Position numbers and translations under genes: made by a program. The notes beneath the pieces are model-generated. The model had not been told where the DNA came from and did no database searches. It saw nothing but the letters and a program-made list of their open reading frames with translations. Below are positions 1-64,000 of a stretch of 64,000 nucleotides of DNA, piece after piece (position 1 is the stretch's first letter; every line of letters begins with the position of its first letter). The stretch comes from an uncultured bacterium. Its GTDB lineage: Bacteria; Patescibacteriota; Minisyncoccia; Phycocordibacterales; CAWITU01. The stretch is from NCBI GenBank assembly GCA_963839205.1, contig CAWITU010000005.1, positions 2,121-66,120 of the forward strand, in the 5' to 3' direction.

Positions 1-346
1 GTCGTTCTTTAGCTCTTGGATCTCGTTTAAGATATCCAGCTTTCTTTAAATTAGATTTTAGTTCAAGACTGTGAATTACAAGGGCGCGTGATAGTGCATG
101 TCTCAGTGCATCTGCTTGTGAACTAATACCACCTCCTTTAATCAAGGCAGTAACTTTAAATTTGTCAGCTGTCTTAGAAACTGCAAAAGCTGTAAGAGCC
201 TTTTCCGCAAGTTCTTTCACTGGGAAATAAGCGGCAAGCTCTTTGTCGTTAATTAAGAAAGACTGTTTAGCAGCAGGGGTAATTCTAACTCTTGCAACTG
301 AAGTTTTTCTTCTACCAACTGTTTCGATGTATCGTTCGTTATTCAT
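1..346 (-). CDS. rpsI: 30S ribosomal protein S9 (C-terminus cut by window edge)
   Basis: The reverse ORF is open to position 1, with ATG at 344-346. The translation MNNERYIETVGRRKTSVARVRI...GGGISSQADALRHALSRAL...RDPRAKER is S9-like and follows rplM as usual. Confidence 0.9.
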   Translation of the reverse strand, partial: MNNERYIETVGRRKTSVARVRITPAAKQSFLINDKELAAYFPVKELAEKALTAFAVSKTADKFKVTALIKGGGISSQADALRHALSRALVIHSLELKSNLKKAGYLKRDPRAKER

Positions 347-347
347 A

Positions 348-701
348 TTATTCTGTGACTTTTAAATTAAGAATCATTTTTGATCGTAGTTTATTCTTTG
401 GAAGCATTCCAAAAACTGTCTTTTTGAAAATCTCTTTAAATCCTTTCTTTTCAATCATACGATTAACGCTAGTTTCTTTAAGACCTCCTGGGTATCCAGA
501 ATAGCTCTTATATCTCTTGATTGCAGCTTTCTTTGAACTGATTGAAACTTGGCCTGCGTTAACGATTGTAACAGAAACTGGAGCAACTTTATTTCTTTCA
601 AAATCAGGCTTATTTTTACCCATAAGAAGTACGGCAGCCTTTGTTGCTACTCGTCCGAGTGCGATTCCCTTTGCATCAATTGTGTAAGTTTCTTTTTGCA
701 T
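348..701 (-). CDS. rplM: 50S ribosomal protein L13
   Basis: The translation MQKETYTIDAKGIALGRVATKAAVLLMGKNKPDF...YSGYPGG is L13-like. I chose the ATG at 699-701, 4 nt after the rplQ stop, over the overlapping upstream ATG at 719. Confidence 0.9.
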   Translation of the reverse strand: MQKETYTIDAKGIALGRVATKAAVLLMGKNKPDFERNKVAPVSVTIVNAGQVSISSKKAAIKRYKSYSGYPGGLKETSVNRMIEKKGFKEIFKKTVFGMLPKNKLRSKMILNLKVTE

Positions 702-705
702 GATA

Positions 706-1056
706 TTAAACGAATTCAATTACGGCCATTTTGGTATTATCCGACTTTCTTGAGCCTGTTTTAATAATTCTGGTGTATCCACCTGTTCGGTCTTTGTATT
801 TTGGTGAAAGTTTCAAGATAATTTTATTAGCTGTAGGAGTCTTTCCGAATTCAGCAAAAAGAAATCTTTTAGCACCAATTGTATCTGACTTTCCTCGAGT
901 AATAATTCTTTCCATGTATGGACGAAGTTCTTTGGCCTTCATTTCAGTTGTCTTAATTTTCTCATGAATGACAAGGGAACGCGCAAGAGAATTAAGGAGA
1001 GCTTTTCTCCCTTTTGCCACACGGCCGAATTTTCTGTTGGCGTTATGATGTCTCAT
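706..1056 (-). CDS. rplQ: 50S ribosomal protein L17
   Basis: The translation MRHHNANRKFGRVAKGRKALLNSLARSLVIHEKIKTT is the L17 signature. Its start shares a TAATG junction with the rpoA stop. Confidence 0.93.
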   Translation of the reverse strand: MRHHNANRKFGRVAKGRKALLNSLARSLVIHEKIKTTEMKAKELRPYMERIITRGKSDTIGAKRFLFAEFGKTPTANKIILKLSPKYKDRTGGYTRIIKTGSRKSDNTKMAVIEFV

Positions 1057-2027
1057 TATTTAAGAGTTATGTTGTATGTAGATAAAAGCTTCTTAATTTC
1101 ATCAATACCCTTAGCACCTAGACCATCTATCTCGTACATATCTTCCTCTTTCTTTCGAGCAAGACCGCCAACTGTTCTAATGTTAGCTCCAACGAGTGCA
1201 TTGATAGTTCTCTGTGATAATTGCAATGATTCGGTTCTGGTTTTTAGAAAATCTTCTACTTCTTCCTTTCCTTGAGCACTTGTTTCAGACTTTTCAGTCT
1301 TCTCTTCCGAAGAAAGAACTGGAAGAACTTCCTCTTCTTTGAATCCAATGACAGCCTTGAGCTGTGAGATCATAATTTCAATTGATTTTTCAAGAGCTTC
1401 TCTTGGTGTAAGGCTTCCGTCTGTTTCAATTGCGATTCGGAGTTTATTAAAATCGGTTCTGTTTCCAACACGAGTATTTTCAACTTCGTAGCTAACTCTT
1501 TTTACTGGTGTAAAGATTGCATCAAGGGTAATGCTACCAATTTCAACTTTTTCTTTCTGAATAATTTCTTTTGGAACGTAACCAAGTCCTTTTTCAACCG
1601 TCATCTCTATATCGAGGTCGGTACTTTTATCAGTAACATGAGCAATGAGTTGATCTGGATTTACAATTGATACTTGGCCAGAAACTGTGATATCAGAAGC
1701 CAAAACTTCTTTAACACCTTTTACCTTAAGAGAAATTATCTGAGTTTCATCCGTTGTCATCAAAATTCTAACTTTCTTAAGATTTAGGATAATAGAAACG
1801 ACGTCTTCTTTGACGCCTTGTATTGTCGAAAATTCGTGGCTGACACCTTTGATTTTAATGGAGGTAATAGCAGCACCTGGAAGAGATGAAAGAATCACCC
1901 GTCTGAGTGAGTTACCTAATGTATGACCGTATCCTGGATAAAGTCCATCTATTTCATAGATGCCGAAAAAGCCTTCTTCTTTAAGGGCTTTTGGCTTAGA
2001 TGGGAGAATGATGTTAGTGTCAGACAT
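1056..2027 (-). CDS. rpoA: DNA-directed RNA polymerase alpha subunit
   Basis: This 323-aa ORF contains GYGHTLGNSLRRVILSSLPGAA and a C-terminal HhH-type CTD (LQLSQRTINALVGANIRTVGGL). It sits in the conserved rpsD-rpoA-rplQ order. Confidence 0.95.
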   Translation of the reverse strand: MSDTNIILPSKPKALKEEGFFGIYEIDGLYPGYGHTLGNSLRRVILSSLPGAAITSIKIKGVSHEFSTIQGVKEDVVSIILNLKKVRILMTTDETQIISLKVKGVKEVLASDITVSGQVSIVNPDQLIAHVTDKSTDLDIEMTVEKGLGYVPKEIIQKEKVEIGSITLDAIFTPVKRVSYEVENTRVGNRTDFNKLRIAIETDGSLTPREALEKSIEIMISQLKAVIGFKEEEVLPVLSSEEKTEKSETSAQGKEEVEDFLKTRTESLQLSQRTINALVGANIRTVGGLARKKEEDMYEIDGLGAKGIDEIKKLLSTYNITLK

Positions 2028-2123
2028 TTCTTTTTATATAAATTTATTGATAATATTTTTGTAAAATTTTAACGAAACGAAAAACTTGTGCATTTTAACC
2101 TACTTTCATTAAAAGCACAAGGG

Positions 2124-2732
2124 TTATCTTCTATAATATTCGAATACCGAACCTAAATCGAAAAGCAGACTTTCACCTTCTACCTTTGGTTCACCATTTA
2201 TAATCCAGGTTTGGTCTTTCTCGTTTCTAACAATCCAAGCTGGGGTCTCTACACCCTTAAGCTTTTCATCAAGGGTTGCAAATGGAACTTTAGCCAAACT
2301 ACCACCTCTAATTGTTAAAATGTCTCCTTTTGACACACTATATGAAGGGACAGTAACCTTAACTCCGTTAACCAAAATATGGCCGTGGGAAACCATCTGT
2401 CGTCCAAAACGTCGGGTTGATGCAAGTCCTGTTCTATATGCCACGTTATCTAATCTGCTTTCCAATGTTTTATACAAAGCATCAGATGCATTCAAAACTT
2501 TCTTATTGATGATATTTTTAACGTATTTAGAAAATTGTCTTTCAGTAACGCCATAAGTAAATCTAGCTTTCTGCTTTTCAATAAGTTGTCTTCCGAAATC
2601 AGTTTTAGAACCTGGTCGGCCACGAGAAATTCGAGCTTTCTTTTTTGAGGCAGCAAATTTCTGAGTTTGAGTTTTCTCAAAGATTGGTGCTCCTAAGCGT
2701 CTTGCGATTTTATATTTTGGGCCGATTTTCAT
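2124..2732 (-). CDS. rpsD: 30S ribosomal protein S4
   Basis: The translation MKIGPKYKIARRLG...RLDNVAYRTGLASTRRFGRQMVSHGHILVNG shows the S4 domain. Confidence 0.95.
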   Translation of the reverse strand: MKIGPKYKIARRLGAPIFEKTQTQKFAASKKKARISRGRPGSKTDFGRQLIEKQKARFTYGVTERQFSKYVKNIINKKVLNASDALYKTLESRLDNVAYRTGLASTRRFGRQMVSHGHILVNGVKVTVPSYSVSKGDILTIRGGSLAKVPFATLDEKLKGVETPAWIVRNEKDQTWIINGEPKVEGESLLFDLGSVFEYYRR

Positions 2733-2760
2733 AATAATTATTTAAATAAAATCCTCGCGA

Positions 2761-3192
2761 TTATACTCTGCGAGGTTTTTTAGGTTTAGGTCCATTAAAT
2801 GGTACAGGTGTGACATCCTTAATAGCGGTGACAGCAATACCTTTTGATGCAAAGCTTCTAATAGCTGATTCCCGACCGGATCCGACCCCTCTTACGACAA
2901 CATCAGCTTCTCTAACACCAATTGCTTGGGCCTTAGTTCCAATAAGTTCACCAACTTTAGCAGCGGCAAAAGGAGTTCCCTTTTTTGCGCCTTTAAAGCC
3001 TAGTGCACCGCTTGATGACCAAGCGAGAACATTTCCCTTTTTGTCAGCCAAGATAACTTTGGTGTTGTTGTATGTAGATTGAATGTATAAAGAACCAGCA
3101 TCAACTCTTTTTGAAGATACTGAAGCTGCTGGAGTTTTTTCAACCCCTTCGGCTTTGCTATTTTCTGTTTTAACAATTCTTTTCTTTCCCAT
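2761..3192 (-). CDS. rpsK: 30S ribosomal protein S11
   Basis: The translation contains YIQSTYNNTKVILADKKGNVLAWSSSGALGFKGAKKGTPFAA...DVTPVPFNGPKPKKPRRV. Confidence 0.95.
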   Translation of the reverse strand: MGKKRIVKTENSKAEGVEKTPAASVSSKRVDAGSLYIQSTYNNTKVILADKKGNVLAWSSSGALGFKGAKKGTPFAAAKVGELIGTKAQAIGVREADVVVRGVGSGRESAIRSFASKGIAVTAIKDVTPVPFNGPKPKKPRRV

Positions 3193-3201
3193 AAATATTG
3201 A

Positions 3202-3579
3202 TTATGTTTTTGATTCTTTCTTTCTACCGCTACCCATAGTCTTCTTAGGACCTTTGAGGGTTCTGGCATTGGTCTTTGTTCTCTGACCTCGTGCTGGTAG
3301 TCTCTTGGTGTGTCGTGATCCTCTGTATGACTTGATGTCCTTAAGACGTTTGATGTTACCGGAAACTTCACGCTTTAAATCTCCCTCAATTTTATATGAT
3401 TCAACGATTTTTCTGATTTCATTCTCTTCTTCCGGCTTTAAATCCTTAGCTCGCTTGCTGAAATCAACTGAGGCCTTCTTCAGGATCTCGTGAGCTCTTG
3501 GTCGTCCGACTCCAAAAAGAACGGTTAAACCGATCTCGAGTCTTTTTGTATCTGGAATGGTAATACCTGAAATTCTCAT
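3202..3579 (-). CDS. rpsM: 30S ribosomal protein S13
   Basis: The translation [33 protein letters not shown]...YRGSRHTKRLPARGQRTKTNART is S13-like. Confidence 0.95.
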   Translation of the reverse strand: MRISGITIPDTKRLEIGLTVLFGVGRPRAHEILKKASVDFSKRAKDLKPEEENEIRKIVESYKIEGDLKREVSGNIKRLKDIKSYRGSRHTKRLPARGQRTKTNARTLKGPKKTMGSGRKKESKT

Positions 3580-3695
3580 TATCCTTGTCTTTGTTTATGT
3601 CTAGCATCACCCTTGCAAACAACGTATACATAGCCCTTTCTTCGGACTATCTTACATTTGGCGCATATTTTTTTGACGGATGCTTTAACTTTCAT
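3579..3695 (-). CDS. rpmJ: 50S ribosomal protein L36
   Basis: This ORF is not in the track because it is under 60 aa. My own translation of the reverse strand is [38 protein letters not shown] (38 aa). It has a TAATG junction with rpsM. Confidence 0.9.
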
Positions 3696-3753
3696 TGATA
3701 TATTAATAAAATGCAGTACTTGATGATACCCGCTTACTTTAAAAAAGTAAAGT

Positions 3754-3978
3754 CTAAAGCCTTTTTATAATTCTATTTGAATTACCCCCATATGGGTCAA
3801 GCTCAACTTCAACCTTGTCCCCGATCAAAACTCTGATACGGTTTAGCCTCATTTTGCCCGCCAAATGGCTCAAAATCTCTTTTTCTTCCACACCTTCTAA
3901 ACGCAATTTAAAAGTCGCATTTGGCAACGATTCAATAACAATAGCTGTTGCGACCTGTAATGTGTTGTTTTTAGTCAT
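3754..3978 (-). CDS. infA: Translation initiation factor IF-1
   Basis: The translation [63 protein letters not shown] shows an S1-like fold. I chose the ATG at 3976-3978. Confidence 0.92.
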
Positions 3979-4020
3979 TATGCGAAGACAAAAGTATCCT
4001 ATCAATTAGCGCTACTTTAG

Positions 4021-5337
4021 TCAATTTTTGATATTTATTACTATCTTATTTACATCAGTTGGAATCGTGTCTAACCAAAACGGTCGGATAACAACGTCAG
4101 CCTGTTCAATTCCAGGATAAGAATTTGAAAGAACAACTGGTGCATCCTTCTTTGATTTACCACTTAAGTCCTTTTTAAGCTGATTCTGGTCAAACTGCCA
4201 AACAAAGCTACCATTTCCGGTTATCGTGAACGAAATTGGATCAGTAGTTGAGGCTGACAAATTTGAGATAATTGAACCTTGGGGTAAAAATTGGAGGCTA
4301 CTCAAATTTGTAACACTGATTGGCGTGCTTGAAGCGTAGTCAGTTAAAACATTTGATGCAATATCGGCACTCAAGTCATTCTCATTGAAAATGGCCGCTT
4401 CAAGCACGCCCTGTTCATTAATCGTCACTGAAAGTGGATTTGATGAACTTGCAGAAGAATCTGGTAGAGATTGGTAAACAATATTTGATGCGGATGGGAA
4501 AAATACAAAAGAACCAGGAGTTTGATTTTGCGCGGATGAGATAAGGTCACCTTTAAGATTTTGATCAAGTTGATTTCTTACAGCTGTACGTTCGCCCGAA
4601 GTTACAACTGGTATTTGTCCTGAGGCGCCGCCAGTTATTGAGCCATCCGAACGTCCATAAAATCCTGCATACTCCGCTGAATTGCTTTGAAACCCAGGAA
4701 TAGTGAAATCACTTGGAGCAATATTATATTGTGCTCCTGGCTGATCAGCATAAACAGTCACCTCAACACTTCCAGGAACCGCTTTGCCGGCTTTAGTGGT
4801 CATACCAGGTACAACTACACTCTTCTGAATGCGATAGATCAGACCATCAGGAGTTTCAAAGCGAGTATTAGTAATCAGAGTCTGTGATGCATCACTGTAA
4901 TTATTATAGATAATAATTTTACCTGATGCCTTTTGACTAACCACTGCGGTTGTCGTAGCAGTAATCGTCTGACTTTCAGTTTTAGTCACACTCAAGAGAT
5001 CATATCCCAAAGATCCATCAGATACTGGCTCTTTCTCGGCAGTTACCGAAATATTAATTGTCGCAGTAGCAGTTTTTGGAGTAACTGTAATAATTCCTTC
5101 AGCGAATACTGTTGATATTGAATATACAATGACTAGAACAATAACCACGAGTAGTCCTATTGCTGTATATTTTCCGTAGGCAGGAACAGGAGATTTTGGT
5201 CGAACAGGTGGCTCGTGAGGAGGCTCATTATGTAACTCATTCGAAAAAGTATGAGATTGGTGATTTTTTGAAATTGGAATATTTCGAATGCTTCTTTTTT
5301 CGGTTGAAGGTATTACATCCCTAAATGAATCTTTCAT
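4021..5337 (-). CDS. Hypothetical membrane-anchored protein with a large S/T/N-rich ectodomain
   Basis: This 438-aa ORF has one TM helix (AIGLLVVIVLVIVYSISTVF) after a roughly 55-aa basic/proline-rich N-terminus. I recognise no catalytic motif. Confidence 0.6.
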   Translation of the reverse strand: MKDSFRDVIPSTEKRSIRNIPISKNHQSHTFSNELHNEPPHEPPVRPKSPVPAYGKYTAIGLLVVIVLVIVYSISTVFAEGIITVTPKTATATINISVTAEKEPVSDGSLGYDLLSVTKTESQTITATTTAVVSQKASGKIIIYNNYSDASQTLITNTRFETPDGLIYRIQKSVVVPGMTTKAGKAVPGSVEVTVYADQPGAQYNIAPSDFTIPGFQSNSAEYAGFYGRSDGSITGGASGQIPVVTSGERTAVRNQLDQNLKGDLISSAQNQTPGSFVFFPSASNIVYQSLPDSSASSSNPLSVTINEQGVLEAAIFNENDLSADIASNVLTDYASSTPISVTNLSSLQFLPQGSIISNLSASTTDPISFTITGNGSFVWQFDQNQLKKDLSGKSKKDAPVVLSNSYPGIEQADVVIRPFWLDTIPTDVNKIVINIKN

Positions 5338-5353
5338 AAGTATTTATTTTACA

Positions 5354-6481
5354 CTAATTAACACTTTGTTCAAAAGAAGATATAAAAAGTGTGGAAAGAA
5401 TAATAAAGATTGAAGCTGGCACACTATTCTCCGCTAAAGATACTTGAGATTTAAGAGTATCAAACGTAACAACACCAAAAGATGATCCTGCCACAATTTG
5501 ATTGGCGTATGCATCACTGGTTATTAAATCCTTAGCTAATGATTCTGTACCAAGAGACGACATTACAAAAAATTTAGAAGGAATGGAATAACCACCTGAA
5601 AGTGTTGATATTGCTTCATGAAAAATTGGTTGCCAATCTCCTAACACTACATTTTTAGTACTATTGATTTTCTCAACACTCGCGCTTTCCATGTCATTTA
5701 GTAAAGAGGAAACGATCTGCTCAGAAATTTGTAAAGTATCTGCAATTTTTCTAGTAATTTTTCTTGCACCAATTGGCATCGAAACTGTGTTAAGTAAGTG
5801 GCTATTTTTAACTAGTGATAATTCAGAAAGCTCACTACCAATTTCCAAAATAAGAAAATCTGTATCTTTGAGAAGCGTTCTAAGTGCCCCAAATAGTATT
5901 ATTGGAGCTGAATGCCAAACTGCCTGTTTAAAATGAATATGCGAAACAATTGCGTCCTCAATTTCTTTTTTAAGTGAAGCCAAAATAATGCTTGTATAAA
6001 ATGAGACCTCTACAGCCATTGTCTTTTTACCAAAAGGAGATGAGGTTGTGTAGCCATTTAAAAGGACGTTAGTAATTTTTTTTTCTAGGACAATATTATC
6101 TTGACCAAGATTGTGTTCATCCTCGAAACGCTTAACTTCCGCTCTCATCATTTCGTTTAGTGTTTCCTCCTTAAAAAATTCAGGTCGTTTATATACTTGA
6201 TTTATAATTCGAGAGAAGGAGGTATACCAAGGGGCTCCAATAACAATCTGAGGAACCTCAAACAAAACTCCCTTCTCGAGAAATGCATCAGAACTAGTCA
6301 TCGCCTGGAGAACATTTTTTAAAGCTGAGACAGTTGCAATGCGAAGACGCTCTTCGGTAACAGACTCTGAAAAAGGTAAGTCTTCGCTGTAAGAAAAAAG
6401 AATTTTTGGTTTATCTTTTTTTGAGATAGAGACAAGGGCTCCGGAGACAGAACCGCTTTCAATAACAAATAGTGGTGTCAT
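5354..6481 (-). CDS. Hypothetical protein, possibly an actin-like ATPase (FtsA/PilM-like) fold
   Basis: This 375-aa ORF has the N-terminus LFVIESGSVSGALVSI and a later LILEIGSELSELSLV segment. Both resemble the phosphate-binding strands of ASKHA ATPases, so the call is tentative. Confidence 0.45.
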   Translation of the reverse strand: MTPLFVIESGSVSGALVSISKKDKPKILFSYSEDLPFSESVTEERLRIATVSALKNVLQAMTSSDAFLEKGVLFEVPQIVIGAPWYTSFSRIINQVYKRPEFFKEETLNEMMRAEVKRFEDEHNLGQDNIVLEKKITNVLLNGYTTSSPFGKKTMAVEVSFYTSIILASLKKEIEDAIVSHIHFKQAVWHSAPIILFGALRTLLKDTDFLILEIGSELSELSLVKNSHLLNTVSMPIGARKITRKIADTLQISEQIVSSLLNDMESASVEKINSTKNVVLGDWQPIFHEAISTLSGGYSIPSKFFVMSSLGTESLAKDLITSDAYANQIVAGSSFGVVTFDTLKSQVSLAENSVPASIFIILSTLFISSFEQSVN

Positions 6482-6515
6482 AAAGAAATTATATCATAAA
6501 AGAATGAACCGTTTC

Positions 6516-8283
6516 TTATTCAATTATTGCTTTAATTCGGCGGACCCCAGCGGAGACGGCCTCTTCTTTCACAATTTTAAAATGCCCGATCTCAGAAGTA
6601 TTTTTCACATGGGGTCCGCCGCAGAATTCCTGACTAAAAATTCCAGTCTTCTCATCCCCCACTGTATAAACTTTTACAATATCCCCATACTTTTCACCAA
6701 AAGCATGCACCGCTCCAGTATTTTCAGCTTCTTCAATTGGCAATTCCTTATATGAAACAGGCAGTGCTTCTTGTATTTTTTGATTCACCAAATCTTCCAC
6801 TTTTTTCTTTTCCTCATCAGTCATCTTGGCCGAGTGTGTAAAATCAAAACGCATTCTTTCTGATGTAATGTTGCTTCCCTTTTGTCCAACATGTTCACCT
6901 AATACTTGCTTAAGCGCAGCATTGAGTAAGTGAGTAGCGGTGTGATATCTAACGGACATCTCGCTAGTATCGGCAAGCCCCCCTTTGAATTTCTTTTCTG
7001 AACCAGTTCTAGAAAGTTCCTGATGCTTTTTGAATTCTTCATCAAAAACTTTTGTATCAACCTTAACTCCTTTTTCTTTAGCTAACTCAATCGTAAGGTC
7101 AATTGGAAAGCCATAGCTTGAAAATAATAGAAATGCTTCTTGACCCGTAATATCTTTCCCACTTATTTTCTCAAATTCTTTTACACCATGAGAGAGAGTC
7201 TTTCTAAATCTTTCTTCTTCATCGCTAATTTCTTTAATAATTGAAGCCGATTTAGTTTTGAATTTTGGATAGACTTCAAGATATTTATCTATGATTGTCT
7301 CGGCAAGAATAGAAATTGAGCCATATTTCATTTTTAAAATATCTGTATATCTAACAGCCCTGCGGATTAATCGACGCAGGACATAACCTTGGTCGGTATT
7401 TGAAGGTAAGACTCCATCACCAATAAGAAAAACTGCGGTTCGAATATGATCTGCAATAATTCTAATTGATTTCCCATCGGGCCTTATCGGAAAGTGTTTT
7501 TATCTTTTCTATAATTGGTTCAAAAATATCCGTCTCAAAAACACTTTTCTTTTTCTGAATAACAGCACACATTCTTTCAAAGCCTGCCCCCGTATCAACA
7601 TTTTTGTTTTTTAACTTTCCAACAACTTTTCCATCTTTCTTCTCAAACTCCATAAAGACATCATTCCAAATTTCAACAACCTTTTGTTCATCATCAGCTT
7701 TAATATATTCATCTAGAGTAAGATCTCCCAAACCTTCTTCGGTCACGTCATAAAACATTTCAGTATCAGCACCACATGGACCATTATCTCCAACGCTCCA
7801 CCAATTCTTACTTGCAGGTCTGTAATAAATTCTATTCTCAGGAATATATTTTTTCCAAATAGAAGCTGACTCATCATCACGAGGAGCATTTTCATCTCCT
7901 TCAAAAACTGAAACATATAATCTTTTTGGATCAAGACCAAAACCTTCATCTTTTGAGGTTAAAAGTTCATAACTCCATTTAATGGCATCTTCTTTAAAAT
8001 AATCACCAAGAGACCAGTTCCCCATCATTTCAAAAAAAGTTAAGTGGGTATTATCACCAACTTCGTCAATGTCATTTGTACGAACACATTTTTGAATATC
8101 AACAAGTCGATTACCAAGTGGATGTTTCTCACCCAATAGATATGGCACAAGAGGCTGCATTCCGGCAGTATTAAAAAGAACAGTTGGATCATTCTCCGGC
8201 ACTAGAGATGCCGAAGGAATTACGGCATGACCGCGCTTTTTGAAAAATTCTAGAAATCTACTCCTTATTTCGTTTGATGTCAT
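6516..8283 (-). pseudogene. alaS: Alanyl-tRNA synthetase, short form without a C-Ala domain, split by one frameshift
   Basis: - The N-terminal fragment is 7462-8283 (FNTAGMQPLVPYLLG).
- The C-terminal frame is open from about 7499 and reads SIRIIADHIRTAVFLIGDGVLPSNTDQGYVLRRLIRRA..HTATHLL..CGGPH.
- The frame change must lie within 7465-7499, which contains short ccc/ggg/aaaaa runs. Confidence 0.9.
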
Positions 8284-8300
8284 AGAGTAAATTACTATAA

Positions 8301-8681
8301 CTAATATCCGCTTAAATTCAAATCAGAGTTAAGACTGTTCTGAGTTGATTGAATAAAATCCTGAGTCCAGACAACCGCTAACCAAATCGTGACAAGCGTA
8401 GATAAGATAAGAAGTGTCCAGGCAATAATCCCAATATTTTTGGCTTTTGGATCCTCGGATTGATAGTAAGCAACCCCTTTCCATCGAGTCACAAAAAGAA
8501 AGCAGATTATTGGAAGAATTATACTAAAAGCATAAAGCTCAATTTGAGTTGCAATTGATGTAGAAAGTGGAGCTGGATGTAGATTGTGTCCACAATTTGG
8601 GCAAAAATAATACTCCGGCCGAACTGGCTGGTGACATGTCGGACAATTAAGAAAATTTAGGTTCGATGGATCCTCTATCAC
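8301..8681 (-). CDS. Zinc-ribbon membrane protein (hypothetical)
   Basis: The ORF has an N-terminal CPTCHQPV..FCPNCGHNL zinc ribbon followed by 2-3 TM helices, and a GTG start. Confidence 0.6.
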   Translation of the reverse strand: MIEDPSNLNFLNCPTCHQPVRPEYYFCPNCGHNLHPAPLSTSIATQIELYAFSIILPIICFLFVTRWKGVAYYQSEDPKAKNIGIIAWTLLILSTLVTIWLAVVWTQDFIQSTQNSLNSDLNLSGY

Positions 8682-8730
8682 CTACCCATTCTATCAAAAT
8701 GATTACATTTAGCTAATAGAATATATAAGA

Positions 8731-9240
8731 TTATTTTCCATCATAGGCTCTCTGTAAACCATCTATATCAATCTTAGTCATTTGAAGCATGGCCGCCATA
8801 ACTCTATTTGCTTTTTCCTCATTAGGATCACTCATTAGTTCGCTCAAAGCATCTGGAACAATTTGCCAAGTGACGCCGAACTTATCTCTATTGATCCAAC
8901 CGCACTGGCCTGTCTCGCCGCCTTCCCCTAATTTTTCCCAAAAATAATCAACTTCAGCTTGAGTTTTACAATCAACAAGAAATGAAATGGCTCCACTAAA
9001 TTTAAAATGTGGACCACCATTTAATGCAGTGAATTCTTGTCCTTCCAATTGGAAGTGAACTATCATTACTGACCCCTTTGGTTTACCTGATGCATTTTCG
9101 CTAGATTCGTAATAGCGATTAATTGTACTGACCGTTGATTCAATCTGCCGGCCAGGATTATTGTTAAAAATATCTACATAATAATTTACTGCTTCTTCTG
9201 CTTGTGAATCAAACCACAAAAATGGAGTAATTTTTTGCAT
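8731..9240 (-). CDS. VOC/glyoxalase-superfamily protein (PhnB / 3-demethylubiquinone-9 3-methyltransferase-domain type)
   Basis: MQKITPFLWFDSQAEEAVNYYVDIF...ALNGGPHFKFSGAISF...FGVTWQIVP is typical of this family. Confidence 0.75.
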   Translation of the reverse strand: MQKITPFLWFDSQAEEAVNYYVDIFNNNPGRQIESTVSTINRYYESSENASGKPKGSVMIVHFQLEGQEFTALNGGPHFKFSGAISFLVDCKTQAEVDYFWEKLGEGGETGQCGWINRDKFGVTWQIVPDALSELMSDPNEEKANRVMAAMLQMTKIDIDGLQRAYDGK

Positions 9241-9244
9241 ATAT

Positions 9245-9817
9245 TTATTTTTTCATTGGTTGATAACGTAATACGACTACACCGGTTCTAAATGATCTTG
9301 AATCAATCAGCTCAAATATGGCCCTTTCGGCTCCATCAAATAATTTGGCTCCTTCACCTAGTACGACTGGGTAGACCATAAGGTTTAACTGGTCTACCAA
9401 ATCATTCTGCAATAGCGTTTTAACTAACACCCCACTACCATAGACGAGAATATCTCTTCCAGGTTGTTTCTTTAGATGAGCAATTTCTTTAACTATATCT
9501 TTCTTAATTATTTTTGTGTTCTTCCACTCGGCATGTTTTAAGGTAGTTGAGACTACAAATTTGGGAATACTATTCATTCTGTCTCCAAATTCACCCGAAT
9601 CAGTCATAGTGGGCCACGCTGTGGCAAAAATATCATAAGTCACTCTGCCAAGTAATAGAGCGTCAGCAGAAAATAATTCGTCCCACTTAAACTTACTAAA
9701 TTCTTCATTCGTATAAGGCATTGTCCAACCAGCGTATCTAAACGAACCATCATTACCGGGGCTTTCAAAAACACCGTCGAGCGAGACAAATTCTGTGACT
9801 ATTATTTTTCCGTTCAT
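9245..9817 (-). CDS. Dihydrofolate-reductase-family protein (RibD C-terminal domain type)
   Basis: The pattern KIIVTEFVSLDGV...LLLGRVTYDIF...ILVYGSGVLVKTLLQNDLVDQLNLMVYPVVLGEG supports the call. Confidence 0.75.
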   Translation of the reverse strand: MNGKIIVTEFVSLDGVFESPGNDGSFRYAGWTMPYTNEEFSKFKWDELFSADALLLGRVTYDIFATAWPTMTDSGEFGDRMNSIPKFVVSTTLKHAEWKNTKIIKKDIVKEIAHLKKQPGRDILVYGSGVLVKTLLQNDLVDQLNLMVYPVVLGEGAKLFDGAERAIFELIDSRSFRTGVVVLRYQPMKK

Positions 9818-9828
9818 GTTATTTCATA

Positions 9829-10731
9829 TTATTTTGCTATGATTTTAATATCCATACTAACTTCATCATCCACAAGATGCATCGCTAATTTTTTGAAAAA
9901 TTTTGTGGAACCATACTTAACTTTCCACAAGGTTCGATCGAAACTAAAATGGGCGTGAGCATTAAGTCTTCCGTCCTTCTCAATCTGGACCGTGGCTGGA
10001 AAAACAACTTTTCGTATTACATTTTTTATTTTTAAAAGAGCGGTTAGTCTCATATTTGGTACTCCACTTTCCCATGGCCCTATCTCTTCTGCTTCCTTAA
10101 TTATAATTTTAGCTTCTGGGTAAGCTTTAACATTAAAAAAATCTTCTGATCTTAAATGCGTCTCAAGCATTTTTTTGTAAATCTTATTTTCTAAATCCTC
10201 ATCTTCAATTGTATTCATTTCAATAATGAATGTGGCGCTAAAAAGTTTTTTACTTTTTATAATAATTTTACCGGTTCTTAATTTAACAGTCCCCCGATGA
10301 ATATTATTCATATTTCGTCCGGACCATCGAACAACACTTTCGTTTATGTCTACTGCGTAAACCTTACTCTTAGGAATTTCAATAACTGTTTCTCCAGTTC
10401 CCTTAGTTTTATTTAAAGCCTTTTTCCAACCATCGAGCCCGGCTCTATACTCATATACATTAGTCCAACCAGCCTTGTACATTCGCTCTATGGCGTAATT
10501 AGAGGCCTCAGAATCTGGACCTGTGTCATATATAACAATTGTTCTAGCCTTATCAGGTAGAACCTTACCAACCTCCTCAACAAAATTCATTTTATAACTG
10601 TCTATATTTATAGAGCCTTCAATATGGGTCTCTTTGAAATAGTCCTCTGGTAGAACATTTAAAAGTGTAAGGTCTCGACCTTCATCAATCCAGGATTTCA
10701 ACTTTCCTGTTGAGAGATATTTATAAGTCAT
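9829..10731 (-). CDS. Rhodanese-homology domain fused to a YceI-like domain
   Basis: The N-terminus is rhodanese-like (LLNVLPEDYFKETHIEGSINI...VIYDTGPDSEAS, with no active-site Cys). The C-terminus is YceI-like (HRGTVKL..GKI...LRSEDFFNVKAYPEAKI). Confidence 0.7.
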   Translation of the reverse strand: MTYKYLSTGKLKSWIDEGRDLTLLNVLPEDYFKETHIEGSINIDSYKMNFVEEVGKVLPDKARTIVIYDTGPDSEASNYAIERMYKAGWTNVYEYRAGLDGWKKALNKTKGTGETVIEIPKSKVYAVDINESVVRWSGRNMNNIHRGTVKLRTGKIIIKSKKLFSATFIIEMNTIEDEDLENKIYKKMLETHLRSEDFFNVKAYPEAKIIIKEAEEIGPWESGVPNMRLTALLKIKNVIRKVVFPATVQIEKDGRLNAHAHFSFDRTLWKVKYGSTKFFKKLAMHLVDDEVSMDIKIIAK

Positions 10732-10754
10732 TCTCTTATAAAACTTAATTTAAT

Positions 10755-10799
10755 AAATACAAAACCAGCGCCGCCTTAGTCAATCTAAGACGGCGCTGG
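10755..10799 (-). terminator. Intrinsic terminator downstream of the GH26-like gene
   Basis: The extended hairpin accagcgccg-c-cttag/ctaag-a-cggcgctggt spans 10763-10799 and is followed on the minus strand by a T-run. Confidence 0.7.
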
Positions 10800-10823
10800 T
10801 GAGTTTTTATTACTTTTTTATAC

Positions 10824-11969
10824 TTAAGGAAGAATCGCTTTGAAGGCCGCAAGTGAAGCTGAGTCTGTATCAACTAACCAATCTTGGTCACTGTTTGAAT
10901 TAAAATATACCCAGCCAGCGAGATTAGGGACAGTTTTTACATAAGCTCCAAATTGAGTCATCCAAGTTGCTTTCTGTGTTCCTGGAATTGATCCTGTTGA
11001 AAGGATTAATAGAGGTTTGTTGAAAGTCTCTAATTGAGTTATCGCAGAACTAAATATTTGAGTTGGTGTTTCCCATGGATTTCCGAAATTAAACCCATCG
11101 ACAGAAACGTAGTCAACGTAAGCGGCACCAGGATAGTAAGCGGCGAATGAATTGTCAGAGGTGCTTGGTACTGGGACGTTGTTGTAATCAAGTGCAAACT
11201 TTACATTAGTTGCTCCTGCGGCTACGAATAGATCGTGAATGTGTTTCCAGGCTGTTACGAAACTCGCGGCGGTGTTACCATTCTGTCCGTATCCCCAAGC
11301 ATTCTCATTGAGGTTAAACTCATCGAATGGTGCGAGGATAACTGGATAGCCGTAGGCTTTAGCACCTTGTGCAAACTGAGTGATGTAAGCATCTTCTGAA
11401 CCACTATTAATGGTACTGAAACCAAAACTTGGCTCCCAGAAAATTGCTAATGTTTTTCCTTGTGAACCAACTGTGCTACTAAACTGTGAAGGGAAACTTG
11501 CATCCCATCCTTCAAAGTCAGCTTGTATGTTTGCTTGAGCACCAACTTCGCTTTCAAAACTTGTAAGTGACGACGTTACGTAAGCTCCCCACTGCATTGT
11601 GGATGGGGTCGTTGATACCGGTGTTGGAGTTGGAATCGGAACTACTGCGGGTGTTGGAGTTGTGATTGCTACGGGTGCAGGGACTGGTATTGGTGTTACT
11701 ACAGGAATCGGAGCCGGGGTTGGGGTGGTAATTACTGCAGGTGTAGGTGTGGTTGTTGTTACCGGTACAGGTGTTGGAGTTACGGTTGTTTGACTTGAAC
11801 GTGAACTATAGGTCCAAACGTTATGGCTAACATTGTGACTAGAACTGCTTGAATAGCTCCAACTATTTCTCGACTGGGCACTAGCAACAGGTGTAATAAT
11901 GGCTAAAACTGGGGTTACTACTAATAAAAGGCTAATAATTAATGAACTAACTTTTTTGTATTTTTTCAT
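10824..11969 (-). CDS. Secreted glycoside-hydrolase-like protein (GH26-like, tentative) with a Pro/Thr linker
   Basis: The ORF has a signal peptide (MKKYKKVSSLIISLLLVVTPVLA), a PT-rich linker, then WGAYV..FEGWDASFP..IFWEP..ILAPFDEFNLNENAWGYG, which resembles GH26 mannanase motifs. ATG is at 11967-11969. Confidence 0.5.
   Translation of the reverse strand: MKKYKKVSSLIISLLLVVTPVLAIITPVASAQSRNSWSYSSSSSHNVSHNVWTYSSRSSQTTVTPTPVPVTTTTPTPAVITTPTPAPIPVVTPIPVPAPVAITTPTPAVVPIPTPTPVSTTPSTMQWGAYVTSSLTSFESEVGAQANIQADFEGWDASFPSQFSSTVGSQGKTLAIFWEPSFGFSTINSGSEDAYITQFAQGAKAYGYPVILAPFDEFNLNENAWGYGQNGNTAASFVTAWKHIHDLFVAAGATNVKFALDYNNVPVPSTSDNSFAAYYPGAAYVDYVSVDGFNFGNPWETPTQIFSSAITQLETFNKPLLILSTGSIPGTQKATWMTQFGAYVKTVPNLAGWVYFNSNSDQDWLVDTDSASLAAFKAILP
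11598..11789 (-). repeat. Low-complexity Pro/Thr/Val linker-coding repeat
   Basis: This stretch encodes TVTPTPVPVTTTTPTPAVITTPTPAPIPVVTPIPVPAPVAITTPTPAVVPIPTPTPVSTTPS. It generates a spurious antisense ORF at 11599-11793. Confidence 0.85.
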
Positions 11970-12055
11970 ACAGGAAAAGCGTAGCAGACCCACATGTGTA
12001 ATGGAATATCATTTGAAACGTCACCATAACCTTTTGGGTTGCACAATGATTTTGA

Positions 12056-12081
12056 TATAAAAAAGTCCCCTTTTGGGGACT
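12056..12081 (-). terminator. Intrinsic terminator
   Basis: The hairpin agtcccc-tttt-ggggact (12064-12081) is followed on the minus strand by TTTTTTAT. It lies downstream of the 12215-13549 gene. Confidence 0.6.
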
Positions 12082-12214
12082 ATATTTTACTATAGATATT
12101 TATTGAGTATCAATGTCCAATTTTTTGGACCCTTGCATTCGAAACCATGATGCCAAAGTAACCGCCAGTCGACCGAACTGGCGGTTATCTTTTATCTACT
12201 ATTAATTCTAGTAA

Positions 12215-13549
12215 TTAATGATGCTTACCTTGACTATTCCCCCCGCCACGATCATTGAAGGCAACTCCCCAGGCGGTACTGCTACTATTTCCTCCGCCAT
12301 TATTTTTTCCATCGTTGCCCTTACCATTATCATGACCGTTATTGTTGTGACCATTATTATGGTCGTTGTTGTCCTTGTCCTTGTCTTTATTTCCGTTACC
12401 ATTGCCAGTCGACTTTGCAATATCACCAAAGTTTGTGCTACTTGCAGTAATGCCACCGCTAATTACTACCGAACTATAGTCGCTAGTGAATTGCTGGAAA
12501 CCGCTAGATGGATTTTTAAGTTCCTCCACACTATAGGTTCCGTCAGCTAAACTATTGAATGAGTAATTACCATTTGAGTCACTTACCATGGTTGCAAGCG
12601 GTCCATCGCCGTTACTTCTCCCTGGAAAATTTGCACCAGTGTAAAGATTGATTGTCCAACCAGCTAAGCCTGGCTCACCCGAATCGAGCGTTCCATTTTT
12701 ATTCTGATCGTTGTAAACCGTTCCACTAATCGCTCCTACCCCTGAAGTTGTTGTACCGGTTGACGTACCTGTTATCGCTAATGATTCACAAGTTGAACTA
12801 GACGAAGCGTACACTGAGTCACCATTGTAATGAGCCAAGAATGACAGCCCAGAACTTGGTACTGTTGTAGTAGCCGTTGTAACTGTTCCGTTAACTAACG
12901 GCACACCGAAATCTGTAGCGCTACTTGGAGCCAAACATGTTGTGTTTGGAAACATTGTGAAGTCAACATTGCCAGTTGGTGTGGTTGTTGAAGTACTTGA
13001 TCCTGAAGTGACCGTTGCTTGATCCCAAACATCTGAGCCAGCTGCAACAGAAGTTGTTGCGTTTAGATTTGAATCAAGAATGGTTGTGGCGATCGAAGAT
13101 GGCACCGTACTAGTTGGAGCTGCTATAGCTGTCAAAGGTTCACAAGGTGAACTTGATGAAGCATAGAGTGTGTCTCCATTATATTGGGCCATGAACGATA
13201 AGCCTGTGCTTGGGACTGTTGCTGTTGACGATGTTGCAGATCCATTAACGAGCGCTACTCCAGATTGGGTAGTGCTTGTCGCTGAACATGATGTGTTTGG
13301 AAACATCATGAAATCTACATTACCTGTTGGTGTAGTTGTAGAAGTGCTTGAAGCCGAAGTTACTGTAACCGTATCACTTACAGTTGCGCCCACCATGGCT
13401 GATGTCGTTGCATTTAGATTTGAATCAAGAATGGTTGTCGCAACCGACGCTGGAAAAGTTTGTGCACCCGCAACCAAAGATCCAGCGAACAGAGTCGCTA
13501 TTGCTATGGGTAAGACTAGCAAATAGTAAGAATATTTTTGTGCTTTCAT
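12215..13549 (-). CDS. Secreted repeat protein: two Ig-like repeats, an SdrD-B/Cna-B-like domain and an N/G/H/D/K-rich tail
   Basis: - A signal peptide is present (MKAQKYSYYLLVLPIAIATLFAGSLVAGA).
- Two 117-aa repeats begin with ATTILDSNLNATTS.
- GTVYNDQNKNGTLDSGEPGLAGWTINLY is SdrD-B-like.
- The tail reads GNGNGNKDKDKDNNDHNNGHNNNGHDNGKGNDGKNNGGGN. Confidence 0.7.
   Translation of the reverse strand: MKAQKYSYYLLVLPIAIATLFAGSLVAGAQTFPASVATTILDSNLNATTSAMVGATVSDTVTVTSASSTSTTTPTGNVDFMMFPNTSCSATSTTQSGVALVNGSATSSTATVPSTGLSFMAQYNGDTLYASSSSPCEPLTAIAAPTSTVPSSIATTILDSNLNATTSVAAGSDVWDQATVTSGSSTSTTTPTGNVDFTMFPNTTCLAPSSATDFGVPLVNGTVTTATTTVPSSGLSFLAHYNGDSVYASSSSTCESLAITGTSTGTTTSGVGAISGTVYNDQNKNGTLDSGEPGLAGWTINLYTGANFPGRSNGDGPLATMVSDSNGNYSFNSLADGTYSVEELKNPSSGFQQFTSDYSSVVISGGITASSTNFGDIAKSTGNGNGNKDKDKDNNDHNNGHNNNGHDNGKGNDGKNNGGGNSSSTAWGVAFNDRGGGNSQGKHH
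12750..13450 (-). repeat. Tandem 351-bp intragenic duplication (two Ig-like modules)
   Basis: Repeat starts are at about 13441 and 13090. The nucleotide blocks gcatttagatttgaatcaagaatggttgt (about 13410) and gcgtttagatttgaatcaagaatggttgt (about 13060) are near-identical. Confidence 0.8.
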
Positions 13550-13747
13550 ATTTTTATTTTTACTAACTGAAGCTAGACTTGATAATAAAGTGATATTCAA
13601 TAGAATATTCGACCTCCACTTTACAGACCATATCGACCACTATTTAAAAATTAATTAAAAGCGTATAAGGAAAGCCTGCAAGCTCCAGACGTCCGAATTA
13701 TGCCCTTATTACATACAAAATTTTGAGATTTAGTGTCCTATTTTTTA

Positions 13748-13786
13748 TTGAAAAAACGCACCGCAGGATTGAACCTTGCGGTGCGT
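13748..13786 (-). terminator. Intrinsic terminator closing the GC-rich cassette
   Basis: The hairpin acgcaccgcagg / ccttgcggtgcgt spans 13756-13786 and is followed by TTTTTT on the minus strand. It lies 15 nt after the stop at 13801. Confidence 0.75.
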
Positions 13787-13800
13787 CTATTTTCGCTGGC

Positions 13801-14052
13801 TTAATAAGCAACCATCGCTTGAGAAGCCCTGTTGAAGCCATCAAATTTTTCAGGATTTAAAGCCTCACATCCTTTTGGTACATCCTCAATCACCACCATC
13901 CCCACCGGTGAGCTGTCCTTGAGAATGTTAAGCGTTGCTCGAACCATTTTAATGAAAAGATCTTGCTCGTGCTGGTTTTTAAATGGTCCCCAAAAAGTGT
14001 ACCCGGGTGGCAACTTTAAATCTAAAAAAGTTATCATACAGATATAATTCAT
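13801..14052 (-). CDS. Hypothetical protein (GC-rich cassette)
   Basis: This 83-aa ORF overlaps the upstream ORF by 4 nt (ATGA). I recognise no motif. Confidence 0.5.
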   Translation of the reverse strand: MNYICMITFLDLKLPPGYTFWGPFKNQHEQDLFIKMVRATLNILKDSSPVGMVVIEDVPKGCEALNPEKFDGFNRASQAMVAY

Positions 14053-14339
14053 TTTAAACCCACCTCCTTTGCTTTGAGAATTTCAAGAATAAAATCTTTA
14101 GCCTCCTCCTCAGTGATCAAATTTGACTTCACAAGCTGAACAACGGGTGCAAGCAAAGCCAGCGACAACTTAAAGATCACACGAGGCATGTCCGTATCCA
14201 TACAACCACGGCGCAATTTTAGCCGTAATGATACAAATGGGTTTATAGCCTCGTTCCTTGGTTCCAGAAATTCCAGAACCTTTAAGGCAATTTCTTGTAG
14301 ACGTTCCTTACTCAACATAAGTATCCTCCTAGCTCTCAA
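14049..14339 (-). CDS. Hypothetical protein (GC-rich cassette)
   Basis: This 96-aa, mostly helical ORF may start at the alternative MLSKERL codon (14318). It is translationally coupled to the 83-aa ORF. Confidence 0.5.
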   Translation of the reverse strand: MRARRILMLSKERLQEIALKVLEFLEPRNEAINPFVSLRLKLRRGCMDTDMPRVIFKLSLALLAPVVQLVKSNLITEEEAKDFILEILKAKEVGLK

Positions 14340-14467
14340 GGAGCTGTTGGTTTTGAGTCAAAATTAGCACTGGGTTCAAACGGAGTCAAATTGGCTCGAA
14401 GTTGGAAAAATTTGCAAAAGAAAAACCCATCGCACAGACTGGGTATTTCCCTTTCTGTATGATGGGT

Positions 14468-15202
14468 CTATGACAACCTCACCTCAATGAGTGGACAGAT
14501 GTTTGCCTTCTTGGCCTTGATCCACTCTTTGGCGAGCTTCCACCCTTCGGCTATGTGCTTTTTCCACCGAACGGCTAGGTAGATCGCAAGGCCAATAGTT
14601 ACAAGATGAACAATACTTGCGAGCACCGAACCCGGTTTTTCTGTATACGTCTGCGGAAGAATACCCCACGCGCCGTGCACAAGCCAAATCATAAAACCGA
14701 GAAATGCTACTGCCACCAAGGAGAGAAAACCAAAAATGGCGCACATGATTAAAATCTCCTTTGGATATGTGTCACCGAATCCTGGGACAGCTTTGTACGT
14801 CTCATACCACTCCGTTTTTGGTTCTTCAAACTTAAGCCATTCGTCTCTGAATGCTTTCCAGAAGCCGAGCTTCACCACCTTCCCTTCTACCCAAAAACCA
14901 AAGCAAAGAACGCAGTAGATGAGGAACACAAATGGAACCCAGAGGATGTACCAGAGGATCCACAACACTGGGCGAAGGCACAGTTTCCAAAACGTAACGC
15001 AAAGCATAATGAACGTCCACTGAAGTACAGAGAGGAATAAACTCCTCACATACTCACAGAGGTTTGTGGGCTTAACGATCCGTTCCGCACTTGTCCCCAT
15101 CAAAATCGCCGGACGACAATACAACCGATAATGCCAACTTCCCGAATCGATAACAATTTTTTTCTGAGTCATATATTTTAATGACCTCCTTCGAGAAGAC
15201 AT
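14468..15202 (-). CDS. Hypothetical multi-pass membrane protein (GC-rich cassette)
   Basis: This 244-aa ORF has 4-5 W/F-rich TM helices and a basic C-terminus, KKANICPLIEVRLS. The overlapping ORFs at 14484-14744 and 14832-15020 are alternative-frame artefacts. Confidence 0.55.
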   Translation of the reverse strand: MSSRRRSLKYMTQKKIVIDSGSWHYRLYCRPAILMGTSAERIVKPTNLCEYVRSLFLSVLQWTFIMLCVTFWKLCLRPVLWILWYILWVPFVFLIYCVLCFGFWVEGKVVKLGFWKAFRDEWLKFEEPKTEWYETYKAVPGFGDTYPKEILIMCAIFGFLSLVAVAFLGFMIWLVHGAWGILPQTYTEKPGSVLASIVHLVTIGLAIYLAVRWKKHIAEGWKLAKEWIKAKKANICPLIEVRLS

Positions 15203-15230
15203 TACAATATGACCGAAGACTTGTAAATAG

Positions 15231-16481
15231 TTACAAAAATAGCAGGTCTCTGTCTAAATCATCTGAATCCATTTCGGACCTTTTGTTACCTAACGCTTTT
15301 TTAGTTGAGGCAAGGTAGACCATATGCTTACCGAACTTGTTCTCCAATTCATCAATCTGGTTGTGAATTAATTCAAATTTATTAACCATATTCGCTTTGC
15401 CAAATAGGTCTTGCTGTAGGGCTTGGATTGGAAGAAGATTTTGGAGAATCACGCCTGTGGTTCTATATAGAATTCCCTTCTTGAATACTTCAGCAAATTT
15501 TTCGGTAATTAAAGGAATTAATATTTCCGGCACATTCGTTGGTGTAGTTATTGAGATAGTGCAATTAGAGAATTTAAAATCTTTAGATTTAAGAAAAAAT
15601 GAAATCTTTGATGGCACTAATCTATAATGTCTGGCTTTAGCACAGGCGTCTTCAACGTGTTTTGAAAGCTCTGAAAGCAAAAACGCCTTATCATTCGTGT
15701 TCGGGTGAAATGACCTGGTTTTCTGAATTGAGGAATATGTTGTTTTTAATTCTGGATCTATTTCTAAAACTCTTTCGCCATTCAGTTCTCGCCAAATTGT
15801 TTCGTAGGGTGTCGAAAGATTTTTCTGGATCCAGTCCAAATCTTTCGACACGAAATCCCCTGCAGTCTTGATTCTTTTAGTTTTTAAAAAATCGGAGGTT
15901 CTTGGACCAATTCCCCAAATCTTTTCAATTGGGTAATTTTTGAGAAATTCTTTAGCTGTCTCAGGTTCAATAATTGTTAACCCGTTTGGCTTAACCCACT
16001 TTGAAGCAACCTTCGCTAGGACTTTTGTTGGAGCTAGGCCAATAGAGACTGACAGGCCTAGCTCACTATTTATTTCTTTCTTAATATTTTCAGCAATTTC
16101 CTTGTAAGTCATCTTAAGAGGTTTATTCCACCCAGTGAGATCAGCAAAACATTCATCAATACTATATTCCTCAACATCGTCGGCATATCTGCGAACAATT
16201 TTAAACATTAGGTCCGAGTACTTAACATATGATTTGTAATCACCTGGAAGAATGATTACTTTCGGAAAATTTTTCTTCACTTGAAAGATCGGCATCCCCC
16301 TAGTGATGCCGATCGCCTTTGCTTCATAAGACAAGGCCGAAACAATTCCCCTTTCCTCTCCAGTTACGACAGGCAACCCTTTAAGCTTCGGATTCTTCGC
16401 AATTTCCACACCCACAAAAAACGCATCCCCATCAATATGGAGTATTGTCTTAACCTTCTTGTTTGAAGTGTTTTTGGGCAC
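15231..16481 (-). CDS. dinB: DNA polymerase IV (Y-family)
   Basis: The translation ILHIDGDAFFVGVEIAKNPKLKGLPVVTG...SIDECFADLTG...GIGPRT shows Y-family motifs. Confidence 0.9.
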   Translation of the reverse strand: MPKNTSNKKVKTILHIDGDAFFVGVEIAKNPKLKGLPVVTGEERGIVSALSYEAKAIGITRGMPIFQVKKNFPKVIILPGDYKSYVKYSDLMFKIVRRYADDVEEYSIDECFADLTGWNKPLKMTYKEIAENIKKEINSELGLSVSIGLAPTKVLAKVASKWVKPNGLTIIEPETAKEFLKNYPIEKIWGIGPRTSDFLKTKRIKTAGDFVSKDLDWIQKNLSTPYETIWRELNGERVLEIDPELKTTYSSIQKTRSFHPNTNDKAFLLSELSKHVEDACAKARHYRLVPSKISFFLKSKDFKFSNCTISITTPTNVPEILIPLITEKFAEVFKKGILYRTTGVILQNLLPIQALQQDLFGKANMVNKFELIHNQIDELENKFGKHMVYLASTKKALGNKRSEMDSDDLDRDLLFL

Positions 16482-16886
16482 AAAGGGATTATACTACCCA
16501 GCTAATTTATTAAAAATGAAATAATTATGAAATTGCTACAACTTATTTCACTGGAGTTGGTATAAAAAAGTCATATACTTCCATTAATGAGACCTTCAGA
16601 AAATAATTTTGATACTATCCTATCTCCAGCGACCGAGAAAAAATGCTCAATTCTCCTAAAGCGTACAAACGCACCAATAGTGTATTTAGATAATAAGCGC
16701 TCGACTCTAGAATATTTACGTCGTTAGAAAAGAAAAAGCCCCCGATGCCGACTAACCAGCATAAGGGTCTTTTTCGTAGTGATACATATATGATGACGTA
16801 TATCCGTCAGAAATGCAACATTAAAAAAATTACCCAAGTAATTTATCAATATATTCAAAGTGGAAGCAAAATTTATTACCATAAAT

Positions 16887-17489
16887 TTACCACACGAACG
16901 GTATTAATCGCTTCGTGCGAGCTTGGTATGCTGGGTACTGATTGGGAAACAGTTCCAGCATAATTTTTTCCTCCTTATCCATACGGAAAGAAAACAAGAC
17001 AGTGGCGATAATAAAAATGTATATACCAAATGCGGTGCCGGATAGCATTGTGCCGAATGCCGCCAATAATATGCCGGTGTAGATGGGATGACGGACGTAT
17101 CGGTATGGTCCACTTGTCACTAGTTCATGGTCTTCTTTCACGGCCGGTGCACCGCTCCAGTTGCGACCTAGGTGTATACGAGCCCAGATAGCGAAAAGTA
17201 CACCAAGCGCAACAAGCACCGCTGCAATCCAGCCGAGTGCGATTGGCGGAGTAAATATCATGTAATTAAAAATCGCCGAATCAGCCTTAGCATATTGGTC
17301 TGTCCCAATTGCCGCCTTCAGTAATACAAATACAACTAGCGCTACACCTATGGCCCGCAGAATAAAATATCGGTAAAACAGACTGTAAATACCGCCACCA
17401 CGAATGTCGCGCTTCACACCGAAAGAAGCAACTACCCACACAAACATGAGTGCAAGCCAACTTCCAATAATTACAGTTTCGTAACTCAT
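16887..17489 (-). CDS. Isoprenylcysteine carboxyl methyltransferase (ICMT/PEMT)-family membrane methyltransferase
   Basis: This 200-aa multi-TM ORF contains LVTSGPYRYVRHPIYTGILL, the family signature. Confidence 0.65.
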   Translation of the reverse strand: MSYETVIIGSWLALMFVWVVASFGVKRDIRGGGIYSLFYRYFILRAIGVALVVFVLLKAAIGTDQYAKADSAIFNYMIFTPPIALGWIAAVLVALGVLFAIWARIHLGRNWSGAPAVKEDHELVTSGPYRYVRHPIYTGILLAAFGTMLSGTAFGIYIFIIATVLFSFRMDKEEKIMLELFPNQYPAYQARTKRLIPFVW

Positions 17490-17493
17490 AGAA

Positions 17494-17835
17494 TTATTCT
17501 TTATCTTTCTTCTGAAAGTTGACGCTCGACATTATGCTAATCAGAGCGACACCGATAAAGAAAATAATGAGTGATAGTGTGTTATTGGAATTTACCTGCC
17601 CAACCTTTAATAGTAAGTACCCGACTAGAACATTAAATAGCGCCCACAGCACATTCGTCGTCGGAGATGACAGTCCACGGCCTGGCGGTTTGGAAAAAGG
17701 CGAAGGAAATTTATTACCCGAAACTCCCTGCACGAAATGTGGGACTGCATTCGCTAAAAATATTCCTGCAAAAAAGCTAGCTAAATATAGATACCAAATC
17801 ATGTGTAAATAATATAGTAACACCAAAACAAGCAC
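17494..17835 (-). CDS. Hypothetical small membrane protein
   Basis: This 113-aa ORF has 3-4 TM helices and lies 4 nt upstream of the ICMT-like gene. Confidence 0.5.
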   Translation of the reverse strand: MLVLVLLYYLHMIWYLYLASFFAGIFLANAVPHFVQGVSGNKFPSPFSKPPGRGLSSPTTNVLWALFNVLVGYLLLKVGQVNSNNTLSLIIFFIGVALISIMSSVNFQKKDKE

Positions 17836-17896
17836 AAACGCTTAAAGAAGTGACAAAACTATGCAGAATTAAATCAACTCGTCATGAGCGTGCGTA

Positions 17897-18826
17897 TTAT
17901 TGATAAATACCATTCATAAGGGTGAACTGGACATCACACGGACACTGCGCTGGCGTATTAGCCAATTGAACATGAAATAGTGACTTGAATGAAATAACGA
18001 TAAATTGATTACTTTTATTGTAAACAGAAACTCCAGCACCTGGACCACCCGCTTCGCGACTCTTGTCCTCTGTCCATCCGGCTGAAATAAGCTGTTTATT
18101 GTAATACTGCATAAACGGAGTTGATTTGGATGCAATATCGGTCACATTAGTTATTGGCGTTGATTGCATTATCGCAACCGGACCGTAGTCTGGCGAAGTT
18201 GTCGCCTCTACAGATCCCCAACTCACACCTGTGTATAGTGGATAAAAGTCGGTAGCAAACGAAGGTGTTTCAACCAACGAACCATTTTCCACTACTATAT
18301 ATTTTGAAACAGCATGGGATGGCTGAGTTGTCATCGGATCACTAGGCGCTCGGTCAGCATAATTAACAATCAGTGCACCGTCTTTAATCTCTGTTGTTTG
18401 TGGTGAAATCCTGTCTCCAAGTAGAATGGCATTTGAGCCTTGATAGCCACTAGCAGTCTTGAGTGCCACAACTACATAATAGAATGTTCCACTTCCTCCA
18501 CCGCTTTGAGTGAGAATAAAAGCAGTATCTGGTAAACCATCTCCATTCAAATCACCCGTTGCTTCATTTCCAAAATATTGAGTAATGGTTTTTGAGGCAG
18601 AGCCTGGAACAGTTGCAACTTCTGCATAACCATTAACGAGGGTAACTGGCTGACCGCTAACTGTGTAGGTTGCATTTTTATAACTCAAAATACCGGTAGG
18701 TATAGCCTGATTCTGTAAACTATTCCCATTCTTATTTATATACCAAAAAGACAAAGCAATAATGACAACAACTAAAATCAGTAACAATATACCCAAAATA
18801 ATAATTTTCTTTTTGGAAGATTTCAT
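17897..18826 (-). CDS. Hypothetical membrane-anchored or secreted protein
   Basis: The ORF has a signal anchor (MKSSKKKIIILGILLLILVVVIIAL) and a GDLNGDGLPDTAF (FG-GAP/calcium-loop-like) motif. ATG is at 18824-18826. Confidence 0.55.
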   Translation of the reverse strand: MKSSKKKIIILGILLLILVVVIIALSFWYINKNGNSLQNQAIPTGILSYKNATYTVSGQPVTLVNGYAEVATVPGSASKTITQYFGNEATGDLNGDGLPDTAFILTQSGGGSGTFYYVVVALKTASGYQGSNAILLGDRISPQTTEIKDGALIVNYADRAPSDPMTTQPSHAVSKYIVVENGSLVETPSFATDFYPLYTGVSWGSVEATTSPDYGPVAIMQSTPITNVTDIASKSTPFMQYYNKQLISAGWTEDKSREAGGPGAGVSVYNKSNQFIVISFKSLFHVQLANTPAQCPCDVQFTLMNGIYQ

Positions 18827-18921
18827 TTTTATATTATTTAGAAGTCTTATCAACTAGAAAAGTAGCCAATCCCTTACTGATTTGCGTAAGCGTAACAGAA
18901 TAGTTTGTGGTGCTGTACGTT

Positions 18922-19872
18922 TTACCAACAGAAAGAGTTTGTAGAGGGATCGGAACCATCGCAATCATACAGCGCATCTGTGGCGGAGTGTCCGAATGGG
19001 AAGGAATTCCAGCATCCGACTGGTGTGATTTGGATTGTGGCTGAAGACGATGAGAGATCTTGCAGAGTAAAGTAAAAACTTTCATTCCTAATTTCTGCGA
19101 TATCACCTGATTGAAGCGAGACACTTCCGGGCGCGTTCAACTGCTGAATGTTTGAATTAGAAGTGGTGCTTTTAGGTGTCTCTGTATAAGTATTTGCTTC
19201 TGCCTGTAATGCTACGGAAAGAGTTGTTGAATCAACGGATACATCAGTAAGAGAAACAGTTTTTGCAAGAACTGTAGCATTACTTCCTCCACCGTCACTC
19301 ACAACGAGAAAGTTTGTCGTGCTCAAGGGAATGATGCTCGTATCAAAACGTCGTCCGCTTGGGAGCATGATGAGACCTGACATTGTGGTATTTGAGATAT
19401 TTGCTGTAGTAGTTGCGCCTGTTGTTCCCGTGTTTGTTCCCTCTGGATATGCGACCATCCACTCTCCCGATGAAGAATCATAAAAATATTTCGTCTGCTC
19501 AATAGGGCTCGCATGACCGTTTTGCTCATCGGTTATCGTGTGAGCTGTTGAATTAACGATATTAATCGTTACACCACCTTGAGAACCAACCTGAAGTGTT
19601 TTGACTAATGTTCCACCTGGGAATGATGTTATATCATTTGCGACTGTCGGGATAATTTGCCAGGAGCTCGGATACCAAAATGTGAATCCATAATCCGAAT
19701 CGGTGTATTGAGCCATGCCGTAGGTGTTGATTACTACGGGCGAAGTGGTTGTTGCTGTGCCTGTCGGCGAAGATGTTTGCGGATAGCCGAAAAAATATAC
19801 TGCACCAATGACTACAAGTAGCGCGAGCACGATGAGCAACCACATTCCAACTTTTTCATATTGTTTTTTCAT
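18922..19872 (-). CDS. Hypothetical membrane-anchored or secreted protein
   Basis: This 316-aa ORF has an N-terminal TM segment (MWLLIVLALLVVIGAVYFF) and a T/S-rich ectodomain ending in Cys-containing CWNSFPFGHSATDALYDCDG. Confidence 0.55.
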   Translation of the reverse strand: MKKQYEKVGMWLLIVLALLVVIGAVYFFGYPQTSSPTGTATTTSPVVINTYGMAQYTDSDYGFTFWYPSSWQIIPTVANDITSFPGGTLVKTLQVGSQGGVTINIVNSTAHTITDEQNGHASPIEQTKYFYDSSSGEWMVAYPEGTNTGTTGATTTANISNTTMSGLIMLPSGRRFDTSIIPLSTTNFLVVSDGGGSNATVLAKTVSLTDVSVDSTTLSVALQAEANTYTETPKSTTSNSNIQQLNAPGSVSLQSGDIAEIRNESFYFTLQDLSSSSATIQITPVGCWNSFPFGHSATDALYDCDGSDPSTNSFCW

Positions 19873-19913
19873 ATCTTTATATTCAAAGGATTATTAATAC
19901 TATACATAGACGT

Positions 19914-20617
19914 TCAATAGTCATTTAAATGATAAACCACATCCTTTCTTTCAACGACAATCTCCCATTTGTGGGCTTCGGCGTATTGGTAAAGTTTTTT
20001 ATTAGGATTAAAACAGATAGGTCTTTTAACAAATTTTAAAAACGGAATATCGCTTTCTGAGTCCCCAACTCCGACAGAATCAACAAGCGACAAATTCTCT
20101 TTTTCAACTGCACGTTTTAGTATCTTGGCTTTGTCCGAAATAAGGTCAAGATACAAAGTCCCACCGGTAAATTTACCATTCTGATTAGTTTCATATATTC
20201 GTCCGTAAACTTTACTAAATCCCCAGCCTTTACAAAATTCATCAAGAATTTCTTTGGGAGAGTGCGAGATAGCCAAGATATAATAATTCTTCTTTTTTAA
20301 TTCCTTAATCAAATCACGAGTGTATCTATAAACATGATTCTGATGAAGATCAATAACTTTTCTGAAACTCTTATAAACTCATTATGCGAAACTCCCTTAA
20401 TATTTTCTTCAAAGGCATGAACAACTGCCATAATATATTTTTCGTACGAATCATTACGATTAAGCCAGGCTTCATAAGCCTCTGAATAAATATCTCTGAC
20501 TTTATACGGGAATATGTCTTCCTTGATGAGCTCGTTCACAACCTCAACCAAAAGGCTTGAACGAAATATCGTTCCGTCTATATCAAATATCGCTACTTTT
20601 TTGGGGGTGTCTGACAT
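19914..20617 (-). pseudogene. HAD-IB family hydrolase (SerB-like), split by one frameshift
   Basis: - The N-terminal fragment (20309-20617) contains VAIFDIDGTIF.
- The C-terminal frame, open from about 20378, reads VIDLHQNHVYRYTRDLIKELKKKNYYILAISHSP...GVGDSESDIPFL.
- Adding one base to the T4 run at 20358-20361 restores a single frame. Confidence 0.75.
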
Positions 20618-20645
20618 TAGACATATTTTACCACCAATTCAGATA

Positions 20646-21584
20646 CTATTCCCAACTAAACCCTCGTCCATGATGGCCCCAGGTGCAGGTATCGGCAAAT
20701 TTAACTTGGTCTAGCTTTAGAAATTCACGAATACCTCTTGGAGAAAGGTCATACAGGCCAGTAATATCTTCTTCCTTACCATCAATGACAGCCACGGCCA
20801 TGACCGGTTCCTTCTTTTCCAATAGCATAGGCAAGTTTAGTAAACACTGTTTTAGCTTTACGTTCCTTTAGTAAATCAACAGCAATTATTCGAGCAATGT
20901 AGGCACCAGATCGATCTACCTTTGTATAATCTTTCCCAGAAAAGCACCACCGCCTATAGGTATCTCCGGCCCATAATTATCCACCACCAGTTTCCTCCCA
21001 GAAAGATCCTGAGTCGGCATCAAAGCCACCTTGAGTCCATTCACCAGCAGGATTGATTAAATATTCTTCAGCACCAATGACACTTTGGACTAGATGGCAG
21101 TAAATCTTTATTTTTTGATTTTGAAAACTTGCCACCACTGTAGTTACTTTTCCATCTTCAATAGTAACTTGGGTCTTTCCATCATATGGATACACTTCAA
21201 ATATTTTCTGACAAAGTTACGAGCCAAAACATATTCAAGCGGTAAATATTCTGAGCGTCTCACTCTGTCGCATAGCCTTTCATGATTCCTTGATCACCCG
21301 CTCCACCTATATCAACACCTTGAGCAATTTCAGGACTTTGGAGAGCAATGTTAATGATGATCTTATAATCCTGTACCAACAATGGATTTAACGATGCTTC
21401 AATATCTGGTTTTGCCTTTGAAGTCACTTCCCCATTAATTGTTACCAAATTATGCCCACCCTGAACTTCTACTGCCACCCGACTTTTATTATCACCTGCC
21501 AAATACGCATCAAGATAGTATCTGCGATAAATCACATATTTTATCTGGATGCTTAGGACTAACAAATTCTGCTGTCTTTATCAT
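20646..21584 (-). pseudogene. metK: S-adenosylmethionine synthetase, fragmented by at least 5 frame changes
   Basis: MetK motifs are spread over several frames: [81 protein letters not shown] and C-terminal DTCTWGHHGRGFSWE. ATG is at 21582-21584. Confidence 0.85.
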
Positions 21585-21591
21585 TTTTTAT

Positions 21592-21616
21592 AAAAAAAAT
21601 TCCTCATAAAGAGGAA
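21592..21616 (-). terminator. Riboswitch expression-platform terminator
   Basis: On the minus strand the hairpin uuccuc-uuuau-gaggaa is followed by U8. Its upstream flank AUCUUUCC is complementary to GGAAAGAU in the 3' side of aptamer P1, giving an antiterminator. Confidence 0.55.
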
Positions 21617-21639
21617 AGATTTTTTGCGCGGACTAGACG

Positions 21640-21752
21640 CAACATATCTTTCCTGATAGTACACCGTACTATCGGTTGGATTTAGCACCTTACATTTGTA
21701 GGTTGCCGGTGGGTCCTTGAGCCAATGCTCTCGCCACTCTCTTGATAACTGA
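21640..21752 (-). promoter_or_regulatory. SAM-I (S-box) riboswitch upstream of metK
   Basis: The minus strand reads GUUAUCAAGAGAGUGGCGAGAGCAUUGGCUCAAGGACCCACCGGCAACC...AAGGUGCUAAAUCCAACCGA...UCAGGAAAGAUA. This matches the S-box core (UAUCAAGAG, GGCAACC, GGUGCUAAAUCC, AGAUA). Confidence 0.8.
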
Positions 21753-21798
21753 TTATTCAGTTGTAACTACATTATACCGAAACTATAAAAATCTTCCA

Positions 21799-21933
21799 CT
21801 ATTGCTGTGCTTCCCAAATTTCATAAGCATCATCTGCATCTAACCCAGTTTCCTCAACAATTTCCTGAAGCTCTTCTGCTTCATCTTTGCTCATGTCCTC
21901 ATCTTTTGCTTTTTCAAATACTTCTTCGTCCAT
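21799..21933 (-). CDS. Possible very acidic 44-aa micro-protein
   Basis: My own translation is MDEEVFEKAKDEDMSKDEAEELQEIVEETGLDADDAYEIWEAQQ, with 19 of 44 residues D or E. It lies between the RM island and the riboswitch and is not in the track because it is under 60 aa. Confidence 0.35.
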   Translation of the reverse strand: MDEEVFEKAKDEDMSKDEAEELQEIVEETGLDADDAYEIWEAQQ

Positions 21934-21956
21934 GGATTTATGATAGTTTATTTATA

Positions 21957-22710
21957 TTATATCTTTTGGAAAATAAAAAGATGCTCGTGCATTATTAATA
22001 AAAAGTTCGACTCTTTGGATTTTGTAACCCAAAATCCTGTTGCTTTACAGTTAAACTGTCTCTTAATGATATCTTCTTTAAGTTTAAAGCCAACTTTTAA
22101 AAATCTTTCCATAACCTTAAATGCTAGGGGTTGGTACATTTTATTACGCCTTGTATCTCCCATCAGAATTGCACAAAATTTCCCAGGCTTTAAAACTCTG
22201 AAGAGTTCTTTAGCAACTTTTTCTATTTCATCAACAAAATCGTTTATATTGTGTATACCAGACAAATCCTCGCCAATTTTCCCGTCACTATATTTAATAA
22301 TATCTACATACGGTGGATGAGTAAGAATAAAATCTATCTCTTCATTTTTTATAAAACTCATATTTCTGGCATCACATTTTATTACTCTTTGTTTTGCTTT
22401 GTTGGGAACTTCAAATTCAAGAGATTTTTTTGTACGTTCTAACGCCTTTTCATTAACATCAACGCAAGTAATATGTCGATTTAATATCTTCGCTTCTATT
22501 GCTGTAGTTCCCCCACCAATCATACAATCGAGTAAATGATTCTTTCTCTTTTGAATAACGCAAAATAAGATTGCGAACGACTTCTGGCGACCAGTTTCCT
22601 CTCCAATCAGAAGCATGTGTTGCCCAATTCCCACGTCGAGGAAATGCCCAGACCGTGGTGCATTCTAGTTCAAATTTGTCAGGGTTTAATTTTATTTCAT
22701 TTTGAAACAT
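21957..22710 (-). pseudogene. N4/N6 DNA methyltransferase-like protein, split by one frameshift
   Basis: The N-terminal fragment is 22459-22710 (WAFPRRGNWATHASDWRGNWSPEVVRNLILRYSKE). The second frame carries LLDCMIGGGTTAIEAKILNRHITCVDVN (motif I) followed by ILTHPPYVDIIKYS (motif IV). Confidence 0.7.
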
Positions 22711-22844
22711 TTAGATTCTACTTGTTCCAGTTATCCTTTTGGAAACCAATTATTTTTAAGATATCAGTAAAACCAACATATTCAATATGTTGTTCTTTGT
22801 AGAAAGCCAAACTATCCTGCAATTCTCTTGTCTGAGTGTCTTTC

Positions 22845-23354
22845 TTAAAGATCTCCAAAAGCAAAACATTCTTTGGCTTCGTACTCTTGATAACCAACTA
22901 AAATGATTTGAAGTGGTTTTTTATATAGACGTGGTAATTCACCGTATTTAAGTGGAACGCCCAATATTTTTTCTCCAGCAGTTCCAGATGTTGACCAACT
23001 TCTTCCTTTAACCTCATATACGTAATTATCACATTCTAGGTCAGGGCTATAACTTTTATCTCTTACCGAGCTCCTTTTGGTAGTAGTTGAACGAACATTT
23101 CTTCTACCCAATTTAATAAGACCCTCCCTAACCAAATCTTGGCAAAGTTTAGTAGTCCACTGATTTCCAGTTCCACCAATTATTGAACGAGCCCAATCTC
23201 TTTCAATATTATTAGCTGCTTTTAACTTTTTAGTGTCATATGAATTCAGTAAAGAAACTTTAGTAATAGGCTCATAACACCATCTTATAACTTCTTTATT
23301 CTCAAGCAGTTTCAAGTCGGGATATTTCATAATATTTATTTCTAATTTTTCCAC
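22845..23354 (-). CDS. Small PD-(D/E)xK-type nuclease candidate (putative restriction endonuclease)
   Basis: - The ORF is 169 aa and contains YSPDLECDNYVYEVKGRSW, which fits PD...(D/E)xK.
- Its start overlaps the DUF262 gene stop by 13 nt; an alternative ATG is at 23330.
- A stop-free 45-codon stretch in another frame (22718-22855) suggests a frameshifted C-terminal extension. Confidence 0.5.
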   Translation of the reverse strand: MEKLEINIMKYPDLKLLENKEVIRWCYEPITKVSLLNSYDTKKLKAANNIERDWARSIIGGTGNQWTTKLCQDLVREGLIKLGRRNVRSTTTKRSSVRDKSYSPDLECDNYVYEVKGRSWSTSGTAGEKILGVPLKYGELPRLYKKPLQIILVGYQEYEAKECFAFGDL

Positions 23355-25012
23355 TTACCACTCAAGACTACAGAAAGAAGAAGCCCGTATAAATCCTTTG
23401 AAATATCCTGACCTCTTTTATTTATTGCGCCAATTGGGTCACTATCAAAAGAGTAATTCTTAATTTTTTGGTTCACTTTCCAAACTCTTTTATAAACTGA
23501 TATTTTTTCATTAAATGGCCTATCTTGTAAATATCCATTATCTGGTTTTTCAAGTATCGTAAGATTTCCAAGATAATGAATTACATTTTCAATATCCTCT
23601 TGCTTAATTGATTTTGGAATTATGTGTTCAATTGTAGGTTCAGTAAAACCTGTACCTGAGCCCTTGCTAATTAAATATTTCTCAAGTAAAAATTGTACAT
23701 CTCCACTACGACCTTCCTTGTAATGTAACTTTTTAATCAAATTTTCAACAAAATCTGTCTCATAACCGTGACAAAGGTCCTTTAGCTTTTGAAACATGCT
23801 GTTTTTTGTTATTTTATTTTCAGTTAAATCAGCAAAAATCTTTTCAGCTGTACTAGGACTACCTGGAACATTTTTATATAGAAACTGGAATGCGACTAAA
23901 CGGTTAAGGTCCTTTTTAAAAGTTTTAGGGGAAGTCCTATAAAGGTATAATAAAACTGAATAGACTTGATTGACACCAAGATAACTTAAAAATTCTAAAC
24001 TCTTTTTAATCTCTTCCTTTTCAAAACGAACATTGGTGACACCCTTTAGTGAATCTATTTTAGCTATAAGCAGGGACTTATAAATTTCAGAATCAGATAG
24101 CAGTCTCCTTAGATATGCACTCGCCTTTAATCCTCTGTCCTTGCCATCACCTATCATTTTTTCAAAATCTTTAAAAAGCTTTTTGTGACTTGTATAACCA
24201 AATGTACTGAGCCATTGATGTCTTATAAAAGTTTTCAATTTTGAACTATCAAATTCAAGATTTTCTTCAACCTGTGTCCATATTTTTTCCGCTTTCTCTA
24301 ATTCAATTTTTCCGTAATCATTAGAAATTTGAAATAGACGATTTTTAATTATATCGTTGCTTGCTAGAGTTACACCTGTGGCATTAATACTTTCAAACAA
24401 GTCAAAAGCAGCAGACTGGTTTTTACACTCTATCAAAACAATTTGAAGTGATTTTATGTTGTCCAGAAGATTTTCCATATCCTTGACTTTACAATTTGGA
24501 CTATACTCCTTAAGTAATTTCTTAATTTGATTTATGCCATCAGTAAATACGATCTGGGCTTTTGATAAATTTTGTGTATCTTGCTTAACTAGAATTAGTT
24601 CATAAATTTTATTAGATTGTTCATTCATAAAGGCCAGTCTAGGTATTTTCTCACCATTCATCATAAGCCTGTACAACATACTTTCTATTTCTTCCTTAAA
24701 CGAATCAAAATTTTTCCTTATTCCAACAAAATCACGCATGGCAACAAGTAAAAGGGAAAGGGTTGTAAGTCTTTGTTGACCATCAATAATTTGATCTCTA
24801 TTTATACTTCGACCCTCTCGATCAATTATTACAATACTACCTATATAATATGGACCAGAGGAATCTCTTATATCATTAAATAAATTAATTATTTGTGTTT
24901 TCCCCCATGTATAAGGCCGTTGCAAAGTCGGTATAATATACATACCAGATGAACTATCGAGAAAATCCCAATATGATATGTCCTTTGCTCTTATATCCCC
25001 TTCTGTTTTCAT
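23342..25012 (-). CDS. DUF262/DUF1524 (GmrSD-like) protein, putative type IV modification-dependent nuclease
   Basis: The N-terminus is DUF262-like (IIPTLQRPYTWG...IIDGQQRLTTLSLLL). The C-terminus has the DUF1524 His-Me finger (TIEHIIPKS...GNLTILEKPDNG). The ORF is 556 aa and intact. Confidence 0.8.
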   Translation of the reverse strand: MKTEGDIRAKDISYWDFLDSSSGMYIIPTLQRPYTWGKTQIINLFNDIRDSSGPYYIGSIVIIDREGRSINRDQIIDGQQRLTTLSLLLVAMRDFVGIRKNFDSFKEEIESMLYRLMMNGEKIPRLAFMNEQSNKIYELILVKQDTQNLSKAQIVFTDGINQIKKLLKEYSPNCKVKDMENLLDNIKSLQIVLIECKNQSAAFDLFESINATGVTLASNDIIKNRLFQISNDYGKIELEKAEKIWTQVEENLEFDSSKLKTFIRHQWLSTFGYTSHKKLFKDFEKMIGDGKDRGLKASAYLRRLLSDSEIYKSLLIAKIDSLKGVTNVRFEKEEIKKSLEFLSYLGVNQVYSVLLYLYRTSPKTFKKDLNRLVAFQFLYKNVPGSPSTAEKIFADLTENKITKNSMFQKLKDLCHGYETDFVENLIKKLHYKEGRSGDVQFLLEKYLISKGSGTGFTEPTIEHIIPKSIKQEDIENVIHYLGNLTILEKPDNGYLQDRPFNEKISVYKRVWKVNQKIKNYSFDSDPIGAINKRGQDISKDLYGLLLSVVLSGKWKN

Positions 25013-25020
25013 AAAATATT

Positions 25021-25977
25021 TTAATAATTAGTTACTAATACTTCAGTAATCTTTCCTCTCCCAGATCCTTTCGAGTTAATAGCCCTTCCTGCCTGAACTT
25101 TTGTAATACGAACACCTTTTTGACCAGAATATAATTTATTTATAAAAAGTGTATCAGAATTCGAAAGCATAACAAAACAACCCCTCTTGTCTAATTCCAT
25201 AAAGGTATCACGCAGCTCAATCTGTTCTTTTTCTAAAAAAGATTCAGATGTGTATGAAGTAAATGAGGAAGTTTTGCTAACCGGATAATAAGGGGGATCA
25301 AAATAGATAAAATCACCCTTTCTAGCATTTTTAAGAACGGCACTATAATCATGCTTTTTTATTTCAACGTTTTTAAGTGCAATGGACACTTTCCTAAGAT
25401 TATCCTCATCACAAATAAGCGGATTAGAATAACTTCCAAATGGAACATTAAATCCTCCCTTACTATTTACACGGTACATACCATTGAAACATGTCCTGTT
25501 TAAAAAAATGAAACGTGAAGCAGTCCTAACATCTGAAAGTTTCGTTGGATTCTGTGCTCTAACCTTCAAAAAATATTCCTTGTCGGTTTTGTGTTTTTTT
25601 AAAGATTTAATTAAAATTTCAACATCATTTTTAATAACATTATAAGTGGTAACCAACTCACTATTTAAATCAGAAAGAAAGGCTTTTTCAGGAAGTAAAT
25701 CAAAAAATACAGCCCCTCCCCCGACAAAAGGCTCAAAGTATCTTCCTGTCTCAATACTAAATTTTTCTGGTGGGTATAGATTTAATCTTCTAAATTGAAG
25801 TAGTAATTGTCTTTTACCGCCGACCCACTTAACAAATGGCTTTGGCTTCCCTGCAATAATACGAGCAACATCTTCATAAAGATTTTTCTTATCAGCAAGC
25901 AGGAAAACCCGATGCGCAAAAATTGCATTTATATCAAATTTTTTTTGAATATCTTTAACAGATTGACTAGTAGCCAT
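25021..25977 (-). CDS. Dam-family (alpha-class) N6-adenine DNA methyltransferase
   Basis: The motifs KPFVKWVGGKRQLL, EPFVGGGAVFF (motif I), NRTCFNGMYRVN and FIYFDPPY (motif IV) are present. There is an unusual 45-aa N-terminal extension. Confidence 0.88.
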   Translation of the reverse strand: MATSQSVKDIQKKFDINAIFAHRVFLLADKKNLYEDVARIIAGKPKPFVKWVGGKRQLLLQFRRLNLYPPEKFSIETGRYFEPFVGGGAVFFDLLPEKAFLSDLNSELVTTYNVIKNDVEILIKSLKKHKTDKEYFLKVRAQNPTKLSDVRTASRFIFLNRTCFNGMYRVNSKGGFNVPFGSYSNPLICDEDNLRKVSIALKNVEIKKHDYSAVLKNARKGDFIYFDPPYYPVSKTSSFTSYTSESFLEKEQIELRDTFMELDKRGCFVMLSNSDTLFINKLYSGQKGVRITKVQAGRAINSKGSGRGKITEVLVTNY

Positions 25978-26173
25978 TAATTACATTTTAGCACTTTAAA
26001 TACCTTTACCAAGGGACATAAACTAACAATTTCTAGCCTAATATACTATACATTATTGAAATGAAATTTTGATAAAAAATAGATAAAATCTTGATAACTA
26101 CATCCAATACTAATCACGGATGCAATTACTAACAGCTTGACTCATCTCGAGCGCTTCTAAGTTAATGGATTAT

Positions 26174-26713
26174 CTACAAATTTCGCACAATATTAGTAAT
26201 ATCATTTAAGAGATAAAAAACGTCACCGTATGACATCCAGGTACAAAATAACTTTGTTCCTTCCAATTTTTCATCTAAAACTTTATTTTTCCATACTATA
26301 GGTAAAAACCTCTTATCTCGAAAAGAAAATGTATTGTTATGTGCACACGCATCACGAAGATATTTTAAAAGTTTGATTTCGTTTGGAAGTTTTACAAACT
26401 CATCCCATTTACCTTTATTGTTTAGATCGTCTTTTAACAATTCATAGCAAGATATTACGGTAGAAAGCATAGAACGCATAAGAGCAGTGTTTGTTTTTTG
26501 ATCGGATGAAAATGGTGCAATTGGTATTTTAAGAAATTCTCTATAGTGAGCATGATAAATTTCTGGGTCACCTGTGGAAGTTTGGATACTAAACCCAGGA
26601 TTTTTAATTAAATGTTTATCCAGAATAAATCTAATTTCTTTCTGAGATAATACCCAATGAGAAAAAAATAATGTAAAAAAATTGTCCCATTGTTCCTGAA
26701 AAAAATCTAGCAT
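26174..26713 (-). CDS. HEPN-like (Abi-type) protein with an Rx4H motif
   Basis: This 179-aa ORF contains LKYLRDACAHNNTF, which fits the HEPN R-x4-H RNase motif and resembles Abi_2/AbiD-type proteins. No partner gene is adjacent. Confidence 0.5.
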   Translation of the reverse strand: MLDFFQEQWDNFFTLFFSHWVLSQKEIRFILDKHLIKNPGFSIQTSTGDPEIYHAHYREFLKIPIAPFSSDQKTNTALMRSMLSTVISCYELLKDDLNNKGKWDEFVKLPNEIKLLKYLRDACAHNNTFSFRDKRFLPIVWKNKVLDEKLEGTKLFCTWMSYGDVFYLLNDITNIVRNL

Positions 26714-26797
26714 TTTAATTTATAGATTACATTTTGACTAAATTAAATAACTTGAAATTATTTCAGATTAATCCGAGACCATCCCAAATTTCCATTA

Positions 26798-26868
26798 CTG
26801 CGGGACTTGGATTCGAACCAAGATACTCAGCTTCAAAGGCTAATGTCCTACCATTAGACAATCCCGCA
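26798..26868 (-). tRNA. tRNA-Gln (anticodon UUG)
   Basis: A cloverleaf folds by hand: acceptor ugcggga/ucccgca (U1-A72), D stem gucu/ggac, anticodon stem uuagc/gcuga with loop cuUUGaa, and T arm cuugg-uucgaau-ccaag. No CCA is encoded. Confidence 0.85.
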
Positions 26869-26942
26869 CTGCGTCCTGCGTAGCTTTAGCGAAGCAGGAA
26901 ACATTTCACTAGCTTATAAAAAAAATGACTTAATTGCAAAAA

Positions 26943-27977
26943 CTAATTTGAAGAGGTGATCTTCATAATCGCAAGTTCTAGGGGCAAATGAGGAATATAT
27001 GACTTGCCGATTGCATCGTATGCGCCTAGAAACTCCACCAAGGTGGACGAATTGATGTTGCTTTCTTTGGTTTCAGCGAGAGTACTGACAAAAGCAAATT
27101 CTTCTTTTGATAATTCCCTTTCCATTTCCTTTTTGGCTTCGGAGGAGAAGCGAAGGAGGAGGACTTGGCGAAGCTTCTGGATTAGAAGCTTCGCCATTAT
27201 TTTCATATCAACATTCCCCTCGGCCGCCTTTGAAAGAGCGGTGAGGCCGAGGTTGGCATCCTTTTTGGTGATTGAGGAAATAATATCGTTGACTAGGGAA
27301 ATTCTTGGAGCGCCTGTTACCTTCTCAACTAATTCCAGTGATATTTTTTTAGACGATGAGGAGCCAAGGATTTTCTGCAAAAGTCCAAGGGCATCTCTGA
27401 ATGAGCCTTCGGCCATGAGAGCAATGAGATCAGCTGCCTCTCCTTCAAGAGAATAGCCTTCTTTCTTAGCAGTTCTTTCAATCACCTCTCGAATTACTGA
27501 TTGATTTGGTTTATTAAAAATATATCTTTCACATCTTGAAAGAATTGTTTCTGGAACCTTGTCTTCTTCGGTCGTAGCTAGAATAAAAATGGCGTGAGCT
27601 GGTGGTTCCTCTAGAGTTTTCAAAAATGCATTCCAGGCTTCTGGGGTAAGCATGTGAGCCTCATCAATTATGTAAACTTTATATTTTGACTCAAACGGCA
27701 GTGTATTAACGTTCTCACGAATTTCCCGAATATCATCAATTTCGCGATTTGAGGCGGCATCCATTTCATAAATGTCACTTTCACTAACTCCAATTGCTTT
27801 GGCAAAAATTCTGGCGACTGAAGTCTTGCCGGTACCACGAGAGCCGGAGAATAAGTAAGCATGGGAGATAGTTTCATTTTTGATTTCGCCTTCCAGAATT
27901 GAGACCACCTGATCTTGGCCGATTACTTCCTTAAAATTGGCTGGGCGATATTTTCGGTAAAGTGAAATATTGGACAT
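26943..27977 (-). CDS. dnaX: DNA polymerase III gamma/tau subunit (short form)
   Basis: The translation MSNISLYRKYRPANFKEVIGQDQV...HAYLFSGSRGTGKTS...YIIDEAHMLT supports the call. I chose the ATG at 27975-27977. The longer track ORF reads through the upstream terminator. Confidence 0.9.
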   Translation of the reverse strand: MSNISLYRKYRPANFKEVIGQDQVVSILEGEIKNETISHAYLFSGSRGTGKTSVARIFAKAIGVSESDIYEMDAASNREIDDIREIRENVNTLPFESKYKVYIIDEAHMLTPEAWNAFLKTLEEPPAHAIFILATTEEDKVPETILSRCERYIFNKPNQSVIREVIERTAKKEGYSLEGEAADLIALMAEGSFRDALGLLQKILGSSSSKKISLELVEKVTGAPRISLVNDIISSITKKDANLGLTALSKAAEGNVDMKIMAKLLIQKLRQVLLLRFSSEAKKEMERELSKEEFAFVSTLAETKESNINSSTLVEFLGAYDAIGKSYIPHLPLELAIMKITSSN

Positions 27978-27991
27978 GAGAGTATTGTAAC

Positions 27992-28029
27992 AAAAAAAGG
28001 GCCGCCGTGGAGTTAATCCTCGGCGGCCC
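27992..28029 (-). terminator. Strong intrinsic terminator immediately upstream of dnaX
   Basis: The hairpin gggccgccg-(13 nt)-cggcggccc spans 27999-28029 and is followed on the minus strand by U7. Confidence 0.8.
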
Positions 28030-28035
28030 AGATTT

Positions 28036-28274
28036 AAACAGTTGAAGTTAACAGATGCGGCCGGCCAAGAGCACGAGTTCGTGGAACACAAGTTCTTCGC
28101 TGAGGTCAAAATATTGCCTCATAAGTTTGCGTGCCCGAGCTGAGCAGTGGTGGCGGCCATTATGTCTCTTCCCCTCTGTTTGTTTCATAAGGTTCTTTTC
28201 CTTTTTTCTGTCGTTTTTGGTTTTCTGTCGTTTTTCAGGACAAGAAGTGAATCCGGTCCTGCTTTACCAAAACA
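28036..28274 (-). ncRNA. Candidate small RNA between dus and dnaX (identity unknown)
   Basis: This roughly 240-nt non-coding stretch ends at the strong terminator. It contains the hairpin caggac..guccug and the direct repeat aaaaacgacagaaaa x2. SRP RNA commonly sits upstream of dnaX, but I could not find the GGAAGCAG helix-8 motif. Confidence 0.25.
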
Positions 28275-29278
28275 TTAAGACAAGTCGTCAAATATGTCAA
28301 TGGCTTCCTTAACTTCTTTAAAAGAGTTGGTTTTCATGAGTTTGGTGCGAAGTTCCCTAGCACCATCAAAGCCGTTTATGTAGGCTTTATAGTGCTTTTT
28401 CATTATTGAAAAACTTTTTATATCCCCAAGCAGTTTTTCGAAGAGTTTGGTGTGCTCGAGCATGATTTTTATTTTTTCGCTCGTGGTTGGAACTTTTTTA
28501 GAAAATAACCACGGGCTTCCAAATATTGCCCTTCCAAACATTATTCCATCGCATTTCGTTTCTTTAGCTTTTTTAATAGCATCAGGGATATCAATGACAT
28601 CACCATTGCCGAAAATTAGCGTGTCTTTTTTCATCTCATTTCTAATCTCAACTACCCTTTTGACGTAGTCCCAATTAGCTGGAACCTTAGACATATCTTT
28701 TCGAGTTCGGGCATGGAGAGTTAATAGAGCAATGTCTTCTTCGAGCAGTGCTGGGATCCATTCTTCAATTTCAACTTTATTGAAGCCGACGCGAGTTTTG
28801 ACGGAGATGGGGAGTGGGGCATTTGGTTGGGCGGCGCGCCCTTTTTAGCAGCGCGGATAATTTCTTTTGCTATTTTGGGATTTTTAATTAAAGCTGCGCC
28901 GCCGCCTTGTTTCTCGATGCCACGGTCCGGACAACCCATGTTGATATCAATACCGTCGAAGCCTAGTTTAACTGCGAGCTTGGCGGCGGCTTCCATGCTT
29001 CTGTGATCTGAAGTGAAAAATTGAGCAATTATTAGTCTTTCTGATTCAGTGAAAATTAAATCTCGAAGAAGTTTCTCTTTGCCAATCTTATTGGCTTTCA
29101 AAAGCCCGTCAGCAGAAACAAACTCAGTCCACATAGCATCAGGCTTACCATACTTAGCAATCACTCTTCTGAAAGCGGCGTCAGTTACATTGGCAAGTGG
29201 TGCCAGAACAAAAATAGGTCGATTTTCTTTATCGGCCTGCTTTTTTAATTTCTGCCAAATATTCACATTATTAGACAT
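28275..29278 (-). pseudogene. dus: tRNA-dihydrouridine synthase, split by one frameshift
   Basis: - The N-terminal fragment contains LAPLANVTDAAFRRV..GFDGIDINMGCP.
- The second frame contains PISVKTRVGF...LTLHARTR...ANWDYV.
- The shift lies within about 28815-28850, near aaaaa/ggg/ccc runs. Confidence 0.85.
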
Positions 29279-29309
29279 GCGGACAAAAGGATAACACAAA
29301 TTAATCTAT

Positions 29310-30154
29310 TTAGTACTTGATGCGGTTAACTTTATAGAAAACTTTATTCGGCAACCGGAGATCAATGTATTGAATATTTGAAAGTTGTGAGGCTAGAGAG
29401 GATGATCCCTGCGAGAATAGTTGTCAGATTGTTAGACAATGTATCAAATGAGTTATCACTACCGAAAATCATATAGCCACCAGTTTTAAGATAGATTTTA
29501 TTATTTCCATCTGATTCCAAGGAACTGAAGTGGCGGTGAGATGAAAATTGGAAAGTGATTGAACAAAAGTATTTAGTTTCTGAAAATCAGTTGGATTCAT
29601 AAATTGTTGCCCGATTGGAGTGCTTGATCCAATACTTCCGTAATACATGACATAAAGCGGACCAGAAAAAATTAGGAGCTGGAGCGTACATAAATCCACT
29701 TTCTGTCCATGAAATAACAATTGGATGAACTGCGACAGAATTACCACTTGCCTCGCCGACAGGCGGGCACCAAACCGCAACCGGCTTTCTCTCAGTTACA
29801 GAATATACTTAATGGTATGTAGACCTTGCGAGAATTAATTGAGATTGAACTAATTCTTTTGAACGAATTAGAAATATCATTCTGAATATTGATTTTGGAT
29901 AAAAAAAATATTTGATCTAGAAAATAAGTGAAGATAATTTCCACTTAAATCTTTTTGAGCAACACTGTTAAATCAGAGCTTGCAGTATCTTGGTTACCGG
30001 AGACGTTAACGGTTTGAATGGCGAAAGCACTTAATTTGGAGACAAAGGAAATAGCGAAGAGAATAATCAGGAAGATTATTAATACGGCGCAGGCGAGAAA
30101 CAGCTTCTTTCGCCTGCGCCTTCTAACAACTCTTTCCGACCTTAAGATTGTCAT
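29310..30154 (-). pseudogene. ftsQ: FtsQ-like (POTRA) cell-division protein, heavily frameshifted
   Basis: The N-terminal TM segment and IQTVNVSGNQ lie at 29945-30154. The later pieces VTERKPVAVWC and IQYIDLRLPNKVFYK lie in other frames, implying at least 4 frame changes. The ATG overlaps the serS stop (ATGA). Confidence 0.6.
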
Positions 30155-31436
30155 TTTGAGATAATAGCTTCTTTGCCGTGGAGATATGGTTGGAGAATTG
30201 TAGGAATTGCGATTGACCCATCAGCACGTTGGTAGTTTTCCATGATAGCGACAAGTAGTCTGCCGAAAGCGACAGCGGTTCCATCATTCATATGAACTGG
30301 TTCTAATTTGCCGTCATCTCTCTTAACTCTGGTATTAAGGCGTCTGGACTGGAAAGCTCGTCACAAGATCGGCGCTATGAGTTTCTCGATATCTATTTTG
30401 TCCTGGCATCCAAGTCTCAATATCAATTTGTCTATAATCAGGGAAACCCATGTCTCCCGTACAAACTGCAACAACCTGATATGGAAGTTTTAATGATGAC
30501 AAAATATATTCCTGAATGGCTACCAAAAAGTTTTGCTCTTGAATTGATTGTTCAGGTAAGCAGAATGTCTCCATCTCTAATTTATCAAATTGATGTTGAC
30601 GAATTATTCCTTTGGTATCTTTGCCGTGTGAACCTGCTTCTCTTCTGAAAGCGGTTGAGTATCCAACATAACGAATCGGTAATCTTTTCTCTTCAATAAT
30701 CTCATCCATGTGAAGTGGACCGAGAGTATGTTCAGCACTACCAATAAGCATCAAATCGTCATTCGGAAACATATAGTGCTCTTCTGGGGTCATGTATCTG
30801 GCCATGCGATTCTGAACAGCTGGCTTAATGAATACTGGTGGTACTACAAAAGTAAAAGGTGTGACAGGAACCTGTAGATTCGCAGAAAGGGCAATATTTT
30901 TCAAAGTCTCTTCATTAGTCAGAGTATCAATGCAGAAATTAAGAACAGCAAACTGAAGTAATGCTAAATCACCTTTGATATATGCAAAGCGCGAGCCAGA
31001 AACTTCTCCCGCCTTTTCAATATCTAAAATTCCAAGAGCCTTACCAAGTTCATCATGTTCTTTCGGAGTGAAATCAAAAGTTGGTTTGTCACCGACTTGT
31101 TTTAAAATTTTATTTTGATTCTCATCTTTTCCAACTGGAGTATCAAGGGAAGGAATGTTTGGAACCTTGAGCATCAGAGAAATGTAGGTCTTATCAAGAT
31201 CATCAAACTTGAGCTCTTCTTTCTCCAATTCTTTCTTGAGCCTAATTCCCTCCTCAATATTTCGAGCTACGCTGAGCTTCATTTCGCTTCTGATTAATTT
31301 CATCAATTAACTGTCGGCTGTTTTTTCGCTCTTCTGATACGGAAATCAATTTATCAAGATCAACATCGCGGTTTTTGTTTTTAACCGCGGCATCTACGAT
31401 ATCCTTATTTTCCTTAATGAATTTAATATCTAACAT
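30151..31436 (-). pseudogene. serS: Seryl-tRNA synthetase with two frameshifts
   Basis: - The N-terminal coiled coil starts MLDIKFIKENKDIV (31254-31436).
- The core (30335-31306) contains RFAYIKGDLALLQFA..FRREAGSHGKDTKGIIRQHQFDKLE.
- The C-terminus NDGTAVAFGRLLVAIMENYQ is in a third frame and ends at 30151. Confidence 0.9.
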
Positions 31437-31502
31437 ATGGATTTAGTATACAGAACCTTTGGATTTTAACAAAAATTCATATAGGGTTCATATAATGTTT
31501 GG

Positions 31503-32368
31503 ATGAGATTAATTTATAAAGAGGAATTTCCCGAACTTTTGCGGGAAATTCCGGATTGTCCTGAGAAGCTGTATTTGATTGGTGAGCTACCAAATTATTC
31601 TTCAAAATTCTTATGCGTTGTTGGTTCTAGAAAATACACAGAGTATGGTGAGGAAGTTTGTAGAGAATTAATTAAAGGACTTACCGGTTTGATATTGTGA
31701 TTGTTTCTGGGCTCGCAATTGGAATTGATACCTTGGCTCATGAAAGTGCTCTGACAACAGGACTTAAGACAATGGCTTTCCCGGGGTCAGGATTAGCCGA
31801 AGGATTTTTGTATCCTGACAGAAATCGAAAGCTGGCCGAAAAATTGTAAATGCTGGTGGATGTCTTCTGTCTGAATTTCCGCCAGAGACTCCCGGATTTC
31901 CTGCAAACTTTCCACAAAGGAACAGAATCATGGCGGGCATGTCGCACGCAACGCTAGTTATTGAAGCTGTTAAGAAATCTGGAACGTTAATAACAGCAAG
32001 ACTAGCGCTAGACTACAATAGAGAAGTTCTTAACTGTTCCTGGACCAATCTTTTCCGAAACAGCTGAAGGGCCGCATTACTTACTGACTCAGGGAGCGAA
32101 GCTTATTCAATCGTCGGAGGACATTATTGAAGCACTTGGACTGGGAAAAGGAACGCCCTCGACAAAGCTCGGGCCAAGCAGAACCTACTCCGATTGTTCT
32201 GATTCCGAAAAGTATCTTGTTGAGCTCCTATCTAATCCAATTTCAAAGGAAGAATTAATAATAAAAGCTCGCGAAAAATTACCGATAAGTGATATTAATA
32301 TTGCTCTATCAATTCTTGAAATCAAAGGCTACATCACTGAGAAATTAGGTGAAATATATTTAACATAA
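31503..32368 (+). pseudogene. dprA: DNA-processing protein DprA (Smf) with about 3 frameshifts
   Basis: DprA pieces occur in successive frames: VVGSRKYTEYGEEV, IVSGLAIGIDTLAHESAL, FPQRNRIMAGMSHATLVIEA..SGTLITA and a winged-helix tail LSILEIKGYI. Confidence 0.85.
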
Positions 32369-32463
32369 TTTTAAAAAATCTTTATTGAAATTTCATTCTC
32401 AATCTATATGATTTTAATTGGAACATTTGCCAAAAAAAATATATTCGTGTAATACTAGCGACT

Positions 32464-34629
32464 ATGAAACTATTAATTGTTGAATCCCCAGCCAAAGCAA
32501 AGACAATAGAGAAGTATCTTGGAGCGCCATACAAAGTGGTTGCCTCTGTTGGACACGTTCGTGATTTGCCTAAGAGCAATAAGAAAGCAATTGATATTCC
32601 TGGTGGCTTTATTCCTCACTATGAAATTACTCCTGGGAAAGAAAAAGTTATTAGTGAAATCAAAGGTCTAGTAAAAAAAGCTGATGAAGTAATCCTCGCA
32701 ACCGACCCCGACCGTGAAGGTGAAGCGATTGCTTGGCACATCAAAGAAGCACTTGGCTTAAAGGATCCAAAGAGAGTTGTCTTCCATGAAATTACCAAAG
32801 AGGCTATTCAAGAGGCCGTTCTACATCCCCGCGAAATTGATAACAATCTTAAGGAGGCCCAGGAAGCTAGACGTGTTCTTGATCGTTTGGTTGGTTATGA
32901 TCTCTCGGGTTTAATCTGGAAAAAAGTTAGATACGGTCTTTCTGCTGGACGAGTTCAATCACCCGCTCTTCGCATCATTATGGAAAGAGAGCGAGAAATC
33001 AGAGCTTTCATTCCAGAAAAATTCTGGACAATTGAAGGTGATTTCAAAACTAAAGCCAAAGATGCAATTACCTTAGCTTGTACCGAAGAACCACGTGATG
33101 AAAAGGAAGTTGAAAAAATTCTTAAAATTGGACGAGCCGACAAATGGAAAGTTATGGATGTCAGTGAGACTGAAGTAAAGAGGTCCCCTCGCGCTCCGTT
33201 CATTACCTCCACTCTTCAACAAACAGCTTCCACAAGATTAGGTTTCGCACCTTCTCGTACCATGGGAATTGCTCAAAAGCTTTATGAAGGAGGTTTCATT
33301 ACTTACATGAGAACTGATAGCACCACCTTGAGCAAACAAGCGCTCGGACAGATTTTCTCTGTGATTGAAAAGAAATACGGTAAGAATAATCTATCACCTA
33401 GAACATTTTCTGCTAAAAGTAAAAATGCTCAAGAGGCTCACGAAGCGATTCGTCCAACAAATGCTTTAGAAGATGATGTTCCAGGTACCGAAGAACAAAA
33501 GAGGCTCTACAGATTAATCTGGCAGAGATCTGTGGCTTCTCAAATGGCCGACGCAACACTTCTAAGAGGCAAGATTATCGCAAACGTTGAGGAAAAAACT
33601 ATTCCAGATTTTTCTGCAACTGGTACAAGAGTTAAAAGTGAAGGATGGCTTTTAGCTGACCCAGATGCTCGAGGCGATGATGTTACCCTTCCAAAACTTT
33701 CAATTGGCGAGGCGCTTGATTTAGTTGAACTCAAAAGCACTGCCAAGGAAACGGAACCACCTCCAAGATACTCAGAAGCAGGCCTCATTAAAGAGCTTGA
33801 AAAAAGAGGCATTGGACGACCATCCACTTACGCTTCAATTATAAAGACATTGGAAGACAGAAAATATGTTGAGAAGATTAATAAGGCTTTAATTCCAACG
33901 GATACTGGAGATGTCGTTTCCTCATTCCTTGAACAAAATTTCACGAATTATATTAGTGACTCATTCACAGCGGAGATGGAAGATGAGTTGGATGAAATCG
34001 CATCTGGCAAAAGAAAATATGTTCCAACATTAAAAGCGTTTTATACTCCTTTCACCAAAGAAGTGAAAGCTAAAGACAAAATGGATAAAATTACAAAAAT
34101 GGGAGATGCACCAAAAGAGTTTCCATGTCCTAAGTGCGGAAGCCCAATGATTATTAAGCTCGGCAAAAATGGAAAGTTTATGAGTTGTTCTAAATTTCCT
34201 GATTGTGCTGGTGCTAGAACAATTGAAGGAAAGGAATTAGAAGGACCAAGAGAGACTGGCGAATTGTGTCCGGATTGCAAAACTGGAAAGCTAATTGAGC
34301 GTGATGGAAAATTCGGACGCTTCATTGCCTGTGCCAACTATCCAAAGTGTAAATATATTAAAAAAGATGAGGCATTGGAGAAAGCAAACTCAACCGGTGT
34401 TCAATGTCCTGTCTGCAAAGAAGGTTACATGGTAGAACGTCGTGGACGATTTGGACTTTTCTATAGCTGTTCAAATTATCCAAAATGCAAAAATGCAATT
34501 AAAGCTAAACCGACCGGTAAGATCTGCCCAATGTGTGGATCACTCATGATGGAAGGCACCAAAACTATTCCAGAACGTTGCTCAAACAAAATCTGCGCTA
34601 ACCATAACCCACATAAACTAATATCCTAA
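32464..34629 (+). CDS. topA: DNA topoisomerase I
   Basis: This 721-aa ORF has MKLLIVESPAKAKTIEKYLG (Toprim), ITYMRTDS (active-site Tyr) and four C-terminal CxxC..CxxC zinc ribbons. Confidence 0.96.
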   Translation: MKLLIVESPAKAKTIEKYLGAPYKVVASVGHVRDLPKSNKKAIDIPGGFIPHYEITPGKEKVISEIKGLVKKADEVILATDPDREGEAIAWHIKEALGLKDPKRVVFHEITKEAIQEAVLHPREIDNNLKEAQEARRVLDRLVGYDLSGLIWKKVRYGLSAGRVQSPALRIIMEREREIRAFIPEKFWTIEGDFKTKAKDAITLACTEEPRDEKEVEKILKIGRADKWKVMDVSETEVKRSPRAPFITSTLQQTASTRLGFAPSRTMGIAQKLYEGGFITYMRTDSTTLSKQALGQIFSVIEKKYGKNNLSPRTFSAKSKNAQEAHEAIRPTNALEDDVPGTEEQKRLYRLIWQRSVASQMADATLLRGKIIANVEEKTIPDFSATGTRVKSEGWLLADPDARGDDVTLPKLSIGEALDLVELKSTAKETEPPPRYSEAGLIKELEKRGIGRPSTYASIIKTLEDRKYVEKINKALIPTDTGDVVSSFLEQNFTNYISDSFTAEMEDELDEIASGKRKYVPTLKAFYTPFTKEVKAKDKMDKITKMGDAPKEFPCPKCGSPMIIKLGKNGKFMSCSKFPDCAGARTIEGKELEGPRETGELCPDCKTGKLIERDGKFGRFIACANYPKCKYIKKDEALEKANSTGVQCPVCKEGYMVERRGRFGLFYSCSNYPKCKNAIKAKPTGKICPMCGSLMMEGTKTIPERCSNKICANHNPHKLIS

Positions 34630-35592
34630 TTATAGAGAGAAATTCTTGATTGAATAGAGGTCTTCGTCGGATTCCTTTTTGTCTTGCGCGGAGCGGTCAT
34701 CAACTGGAATTTCAGGAATTATTTCAGAATTATTTTCTAAAGAATCAGCAATCATTGGAGAAGCGCCACTTGCTTTCATCAAATCTAAAATTGCTCGGAG
34801 GTCTTGATTAGAAAAGAAATCAATTACTAACTTACCTCCTTGGTCTTTTCTTTCAATCTGAACTCTGGTTCCGAGAGTTTCTGTGAGTTTATTTTCCAAT
34901 TCAACTAATTCAGGATCAAAAGCTCTTTCTTTCTTGCGAATCTTGTCATAAGCAATACGGCGAGCAATTGCTTCAGCCTCACGAACTGTGAGCTTTTTGA
35001 ATGTGATTTCTTTAAACAAGGTGCTTTGTTCTTCTGGACGATCGGTAAGCATCATGAGAGGTCGTGCATGACCTTCGGTAATTCTATTTTCGCTAATAGC
35101 ATTTAAAATATCTTCTGGCAAAGTCAAAAGTCTCAATGTGTTACTTACATATTCACGACTCTTACCAACTTTCTCCGCAATCTGATTATGTTTAAATTGA
35201 AATTCATCAACTAATCTTTGGAAAGCTCGCGCACGATCAACGGGATTTAAATCTTCTCTCTGAAGATTTTCAATAATAGCGAGTTCAAGTTTTACTCTGT
35301 CGTCCTCCTGACTTGATCGGATAATACAAGGCACTTGAGAAAGACCGGCGAGTTTTGAGGCACGTAGGCGTCTCTCACCTGAAATTAATTCGTATTCAAC
35401 AGCCAAGCCACCATCCTCCTTAACTACCTCGCCACGAGTGACGACGAGAGGTTGAAGAACCCCGTACATACGAATAGATTCCGCCAAATCACGCAGACGA
35501 TCCTTATCGAATTCGTGACGTGGTTGGAACGGGTTTGGTTTTACTTTTTCAACTTCTATCCAGAAGATTGAGTCACTAAAGAATTGGGACAT
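34630..35592 (-). CDS. parB: ParB/Spo0J chromosome-partitioning protein
   Basis: The translation NPFQPRHEFD...ISGERRLRASKLAGLSQVPCIIR supports the call. No parA is adjacent, and its stop codon abuts the topA stop (taa|tta). Confidence 0.9.
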   Translation of the reverse strand: MSQFFSDSIFWIEVEKVKPNPFQPRHEFDKDRLRDLAESIRMYGVLQPLVVTRGEVVKEDGGLAVEYELISGERRLRASKLAGLSQVPCIIRSSQEDDRVKLELAIIENLQREDLNPVDRARAFQRLVDEFQFKHNQIAEKVGKSREYVSNTLRLLTLPEDILNAISENRITEGHARPLMMLTDRPEEQSTLFKEITFKKLTVREAEAIARRIAYDKIRKKERAFDPELVELENKLTETLGTRVQIERKDQGGKLVIDFFSNQDLRAILDLMKASGASPMIADSLENNSEIIPEIPVDDRSAQDKKESDEDLYSIKNFSL

Positions 35593-35629
35593 GAGAGAAT
35601 TATAACATATGAGCTTAAAAAATTAATAC

Positions 35630-35662
35630 AAAAACCGCCGCCCCACTGAGTCGGGGCGGCGG
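35630..35662 (-). terminator. Intrinsic terminator after the PurC-PurE ORF
   Basis: The hairpin ccgccgcccc-actgagtc-ggggcggcgg spans 35635-35662, with UUUUU on the minus strand. Confidence 0.75.
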
Positions 35663-35676
35663 ACTGATTTTGAGAA

Positions 35677-37161
35677 TCAGAATTTAATTAAACCAATCTC
35701 TGCCGGAAGGTCCTTAATCGTTTTCGGCAGGAACTCGTGATGGAGTGCCGCATCGATTGCAGAGCGTAATCCTTCATGGCCATAGTATGCTTTACCATAT
35801 GGATCTAACTCAACTGGCTGATTAGGCAAACACTCAATCGAGAGCTGGGCAGAAAGATCGTCTTCTGCAGTCGCTCCGTTTAGCGCAACTCCGATGACCG
35901 GAATTTCCGAATGCCCACTATGCAAAGGTGGCTTTTGACGACACCGGGTAGAGCTGGTGCTTTACCAGCCGCAGCAATAACCACAGTTGCCTTACTTAGA
36001 CCATCCTTGGCAAAATTAGCCAATTGCTCCGGATTGCGATGACAGCTGATAACACTAATCCTAACGTGCGCAGTTTCGTTTCTTTTCAACTCGACGACTG
36101 CATCCGTAATTCGTGGAATGTCGTTCTCTACTTCCAACGATTATTTCAATCGTCGGCTTCGGCATTCTGAAATGAATCCCCATATCTTCGTTCTGGAAGA
36201 CCTCCAGCTTTTTGCCGGTGAGTCTCCAAAATATATATCGATAGATTCGGTGCGTCATATTGATGACATCATCAGGCACTACCAAGCCGTGGACATAACT
36301 GACGTCATTCTGGTCCAGGGGATTAAGTTTATTAATTCCATTTTTAATCCCCCAGTTTCGAATGTATTGCTTATCGAGCGACGGCGGAAACTTTCCAGGC
36401 TCCCGATTGTCCCAATCAGCTTTACTCACGAACCGACTTGAATCCGGTGTGAACTTTTCATCGACGAGATACAACTTTCCATCCAGAAAACTGAATTCAA
36501 GTTTAGTATCTGCCAAAATTAGCCCACGACTTTCAGCATGCTTTGCTGCAATGCAGAATGCTTGAATCGCAAGCCGTTCCCTTTGAGCACCGTAACGTGA
36601 AGCCACAAAGTCGGCAGTGATATGCTCGTCCTCGTCGCTCTTGTTGGTTGGTGTGTAAATTGGGTACGGCAACATGTCACCGTCATGAAGACCTGGTGGC
36701 AAGCGATGACCGCAAACCATTCCAGTCTCCTGATAACTCTTGAGACCCGTGCCAGTTAAGACCTGACGGATTACGTCCTCCACATCTGGGGCTGGAAATT
36801 TTTTGATTACCATTCCCCTTTTTTGTAGATCGAGATCGTGCTCGAGTTCTTTTGGAAGATAGTGGGTCACCCGATGACCGTATGCGACACAATCGGTATC
36901 GAATACCTGTCTGAGGAAATCCCTCTGCCAGAAGCAGGTCAAAGCGGTGAGAATCTCACCCTTCTCAGGAATTTCAGCATTCAAAACATGATTGAAGATG
37001 CTGACTCGATTGCTCGCCAAAGGAAACATTTCAGCCGGATGATTGGGGAGTTCGAATTGATCCCGAACCTTTCCTTGACTACGATGAGTCATACCAACTG
37101 AAAGTAAACGCTCGTTTAGAGCTTTTTGTTTTTGAAGAATCGGTTGCGGAATAGTTGCCAT
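35677..37161 (-). pseudogene. purC: Fused SAICAR synthetase (PurC) and PurE-like AIR carboxylase/mutase domain, with two frameshifts in the PurE part
   Basis: - The PurC part contains GKVRD, LADTKLEF, DEKFTPDSSRF and DKQYIRNW.
- It continues in the same frame into IEIIVGS with no stop.
- The remaining PurE pieces lie in other frames: DIPRITDAVVEL..VISCHRNP..AAAGKAPALPGVV..IPVIGVALNG. Confidence 0.75.
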
Positions 37162-37301
37162 AATTTTCCTTATGGTAAAGATTGTATAGAGCGATAGTTC
37201 AGCCGGAATGGCAGACTATTTCTGGGTAAGTATTACCATAACGAGGCCAAAATACAAAATAAGATTGCATTTTAGGAAAATTTCACTACACTTAGAAAAC
37301 T

Positions 37302-37388
37302 GCCGGGATGGCGGAATTGGCAGACGCTCACGACTCAAAATCGTGCGAGGGCAACCTCATGGGAGTTCAAGTCTCCCTCCCGGCACCA
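37302..37388 (+). tRNA. tRNA-Leu (anticodon CAA), CCA encoded
   Basis: The sequence gccggga...cacga-cuCAAaa-ucgug has a long variable arm, the T loop guucaaguc and a 3' end ucccggcACCA. Confidence 0.88.
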
Positions 37389-37409
37389 AAATAGGATTGT
37401 ATTTTTTAT

Positions 37410-38433
37410 CTAAATAAAATTAGGTTCAGGTTGGAGTTTAATACCAAACTGTTTTTTAACCGTTTCAATTATTTCATCTTTCGCGCTTTGAAGTTCAGCG
37501 AAGGTAGCTTTGCCGTTATTAGTTAAGACCAAAGCATTTTTGTCGTAGACAGAGATGTTACCAAAACTCTTGCCTTTAAGGCCGGCTTTCTCTATCAGAA
37601 AGCCGGCGGAAATTTTGAGACCTTTTTCGGTTTCAAAAAGAGGGAAACCAAGTGAGGCGGCGCGAAGCGCCGCCTCACTTCCCTTTTCCAAAATCGGATT
37701 CTTAAAAAAGGACCCAACGTTTGGTGATTTAACAGGGTCAGGAAGTTTACTCAACCTAATACCAACAATCGCATCTCTAATTTGAAGCAATGTTGGATTT
37801 TCAATTTCTAGATCAATAAAATATTTCTTAACATCTGCATACTCAGGTATTTTCGGCAGATTTTTAGAAAGTTTTAAACTAACTGAAGTAATAATGTACT
37901 TCCCTTTTTCCTTTCCATTAAAAATACTTGAACGGTAAGCAAACTGACAATCAGCATTTGAAAGATTTTCAAATTTACCACTCTGTAAGTTAAAACATTC
38001 AACACTAACCAAAGTATTTTTAATTTCTGATCCATATGCGCCGATATTCTGGACAGGAGCTGCACCGACTGTTCCAGGAATTGCAGACAGTGCTTCTAAA
38101 CCAGAAAAGCCACGTGTAACGGATTGTAGAACTACATCATCCCAATTTTCTCCGGCTCCAACTTTTATAATTACTCCATCATTTTTATCTTCAATAATTT
38201 CAAATCCAAGAATATTTATTTTAAGCATCAAGCACATCGTGAAGTTGATCAGAAAAAATGGAGTTAGTTCCTTTTCCTAAAGGTAAAATTGAAACTTTTT
38301 TTTCTTTAGAAAATTCTAGGGCTTCAACAAGATCTGATGATTCATTAATTACTGCCAAAAAACGTGCAGGGCCTCCCATTTTGAACGAGACCAAAGGGGC
38401 AATTAAAGCATTTTCTTGAACGACAATTTTCAT
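37410..38433 (-). pseudogene. murB: UDP-N-acetylenolpyruvoylglucosamine reductase, split by one frameshift
   Basis: The N-terminal fragment (38221-38433) contains FKMGGPARFL..LPLGKGTNSIFSD. The C-terminal fragment (37410-38237) contains VGAGENWDDVV..IPGTVGAAPVQNIGAYG..GSFFKNP. The junction is near 38225-38260, which includes a t6 run. Confidence 0.88.
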
Positions 38434-38474
38434 GCGCTTGGAAGTATAGCATGTGAAGATTATAATAGACCCCT

Positions 38475-39779
38475 ATGTCTTTAAATTTCAAAATAGAGGG
38501 CGGTCATAAGCTTTCGGGCTCAATATCCACCAACACCTCAAAGAATGGCGCCTTGGGCCTTTTTTGCGCTTCTCTAATCAATAAAAGCCCTACAATTCTT
38601 CACGGAATCCCTAAAATCGAGGAGATCCACCGCATAACCGAAATCTTCCAAAGTATCGGCGTTAAGGTTGAGTGGATTGATAAATCTTCAGTCAGAATTA
38701 CTCCGCCAAAGAAATTTAAATTAGAAAATATTAAACCAGAGATTGCTGGGAAAGTTAGATCAATTCTTATGACTATCGGAGCCCTAATTCATCATGAGAA
38801 AAAGTTTAAAATTCCAAACGCTGGTGGTTGCAAAATGGGAGAACGCTCAATTGCTGCCCATCGTTTTGGACTTGAAAAGTTTGGAGTAAAAATAGTTACC
38901 AAAGAAAAATATTATGACATTTCAGCACCTAAGCTTCATGGAGCAGAAATAACAATGTACGAAGCTAGTGACACTGCTACCGAAAATCTTTTAATTGCAG
39001 CTTCCTTGATTCCAGAAAAAACTACAATCTACTTTGCTCCACCAAATTATCAAGTTCAGGAAGTTTGTTTTTTCCTTGAGAAACTTGGCGTCAAAATTGA
39101 TGGAATCGGAACGACAACTTTAGTAATACACGGACTTAAAAATATTGACACACCAGTTGAATATGAAAATAGTGAGGATCCAATTGAATCAATGATGTTT
39201 ATTTCAGCGGCAATTGTCACCAAATCAACTTTGCTCGTAAAACGTTGCCCAATTGATTTCTTAAGACTAGAACTTTTGAAATTGGAAAAAATGGGTTTGA
39301 AATATTCGGTTTCAAAATCATACGAAGCTAAAAATGGTCAAACTAAGTTAGTTGATATTTTAGTTAAGCCTTCAAATCTGAAAGCCCCATATGACAAAAT
39401 TCACGCTCAACCATATCCTGGTATTAATGCTGACAATCTTCCCTTCTTCGTCCCTATAGCTACTCAAGCAAATGGCACAACCATGATTCACGATTGGATG
39501 TGGGAAAATCGTGCAATTTATTTTACGGAATTAAATAGATTGGGAGCCAACATAACTTTGGCTGATCCTCATCGAGCTTTTATTCAAGGCCCGACAGAAC
39601 TCAAGGGCGCCGAGATTGTTTGCCCTCCAGCTTTAAGACCCGCAATGATTATTATGATTGCCATGCTTTCTGCTAAAGGTACTTCAATTTTAAGAAATGT
39701 TTATTCTATAAATCGCGGATATGAAGATATCGCCAAAAGACTCAATTCAATCGGAGCCAAAATCAAAGTCCTTGGATAA
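38475..39779 (+). CDS. murA: UDP-N-acetylglucosamine 1-carboxyvinyltransferase
   Basis: This 434-aa ORF is intact and contains KNGALGLFCASLI, the GGCKMGERSIAAH active-site Cys loop, and a C-terminal YSINRGYEDIAKRL. Confidence 0.93.
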   Translation: MSLNFKIEGGHKLSGSISTNTSKNGALGLFCASLINKSPTILHGIPKIEEIHRITEIFQSIGVKVEWIDKSSVRITPPKKFKLENIKPEIAGKVRSILMTIGALIHHEKKFKIPNAGGCKMGERSIAAHRFGLEKFGVKIVTKEKYYDISAPKLHGAEITMYEASDTATENLLIAASLIPEKTTIYFAPPNYQVQEVCFFLEKLGVKIDGIGTTTLVIHGLKNIDTPVEYENSEDPIESMMFISAAIVTKSTLLVKRCPIDFLRLELLKLEKMGLKYSVSKSYEAKNGQTKLVDILVKPSNLKAPYDKIHAQPYPGINADNLPFFVPIATQANGTTMIHDWMWENRAIYFTELNRLGANITLADPHRAFIQGPTELKGAEIVCPPALRPAMIIMIAMLSAKGTSILRNVYSINRGYEDIAKRLNSIGAKIKVLG

Positions 39780-40662
39780 AGCAATCGTTATCTTGGGCCC
39801 CACTGCATCTGGAAAAAGTGCGCTGGCTATTAGCTATTGCCAAGAAATTTAATGGAGAGATTATTTCTGCTGATTCCAGACAAGTTTATAGAGGATTAAA
39901 TATTGGAACGGGGAAAGTTACGAAGAAAGAGATGGGTGGCGTGCGACATCATCTATTAGATGTCGCACGCCCACAAACTAGATTTAACGCGGATACCTAC
40001 AAGACACTAGCTGAAAAAGTACTAAAAGAAATAAGACAAAGAAACAAGGTTCCAATCATTTGCGGAGGTACAGGTTTTTATATTAAATCATTAGTAGATC
40101 AGATTACTTTCCCAAATGTTGAGCCTAATTTGGAACTTAGAAAAAAATTAGAGAAGAAATCAGCTGTCGAGCTTTTTGGAATGCTCAAAAAGCTCGACGC
40201 AAAAAGATCCAAAACAATCGACAAGAATAATCCTATTCGATTAATTAGAGCAATTGAGATTGCTAAAGCGCTTGGCAAAAATCCTAAAATTGCGAAACAG
40301 CCAAACTCATTTAGGTTTTTACAAATTAGGTTTAAAAGTTGATTCTGAAAAATTAAAAGAACTTATTCAAAAGCGACTTACTGATAGATTTAAAATTGGA
40401 ATGCTTCAAGGAAGCTACTCGACTTCATAAAAATGGTTTGTCTTGGAAGCGAATGGAGGAACTAGGACTTGAATACAGATACATGGCGTTGTTTCTACAA
40501 AACAAAATTATCAAAGAAGAGATGCTCTCAAAACTAAATATTGAAATTTGGCATTATGCTAAGCGCCAAATGACTTGGTTTAACAAAGACCAGAGAATCG
40601 TCTGGTTTTCACCAAAAGACAAAACGAAAATTATTTCTACTATTTCATCTTTTATAAAATAA
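39721..40662 (+). pseudogene. miaA: tRNA dimethylallyltransferase with three frameshifts
   Basis: Pieces occur in successive frames: ILGPTASGKSALAI (from ATG 39721, overlapping the murA end), IAKKFNGEIISADSRQVYRGLNIGTGK, IGLKVDSEKLKELIQKRL and ATRLHKNGLSWKRMEELGLEYRY..YAKRQMTWF. Confidence 0.88.
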
Positions 40663-40691
40663 AATAGCGCTCTCAAGTAAATTGAGAGCGC
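40655..40691 (-). terminator. Hairpin terminator between the convergent miaA and lipoprotein genes
   Basis: The hairpin gcgctctcaa-gtaaa-ttgagagcgc spans 40667-40691, with a U-rich tail on the minus strand. Confidence 0.7.
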
Positions 40692-40717
40692 GTAACAGAT
40701 TCTAGCAAATCGAAGGA

Positions 40718-41221
40718 TTATTTCTTTTTGTCCTTCCTATTGTTATTTCCATTATTTCCACCACCGTTGTTGTGGTTCGAGGATCTTTGATTATTCCCCC
40801 TAACCGCGGCGGCGTGATAATTTTGACCGGAGGAAGCATGATAACTCTGACGGCCAGAACCTTGGTGGTAATATTGTCGCCCGGCATTGGCCATGCGGTA
40901 CTGATGGAAATTCGCATGATACCGATTGTAATCACCACGATAGATCCGCTCGTGAACCCATGTGCCACCGTCCCAAACGTTCACAATGCAGGTTGGACCT
41001 TCGTCAAGGACGAGGAAACCATCATCTGCCGCGACGAGATACGAATCATCAGTTACGACATTCGCATACGGATCGTAGTAGGTATAGGTTGGATACCCAG
41101 TTAAACCAGCCCCGAGTCCCTCTGCCAATCCCGAGACGAATGCATTGGCCATTCCAGCACAGCCTGTAAGCGACGCCACGACAGCGACCATTACCAAACT
41201 AACTAATATATTTTTTATCAT
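40718..41221 (-). CDS. Lipoprotein with an N/G/H/Q-rich basic tail (GC-rich cassette)
   Basis: The signal peptide and lipobox are MIKNILVSLVMVAVVASLTGC. The tail reads NNQRSSNHNNGGGNNGNNNRKDKKK. Antisense ORFs at 40702-41169 are artefacts. Confidence 0.65.
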   Translation of the reverse strand: MIKNILVSLVMVAVVASLTGCAGMANAFVSGLAEGLGAGLTGYPTYTYYDPYANVVTDDSYLVAADDGFLVLDEGPTCIVNVWDGGTWVHERIYRGDYNRYHANFHQYRMANAGRQYYHQGSGRQSYHASSGQNYHAAAVRGNNQRSSNHNNGGGNNGNNNRKDKKK

Positions 41222-41353
41222 TTAGGCCTCCTTTGGCCAGTTTTGTTTTGTTCTTGTTCTAGTCATTTGAGAAATTACTTCCTCAACCTCATTTTTTATA
41301 CTACAACATATTTCAAATATTACAATAGTCGGGTATGTACATTAATTTTTAAT

Positions 41354-41388
41354 AAAAAAAGCAGCGCTACCTTGGGTTGGTAGCGCTG
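41354..41388 (-). terminator. Intrinsic terminator
   Basis: The hairpin cagcgctacc-ttgggtt-ggtagcgctg spans 41362-41388, with U7 on the minus strand. Confidence 0.75.
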
Positions 41389-41414
41389 TTTGAAACCATT
41401 ACGATGCGAATCGC

Positions 41415-41838
41415 CTAGGCGACTTCTCCACTTGCTGGCTTGTGCCGAATTGAGGAGGTCAGTCCGAGGTCTTTGCTTACCTTGTCATGAAGCACCTGGT
41501 AACGCTCCAAAAGCTCTTGATTTTCTGCAATAGCCTCGCGAGGCCTTGTTGATCAGAATTGGCTCAACAAAGTCCGTATTCTGAAGATAATCGATTTTAG
41601 CTTTAAGCGTTTCGATCTCCGCAGTGACAGCCCGTAGTAATCCTTTCAAATCGCGACTCCGTTTCGACTTTGGGAAAAGTCCGTCCCAACAGCAGTAGAT
41701 GTAGAACGGTACATTGAGGAGCATAAATCCAATTGAGAGGTACTTTGACCACGGGTACGTCAGTGTGTACTTACAAACGAGACTTGCAACCAGAATCAGC
41801 ACCAAGCCCAAACAGATTTTCAGAAATGACATCTTCAT
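41415..41838 (-). pseudogene. Hypothetical membrane and coiled-coil protein, probably split by one frameshift
   Basis: The track ORF (41485-41838) has 2 TM helices and AEIETLKAKIDYLQ. A stop-free continuation in another frame, REAIAENQELLERYQVLHDKVSKDLG, runs to the stop at 41415. Confidence 0.45.
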
Positions 41839-41960
41839 GAAGCCACCTTTCCTTTAAATGTTGTCCGAATATCGTCGGAGTGCGAAGTCAAAACCTCGAG
41901 TGACAAGGAACAAAGACCGACATATTGATAACACAAAACCGATGCTAAGTCAATATTTCG

Positions 41961-42478
41961 TTATGCCTCAATACCAGAACTTTTTTGTTTAGAAATATCA
42001 AATCGGACAACTTCGTATTCTCGCCAAATAAACCACATTACTATTAGATCAAAAAAGTAAGCAAAATTAAAAGCCAGGAAAACGTCGTGATAATTTGATA
42101 AATCTGGTAAATCATAAATCCTCCGAGAACAATTAAAGAGGCTGGGTATGCCCACAGTTGTTTTTTAAACAGGGCGACTATGAGAGCAAATTTAATGAAT
42201 CCCCTACTAAAAAGATAGATAGCAATAAAGGTTCCGCTGGAAAAAGACAATTGAGTAGCCAAATGTACTAGATTAGTCGCAATAAAGTCCCCAGGCTCTT
42301 CAATCAATTCTGCTTGTGCCCATGGAATAAATATATTTGTTATGACAGTGATTGGAATAAATAAAGCTAAAACTCCTGCCACCATTTCTGCAAAAGAAAT
42401 TATTCCTTTAATAATAATGCTTATATAAAAATACTCTGTAATTCTTTTCTCTTGTTTTGGTGTAAATGTTATTTCCAT
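41961..42478 (-). pseudogene. DUF2127-like membrane protein, split by one frameshift
   Basis: The ORF at 42044-42478 ends in LLILLTFLI*. The next frame continues with FDLIVMWFIWREYEVV. Adding one base to the A6/T6 run at 42051-42056 restores LTFFDLIV. Confidence 0.6.
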
Positions 42479-42482
42479 AGGA

Positions 42483-42773
42483 TTAATAGACGATTATAAA
42501 ATCATTAAATTTCTGAGTGGGTTCTCTCCATTCTACTCGGACAGAGTCCACTCGAGAAAGTATTGAAGCCTTTCTTAATAACGTTAAATATTTTTCTAAA
42601 GTTTCTTTTTCACCTTGGACAATTATCTCAACAGTTTTGTCTTTAAGATTTTGGACTGTTCCAGTGATTTTAAGACTCCTCGCCTTCCGCTCAGCAAAAT
42701 CACGAAACATAACCATTTGCACTCGCCCACTCACAATTACATGTACTTCCATCATTGATTTATTGTACATCAA
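42483..42773 (-). CDS. acyP: Acylphosphatase
   Basis: The pattern VHVIVSGRVQMVMFRDFAERKARSLKITGTVQNLKDKTVEIIVQG supports the call. Confidence 0.85.
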   Translation of the reverse strand: MMYNKSMMEVHVIVSGRVQMVMFRDFAERKARSLKITGTVQNLKDKTVEIIVQGEKETLEKYLTLLRKASILSRVDSVRVEWREPTQKFNDFIIVY

Positions 42774-42789
42774 AATTTGTTAACTATAT

Positions 42790-42822
42790 AAAACAAAAGG
42801 CCGGGGACTTCGTCCCCGGCCT
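42790..42822 (-). terminator. Intrinsic terminator ending the rpmG/tRNA-Trp transcript
   Basis: The hairpin aggccgggga-cttcg-tccccggcct spans 42798-42822, with a UUUUGUUUU tail on the minus strand. Confidence 0.75.
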
Positions 42823-43043
42823 GAGCAATTCACTACACAGTGCTTTCACCTCCCTCAGAGGAAAAGATAAAAACGCTAAGTTCACCGGTTCAACACCCTA
42901 GTAATGAATCCTGTCATCTTTGTACTTCGGCGCTCAATCTAAAGATATTAAAAAATAGAATTAGAGTCAATTACTATCTAGGCTTTCTCGCGGATCATTG
43001 CGGGCATTGCCTCGACGAAGCTCACCTATTCGGTGAGCGAAGG

Positions 43044-43115
43044 CGGGCCCGCCGCGACTCGAACGCGGAACCTCGATTTTGGAGATCGATGTTTTACCAT
43101 TGAAACTACAGGCCC
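43044..43115 (-). tRNA. tRNA-Trp (anticodon CCA)
   Basis: The acceptor is gggccug/cgggccc, the anticodon arm reads aucga-ucuCCAaaa-ucgag by hand folding, and the T loop is guucgaguc. Confidence 0.85.
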
Positions 43116-43138
43116 AGTGGAGCCATTATAGCAGAAAA

Positions 43139-43297
43139 CTATTTTTTGACTTCCTTGTGTTCCGTCTTAGCACGGCACCACTTGCACCACTTTTTAAGTT
43201 CGATTTTTCTTTCGACTTTCTTGCGGTTTTTACGGCTCCAATAGTTAATTCTTTTGCACTTTTTGCAAGCCAATTTTATGAGATTATCCTGTGACAT
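43139..43297 (-). CDS. rpmG: 50S ribosomal protein L33
   Basis: My own translation is MSQDNLIKLACKKCKRINYWSRKNRKKVERKIELKKWCKWCRAKTEHKEVKK, 52 aa with a CxxC..CxxC pattern. It is below the track cutoff. Confidence 0.88.
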   Translation of the reverse strand: MSQDNLIKLACKKCKRINYWSRKNRKKVERKIELKKWCKWCRAKTEHKEVKK

Positions 43298-43410
43298 GTT
43301 GATATTTCTGAATAATGTATAGGGTCACAGCATACCAAAGGACCTTAGAAAAAGCAATTGAAAGGCCCGGGAAGCTTCGCTTCCCGGGCCTTGGAGACCA
43401 AAATTAAATT

Positions 43411-43584
43411 TTACCAGAAAGGCACAATGTTGAGTCTTGGCGGCAGAATCTGTCGCATGTCAGGCTTGAGCGTCGCTCGAATATGATTGGCCATAAGAAG
43501 AAGACCGCTCGGTGACTTGGTGGTACAAAATGGTGAAGTTCTACAAAACTCCGTTACTGCCCCTCGACTGTTTTTTGCTGCCAT
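43411..43584 (-). CDS. Possible 57-aa hypothetical protein (GC-rich patch)
   Basis: My own translation is MAAKNSRGAVTEFCRTSPFCTTKSPSGLLLMANHIRATLKPDMRQILPPRLNIVPFW. It is followed by the 12-bp hairpin ggcccgggaagc/gcttcccgggcc (43364-43390). Confidence 0.3.
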   Translation of the reverse strand: MAAKNSRGAVTEFCRTSPFCTTKSPSGLLLMANHIRATLKPDMRQILPPRLNIVPFW

Positions 43585-43736
43585 AATTTTATCCTAAATT
43601 TGGTTTTGTTTTTGGTTGTTGTTGCTAAAGATCAAACAGACTCTTTCTATATAAATCTATCACTATGGAATTTATTTAAAACATGTGGCAGTGGATAATT
43701 GTAAAAGCCTCCCCTCTTTGGTACTATTCCGTAATC

Positions 43737-43820
43737 GCGTAGGTGGCGGAGCGGTCAATCGCAGCAGACTGTAAATCTGTCGCCCTATGGGCTACGGGGG
43801 TTCGAATCCCTCCCTACGCA
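43737..43820 (+). tRNA. tRNA-Tyr (anticodon GUA), long variable arm
   Basis: The acceptor is gcguagg/ccuacgc, the D stem has 3 bp, the anticodon loop is cuGUAaa, the variable stem is gccc/gggc, and the T arm is ggggg-uucgaau-cccuc. Confidence 0.88.
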
Positions 43821-43826
43821 TCGACA

Positions 43827-43861
43827 AAAATAAAATGGCACTTAATGTGCCATTTTATTTT
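43827..43861 (+). terminator. AT-rich hairpin terminator after tRNA-Tyr
   Basis: The hairpin aaaataaaatggcac-ttaat-gtgccattttatttt has a T-run contained in its 3' arm. Confidence 0.6.
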
Positions 43862-43871
43862 GGCGACTGAC

Positions 43872-43985
43872 GAAGAAGGGATTCGAAAGCCGGAGCCTGT
43901 TTTTTAGTAGAAAAAACAGGCGAGGCGGGGTCGCACAAATTTCCGAGCGACGGCGAGGAAATTATGTGTGACCGAATCCCTCTTT
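43872..43985. other. Compact multi-helix structured element of unknown function
   Basis: - The closing stem is agggattcg (43877-85) paired with cgaatccct (43973-81).
- The first internal hairpin is cctgtttttt/aaaaaacagg (43896-43920).
- The second internal hairpin has 15 bp: gtcgcacaaatttcc / ggaaattatgtgtgac (43930-43972).
- One G-U pair favours the plus strand. Confidence 0.35.
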
Positions 43986-46677
43986 CTATCTCAACATCTG
44001 CTCAGGCGTCCTAATATGTTTTATAGGAGACTTCTTTTCTTTGCGAACATCAAAGACACATTCACCATTTTTAATATCAACCATAACTGACCCTCCAGAA
44101 ATGACACCATGGGCAATCATCATCGAAGCCACCGGAGTTAGAATCTTAGTCTGAATGAGGCGTCTGAGTGGTCTTGCACCGTATTGAGGATTGTAGCCCT
44201 CTTTGGATAGGTAAGAGAGAAGTTCTGGAGAAACTTCCAGCGAAATTTCTTTGAGTGCTAATCGCTTCTTAATTAATTCAATTTGTAGATTAACGATTTG
44301 TCTTATGCTGTCTTCACTCAAAATATCGAAGACAATTATTTCGTCTAGTCGGTTGAGAAATTCTGGACGGAAATTTTCTTTAAGAGAGGTCAGGACATTT
44401 TCTTTGGCGTTACTATAATCATCCTTCTTATTATCTGAGGTGTGGAAGCCAATTCTCTCCATCTTATCGATATATTGTGCACCAACATTTGAGGTCATGA
44501 TAATAATGGTGTTCTTGAAGTTAACTACTCTACCCTTTGAATCTGTAAGTCTTCCATTATCAAGAACCTGAAGAAGAATGTTAAATACTTCAGGATGAGC
44601 CTTTTCAATTTCATCAAATAGAATTACTGAATATGGGCGATGTCGAACAGTGTCAACGAGATTTCCACCTTCATCAAAACCAACATATCCTGGAGGAGCT
44701 CCGATAATTTTTGACACAGCATGTCTTTCCATGAATTCGGACATATCAACTCTTATCAGCGCTTTCTCGTCATCAAACATAAATTCAGCAAGAGCTCGAG
44801 TCAGTTCAGTTTTACCGACGCCTGTTGGGCCTAGGAACATAAATGAACCAATTGGCCTGTCAGGGTCAGAAACACCAGCACGTGAACGTTTAACTGCATC
44901 AGCGACCTTCTGTAGAGCTGCCTCCTGACCAATAACTCTCTTTCTGAGCTCTTCTTCTATACGTGCAATCTTGCTTATTTCTTCTTCCAACATTCTAGAA
45001 ACTGGAACACCAGTCCATTTTGCAACAACTTCAGCAATATCATTCTCTGTAATTTCTTCCTTTAGAATTCGACGAGAGCTTTGAAGTTTCTTAAGCTTTT
45101 TATTTTTAGTTTCTAAATCTTTTTCTAATCCAGGAATTCTGCCGTAACGAATTTCCGCAGCCTTTGAAAGATCTGCACGGTTCTCGGCTGACTCAGCTTC
45201 AAGACGTGACGATTCCAAATTCTTTTTTATTTCCTTAATACTTGTAAGTATCCCCTTCTCATTTTTCCATTTAAGTTCAATCTCGGATGTTTTTTCTTTG
45301 AGGTCTGCAATTTCTTTTTCAATTTCTTTAATACGTCCCTTAGTAGTTTTTGAGTCCTTGGTACTTTCTGGTTCGTTCTTTAGAGCTTCCTTCTCAATCT
45401 CAAGTCTCATAATCTTTCTATGAGCATCTTCAAGAACTGGAGGCTTATTCTCAAGTGAAATTTTAAGAAACGATGCCGACTCATCCATTAGGTCAACTGC
45501 TTTATCTGGCAAAAATCTATCAGTGATATATCTAGTAGAAAGATTAACTGCTGCCACAATTGCGTCATCAGTAATACGAACACCGTGATAGAGCTCATAT
45601 TTTTCCTTAAGCCCTCGAAGAATTGCGACAGCATCTTCGATTGAGGGTTCATTAACAAATACTGGCTGGAATCTTCGCGTAAGAGCTGGGTCCTTTTCAA
45701 TATGTTTTTGATATTCACGAAGTGTAGTAGCTCCAATAGCTCGAAGATCTCCACGAGAAAGTGCAGGCTTTAACATGTTTGAAGCATCAAGAGAACCTTC
45801 AGCGGCGCCAGCCCCAACAATTGTATGAATTTCATCAATGAAGAGAATCACTTTGCCATCAGACTTTTCAATTTCTTTCAAAATATTTTTTAAGTCGCTC
45901 TTCAAATTCTCCACGGTATTTTGTTCCAGCTACAAGAGAACCCAAATCAAGAGAAACTAGTTCCTTATCTTTAAGCGACTCAGGAACATCACCAATAGAC
46001 ATTCTATTGGCCAATCCTTCAATAATTGCAGTTTTACCAACACCAGCTTCCCCAATCAAAATTGGATTATTTTTGGTTCGGCGAGAAAGTATTTGAATTA
46101 TTCGACTAATTTCCATATCACGACCAATGACTGGATCTAGTTTATTATCGCGGGCTAATTGAGTTAGATTTCTAGTAAATTTATTAAGCGCTTTAAATTT
46201 TTTTGGAACAGCACTTTCTGATGTCTTACTACTTTTTAATTCTTCAAGAACTCTAATGACATCCGTTCTATTTATTTTAAAACGAGTGAGCACGTCTCTT
46301 GCTGGACTCGCAATATCAATACAAGCAATAAAAAGATGTTCGGTTGAAACAAATTCATCTTTCATACCAATTGCAATCTTGGCGGAGTTTTCAATTATCG
46401 AAGCAAGTTCTGGTGTTAAATAAAGTTGGTACGAAGGAGCAACAGTTGAAGAAGCTCCTGGAGCTTCAATTTCTTCAAGGAGAGAATCTGTTAAGAGAAT
46501 TGTATCTACATCTAATTTTTCTAATATTGAAAGTACAATACTTTCTTCCTGTGACATGAGTGCAGTTAGAAGATGGAGTGGGTTTACGTGATTTTGACCA
46601 CGCTCAATAGCATATTCGTGGGCCTTTCTAATGACTTCTTTTGCTTTTGTTGTGAAATGTCCAAATGGAGGTGGCAT
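43986..46677 (-). pseudogene. clpB: ClpB-type AAA+ chaperone, split by one frameshift
   Basis: The N-terminal fragment (45868-46677) contains Clp_N repeats and [11 protein letters not shown]. The C-terminal fragment (43986-45914) contains [19 protein letters not shown] and GARPLRR. Removing one base from the T6 run at 45886-45891 gives [17 protein letters not shown] in one frame. Confidence 0.92.
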
Positions 46678-46682
46678 AATTT

Positions 46683-47867
46683 TTATTTAGTTAAACTGCT
46701 ACTTAACTTAATGTTAGCAGATTTTAAAAGTGAAGCCAGTGTTTTAATCATTTTGTCGACATCACTTTTCTTAGTAAAACGGCCGAGCGTTATTCTTAGC
46801 GAACTTTTAGCACAATCTTCTTTTCCGAGCGCTCCTATAACATAAGACGACGAGTCCAGAGAAAGGTTGCGACAAGAAGTTACAGACGAAACCGAAATAC
46901 CCTTCGCGTCAAGCTGAAAGACTAGAAATTCTCCATCGAAGCCAGGAAAGCAGATATTAATGTTGTTTCCGAGGCGCGCCTGAGGGTCGCCGTTTAGCGA
47001 GAAATTGGGAGACAGGCTGAGAATTTTTGCGATTGAAAAATCCCGGAGCTTAGTCAGGCGCGCCGACTCCTTTTCTTTAGTTTTCTGGGCAATCTTCAGA
47101 CTTTCTGCGAAACCAACAATACCTGCGACATTTTCAGTCCCTGGTCTAATCCCGCGCTCCTGCGAACCACCATACATAATTGGGCTTAACCGTACTCTTC
47201 TCTTTATATAGAGTGCCCCAACGCCTTTAGGGCCATACATTTTAGAGGCATCTAAAGTCATAAGGTCTACACCAAGTGTATTAACTGTCAGATTTAAATA
47301 ATTAGGCGCCTGACATGCATCTATATGGAAAACAATATTTTTTGAACATCCTCTAATCATTTTAGCTATTTCACGAACTGGTTGAATAACTCCAATTTCA
47401 TTATTGGCATAAGCAATTGAAACTAAAGTTGTATTTTCTTTAATTATTTTTTTAAATTCTAAAAGATCAACAATTCCGTTTTCTAATACTGGAACATAGG
47501 ATACTTCCCCACCAAGTTTTTTTATTTTCTCAAAACATTCAAGTACTGATGGGTGCTCAATGGAAGTTGTGACAAAGTGTGGGTGCTTATTATTTTTTTT
47601 AGCCTCTTCAAATATTCCAAATATTGCAAGGTTATTCGCTTCTGTGCCACCAGAAGTAAAATAGATCTCATCTGAATGAGCTTCAAGAATTGTGGCAACT
47701 TCTTTTCTAGCTGTTTCAACCCTATTCTTTATTGCCACCCCCTCTCCATATAATGACGAGGGATTAGCAAAATCATCTTTAAAGTATGGGAGCATTGCTT
47801 TCAAAACCCGCGCATCAATCGGGGTCGTAGAAGCATAATCAAAATATAAACGGCTGTTTCGTTTCAT
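46683..47867 (-). CDS. Cysteine desulfurase (NifS/IscS family)
   Basis: The motifs [25 protein letters not shown] and the PLP-Lys motif [15 protein letters not shown] are present. Confidence 0.85.
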
Positions 47868-47925
47868 GCCCGTATCCTATTAAATATTTTTGCAAAACAC
47901 CAGCTTAGAGGTTATAGTGTCTCTT

Positions 47926-49407
47926 ATGAAAACTTCTAGAGCGCCCATCGTAGGCGTTTTCGGCCACATAGACCACGGTAAGTCCACTCTTCTGGATTAT
48001 ATTCGTAAAACCAATGTAACAGAGAGTGAAACGGGTGGAATCACTCAGCGAATTTCGGCGTACGAATTACTTCACAAAGATCAAGCTGGTAAAAACAGAA
48101 AAATTACTTTTCTTGATACACCAGGACATCAATCGTTTGTAACAATGCGAGAGAGAGGAGCTTTGATTGCTGATATTGCAATTTTGGTTGTTTCTGCAGA
48201 AGACGGCGTGAAGGCTCAGACTATTGAAGCACTTAAATCAATTAGAAACGCCAACCTTCCATATATTGTTGCCATAAACAAAATTGATAAAGAAAGTGCG
48301 AACATTGAAAGAACAAAACAGACACTCGCTGAGAACGATATTTATGTTGAGGGGTATGGTGGAGACGTTCCTGTCGTTATGATTTCCGCCAAGACCGGAA
48401 AAGGTATTGATGAACTACTAGATTTGATTTTACTTTTGAGTGACCTTCAGGATTTAACAGGAGACCTAGAACAATTGGCGTCTGGAAAAGTTTTGGAAGC
48501 TGAGCGAGACAAACAAAAAGGAATTAGTGCGACACTCATTATTAAAGACGGAACACTTTCTTCTGGCGATTTTGTTGTAGCGGGCAATAGTATCTCCCCT
48601 GTCAGAATTTTCGAGAATTTTAAATCTGAAAAGATTACAAAAGGTGAAATGGGCGACCCTGTCAGAGTTATTGGATTTGATATTGTTCCAAAAGCTGGTT
48701 CAGATTGGCAAGCATTCAAAAGCAAGAAAGAAGCGGAAGGCTTTAAAGAATTATTTAAAGAGTATAAAACTGCAGGAAAAAATGAACTGGTGGAAGAAAG
48801 CATTTCTCCATTACCTCTCATAATTAAAGCTGACAGTGTCGGAGCTATTGAAGCAGTAGAAACAGAAGCTAGAAAAATTAGGAATGACAGAGCTTATTGG
48901 AACATCATTCAATCAAGTATTGGAGACATATCTGAGAATGATATTAAAAGTGGAAGCGGCAAAGGTAATGTTCTAGTAGTTGGATTCAATGTAAAAGTTG
49001 ATGGTGCCGCAAAAGGAATGGCAGAAAGACTTGGTATTGAAATTCAGACCTTTGATATTATTTATAAACTGACTGAATTTCTAGAAAAAGCGATTCTCAC
49101 CAAAACACCTAAAATGAAAATGGAGGAGATCACTGGCACAGCCAAAATCTTAAAGCTCTTTAGTAAGACTAAAGACAAACAGATAATGGGTGGTCGTGTT
49201 GAGACTGGTAATATTATTGTTAACGAAGAAGTTCGTATTAAAAGACGTGATGCTGAGATAGGTCTAGGTAAAATTCGCGAACTTCAGCAAGCCAAAAATA
49301 AGACTAGTCAAGTTGAAGAGGGATTAGAATTTGGGACAATGATTGAGTCTAAAATTGAGATTGCACCAGGCGATATTATTGAATGTTTTAAAATAGTAGA
49401 AAAATAA
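47926..49407 (+). CDS. infB: Translation initiation factor IF-2, short form starting at the G domain
   Basis: The translation MKTSRAPIVGVFGHIDHGKSTLLDYIRK..DTPGHQSF..NKIDK supports the call. The track ORF begins 36 nt earlier at a TTG (47890). The stop shares TAATG with rbfA. Confidence 0.9.
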   Translation: MKTSRAPIVGVFGHIDHGKSTLLDYIRKTNVTESETGGITQRISAYELLHKDQAGKNRKITFLDTPGHQSFVTMRERGALIADIAILVVSAEDGVKAQTIEALKSIRNANLPYIVAINKIDKESANIERTKQTLAENDIYVEGYGGDVPVVMISAKTGKGIDELLDLILLLSDLQDLTGDLEQLASGKVLEAERDKQKGISATLIIKDGTLSSGDFVVAGNSISPVRIFENFKSEKITKGEMGDPVRVIGFDIVPKAGSDWQAFKSKKEAEGFKELFKEYKTAGKNELVEESISPLPLIIKADSVGAIEAVETEARKIRNDRAYWNIIQSSIGDISENDIKSGSGKGNVLVVGFNVKVDGAAKGMAERLGIEIQTFDIIYKLTEFLEKAILTKTPKMKMEEITGTAKILKLFSKTKDKQIMGGRVETGNIIVNEEVRIKRRDAEIGLGKIRELQQAKNKTSQVEEGLEFGTMIESKIEIAPGDIIECFKIVEK

Positions 49408-49730
49408 TGGCTTTTCACCGAGAAAAAACAATAACTCAATTAAAAGAGCTCGCAGCCGAATTTATTTCGGAGAGATCAAACCGTACCTCACTTATTACTG
49501 TGACTGATGTTTTCCTATCGTCAGACGAAGAAAACGCTACTGTTTTAATTTCAGTTTTTCCTGAGACAGAAGAAGCGGAGGCGCTCTCGTTCTGCAAGCG
49601 AGAGCGCCCTGACCTAAAACTTTTTGTTAAGGAGAAATCCAGATTAACTCACCTTCCCTTCTTCGATTTCGCAATTGATCAAGGCGAAAAAAATCGCCGA
49701 CTGATTGACGATTTGAGCCAGAAGCTTTAG
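49407..49730 (+). CDS. rbfA: Ribosome-binding factor A
   Basis: This 107-aa ORF contains SNRTSLITVTDVFLSSDEENATVLISVF and sits in the conserved infB-rbfA order. Confidence 0.8.
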   Translation: MAFHREKTITQLKELAAEFISERSNRTSLITVTDVFLSSDEENATVLISVFPETEEAEALSFCKRERPDLKLFVKEKSRLTHLPFFDFAIDQGEKNRRLIDDLSQKL

Positions 49731-49768
49731 AATTTGAGCCTAGTCCCTTGAAAGATAGAAATAAAATC

Positions 49769-49840
49769 GGCGTGGTAGCCAAGTGGTAAGGCAAAGATCT
49801 GCAAAATCTTTATACGCCGGTTCAATTCCGGCCCACGCCT
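49769..49840 (+). tRNA. tRNA-Cys (anticodon GCA)
   Basis: The acceptor is ggcgugg/ccacgcc, the anticodon arm is aagau-cuGCAaa-aucuu, and the T arm is gccgg-uucaauu-ccggc. Confidence 0.88.
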
Positions 49841-49881
49841 CCCTTCGGTAGGGCAAAATCTTGGCGAAGGTGTCTTCACAA

Positions 49882-49963
49882 GCCCGAGTGGTGGAATTGG
49901 TATACACGCACGACTTAAAATCGTGTCTCGCAAGGGATGTGGGTTCGATTCCCACCTCGGGCA
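49882..49963 (+). tRNA. tRNA-Leu (anticodon UAA)
   Basis: The acceptor is gcccgag/cucgggc, the anticodon arm is cacga-cuUAAaa-ucgug, a long variable arm is present, and the T loop is guucgauuc. Confidence 0.88.
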
Positions 49964-49990
49964 CAAAGCTTATTCGTTTATTATTTTAAA

Positions 49991-50063
49991 CCGCCCATAG
50001 CTCAGTTGGTAGAGCAGTTGCCTCTTAAGCAAACGGTCGCAGGTTCAATTCCTGCTGGGCGGA
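49991..50063 (+). tRNA. tRNA-Lys (anticodon CUU) with a C1-G72 acceptor end
   Basis: The acceptor is ccgccca/ugggcgg, the D arm is gcuc-aguugguagagc, the anticodon loop is cuCUUaa, and the T arm is gcagg-uucaauu-ccugc. Confidence 0.85.
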
Positions 50064-50086
50064 CTCGGTATAGAAATTTAGAAAAT

Positions 50087-50168
50087 GCGCGGGTGGCGAA
50101 ATTGGCAGACGCACTAGCCTTAGGAGCTAGCGGAGCAATCCATGGAGGTTCAAGTCCTCTCCCGCGCA
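50087..50168 (+). tRNA. tRNA-Leu (anticodon UAG)
   Basis: The acceptor is gcgcggg/cccgcgc, the anticodon arm is cuagc-cuUAGga-gcuag, a long variable arm is present, and the T loop is guucaaguc. Confidence 0.88.
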
Positions 50169-50173
50169 CAACG

Positions 50174-50929
50174 TTAGTTTATCTTTTTGATTTTACCTTG
50201 ATTGATTACAGCTTGAATTGCGGCTTTCAATTCTTCTGGGCCAGCAAGGAAATATCTTTTTGTTAGTCTCAATTGTTGGTCTAATTCACAAACAAGCGGT
50301 ATTCCAGTTGGAAATTCAAATTTAACAATATCTGCTTCAGGCATATCTTCAATATGTTTTAGAAGTGCGCGCAAACTATTTCCAGAGGCAGCAACAATCA
50401 CACTCTTTCCATTTTTAATTTGCGGAGCAATATCACTTAGCCAATACGGCACCACACGCTCAACAACCATTTTAAGATTTTCCCAAAGTGGTATTTCTGA
50501 TTCATTCAAATCGGCATACAGCGGATCTTTTCCAGGATACATATCACTATCTTTAGCGAGCGGAGGAATCGGCACATCATAACCACGCCTCCAGATTTGA
50601 ACTTGGTCTTCTCCATACTTTGCTGCTGTTTCAGATTTATTCAAACCTTGAAGAGCACCGTAGTGTCTCTCATTTAGTTTCCACGATTTGTGAATTTCAA
50701 TATTCTGCTCTCCCATATCCTCAAGAATCAAATCTAAGGTTCTATAAGCTCTTTTTAAAACTGAAGTAAAAGCCACGTCAAAAGCAAAACCATTTTCTGC
50801 TAATTTACTAGCTGCGAGCCGTGCTTCGCCAACACCTTTGTCAGTAAGATCCACATCAACCCAGCCAGTAAATCTATTTTCTTTATTCCAAACACTTTCT
50901 CCGTGACGAATTAAAACTATTTTATACAT
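50174..50929 (-). CDS. gpmA: 2,3-bisphosphoglycerate-dependent phosphoglycerate mutase
   Basis: The translation MYKIVLIRHGESVWNKENRFTGWVDVDLTDKG...LNERHYGALQG supports the call. Confidence 0.95.
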   Translation of the reverse strand: MYKIVLIRHGESVWNKENRFTGWVDVDLTDKGVGEARLAASKLAENGFAFDVAFTSVLKRAYRTLDLILEDMGEQNIEIHKSWKLNERHYGALQGLNKSETAAKYGEDQVQIWRRGYDVPIPPLAKDSDMYPGKDPLYADLNESEIPLWENLKMVVERVVPYWLSDIAPQIKNGKSVIVAASGNSLRALLKHIEDMPEADIVKFEFPTGIPLVCELDQQLRLTKRYFLAGPEELKAAIQAVINQGKIKKIN

Positions 50930-50992
50930 TTTGATATTAATTTATCCATAAATCATAACACAGAAAGGGATTGGGCTCGTTTATTTTACCCT

Positions 50993-51019
50993 TGCTTTTC
51001 TCAGGTTTTGTGATATAAT
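50993..51019 (+). promoter_or_regulatory. Candidate sigma70-type promoter with an extended -10
   Basis: The -35 is TTGCTT (50993-98) and the -10 is TGaTATAAT (51011-19), about 70 nt upstream of an AGGAG RBS and the ATG at 51092. Confidence 0.4.
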
Positions 51020-51091
51020 TCGCCCAAACCAAAGTTCTCACGTTTAAGCTCGTGCTTTGTACGTTAGGTCTTTGAAAACTAGGAGATAATT

Positions 51092-52212
51092 ATGATTCTG
51101 ATAGCGTTATTGGTTTTGGTTGTTTTTGGCTTAAGTGCCTTAATCTTTATTTGGGGGATTAGTTTTCACGGCGTTTTCTTTGCCCGTGAGAAATCTGAAA
51201 GGATTATGACAGTCGATCTTGCTGGTGTTTTCACTGGCCGACTGCTGTTGCCCTCCACAATGAGTCAGATCGTTGGTCACAAGATTGTTACGGGCAGTCC
51301 GCGGGCAAACACAGGGGTTAAGCCACGGCGCTCTATCAAATTTTATCTTCTCCCTTACAGGAGCGAGATGGATTGGATTAGCGCCAAAGCGTTCTCCACT
51401 ACTCAAAAGAGACTCTCACCCGATTGGAAAATGGGGTGATTGTTGAAGAGCTAATCTGGACGCCTTATTTATTCACGGCGCCAGTTGAACATTTCTTTTC
51501 TCTTTCAGAAGTTGAAGATGCGGACGGCAACCCAGTAGATCTTACGGCCTCATTTTTCGCCCATCCGGTTGACTTCTATATCCCTTTGTATAGAAATACG
51601 GGGTATATGGAGCGCTCCGGGCGATGGTCGGTACGGCTTTAATTATGCGTGTCCGACAATTTCAGTTTGTGGTTAATAAGGGGAGTTGGTGTTGTGTACC
51701 AACCCCATGACCGCATGATTATTCACGACCTCATCAACAAGGAAGTGCTGAGAGACAATCCCAGGGAGCTCAGGGATGAGACCGAGAGTAAACTGGGTTT
51801 CGATGTTGATAGACTTAACATTTGGCAAATTGCCCTGGCAGGTGTAGACAAGGCCGCAATTGTTAAGGCTCAGGGAGATATGACGATTGAGACTCTTAAT
51901 GCTCAAATTGCCAAAACGAAAGCGGAAGGTCAGCTGCAGCTACAGTAATTGGAGCTGAAGCTCAAGCCACGAAAATTGAAAAGGAAGGTGCTGCATCTGC
52001 CAAGGTCATCAAGGTCACGGGAGAAGCTGAGGCCGCTGCTATCACAGCAAAAGCAACAGCTTATTCCAAGCCAGGTGGTGACAAAATTTGTCAGTGTCGA
52101 CCGAGTGAAGGCACTCGGCGGAAAAGTCGTGGTATACGGAGGCAACTCAATGCCAATGATAAACCTTGGCGAAACCGAAGACAGTGACAAAAAACAAGGA
52201 AGTGCAAAATGA
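51092..52212 (+). pseudogene. SPFH/band-7 (flotillin-like) membrane protein, fragmented by at least 3 frameshifts (GC-rich cassette)
   Basis: The N-terminal TM helix is MILIALLVLVVFGLSALIFIWG. Later frames give RLNIWQIALAGVDKAAIVKAQ and IGAEAQATKIEKEGAASAKVIKVTGEAEAAAITAKATAY, an Ala/Glu-rich SPFH C-terminal region. The domain call is tentative. Confidence 0.45.
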
Positions 52213-52280
52213 ACATAATATTATTAGTACTGTCTTGCCTTAGCATCCTTCTAATTATCCTGTGGTTTCTTCTTCGCTAA
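52209..52280 (+). CDS. Possible 23-aa single-TM micro-protein
   Basis: My own translation is MNIILLVLSCLSILLIILWFLLR. Its ATG overlaps the preceding stop (ATGA). Confidence 0.3.
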   Translation: MNIILLVLSCLSILLIILWFLLR

Positions 52281-52299
52281 TCGCGCAGGAGAACTCGGG

Positions 52300-52950
52300 A
52301 TGCAGGTCTTCAACAGAAGGACGACGACGCCAGTAACACCGCCATCACTCCCGAATCCACCTCTCACTCCAGCACCAACGCCCACTCCGGCAGCTACCCC
52401 ACAAGGTGGCACGCCGGTTGTACGTAGGGGTTGGCCAGCGTGGGGTTGGGTCTTACTAGTAGTACTCGCACTCATGTTCTTCCCAAAGCTTTTGAGCGCG
52501 GGGATTGATTGGTGGACAAGTGATCGTATAACTGGACTGCCTAGCGCCAATGTTTTGACGCTCGATAGTGCTCCACTAGATCATGTAAGTGGAAGGATCT
52601 GGTTACACGACGATGGTCATACGCATGGGCCAAGCAATACCGTAAGAATCATTAGCCTTGAGGGTAACAGGCATACTTTAATGTGGTCTTCAAGGACGGT
52701 ATGGGATAAGATTGGCCGTTCGTGTTTATCGGAGGAAAAGGTGGAGTCTGGTCAACGGGATCGGAGTCAGGAGAATTTACGATTCAATCTGTCGAGTGGT
52801 CGATCCAACTGGGTTGGTACCATGACAGAGAAAGGGCAGAGACCAGTGAACTTTACAATGGCTTTCGGAAGTACCGGTAATGAATGCAAGTTAGTTAAAC
52901 CAAAACGGGGTGAAGCGCATACGCTTCACCCCGTCTTCTTTTTTATCTAA
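52300..52950 (+). CDS. Hypothetical Pro-rich membrane-anchored protein (GC-rich cassette)
   Basis: This 216-aa ORF has a Pro/Thr-rich N-terminus (PPSLPNPPLTPAPTPTPAATP) and a TM helix (WGWVLLVVLALMFF). Its last 15 codons are encoded by the terminator hairpin. Confidence 0.5.
   Translation: MQVFNRRTTTPVTPPSLPNPPLTPAPTPTPAATPQGGTPVVRRGWPAWGWVLLVVLALMFFPKLLSAGIDWWTSDRITGLPSANVLTLDSAPLDHVSGRIWLHDDGHTHGPSNTVRIISLEGNRHTLMWSSRTVWDKIGRSCLSEEKVESGQRDRSQENLRFNLSSGRSNWVGTMTEKGQRPVNFTMAFGSTGNECKLVKPKRGEAHTLHPVFFFI
52905..52946 (+). terminator. Strong intrinsic terminator
   Basis: The 13-bp stem acggggtgaagcg-cata-cgcttcaccccgt is followed by cttcTTTTTT. Confidence 0.8.
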
Positions 52951-52960
52951 AATTTAATTT

Positions 52961-53233
52961 CTATTTAATAATCTGGTTTATATCCGTATTACTACTTCCA
53001 ACCCCAATACTATTTAAAATTATATGAGCGATTCCAAAAACACCAAACATAATTAGAAGTCCAACGATTCCCCAGATAATATGACGAGTACCTGTCTCCC
53101 TTCCCTCAGGCTCATTAGCCTTCATAATATATTCGGCTACTCCCCAGAGAAAATACACCAGAGCTAACCCCATCATAAAATATATGACGGGGTTAACTAT
53201 CTGACCATCAACCTTTAACAAAAAGTCTGTCAT
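52961..53233 (-). CDS. VirB2/TrbC-like (T4SS-pilin-type) small membrane protein, paralog 1
   Basis: This 90-aa ORF has two TM helices joined by the loop KANEPEGRETGTRHIIWGIVGLLIMFGVFG. It has no signal peptide. Confidence 0.6.
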   Translation of the reverse strand: MTDFLLKVDGQIVNPVIYFMMGLALVYFLWGVAEYIMKANEPEGRETGTRHIIWGIVGLLIMFGVFGIAHIILNSIGVGSSNTDINQIIK

Positions 53234-53238
53234 CAGTA

Positions 53239-53598
53239 CTATTGTGTTGGAACCTGTGGAATTGTTTCTGGAACGTTACTACCACCTGTACCAAAAGTAT
53301 TTACAAGAATATTAACTAGTCCCCAAACTGAAACCATGACGAAGAGAACAACAATGCCCCAAATCATATGGGTACGTGCTTCACCTCTTTTCTCTTCATC
53401 CGCACCTGCTGTAAGGAAAGAAACCAAACCCCATAGAAATACTAGAACTCCAATTCCAATAACCAAAGGAATCAAGCTGTTGACAATACTTTCAACACTA
53501 GAAATTGCGTTCGTAATGCTTGAAAAGTTTTGAGCAAAGGCAAGAGCTGGAGAAGCTACTATTGCAAAAGCCAAGATTTTACTAAGAATTTTTTTCAT
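53239..53598 (-). CDS. VirB2/TrbC-like (T4SS-pilin-type) small membrane protein, paralog 2
   Basis: The signal peptide ends in ALAFAQ. The core reads FLWGLVSFLTAGADEEKRGEARTHMIWGIVVLFVMVSVWGLV. Confidence 0.65.
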   Translation of the reverse strand: MKKILSKILAFAIVASPALAFAQNFSSITNAISSVESIVNSLIPLVIGIGVLVFLWGLVSFLTAGADEEKRGEARTHMIWGIVVLFVMVSVWGLVNILVNTFGTGGSNVPETIPQVPTQ

Positions 53599-53662
53599 TA
53601 TGTATCGCTTATAATTTATAATATATGACCTATTAATCTATATAACAATTGTACTATATATA

Positions 53663-54391
53663 CTAACTTAGCAAAGATAAGACTGGGGATATCAGAAAGG
53701 ATGATTTGCCTGGAAGCTGTGGAACAAGAAATCCAAAACCAAATGTGTTGGTTAGGATCTGGACAATACCAAAAACACTAACCATCACAAACAAAGCAAT
53801 GATCCCATATATCATGACATTTCTACCCTCTTTGGCTTTCTCTTCGCTTTCACCAGCATTGATATATTTAAGAACACCAATAAGAAAATAAACCAAAGCC
53901 AGCGCGAAAATAAATGGAACGACAGCTGACTGAAGAAGATTCGTGAGAGAATTAAAAATACCAGCAATACTTGAGGTATCAATCGCTCCAGTTCCACTCG
54001 AGGAACCGGACTGCGAACCTGGAAACGACGGTACATCTCCATTAAACACAGTAGTTACTAAAATTTTGACTAGACCCCAAACTGAAACCATAACGAAAAG
54101 GATTACTATCCCCCAAATCATCTGATTTCTACCTTCGGTTCTTTTATCTTCATCACCAGATGCCGTGACATATTTGAGCAAACCCCAAAGGAATAGAATA
54201 ACAGCAATACTTAAAATCAGTGGGACAAGACTATTTACGATACCCTGAAGTCCTCCAATCAGAGCACCAATGGTCGAGTAACCAGAAGAACTATTACTAC
54301 CAGTATTAACAGTTGAACCGTTCTGGGCAAAGGCCATGGCGGGTAGAAGGGATAAACCTAGTATAAGTAATATTTGTATTTTTTTGATCAT
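53663..54391 (-). CDS. Tandem-duplicated VirB2/TrbC-like pilin-type protein, paralog 3 (two domains)
   Basis: This 242-aa ORF has a signal peptide ending in AMAFAQ. It carries two copies of the module: ..LKYVTASGDEDKRTEGRNQMIWGIVILFVMVSVWGLV.. and ..LKYINAGESEEKAKEGRNVMIYGIIALFVMVSVFGIV. Confidence 0.65.
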   Translation of the reverse strand: MIKKIQILLILGLSLLPAMAFAQNGSTVNTGSNSSSGYSTIGALIGGLQGIVNSLVPLILSIAVILFLWGLLKYVTASGDEDKRTEGRNQMIWGIVILFVMVSVWGLVKILVTTVFNGDVPSFPGSQSGSSSGTGAIDTSSIAGIFNSLTNLLQSAVVPFIFALALVYFLIGVLKYINAGESEEKAKEGRNVMIYGIIALFVMVSVFGIVQILTNTFGFGFLVPQLPGKSSFLISPVLSLLS

Positions 54392-54395
54392 TAAA

Positions 54396-54764
54396 TTAAC
54401 TTGAGCTTGTTAAACCTAAATTACCTACGGTATTACTAATTGCCAGTTGGAGAGCTGTAGCCCCTAACAAAATCGCAGCACCAATAAGAGTCCAAGTTAA
54501 TGCCGTCTTAGCTTTTGATAATTTTTCCTCGTTACCTTGGGCAGTTACAAACAAGAAACCACAATAAATTATAGCAACAACAACAACAATTGCTCCAATT
54601 TGAGTCGCAGCAGTTAAAATACTGGTCATAAAATCTGTTAAGGTGGCAGTCTTAGTCAATGGATTACAAATCTCTCCTTGTGTACATGGAGTGGCATGTG
54701 CCACAAAAGGCAGTACCAAAAACATGGTGATTGATAGTAATATTTTTTTAAAAGTGTATTTCAT
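54396..54764 (-). CDS. VirB2/TrbC-like pilin-type protein, paralog 4 (Cys-loop subtype)
   Basis: The signal peptide ends in FVAHA. This is followed by TPCTQGEIC and then YCGFLFVTAQGNEEKLSKAKTALTWTLIGAAILLG. Confidence 0.6.
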   Translation of the reverse strand: MKYTFKKILLSITMFLVLPFVAHATPCTQGEICNPLTKTATLTDFMTSILTAATQIGAIVVVVAIIYCGFLFVTAQGNEEKLSKAKTALTWTLIGAAILLGATALQLAISNTVGNLGLTSSS

Positions 54765-54772
54765 TAAAATAA

Positions 54773-55147
54773 TTATTGAACTACCGTTTCAGCATTACTT
54801 CCTGTGGTATTAACACCAAGCTGAACAATAATAAAATGGACTATTAACCAAGCACCAAGAGAAACAACTATTCCAATGACGACTTTCCAAAGAATCTCGT
54901 GGGCTTTAGATATTTTACCAGTATCTCCACCAGCTGTCATGTACAAAAATCCAGCGTAAGCGAAAGAAATAGCGGCCAGAGAAACAGAAATGGTAAGAAG
55001 AAAATTAATTAGATTGTTTCCTAATGTTATTAAATCATTCCAATCACAAGGCCCTGAAGCACCAGAGGTATTTGTACACGCCACGATGGCAGGCAAACTA
55101 CTTTTAAATCCTTTATTGAGTCGCTGTAGCATTTGTATTTGGCGCAT
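54773..55147 (-). CDS. VirB2/TrbC-like pilin-type protein, paralog 5 (Cys-loop subtype)
   Basis: The ORF contains CTNTSGASGPCDW and then YAGFLYMTAGGDTGKISKAHEILWKVVIGIVVSLG. Its start is uncertain (55147 or 55132) and overlaps the 3' end of the SBP gene. Confidence 0.55.
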   Translation of the reverse strand: MRQIQMLQRLNKGFKSSLPAIVACTNTSGASGPCDWNDLITLGNNLINFLLTISVSLAAISFAYAGFLYMTAGGDTGKISKAHEILWKVVIGIVVSLGAWLIVHFIIVQLGVNTTGSNAETVVQ

Positions 55148-56423
55148 AAGTCGTCAAGAGTTCATTAAGTTGATTATCTGCAGAAGTTATAACATCACCC
55201 GAAACACTCGCTCCACTTACGACTGATTCTATCATGGTTTTAAATAGTGCATCTGTGGAAGAATCGTCTGGATCAAGCCAACCACGAGCCTGAAGCGCTG
55301 CTGTATAAAATAGCGACAAGGCAGCATTGCTTGGTGGAGTTTGAAGAAGATCAAGTCGAACCGGTGGCAAATTTGTCTGAGTAGTCAGGAATGCGATGGC
55401 ATCAGCATTAGTTAGAGCAGAAATTATATTTAATGCTCCTTGTTTGTTCGTGGAATTCTTCAAAATTGCTAAAGCTTGGATATTTCCAAATGTTACTGAA
55501 GCAGATGAAGCTCTTGCTTGAGGCAATGAGGCAACATCAAAATTCAGATTAGGATTTTTTGTTTGTATGTCACTCAATTCTGAAGCATAACCAAAATATA
55601 AACCTAAGTTACCGGCAATAAAATAATCTAGAGAGGTAGGCAGTGACTCATTCCAAGAATATTCAGGAGAAAGGGGATTCGCAAAACCAGTATAGAAATC
55701 AAGTGCAGATTGTGCTGGAGCAACCGCTTGACCTTCCTTATTAATCAAGTCAGAACGATATCCAATAGTCTGAAAACTATCTATAGGATTACCAGTCTGA
55801 AGAATCATGGCGGACAAAATATCTTTGGCATGAGAAACATTGTCATAGGTTCCAAGATCAACTCCACTTTGAGTAATAGTGAGCGATTGATTCTTTACCG
55901 TAATTTTTGGAACTAAATTATTTACATCGTCCCAATGAGCTGGAGGCAAAGCAATACCAGCTGATGAAAGAATGTCTCTATTCCAGTACATAACCATAGG
56001 ATCAACAATGTAAGGTAACCCAAGAATACCATTTGAATTCTCAAATAATTCCCCTTCTTGAATAAAAGTACTCTTAAAGGTTCTGTCCGAATAAGTTGAA
56101 TAAGGAATAGTGTAAACTTTTGACTGATCTTTCAATATCAAATTTTGAGGCAAGAATATTACATCTGGACCAGTGCCTTCTGCCAATGCATTTGTAAAAT
56201 CGGTTTCGTAGGTTGAAGGATTCTTATGAACATATATAGCATTCAAGGAAAATTGTTTAATGATTGCATCCATAACAGCTTGAGGCTCTGTACCCCACAC
56301 GACTACAGTTGCGCCTGACCCAGCACCTCCTCCTTTTCCTAGACCTGCAAAGATAAGAACTCCTCCTAAAATAAAAACAATAAAGGAGGCTAAGAGAATA
56401 AGTTGAAAGTTACTGGTCTTCAT
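55113..56423 (-). CDS. Extracellular solute-binding protein (ABC-transporter family-1 type), membrane-anchored
   Basis: This 436-aa ORF has an N-terminal TM segment (FQLILLASFIVFILGGVLIFAG) and a periplasmic-binding-protein-like layout (VVVWGTEP.., PDVIFLPQN.., MVMYWNRD). No permease or ATPase gene is adjacent. Confidence 0.55.
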   Translation of the reverse strand: MKTSNFQLILLASFIVFILGGVLIFAGLGKGGGAGSGATVVVWGTEPQAVMDAIIKQFSLNAIYVHKNPSTYETDFTNALAEGTGPDVIFLPQNLILKDQSKVYTIPYSTYSDRTFKSTFIQEGELFENSNGILGLPYIVDPMVMYWNRDILSSAGIALPPAHWDDVNNLVPKITVKNQSLTITQSGVDLGTYDNVSHAKDILSAMILQTGNPIDSFQTIGYRSDLINKEGQAVAPAQSALDFYTGFANPLSPEYSWNESLPTSLDYFIAGNLGLYFGYASELSDIQTKNPNLNFDVASLPQARASSASVTFGNIQALAILKNSTNKQGALNIISALTNADAIAFLTTQTNLPPVRLDLLQTPPSNAALSLFYTAALQARGWLDPDDSSTDALFKTMIESVVSGASVSGDVITSADNQLNELLTTYAPNTNATATQ

Positions 56424-56432
56424 ATTTATTTA

Positions 56433-56984
56433 TTATACTGTTTTTTTAAAAACTAATCCGTAGTGATGATCCCCAGCCTTAATTTCAAAATCAAACTCAA
56501 GGCCAGCACTCTTTAAAAGCTCCATGGCCTTTGCTTTCGGAAAAATATATTTAGGATGTGGACCGATATGTTTAAAAGAGTCCAACCAATCAACAACCAC
56601 AATCTTTCCATATTTTTTCAAAAGTTGTGCAGATTTTTTGACCATTTCTTCTTTTGCATCAATTTGAAAAAGAAGATTAGAAATAATTACCCTATCCGCA
56701 AGTGGTCCTTTAAGACCCAAATCTTTTTCTACGTTAGTTTTAATGGTTATTATATTATTTAAATTCTTTCTTTTAGCCTCATTTTTAAGTGAAACTAAAA
56801 GATCATCATTAATATCCAGCGCATAAATTTTTCCGTGTGGTCCAACTAAGTCCCCTAGACGAATAGTAAAATGACCGATGCCGGATCCGACATCAATAAT
56901 TGTCATACCCTCTCCTATATGAATTTGTTTGAGAATATCTTCCGGGTGTAGAAACATCCCATTAAGTATATAGTCTAAAGACAA
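56433..56984 (-). CDS. Class I SAM-dependent methyltransferase
   Basis: The ORF has [15 protein letters not shown] (motif I), YALDIN and ISNLLFQI. Its start overlaps the gyrA stop by 10 nt. Confidence 0.75.
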
Positions 56985-59440
56985 ATTAAAGAAGCCAAAG
57001 AATCCCCCTCTCTAAGTTTCATTACGCGAACGCCTTGAGTTTGTCTGCCGAGTGATGGAATTTCTTTTATATCAACTCTGATGACTTGGCTTTTTTTAGA
57101 AATCGCAACAATCTCTTCCATTTCTTCTGTAACAACTTTTGATGAGATTAGTTTGCCTGTCTTTGCTGTAACTTTTGCAGTTTTAATTCCTGAGCCACCG
57201 CGCTTTTGAGTTTTATATTCTGTAAGTGAGGACTGTTTACCATAGCCATGTTCAGAAACAACTAGAATTTCAGGCTTCGTTGAGGTTTTTTTGATAACAT
57301 CGGCACCAACAATTTTGTCATCTTTGCTTATTTTCATTGCTCTAACTCCGCCAGCACTTCTTCCCATTTCTCGAATATCTGATTCTTTAAATCTGATTGA
57401 TTGGCCGTTAGCACTAACAATAATGACATCATCAGTCTTATCAACAAATGAGGCCGAAATTAAACTGTCTCCAGCATCAAGTCTAATAGCAATAATTCCA
57501 CTTCGGCGGACATCATGGAAACTTTCGGCTTTAACTTTTTTGCCGGTTCCATTTTCAGTAATAAGCATAAGAGATAGTGTGGAATTTTTAATTTCCTTAG
57601 GCATTGCCAAAATTGAAGTCACCTTTTCATCATTAGTTAGAGAAAGAAAATTCATAATTGATTTTCCACGAGTTGCTCTTCGTCCTTCTGGAAGTTCATA
57701 CATTTTCATTTGATAGGCCTTACCTTTGTCAGTAAAGAATAAAAGATCGCTATGAGTAGAAGCTGTTAGGAAAATTGTAATAAAATCTTCTTCTTTAGTA
57801 TCGAGATCAACAACCCCGACACCACCGCGTCTTTGTTTTCGATATTCGTCAGGATTTGTGCGTTTAATGTATCCACCTGAGGTTAAAACCAGAACGCTCT
57901 CTTCGTCGGCGATTGTATCTTCAATAGAAAAGTTCTTAGCACCGTGTTTAACAACCTTAGTACGTCTTTCATCACCATACTTTTCTTTGATTTCCTTAAG
58001 TTCATCCTTAATAATTCCGAGCATTTTCTTTGGATGAGCCAAAATATCCTTTAAAACCTTGATTAATTCCTGAATAGCATTCAATTCTTCTTCAATTTTC
58101 TTTCTTTCAAGTCCTGCTAATCTCTGGAGCTTCATATCAAGAATTGCAACCGCTTGTCTTTCAGAGAAACGAAATTCCTTCATCAAATTAAGTTTGGCGG
58201 TTTCAGTGTCCTTTGATTTTTTAATCAATTTGATGATTTCATCAATATGATCAAGAGCTTTTTTTAGACCAATTAAAATGTGCTCACGATCTTCCGCTTT
58301 TCTTAAATCAAATTCAGTTCGTCTCTTAATAATAATTTGTCGGTGAGCAACAAATTCTCCCAAAATAGTTTTTAGGGAGAGGGTCTGAGGTACTCCATCA
58401 ACGAGTGCCACCATGTTGAAATGGAAAGCTTCTTCAAGTTGAGTATGTTTATACAAAAAATTCAAAACACTTTGTGGGTGACTTCCTGATTTTAAATCGA
58501 TTGCGATTCTAATATCTTTAGCTGATTCATCTCTAAGACCCTTTATCCCCTCAATCTTTTTATCACGAACTAAATCAGCAATTGATTGAATAAGGGTTGC
58601 TTTGTTAACACGGAATGGAATTGAAGTAATGATAATTTGAGGATGACCTGATTTATCTTCAGTAATTTCTGCCTCGCCTCTCGTAACTACTCCACCACGG
58701 CCAGTACTATAAGCATGCTTCAAATCTTTTTCGCCATAGACCACACCACCAGTTGGAAAATCTGGACCTTTAACAAATTGAAGTAAGTCATCAGTTGTTG
58801 CTTCTTCATTATCAATAAGATGGGTGGTTGCATCAATTACTTCACCAAGATTATGTGGAGCAATGTTTGTGGCCATACCAACAGCAATGCCCAGTGTTCC
58901 ATTCAAGAGAAGACTTGGGACAGCAGAAGGAAGTACAGCTGGTTCTTTTTTACTGCCATCATAGTTTGGATGAAAATCAACAGTCTCTTTTTCAAGATCA
59001 CGAAGAAGTTCACTTGAAAGGCGACTCATTTTTGCTTCTGTGTACCTGTAGGCAGCGGCAGTATCTCCATCGATTGAACCAAAGTTACCCTGTCCGAGAA
59101 TTAAAGGATATCGGTAACTAAAATCTTGAGCCATCTTTACCATTGAGTCGTAGACGGCGACGTCACCGTGAGGGTGATAACTACCGAGCACGTCTCCAAC
59201 TACTGTTGCTGATTTACGAAACTTAGCTGATGAGGTGAGGCCCTTCTCGTGCATGGAAAACAAAATACGTCGGTGAACAGGTTTTAATCCGTCTCTAACA
59301 TCTGGCAAAGCACGGTCAGTAATAACGGACATGGCGTAGTCAATAAAAGACTCACGCATTTCTGCGACGAGCCCGCGATCAACAACATGGTCGCTTTCGA
59401 GGAAAGTTTTTTGGTCTGGATTGTCGTTCTTTTTAGCCAT
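56975..59440 (-). CDS. gyrA: DNA gyrase subunit A
   Basis: This 821-aa ORF is intact and contains [17 protein letters not shown] and AAAYRYTE (active-site Tyr), plus a C-terminal beta-pinwheel. gyrB is not adjacent. Confidence 0.96.
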
Positions 59441-59479
59441 TATCCGATAATTATATCATAAAACGACGCTCTTTTTCAA

Positions 59480-59701
59480 CTAGAAATTAAACTTCGCTTC
59501 AATAGACTGAAGGTTTGTTGTAAAGTCATCATAAGAAGACTTAATGCCTGAGACATGAGAAATAGTCCCTCCAAGAGAAATATAAAAAGCGATGAACCAA
59601 ATAATAAAAATGACCGCGGTAATACTAAAAGTCGTAATCAGAAGAATTCTCTTTCTCTCGTGAATAGGTTTTTTATGAAGTCTTTCTAAAAAATCAGCCA
59701 T
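59480..59701 (-). CDS. Hypothetical small single-TM protein
   Basis: This 73-aa ORF has a TM helix (ILLITTFSITAVIFIIWFIAFYI). Confidence 0.45.
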   Translation of the reverse strand: MADFLERLHKKPIHERKRILLITTFSITAVIFIIWFIAFYISLGGTISHVSGIKSSYDDFTTNLQSIEAKFNF

Positions 59702-59709
59702 AGTTTAAA

Positions 59710-60342
59710 TTAGCTTTGCTCTTCAATCACCATCACTTCGGCCTCCTTGCCATCCAAATCTTTTTTCTTAAGTGTTAACTTTTCGAGCATTTCTGCTTTT
59801 TCATCACCACCTTCTTTCAAAAATAGTTTTAGGTTTTTATCACCCTTTTCAAACTGAACTGGAATAATAATTTTAGGTTCAATTGAAACAGCTAATTTGT
59901 AGGCATCGGAAGGAGTTAGGACACCATCACCACCAATTGGTACAAATAGTATATCAACTTCACTTAATGCCTCCTTAGCTTCAGCAGAAAGTGTTGTAGT
60001 TGAAATCGCACCCAGAAAACAAACGTTCATTCCGTCCATTGAAAGATGGTAAATAGTATTAATTCTTTTCTGTACACTATAATTTGATTCTGATTGAATA
60101 CCCTTGATGAAAACCCCTTGAATTTCGTATTCGCCCGGTCCGTCAATGACTACCGCTGATTTATCACCGCGCGCGAGGAGCGCTCCCCCATTAAAATCAG
60201 GATGATTTATGGAAGTTAGGGCAATATTGGCCCCAAATGAGTTTTTTTTATATTTTGAATCTTTTGATGGAGCATTAAACGCTACAACTGTATCCCCTGC
60301 TTGAAGTTTGACGAATTGCAGACCGTAGTAAGTAATAATCAT
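59710..60342 (-). CDS. MBL-fold (UPF0173-like) hydrolase-family protein
   Basis: The ORF reads MIITYYGLQFVKL...ALTSINHPDFNG...ILFVPIGG, a layout like the Lactamase_B_3 family. The canonical HxHxDH motif is not evident. Confidence 0.5.
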   Translation of the reverse strand: MIITYYGLQFVKLQAGDTVVAFNAPSKDSKYKKNSFGANIALTSINHPDFNGGALLARGDKSAVVIDGPGEYEIQGVFIKGIQSESNYSVQKRINTIYHLSMDGMNVCFLGAISTTTLSAEAKEALSEVDILFVPIGGDGVLTPSDAYKLAVSIEPKIIIPVQFEKGDKNLKLFLKEGGDEKAEMLEKLTLKKKDLDGKEAEVMVIEEQS

Positions 60343-60385
60343 AGATTTTAGTATAACAGATGTTAGAATAACTTTACAAAGATAT

Positions 60386-60928
60386 ATGAAACCAATTATT
60401 GACAGCTCGATGACTCTTGAAGAAGCACTTCAAGGAATAAATATTCCAGATCGCATCAAAATCAACTTAAATTTAATTGATGTTCAATACTTTTCTTTTG
60501 ATAATAAACTCCACCAAGGACAATTAGTTATTCACTCTAAAGTCGTAAATGAGGTCGTTGAAATATTTGAAAAAATAAGAGAACTACAATTCCCTATTTT
60601 AAAAGTTATTCCAGTTTCTATTTATAAATGGTCGGACGAGGTCTCAATGGCTAACAATAATACTTCGGCTTTCAATTATCGTTTTATTTTTGGAACAGAG
60701 AGACTTTCCAATCATTCATATGGTTTAGCAATAGATATAAATCCTCTTCTTAATCCTTATACACAGATTGACGGCATCATTGTACCAAGAGGTGGAATCT
60801 ATGATGTTAACAAAATTGGAACTATAACCGCCGATTCTAAAATTGTTGAACTGTTTAAATCTCACGGCTGGCAATGGGGCGGAAATTGGGAAAGAAAGGA
60901 CTGGCAACACTTCGATAAAAATCTTTAA
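60386..60928 (+). CDS. M15-family metallopeptidase (VanY / D-Ala-D-Ala carboxypeptidase-like)
   Basis: The ORF has HSYGLAIDINP (H..D zinc ligands) and WGGNWERKDWQHFD (the third His). Confidence 0.75.
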   Translation: MKPIIDSSMTLEEALQGINIPDRIKINLNLIDVQYFSFDNKLHQGQLVIHSKVVNEVVEIFEKIRELQFPILKVIPVSIYKWSDEVSMANNNTSAFNYRFIFGTERLSNHSYGLAIDINPLLNPYTQIDGIIVPRGGIYDVNKIGTITADSKIVELFKSHGWQWGGNWERKDWQHFDKNL

Positions 60929-61044
60929 ATGGTTGCTTTTTGCTAGAGAATACGTATACTACTCGCATTATTAGTTCGAAACCCGAACGCGTAACCCCGC
61001 CCTTGTCACGATTGTCCTTCAGGCGAAACGCAGGGTCATTTTTT

Positions 61045-62139
61045 ATGCAAGAAAAAGAAATAATTATAGAAGAGAAGAAAAGCACGGTAATGAGTAAGGT
61101 CTTAATCGACAGCGTTAACCCCCCATCTGCGGGAGATATTGTCGAGGGGCCTGTTGTTGCTATCTCAAAAAACAGCATCTTTATTGATCTTAAACCGTAT
61201 GGAACGGGCATCATCTTTGGACGAGAATATATCTCTGTTCGCGATGTTATCAAAAAAATAAACATCGGCGACCTGGTCGCCGCAAAAGTTGTTAGCTTGG
61301 ATGGAAATGATGAAGGATACATTGAACTCTCACTCAAAGAAGCTAAACAAGCAATGGTTTGGAGCGATGCCGAGAAAGCCATGAGAGAAAAGACTGTTCT
61401 AGATGTTCCTGTACTTGAAGCTAACAAAGGTGGCATCATCCTAAGTTGGCAAGGTATGCAAGGCTTTCTTCCTGCTTCCCAACTAAAGGCTGAGCATTAC
61501 CCTAGAGTAGCTGATGGTGATAAGGACAGAATCCTGGAAGAACTTAAAAAATTCGTCGGTACCAAAATTTCAGTCGTGATTATTTCGGCTGACCCAAAGG
61601 AAGGCAAATTGATTTTCTCAGAAAAGAATCCTGAGGAACGAAATAAGGAAACTATGGTTGGTAAATACGAAGTCGGTCAAGAACTTCAGGCTGAAGTTAC
61701 TGGTATCGTTGATTTCGGTATCTTCGTCAAAATTGAAGATGGTCTTGAAGGATTAGTTCACATTTCAGAAATTGATTGGGCGCTAGTTGAAGATCCAAAA
61801 GCTCTATTTAAAATTGGAGACAAAGTTAAAGTAAAAATTATTGAAATCAAAGAAGGTAAAATTTCACTTTCAATTAAGGCTCTTAAAGAAAATCCTTGGA
61901 AAGAAGCTGAAAAGAAATACAAAAAAGACGACATCGTTAAAGGAGTTGTCATCAAATTCAACAGACACGGAGCTTTGGCTTCTATCGAAGAAGGCATCGC
62001 TGGCTTGGTTCACATTTCTGAATTCGGCAGTGAGGAAAAACTAAGATCAACACTTGAACTTGGTAAGAACTATACTTTCAAAATCTCTCTCTTTGATTCT
62101 AAGGAGCAGAAGATGGCTCTATCGTACGTTGGAGCCTAA
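61045..62139 (+). CDS. rpsA: 30S ribosomal protein S1 (four S1 domains)
   Basis: Repeated S1 motifs occur (GDIVEGPVVAI.., GGIILSWQGMQGFLPASQL, VDFGIFVKIEDGLEGLVHISE, RHGALASIEEGIAGLVHISE). I chose the ATG at 61045 (MQEKE) over the upstream ORF start at 60940. Confidence 0.8.
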   Translation: MQEKEIIIEEKKSTVMSKVLIDSVNPPSAGDIVEGPVVAISKNSIFIDLKPYGTGIIFGREYISVRDVIKKINIGDLVAAKVVSLDGNDEGYIELSLKEAKQAMVWSDAEKAMREKTVLDVPVLEANKGGIILSWQGMQGFLPASQLKAEHYPRVADGDKDRILEELKKFVGTKISVVIISADPKEGKLIFSEKNPEERNKETMVGKYEVGQELQAEVTGIVDFGIFVKIEDGLEGLVHISEIDWALVEDPKALFKIGDKVKVKIIEIKEGKISLSIKALKENPWKEAEKKYKKDDIVKGVVIKFNRHGALASIEEGIAGLVHISEFGSEEKLRSTLELGKNYTFKISLFDSKEQKMALSYVGA

Positions 62140-62727
62140 CTACTGATTAAACTCACCCATAGCCGCCTCCTTTCCGCTCATAATGATTTCTTCCAGAGCG
62201 GAGGAGGCGGTTTTGGCTGTCTTTTTCATTAGTTCCATTTCAGGCTTTTTGAATGGACCGATAATAAAATCCAAAATCTTTTTAGGATCTGGTTTTTTAG
62301 CTTGGCCTTTTGAGGTTCTACCTGAAATACCAACCCTAAGACGAATAAAATCTTCTGTCTTGATAGCACGAATGATAGACTCAACACCCTTGTGACCACC
62401 TGAACCCCGTTTAAAGGAAACCTTGATCCGGCCGAGCGGGAGATCGAGGTCGTCGTGCACGACGACCAATCGCTCGGCCGCCTTTTTGCTTTTAATAATT
62501 AATTTAATTGAATTCCCTGACTTATTCATAAATGTCTCTGGCTCAATAAGAGTAACAGGTTCCTTGCCAATCTTTCCTTCCGTTTTCAGAGCATTTAATT
62601 TTTTATCAAATACAAGTGCGGGAAAATTATTTTTTTTACAAAAGGCATCCACCACAATTCTTCCGACGTTGTGTCTTGTCTCTTTATACTCTTCTCCAGG
62701 ATTGCCTAAACCAACAATGATATACAT
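62140..62727 (-). CDS. pth: Peptidyl-tRNA hydrolase
   Basis: The translation MYIIVGLGNPGEEYKETRHNVG...VVHDDLDLPLGRIK..GGHKG supports the call. Confidence 0.92.
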   Translation of the reverse strand: MYIIVGLGNPGEEYKETRHNVGRIVVDAFCKKNNFPALVFDKKLNALKTEGKIGKEPVTLIEPETFMNKSGNSIKLIIKSKKAAERLVVVHDDLDLPLGRIKVSFKRGSGGHKGVESIIRAIKTEDFIRLRVGISGRTSKGQAKKPDPKKILDFIIGPFKKPEMELMKKTAKTASSALEEIIMSGKEAAMGEFNQ

Positions 62728-62800
62728 GATTTAATATTTTATCACAGAAAACATGCTTAGTGCTTGTGTCAAATCAATTTCTCCACTATGATTGGTGCCA

Positions 62801-63373
62801 ATGGAAAGCGAACAGCCTAAAAAGAAAAGCAGTTTTCTTCAAGACATTAAGGATATTCTGATCTTCGCCGTTATCGCCTTCGCCATACTATTACCAGTCC
62901 GTTTATTTATTGCTCAGCCATTCATCGTTATGGGTACCTCCATGGATCCAACTTTTGAAAATGGAGACTACATTATTGTTGATGAAATTTCATACAAACT
63001 CGAGAAACCACAAAGAGGAGACGTGGTTATTTTCAAGTTTCCTCAAGACCAAACAAAAGATTTTATAAAAAGGATTATTGGCCTACCTGGAGAAAAAGTT
63101 GTAATCAAGAATAATACTATCACTATCATAAACAAAGATAATCCAAATGGTTTTGTTTTAAGCGAACCTTATCTTACTTTTACAGGGACAATGGCGGACC
63201 AGACGGTTCAACTAGACAACAATAGTTATTTTGTAATGGGAGATAATAGACCAGTTAGTTACGATTCTAGATCATGGGGCCCTGTTTCTTCAAACTTAAT
63301 TATTGGACGAGCAATCGTAAGAGCACTTCCTTTAAATCAGATCGGAATTTTCCCAGGAAAAGAAACTCAATAA
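62801..63373 (+). CDS. lepB: Signal peptidase I
   Basis: The ORF has a TM anchor, GTSMDPTFENGDYIIVD (catalytic Ser), KRIIGLPGE (catalytic Lys) and GDNRPVSYDSR. Confidence 0.9.
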   Translation: MESEQPKKKSSFLQDIKDILIFAVIAFAILLPVRLFIAQPFIVMGTSMDPTFENGDYIIVDEISYKLEKPQRGDVVIFKFPQDQTKDFIKRIIGLPGEKVVIKNNTITIINKDNPNGFVLSEPYLTFTGTMADQTVQLDNNSYFVMGDNRPVSYDSRSWGPVSSNLIIGRAIVRALPLNQIGIFPGKETQ

Positions 63374-63374
63374 C

Positions 63375-64000
63375 ATGGCCAAAATACAAAATAAAAAAAG
63401 CGGCACCAATACTTTCACTCTCCCAAAAGAATATGTTAAAGCCGCTCTGACCGCCTCTTACTACGGCTTTAATCACATTTCTGATATTTCAGTTGAGAGA
63501 GAAGATTTACAAAAGGCTAAATCATATAGAGAATCAAGCTTTAAAGAAGTTAAACCTTTTGCCGACTCTCAGCATACTTTCTCAGGATACTTTGAAGAAA
63601 AAATTGCAGTCATGCGAAATTATCTGGACAAGAAGATGTCTCACCTACCACAGCCAATCATGATTTTCTACGAAGGTCCTCTTAAAGGAAATCCTCATAT
63701 CAAAAAGGTATTCAAAGAAAGAACATTCAACCTTGAAATTATTGGTAATCCAAAAAGTAGTGCCGAAGCTATGATAATTGAGACGGCATTTCTTATTGCG
63801 AAGGACCATTATCCAAAAGCAAACCTTTCAGTTGAACTTAACTCTATCGGGGACAAGGAATCTCTTGGACGTTTTCTAAAAGAAGTTGGAAAGTATTATA
63901 AAAAGCACATGACTAACCTACCTGGGCAATGCCGACACATTGCTCGAGAAGATATTTTTGAAGCTTTGAATTGTGGGGATACTGCCTGTCGTGAACTAGC
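63375..64000 (+). CDS. Histidyl-tRNA-synthetase-like class II core protein (HisS/HisZ-like), 3' end cut by the window
   Basis: The ATG is at 63375. The stretch FNLEIIGNPKSSAEAMIIETAFLIAKDHYPKANLSVELNSIGDKESLGRFLKEV follows the HisRS pattern (F.Q.G.E.IG..DAE.I.L....L.....L.LNS.G). The N-terminus is atypical. Confidence 0.45.
   Translation, partial: MAKIQNKKSGTNTFTLPKEYVKAALTASYYGFNHISDISVEREDLQKAKSYRESSFKEVKPFADSQHTFSGYFEEKIAVMRNYLDKKMSHLPQPIMIFYEGPLKGNPHIKKVFKERTFNLEIIGNPKSSAEAMIIETAFLIAKDHYPKANLSVELNSIGDKESLGRFLKEVGKYYKKHMTNLPGQCRHIAREDIFEALNCGDTACREL

Follow-up and report, generated by a model that had tools for sequence, protein, structure and literature searches.

Clustered single-base frame changes in housekeeping genes of a Patescibacteria contig are very probably consensus errors of the assembly

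The window analysed here, a stretch of 64,000 nucleotides within a 67.9-kb contig from an uncultured member of Patescibacteria (Paceibacteria), contains housekeeping genes whose reading frames are repeatedly broken. The affected genes include alaS, serS, metK and murB, which are single-copy essentials at their native locus. Do these breaks belong to the organism, or to the deposited sequence? A preliminary description had counted about 30 single-base changes in about 15 genes, placed them at short homopolymers, and attributed them to sequencing or polishing error rather than to loss of essential genes.

Using frameshift-aware alignment to orthologues, Pfam matches and ORF structure, we found at least 46 net ±1 frame changes across 16 genes. 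Thirty-three sites are each backed by at least half of the 5-16 orthologues per gene; the other sites, that of alaS apart, are read from ORF structure, from continuity of a Pfam match or from one homologue. An extra base is present at ~24 sites and a base is missing at ~22; every change is net ±1, and no larger deletions were seen. An orthologue or Pfam model spans each break unbroken, the same one being matched on both sides, and none of the orthologues (5-120 compared) has a shift at the same positions. The earlier reading that motifs continue in another frame is thus borne out, and the reconstructed frames align with orthologues that are unbroken there. The frame changes themselves stand, and their earlier count was too low (metK has 11, the ftsQ-like gene 9, the SPFH-like gene at least 5 and serS 4). 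Compensated pairs, seen inside patches only, enclose short out-of-frame stretches and leave the ORF open.

All but two isolated sites, in alaS and clpB, lie in four patches with densities of 1.5-12 sites per kb:

Patch A, 20358-22880: 14 sites in 2.5 kb, error-dense
Patch B, 28836-32033: 17 sites in 3.2 kb, error-dense
Patch C, 35910-42056: 9 sites in 6.1 kb, sparser
Patch D, 51240-52100: at least 5 sites in ~0.9 kb, error-dense

ORFs flanking patch A (7.5-20.3 kb and 23.3-28.8 kb) are unbroken. The neighbours of patch B, 26946-28118 and topA (32464-34629), have 0 sites against 16 orthologues each, as does the gene at 38475-39779 within patch C against 7 orthologues; we took the latter as the putative murA of the preliminary description. 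The per-gene rate is 11-12 per kb in metK and the ftsQ-like gene, and the same test gave 0 sites in topA, 26946-28118, 34633-35622, 38475-39779 and 53242-54409. Heterogeneity among the 14 orthologue-assessable genes was strong (chi2 = 94.6, permutation P < 5e-6), with a contrast of >100-fold between patches and the rest of the window, in agreement with the earlier remark that the breaks cluster. The companion remark that long genes are spared holds for topA by comparison with orthologues; gyrA is spared as an unbroken ORF only, and infB has just two orthologues, one of which aligns with a single shift at 47895, the very start of the gene, which we treated as noise. Dense and clean regions showed no obvious difference in composition within the window (GC 0.398 vs 0.384, with similar run spectra).

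The alaS gene and the features of patch A are as follows:

6519-8283, minus strand: alaS (short 588-aa AlaRS), one extra base at ~7464-7472, outside the patches
19917-20617, minus strand: HAD-family hydrolase, one missing base at 20358
20649-21582, minus strand: metK, 11 single-base changes, with a missing base at 21532, 21515, 21396, 21214, 21116 and 20944 and an extra base at 21374, ~21254-21265, 21094, 21006 and 20817
21641-21751, minus strand: SAM-I riboswitch in the metK leader (Rfam RF00162, 50.2 bits vs gathering 44.4), given as context and not a frame change
21960-22710, minus strand: N4/N6 DNA methyltransferase, one extra base at ~22541-22545 (feasible 22462-22664)
22721-23354, minus strand: restriction-enzyme-like ORF adjoining the methyltransferase, one extra base in 22848-22897 (~22870-22880)

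The alaS fragments match positions 1-260 and 270-437 of the Pfam tRNA-synt_2c profile, and the repaired gene matches 1-437 in a single stretch (466.6 bits); the site is supported by one orthologue across the junction together with Pfam. The break reported earlier in alaS is present and single, the ORFs at 8301-8681 and 8731-9240 belonging to genes of their own. The shift in the HAD hydrolase, found in 5/5 orthologues, adjoins the T4 run at 20358-20361 named previously, and its repair gives a Pfam HAD match of 1-189/189. Each metK site is backed by 14-16 of 16 orthologues (frameshift-aware alignment to MetK orthologues P0121-P0160), and two compensated pairs occur (21396/21374 and 21116/21094). 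All three MetK Pfam domains match the repaired protein. Repair of the methyltransferase (frames f0 to f2) raised the Pfam N6_N4_Mtase score from 56.2 to 77.0 bits; the restriction-enzyme-like break is read from ORF structure only (f2 to f1), with no Pfam match before or after repair.

Patch B contains four affected genes:

28278-29264, minus strand: dus (tRNA-dihydrouridine synthase-like, labelled as in the preliminary description), one missing base at 28836-28843
29328-30150, minus strand: ftsQ-like gene, 9 changes, with a missing base at 29967, 29908, 29891, ~29803, 29722-29732 and 29521 and an extra base at 29703, 29666-29671 and 29411
30154-31440, minus strand: serS, 4 changes, with an extra base at 31265-31267, 30761 and 30351-30356 and a missing base at 30810-30813
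31490-32365, plus strand: dprA, 3 changes, with a missing base at 31690 and 31839-31848 and an extra base at 32027-32033

The dus site and each dprA site were found with 16/16 orthologues, and each serS site with 12-16 of 16, including the compensated pair 30810/30761. The ftsQ-like gene has recognisable pieces in all three frames, and its sites are backed by 4-7 of 7 orthologues each; the exact count is uncertain by 1-2 because orthologue identity is low (33%), and the direction at ~29803 varies between runs.

The remaining affected genes lie in patch C, at the isolated clpB site and in patch D:

35680-37158, minus strand: purC-purE fusion, with purE changed twice, by an extra base at ~36132-36137 and by the loss of one at ~35910-35930
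37413-38433, minus strand: murB, one extra base at ~38231-38235 (feasible 38224-38276)
39756-40659, plus strand: miaA, 3 extra bases, at 39833-39835, 40326-40328 and 40408-40411
41418-41838, minus strand: small membrane-protein ORF (the '41.5-kb ORF'), a probable extra base in 41488-41552
41964-42478, minus strand: DUF2127 membrane protein, lacking one base, for which the A6 run at 42051-42056 is the best placement
43989-46677, minus strand: clpB, one extra base in 45886-45895 (T6 run or adjacent base)
51092-52212, plus strand: SPFH-like gene, at least 5 changes, with a missing base at 51608 and 51932, an extra base at 51681 and 52095, and at least one further change in the N-terminal part (51240-51450)

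Repair over both purE junctions (frames f0, f2, f0) extended the Pfam AIRC match from 10-76 (34.9 bits) to 2-99 (55.9 bits), and repair of murB (f0 to f2) extended FAD_binding_4 from 56-137 (45.3 bits) to 8-137 (71.1 bits). The miaA sites are backed by 14-16 of 16 orthologues each. The break in the 41.5-kb ORF is read from ORF structure (f0 to f2), with neither homologue nor Pfam support. In the DUF2127 gene (f1 to f2), the LTFFDLIV repair proposed earlier raised the Pfam match from 4-127 (67.1 bits) to 4-140/140 (86.7 bits); the clpB site was recovered with 7/7 orthologues, the T6 run suggested before being one among several equally good repairs. The SPFH-like sites come from alignment to P0242, the sole (distant) homologue among 1.84 billion representative proteins, and an in-frame stop at 51640-51642 sits in the out-of-frame stretch between a compensated pair. 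The earlier labels 'SPFH', 'ftsQ-like' and 'PD-ExK' found no Pfam support, and both the SPFH-like and the ftsQ-like genes lacked a Pfam match even after repair.

Once repaired, the genes as predicted are full length and conserved like their intact neighbours. Roughly repaired MetK, after 11 repairs, is 79% identical to its nearest relative, P0121, over 100% of the length, and for intact topA and its nearest relative the corresponding figure is 78%; no same-species genome was present in the collections searched. At near-invariant columns, defined by conservation of at least 97% across orthologues, mismatches numbered 2/158 in metK (omitting junction placeholders and residues inside compensated pairs), 2/62 in dus, 1/71 in serS, 0/35 in dprA and 0/43 in miaA. 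Intact controls gave 1/259 in topA, 2/59 in 26946-28118 and 0/66 in 34633-35622. No in-frame stops remained in the repaired genes, and metK retains its SAM riboswitch. In many of 80 related loci, topA has orthologues of dus, ftsQ-like, serS, dprA, miaA and clpB no more than 10 kb away, consistent with a native locus. On this reading of the sequence, what lies beneath is a set of intact and ordinary housekeeping genes, and the frame changes are very probably consensus errors of the deposited assembly rather than mutations of the organism. The full-length, stop-free repaired genes with their near-invariant residues largely kept, together with the discrete patches, agree with the earlier attribution to sequencing or polishing error.

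A collapsed consensus of co-occurring strains, in which the patches are strain-divergent regions rendered as a mosaic with spurious indels, would also be an artefact and overlaps with the explanation above. It predicts patchiness, and patch A holds a restriction-modification pair, a typically strain-variable island. Patches B and C, however, are made up of conserved core genes (dus, serS, dprA, murB, miaA), and the excess of amino-acid oddities expected from a mosaic consensus is absent, so that we regard this origin as unlikely.

Could the errors be purely homopolymer-length miscalls, as in 454, Ion Torrent or nanopore homopolymer compression? Runs of at least 5 are touched by 6 of the 34 localised sites against 1.6 expected (P = 0.003), and the clpB T6, the ftsQ-like A6 (29666-29671), metK 21117 beside a T6 and the DUF2127 A6 are all compatible. 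Yet runs of at least 4 are touched by only 8/34 sites against 5.4 expected (P = 0.15), and the mean compatible run length at the 17 extra-base sites is 2.24 against a null of 2.35. For seven of these 17, taking out a base that is not part of a repeat is the only possible repair (serS 31265-31267 and 30761; miaA 39833-39835; metK 21374, 21254 and 21006; ftsQ-like 29411), and insertions are about as numerous as deletions. The general placement of the changes at short homopolymers therefore fails, since 26/34 localised sites touch no run of at least 4, and a purely homopolymer origin has a slim chance. With weak enrichment at runs of at least 5, mostly non-repeat context and balanced direction, the error spectrum looks technical. 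The few run sites, the balance of insertions and deletions and the non-repeated inserted bases together suggest that generic low-depth long-read consensus error fits better.

It is highly improbable that the frameshifts are genuine and mark true pseudogenes that arose by reductive evolution or relaxed selection in a lineage that is decaying or dead. The deposited sequence does encode broken genes, and Patescibacteria have reduced, host-dependent lifestyles; many frameshifted genes in a small-genome, probably host-dependent bacterium recall Mycobacterium leprae and Sodalis. In natural mutation, however, substitutions are several-fold commoner than small indels, as mutation-accumulation studies show, so 11 indels in metK should bring tens of substitutions and some stops, against the two mismatches and zero stops seen at an identity like that of intact genes. 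Real decay in Mycobacterium leprae and Sodalis mixes stops, substitutions and multi-base deletions and spares essential genes, whereas here only ±1 indels occur, essential genes are struck, and repaired proteins carry no excess of substitutions. Joint loss of alaS, serS, metK and murB would not be viable, and the patches disregard gene function and alternate with flawless neighbours. In these four genes, which sit at conserved positions, indels unaccompanied by substitutions speak for errors of the consensus and not for decay of the genes.

Rescue by recoding, whether slippage at A/T runs, programmed ribosomal frameshifting or an indel editing process, has a negligible probability: a few sites lie in A6/T6 runs and slippage rescue is known in AT-rich endosymbionts, but correction would have to work in both directions (+1 and -1) and as many as 11 times on one mRNA, at sites for which no enriched sequence motif was found. 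Essential genes that are frameshifted in a reduced, AT-biased genome, with a few of the sites at A/T runs, resemble the cases rescued by poly(A) slippage in Buchnera and Blochmannia, a mechanism which requires runs of ~9-10 or more; in this contig the majority of sites lie outside runs, the longest run at any site is 8, and none in the window exceeds 9, which upholds the earlier rejection of transcriptional slippage. As in prfB (+1) and dnaX (-1), the ORF carries on in another frame, but programmed sites are conserved among orthologues, occur once per gene and have a slippery motif; the absence of any shift in the orthologues at these positions means that the sites are not programmed ones of the conserved kind.

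Under the preferred explanation of consensus error, most of the window would be accurate, with four ~1-6 kb stretches carrying single-base indels, plus two strays. The likely origin would be a long-read or hybrid assembly in which low-depth long-read consensus was left in patches. Short-read or extra-depth polishing may have missed these patches, or they may be gap fill from long reads that joins short-read contigs. Uneven coverage is a plausible source of the patchiness, any cause of which is at this stage a guess. Nanopore errors are mostly indels and inflate pseudogene counts in metagenome-assembled genomes, worst at low coverage (PMC8103633), and many of the 'pseudogenes' described in bacteria arise as artefacts of assembly, varying with platform, assembler and coverage (PMC11017572). 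As in such indel-ridden long-read (nanopore, PacBio CLR) or hybrid genomes, single-base indels here truncate or split conserved genes and are repairable by frameshift-aware alignment to protein homologues. Unlike in those genomes, the errors lie in discrete patches rather than being evenly spread, and the balanced, mostly non-homopolymer spectrum differs from the textbook signature of polished modern nanopore data. Faced with such indels, gene callers would break every affected gene into pieces. The errors have entered public databases: P0241, an 84-aa piece of the SPFH-like gene, is recorded from this 67,933-nt NCBI/ENA contig.

All stop-to-stop open reading frames (ORFs) from 80 related loci, each covering 10 kb on either side of topA, were taken as a protein set, to which the window was compared by blastx, and frame changes were mapped with a purpose-written protein-to-DNA aligner that permits frame shifts. 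A site, meaning a net ±1 base change, was accepted when at least half of 5–16 orthologues placed the shift within 10 nt. For localisation, every one-base edit within about ±12 nt was tried, and those with a summed alignment gain no more than 2 points below the best were kept. Three-frame translation of metK against solved structures confirmed the order of the frames; these matches were too distant to place the sites, and 120 close MetK homologues were therefore used instead. The SPFH-like gene was aligned with one homologue from an exhaustive search. For genes with no orthologue at hand, the judgement was based on ORF structure and on how the Pfam coordinates changed once the gene had been repaired by a one-base edit. 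The same test gave no site in five intact genes with 5–16 orthologues (topA and the genes at 26946–28118, 34633–35622, 38475–39779, and 53242–54409), and therefore the aligner does not invent shifts.

Pooling the orthologue, Pfam, and ORF evidence brought the count to at least 46 net ±1 changes, spread over 16 genes; a base was extra at about 24 of the sites and missing at about 22.

Genes with single-base frame changes in the window, with number of sites and evidence
alaS, 6519–8283 (−): one isolated site at about 7470; one orthologue plus Pfam fragments 1–260 and 270–437
HAD gene: one site; multiple orthologues
metK, 20649–21582 (−): 11 sites; multiple orthologues
Methyltransferase gene: one site; ORF/Pfam
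Restriction-enzyme-like ORF beside the methyltransferase gene: one site; ORF structure, with no Pfam match
dus: one site; multiple orthologues
ftsQ-like gene: nine sites; multiple orthologues
serS: four sites; multiple orthologues
dprA: three sites; multiple orthologues
purC-purE, 35680–37158 (−): two sites; ORF/Pfam
murB: one site; ORF/Pfam
miaA: three sites; multiple orthologues
Small ORF at 41.5 kb: one probable site; ORF structure
DUF2127 gene: one site; ORF/Pfam
clpB: one isolated site at about 45890; multiple orthologues
SPFH-like gene, 51092–52212 (+): four sites against its distant homologue P0242, plus at least one in the N-terminal part

On both sides of each break the conserved protein was the same, and a one-base edit gave a full-length, orthologue-like product. 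After repair, AlaRS, HAD, MetK, the methyltransferase, PurC-PurE, MurB, and DUF2127 each yielded a single unbroken Pfam match that spans the junctions and scores higher than before. Several compensated pairs, in which two opposite changes enclose a short out-of-frame stretch, left the ORF unbroken (metK 21396/21374 and 21116/21094, serS 30810/30761, and SPFH-like 51608/51681), and MetK residues that were odd at conserved columns fell exactly within the two metK pairs. Additional pairs in alaS, seen with one orthologue at a lowered frameshift penalty, were treated as noise, and the ORF pairs at 13.8–14.3 and 16.9–17.8 kb look like separate genes, with no Pfam family split between them. The preliminary description had stated that motifs in the listed genes continue in another frame, which the frameshift-aware alignments and Pfam matches confirmed, whereas its estimate of about 30 changes was an under-count. 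Its inclusion of alaS was correct, but for one break rather than several; the nearby ORFs at 8301–8681 and 8731–9240 encode a zinc-ribbon membrane protein and a 3-dmu-9_3-mt family protein. The three sites that it had localised (clpB, HAD, and DUF2127) were correctly placed and belong to the minority compatible with base runs. Its labels SPFH, ftsQ-like, and PD-ExK found no Pfam support, either in the fragments or in the repaired proteins.

The sites were concentrated in four patches, in agreement with the clustering noted earlier.

Patches of frame changes
Patch A, 20358–22880: 14 sites
Patch B, 28836–32033: 17 sites
Patch C, 35910–42056: nine sites
Patch D, about 51.3–52.1 kb: at least five sites

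Site density reached 11–12 per kb (metK and the ftsQ-like gene) and was zero in interleaved genes under the same test, and heterogeneity among genes was pronounced (χ² = 94.6, permutation P < 5 × 10⁻⁶). Only two sites, those in alaS and clpB, lay in the roughly 51 kb outside the patches. Dense and clean parts were alike in GC content and run spectrum, and essential and accessory genes were affected alike within the patches. No motif (e.g. a methylation motif) marked the sites significantly; the best 3-mer, CAG/CTG, had a raw P of 0.003, which was lost after correction. The distribution followed the patches and not gene function, as expected of a technical cause in the assembly.

Judged from the sequence, the frame changes are very probably a sequencing or assembly artefact and not a biological feature. 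The decisive signature is the presence of indels without substitutions. Roughly repaired MetK was 309 aa long, compared with 311 aa in its relatives, and 79% identical to the nearest one over 100% of its length; the intact topA (32464–34629) was at the same distance, with 78% identity to its nearest relative. At near-invariant columns (at least 97% conserved among orthologues), mismatches in the broken genes were 2/158 for metK (outside junctions and compensated pairs), 2/62 for dus, 1/71 for serS, 0/35 for dprA, and 0/43 for miaA, and those in the intact controls were 1/259 for topA, 2/59 for 26946–28118, and 0/66 for 34633–35622. No in-frame stop was present in any gene after repair, and the sole apparent same-frame stop, at 51640 in the SPFH-like gene, sits within an out-of-frame stretch. 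Because substitutions outnumber small indels several-fold in spontaneous mutation, 11 real indels in metK would bring tens of substitutions and some stops.

In genuine pseudogenes arising by reductive decay, relaxed selection would be expected to leave an excess of non-synonymous changes, together with nonsense codons and indels of different lengths, and essential genes should have escaped. In the repaired genes, identity and invariant columns were as in intact genes and stops were absent; all events were net ±1, and alaS, serS, metK, and murB were not spared. These four genes sit in a native, conserved neighbourhood, and metK keeps its SAM riboswitch. The Paceibacteria population is highly unlikely to carry these dozens of ±1 changes in its DNA, whether they are tolerated through a novel correction acting on RNA or during translation or come from a recently dead, locally hypermutated lineage; for real indels in general, the residual probability is just as slight or marginally greater. 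Such indels would be remarkable, and the sequence evidence stands strongly against them. No genome of the same species was found: the nearest topA was 74% identical among species representatives (uncultured Patescibacteria/Paceibacteria) and 78% identical in a set of 5.8 billion proteins, where the one 100% match came from a single NCBI/ENA contig.

The preliminary description had ascribed the changes to homopolymer sequencing or polishing error at short homopolymers. The indels without substitutions bear out the error, but not its homopolymer-specific form. Only 8 of 34 localised sites touched a run of at least 4 bases (5.4 expected, P = 0.15); for runs of at least 5 the numbers were 6 of 34 versus 1.6 (P = 0.003). 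The compatible run length averaged 2.24 over the 17 extra-base sites, in line with a random expectation of 2.35, and seven of these sites could be repaired only by deleting a non-repeated base. A miscall of homopolymer length, as with 454, Ion Torrent, or nanopore compression, fits no more than a minority of the sites: most are not in runs, and only the subset with runs of at least 5 is enriched. In the window (GC 0.39), A/T runs of 5–8 are about 30–45% rarer than in 29 GC-matched related loci (about 1.5–1.8 SD lower), which could be a compositional trait of the lineage or could mean that the sequencing method mildly compressed runs.

Rescue by transcriptional slippage requires a long A/T run, of about 9 or more. 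Runs at the sites were at most 8 and mostly 1–3, so that suitable runs were too short or, at most sites, absent, and the earlier opinion that slippage is the less likely explanation was borne out; the longest mononucleotide run in the window, a single T9, lies at no site. Programmed ribosomal frameshifts, which are conserved in orthologues and occur at slippery sites, are contradicted because every compared orthologue was unshifted, with its ORF continuous over the sites, and no motif was enriched. Stop reassignment occurs in some candidate-phyla bacteria and predicts a single kind of stop with the frame unchanged, but here adjacent fragments lie in different frames, and table 11 leaves long genes open. 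The frames truly change, which excludes a reassigned stop codon.

As for the origin of the artefact, the contig probably stems from a long-read or a hybrid assembly, with low-depth long-read consensus left in place over a few stretches; these stretches may have been missed by polishing or may represent long-read gap fill. Such stretches would account for the abrupt switches between dense and flawless parts, the balanced ±1 spectrum, and the mostly non-repeat context, in which long runs are modestly over-represented, as well as for the two isolated errors. Indels are the dominant error of nanopore sequencing and raise pseudogene counts in metagenome-assembled genomes, more so at low coverage (PMC8103633), and many of the 'pseudogenes' described in bacteria are artefacts of assembly, varying with the platform, the assembler, and the coverage (PMC11017572). 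The errors are present in the public record itself, where P0241, an 84-aa fragment of the SPFH-like gene, has been catalogued from the same contig.

The importance of this finding lies mainly in a data-quality warning for users of the genome or of its protein fragments. About a quarter of the window's genes are split in the public record, and therefore this genome's automatic annotation, completeness estimates, pseudogene counts, and metabolic reconstruction will be wrong: metK, serS, alaS, murB, purE, and other genes would be scored as missing or incomplete. Pieces such as P0241 are already found in protein databases as though they were proteins. The patchiness suggests a check for similar assemblies, namely a search for kilobase-scale stretches rich in frame changes amid flawless ones.

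Several features of the individual genes were also observed. Directly upstream of metK is a SAM-I (S-box) riboswitch at 21641–21751 (−) (Rfam RF00162, 50.2 bits versus a gathering score of 44.4), in which several of the terminal pairs of P1 are non-canonical. The riboswitch falls in patch A, and its modest score could reflect indel errors. MetK is a short protein in this lineage: nearly all of the 120 relatives have about 311 aa, compared with about 385 aa for the solved bacterial enzymes that it matched, and its N-terminal and central Pfam domains are covered only in part. Between metK and the next operon, 21960–23354 (−) encodes an N4/N6 DNA methyltransferase and the restriction-enzyme-like ORF, with one frame change each. 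The two look like a small restriction-modification pair; the nuclease-like ORF had no Pfam match.

AlaRS is only 588 aa long; its match to the catalytic Pfam model reaches position 437 of 552, tRNA_SAD comes next, and a long C-terminal extension is absent. purC and purE appear fused in one frame (SAICAR_synt, then AIRC); the codon-usage score of 0.07 per codon is far below that of neighbouring genes and the local GC is higher (about 0.42), and the region may be of foreign origin. For the SPFH-like gene, a word-indexed search with a chimeric query returned no homologue at E ≤ 10⁻⁵, and 1.84 billion representative proteins, searched exhaustively, yielded only its own fragment and P0242 (46% identical, 264 aa); the gene is very rare.

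At 10827–13639 (−) are two large, low-complexity, Thr/Ser/Pro-rich, secreted-looking proteins, one with Big_3_5, SdrD B-like, and SpaA-like domains; the high codon scores of antisense ORFs across them are due to composition. The window contains eight tRNAs, all with normal scores, including a tRNA-Leu at 37302–37388 within patch C and a four-tRNA cluster at 49769–50169 (+) (Cys-GCA, Leu-TAA, Lys-CTT, and Leu-TAG).
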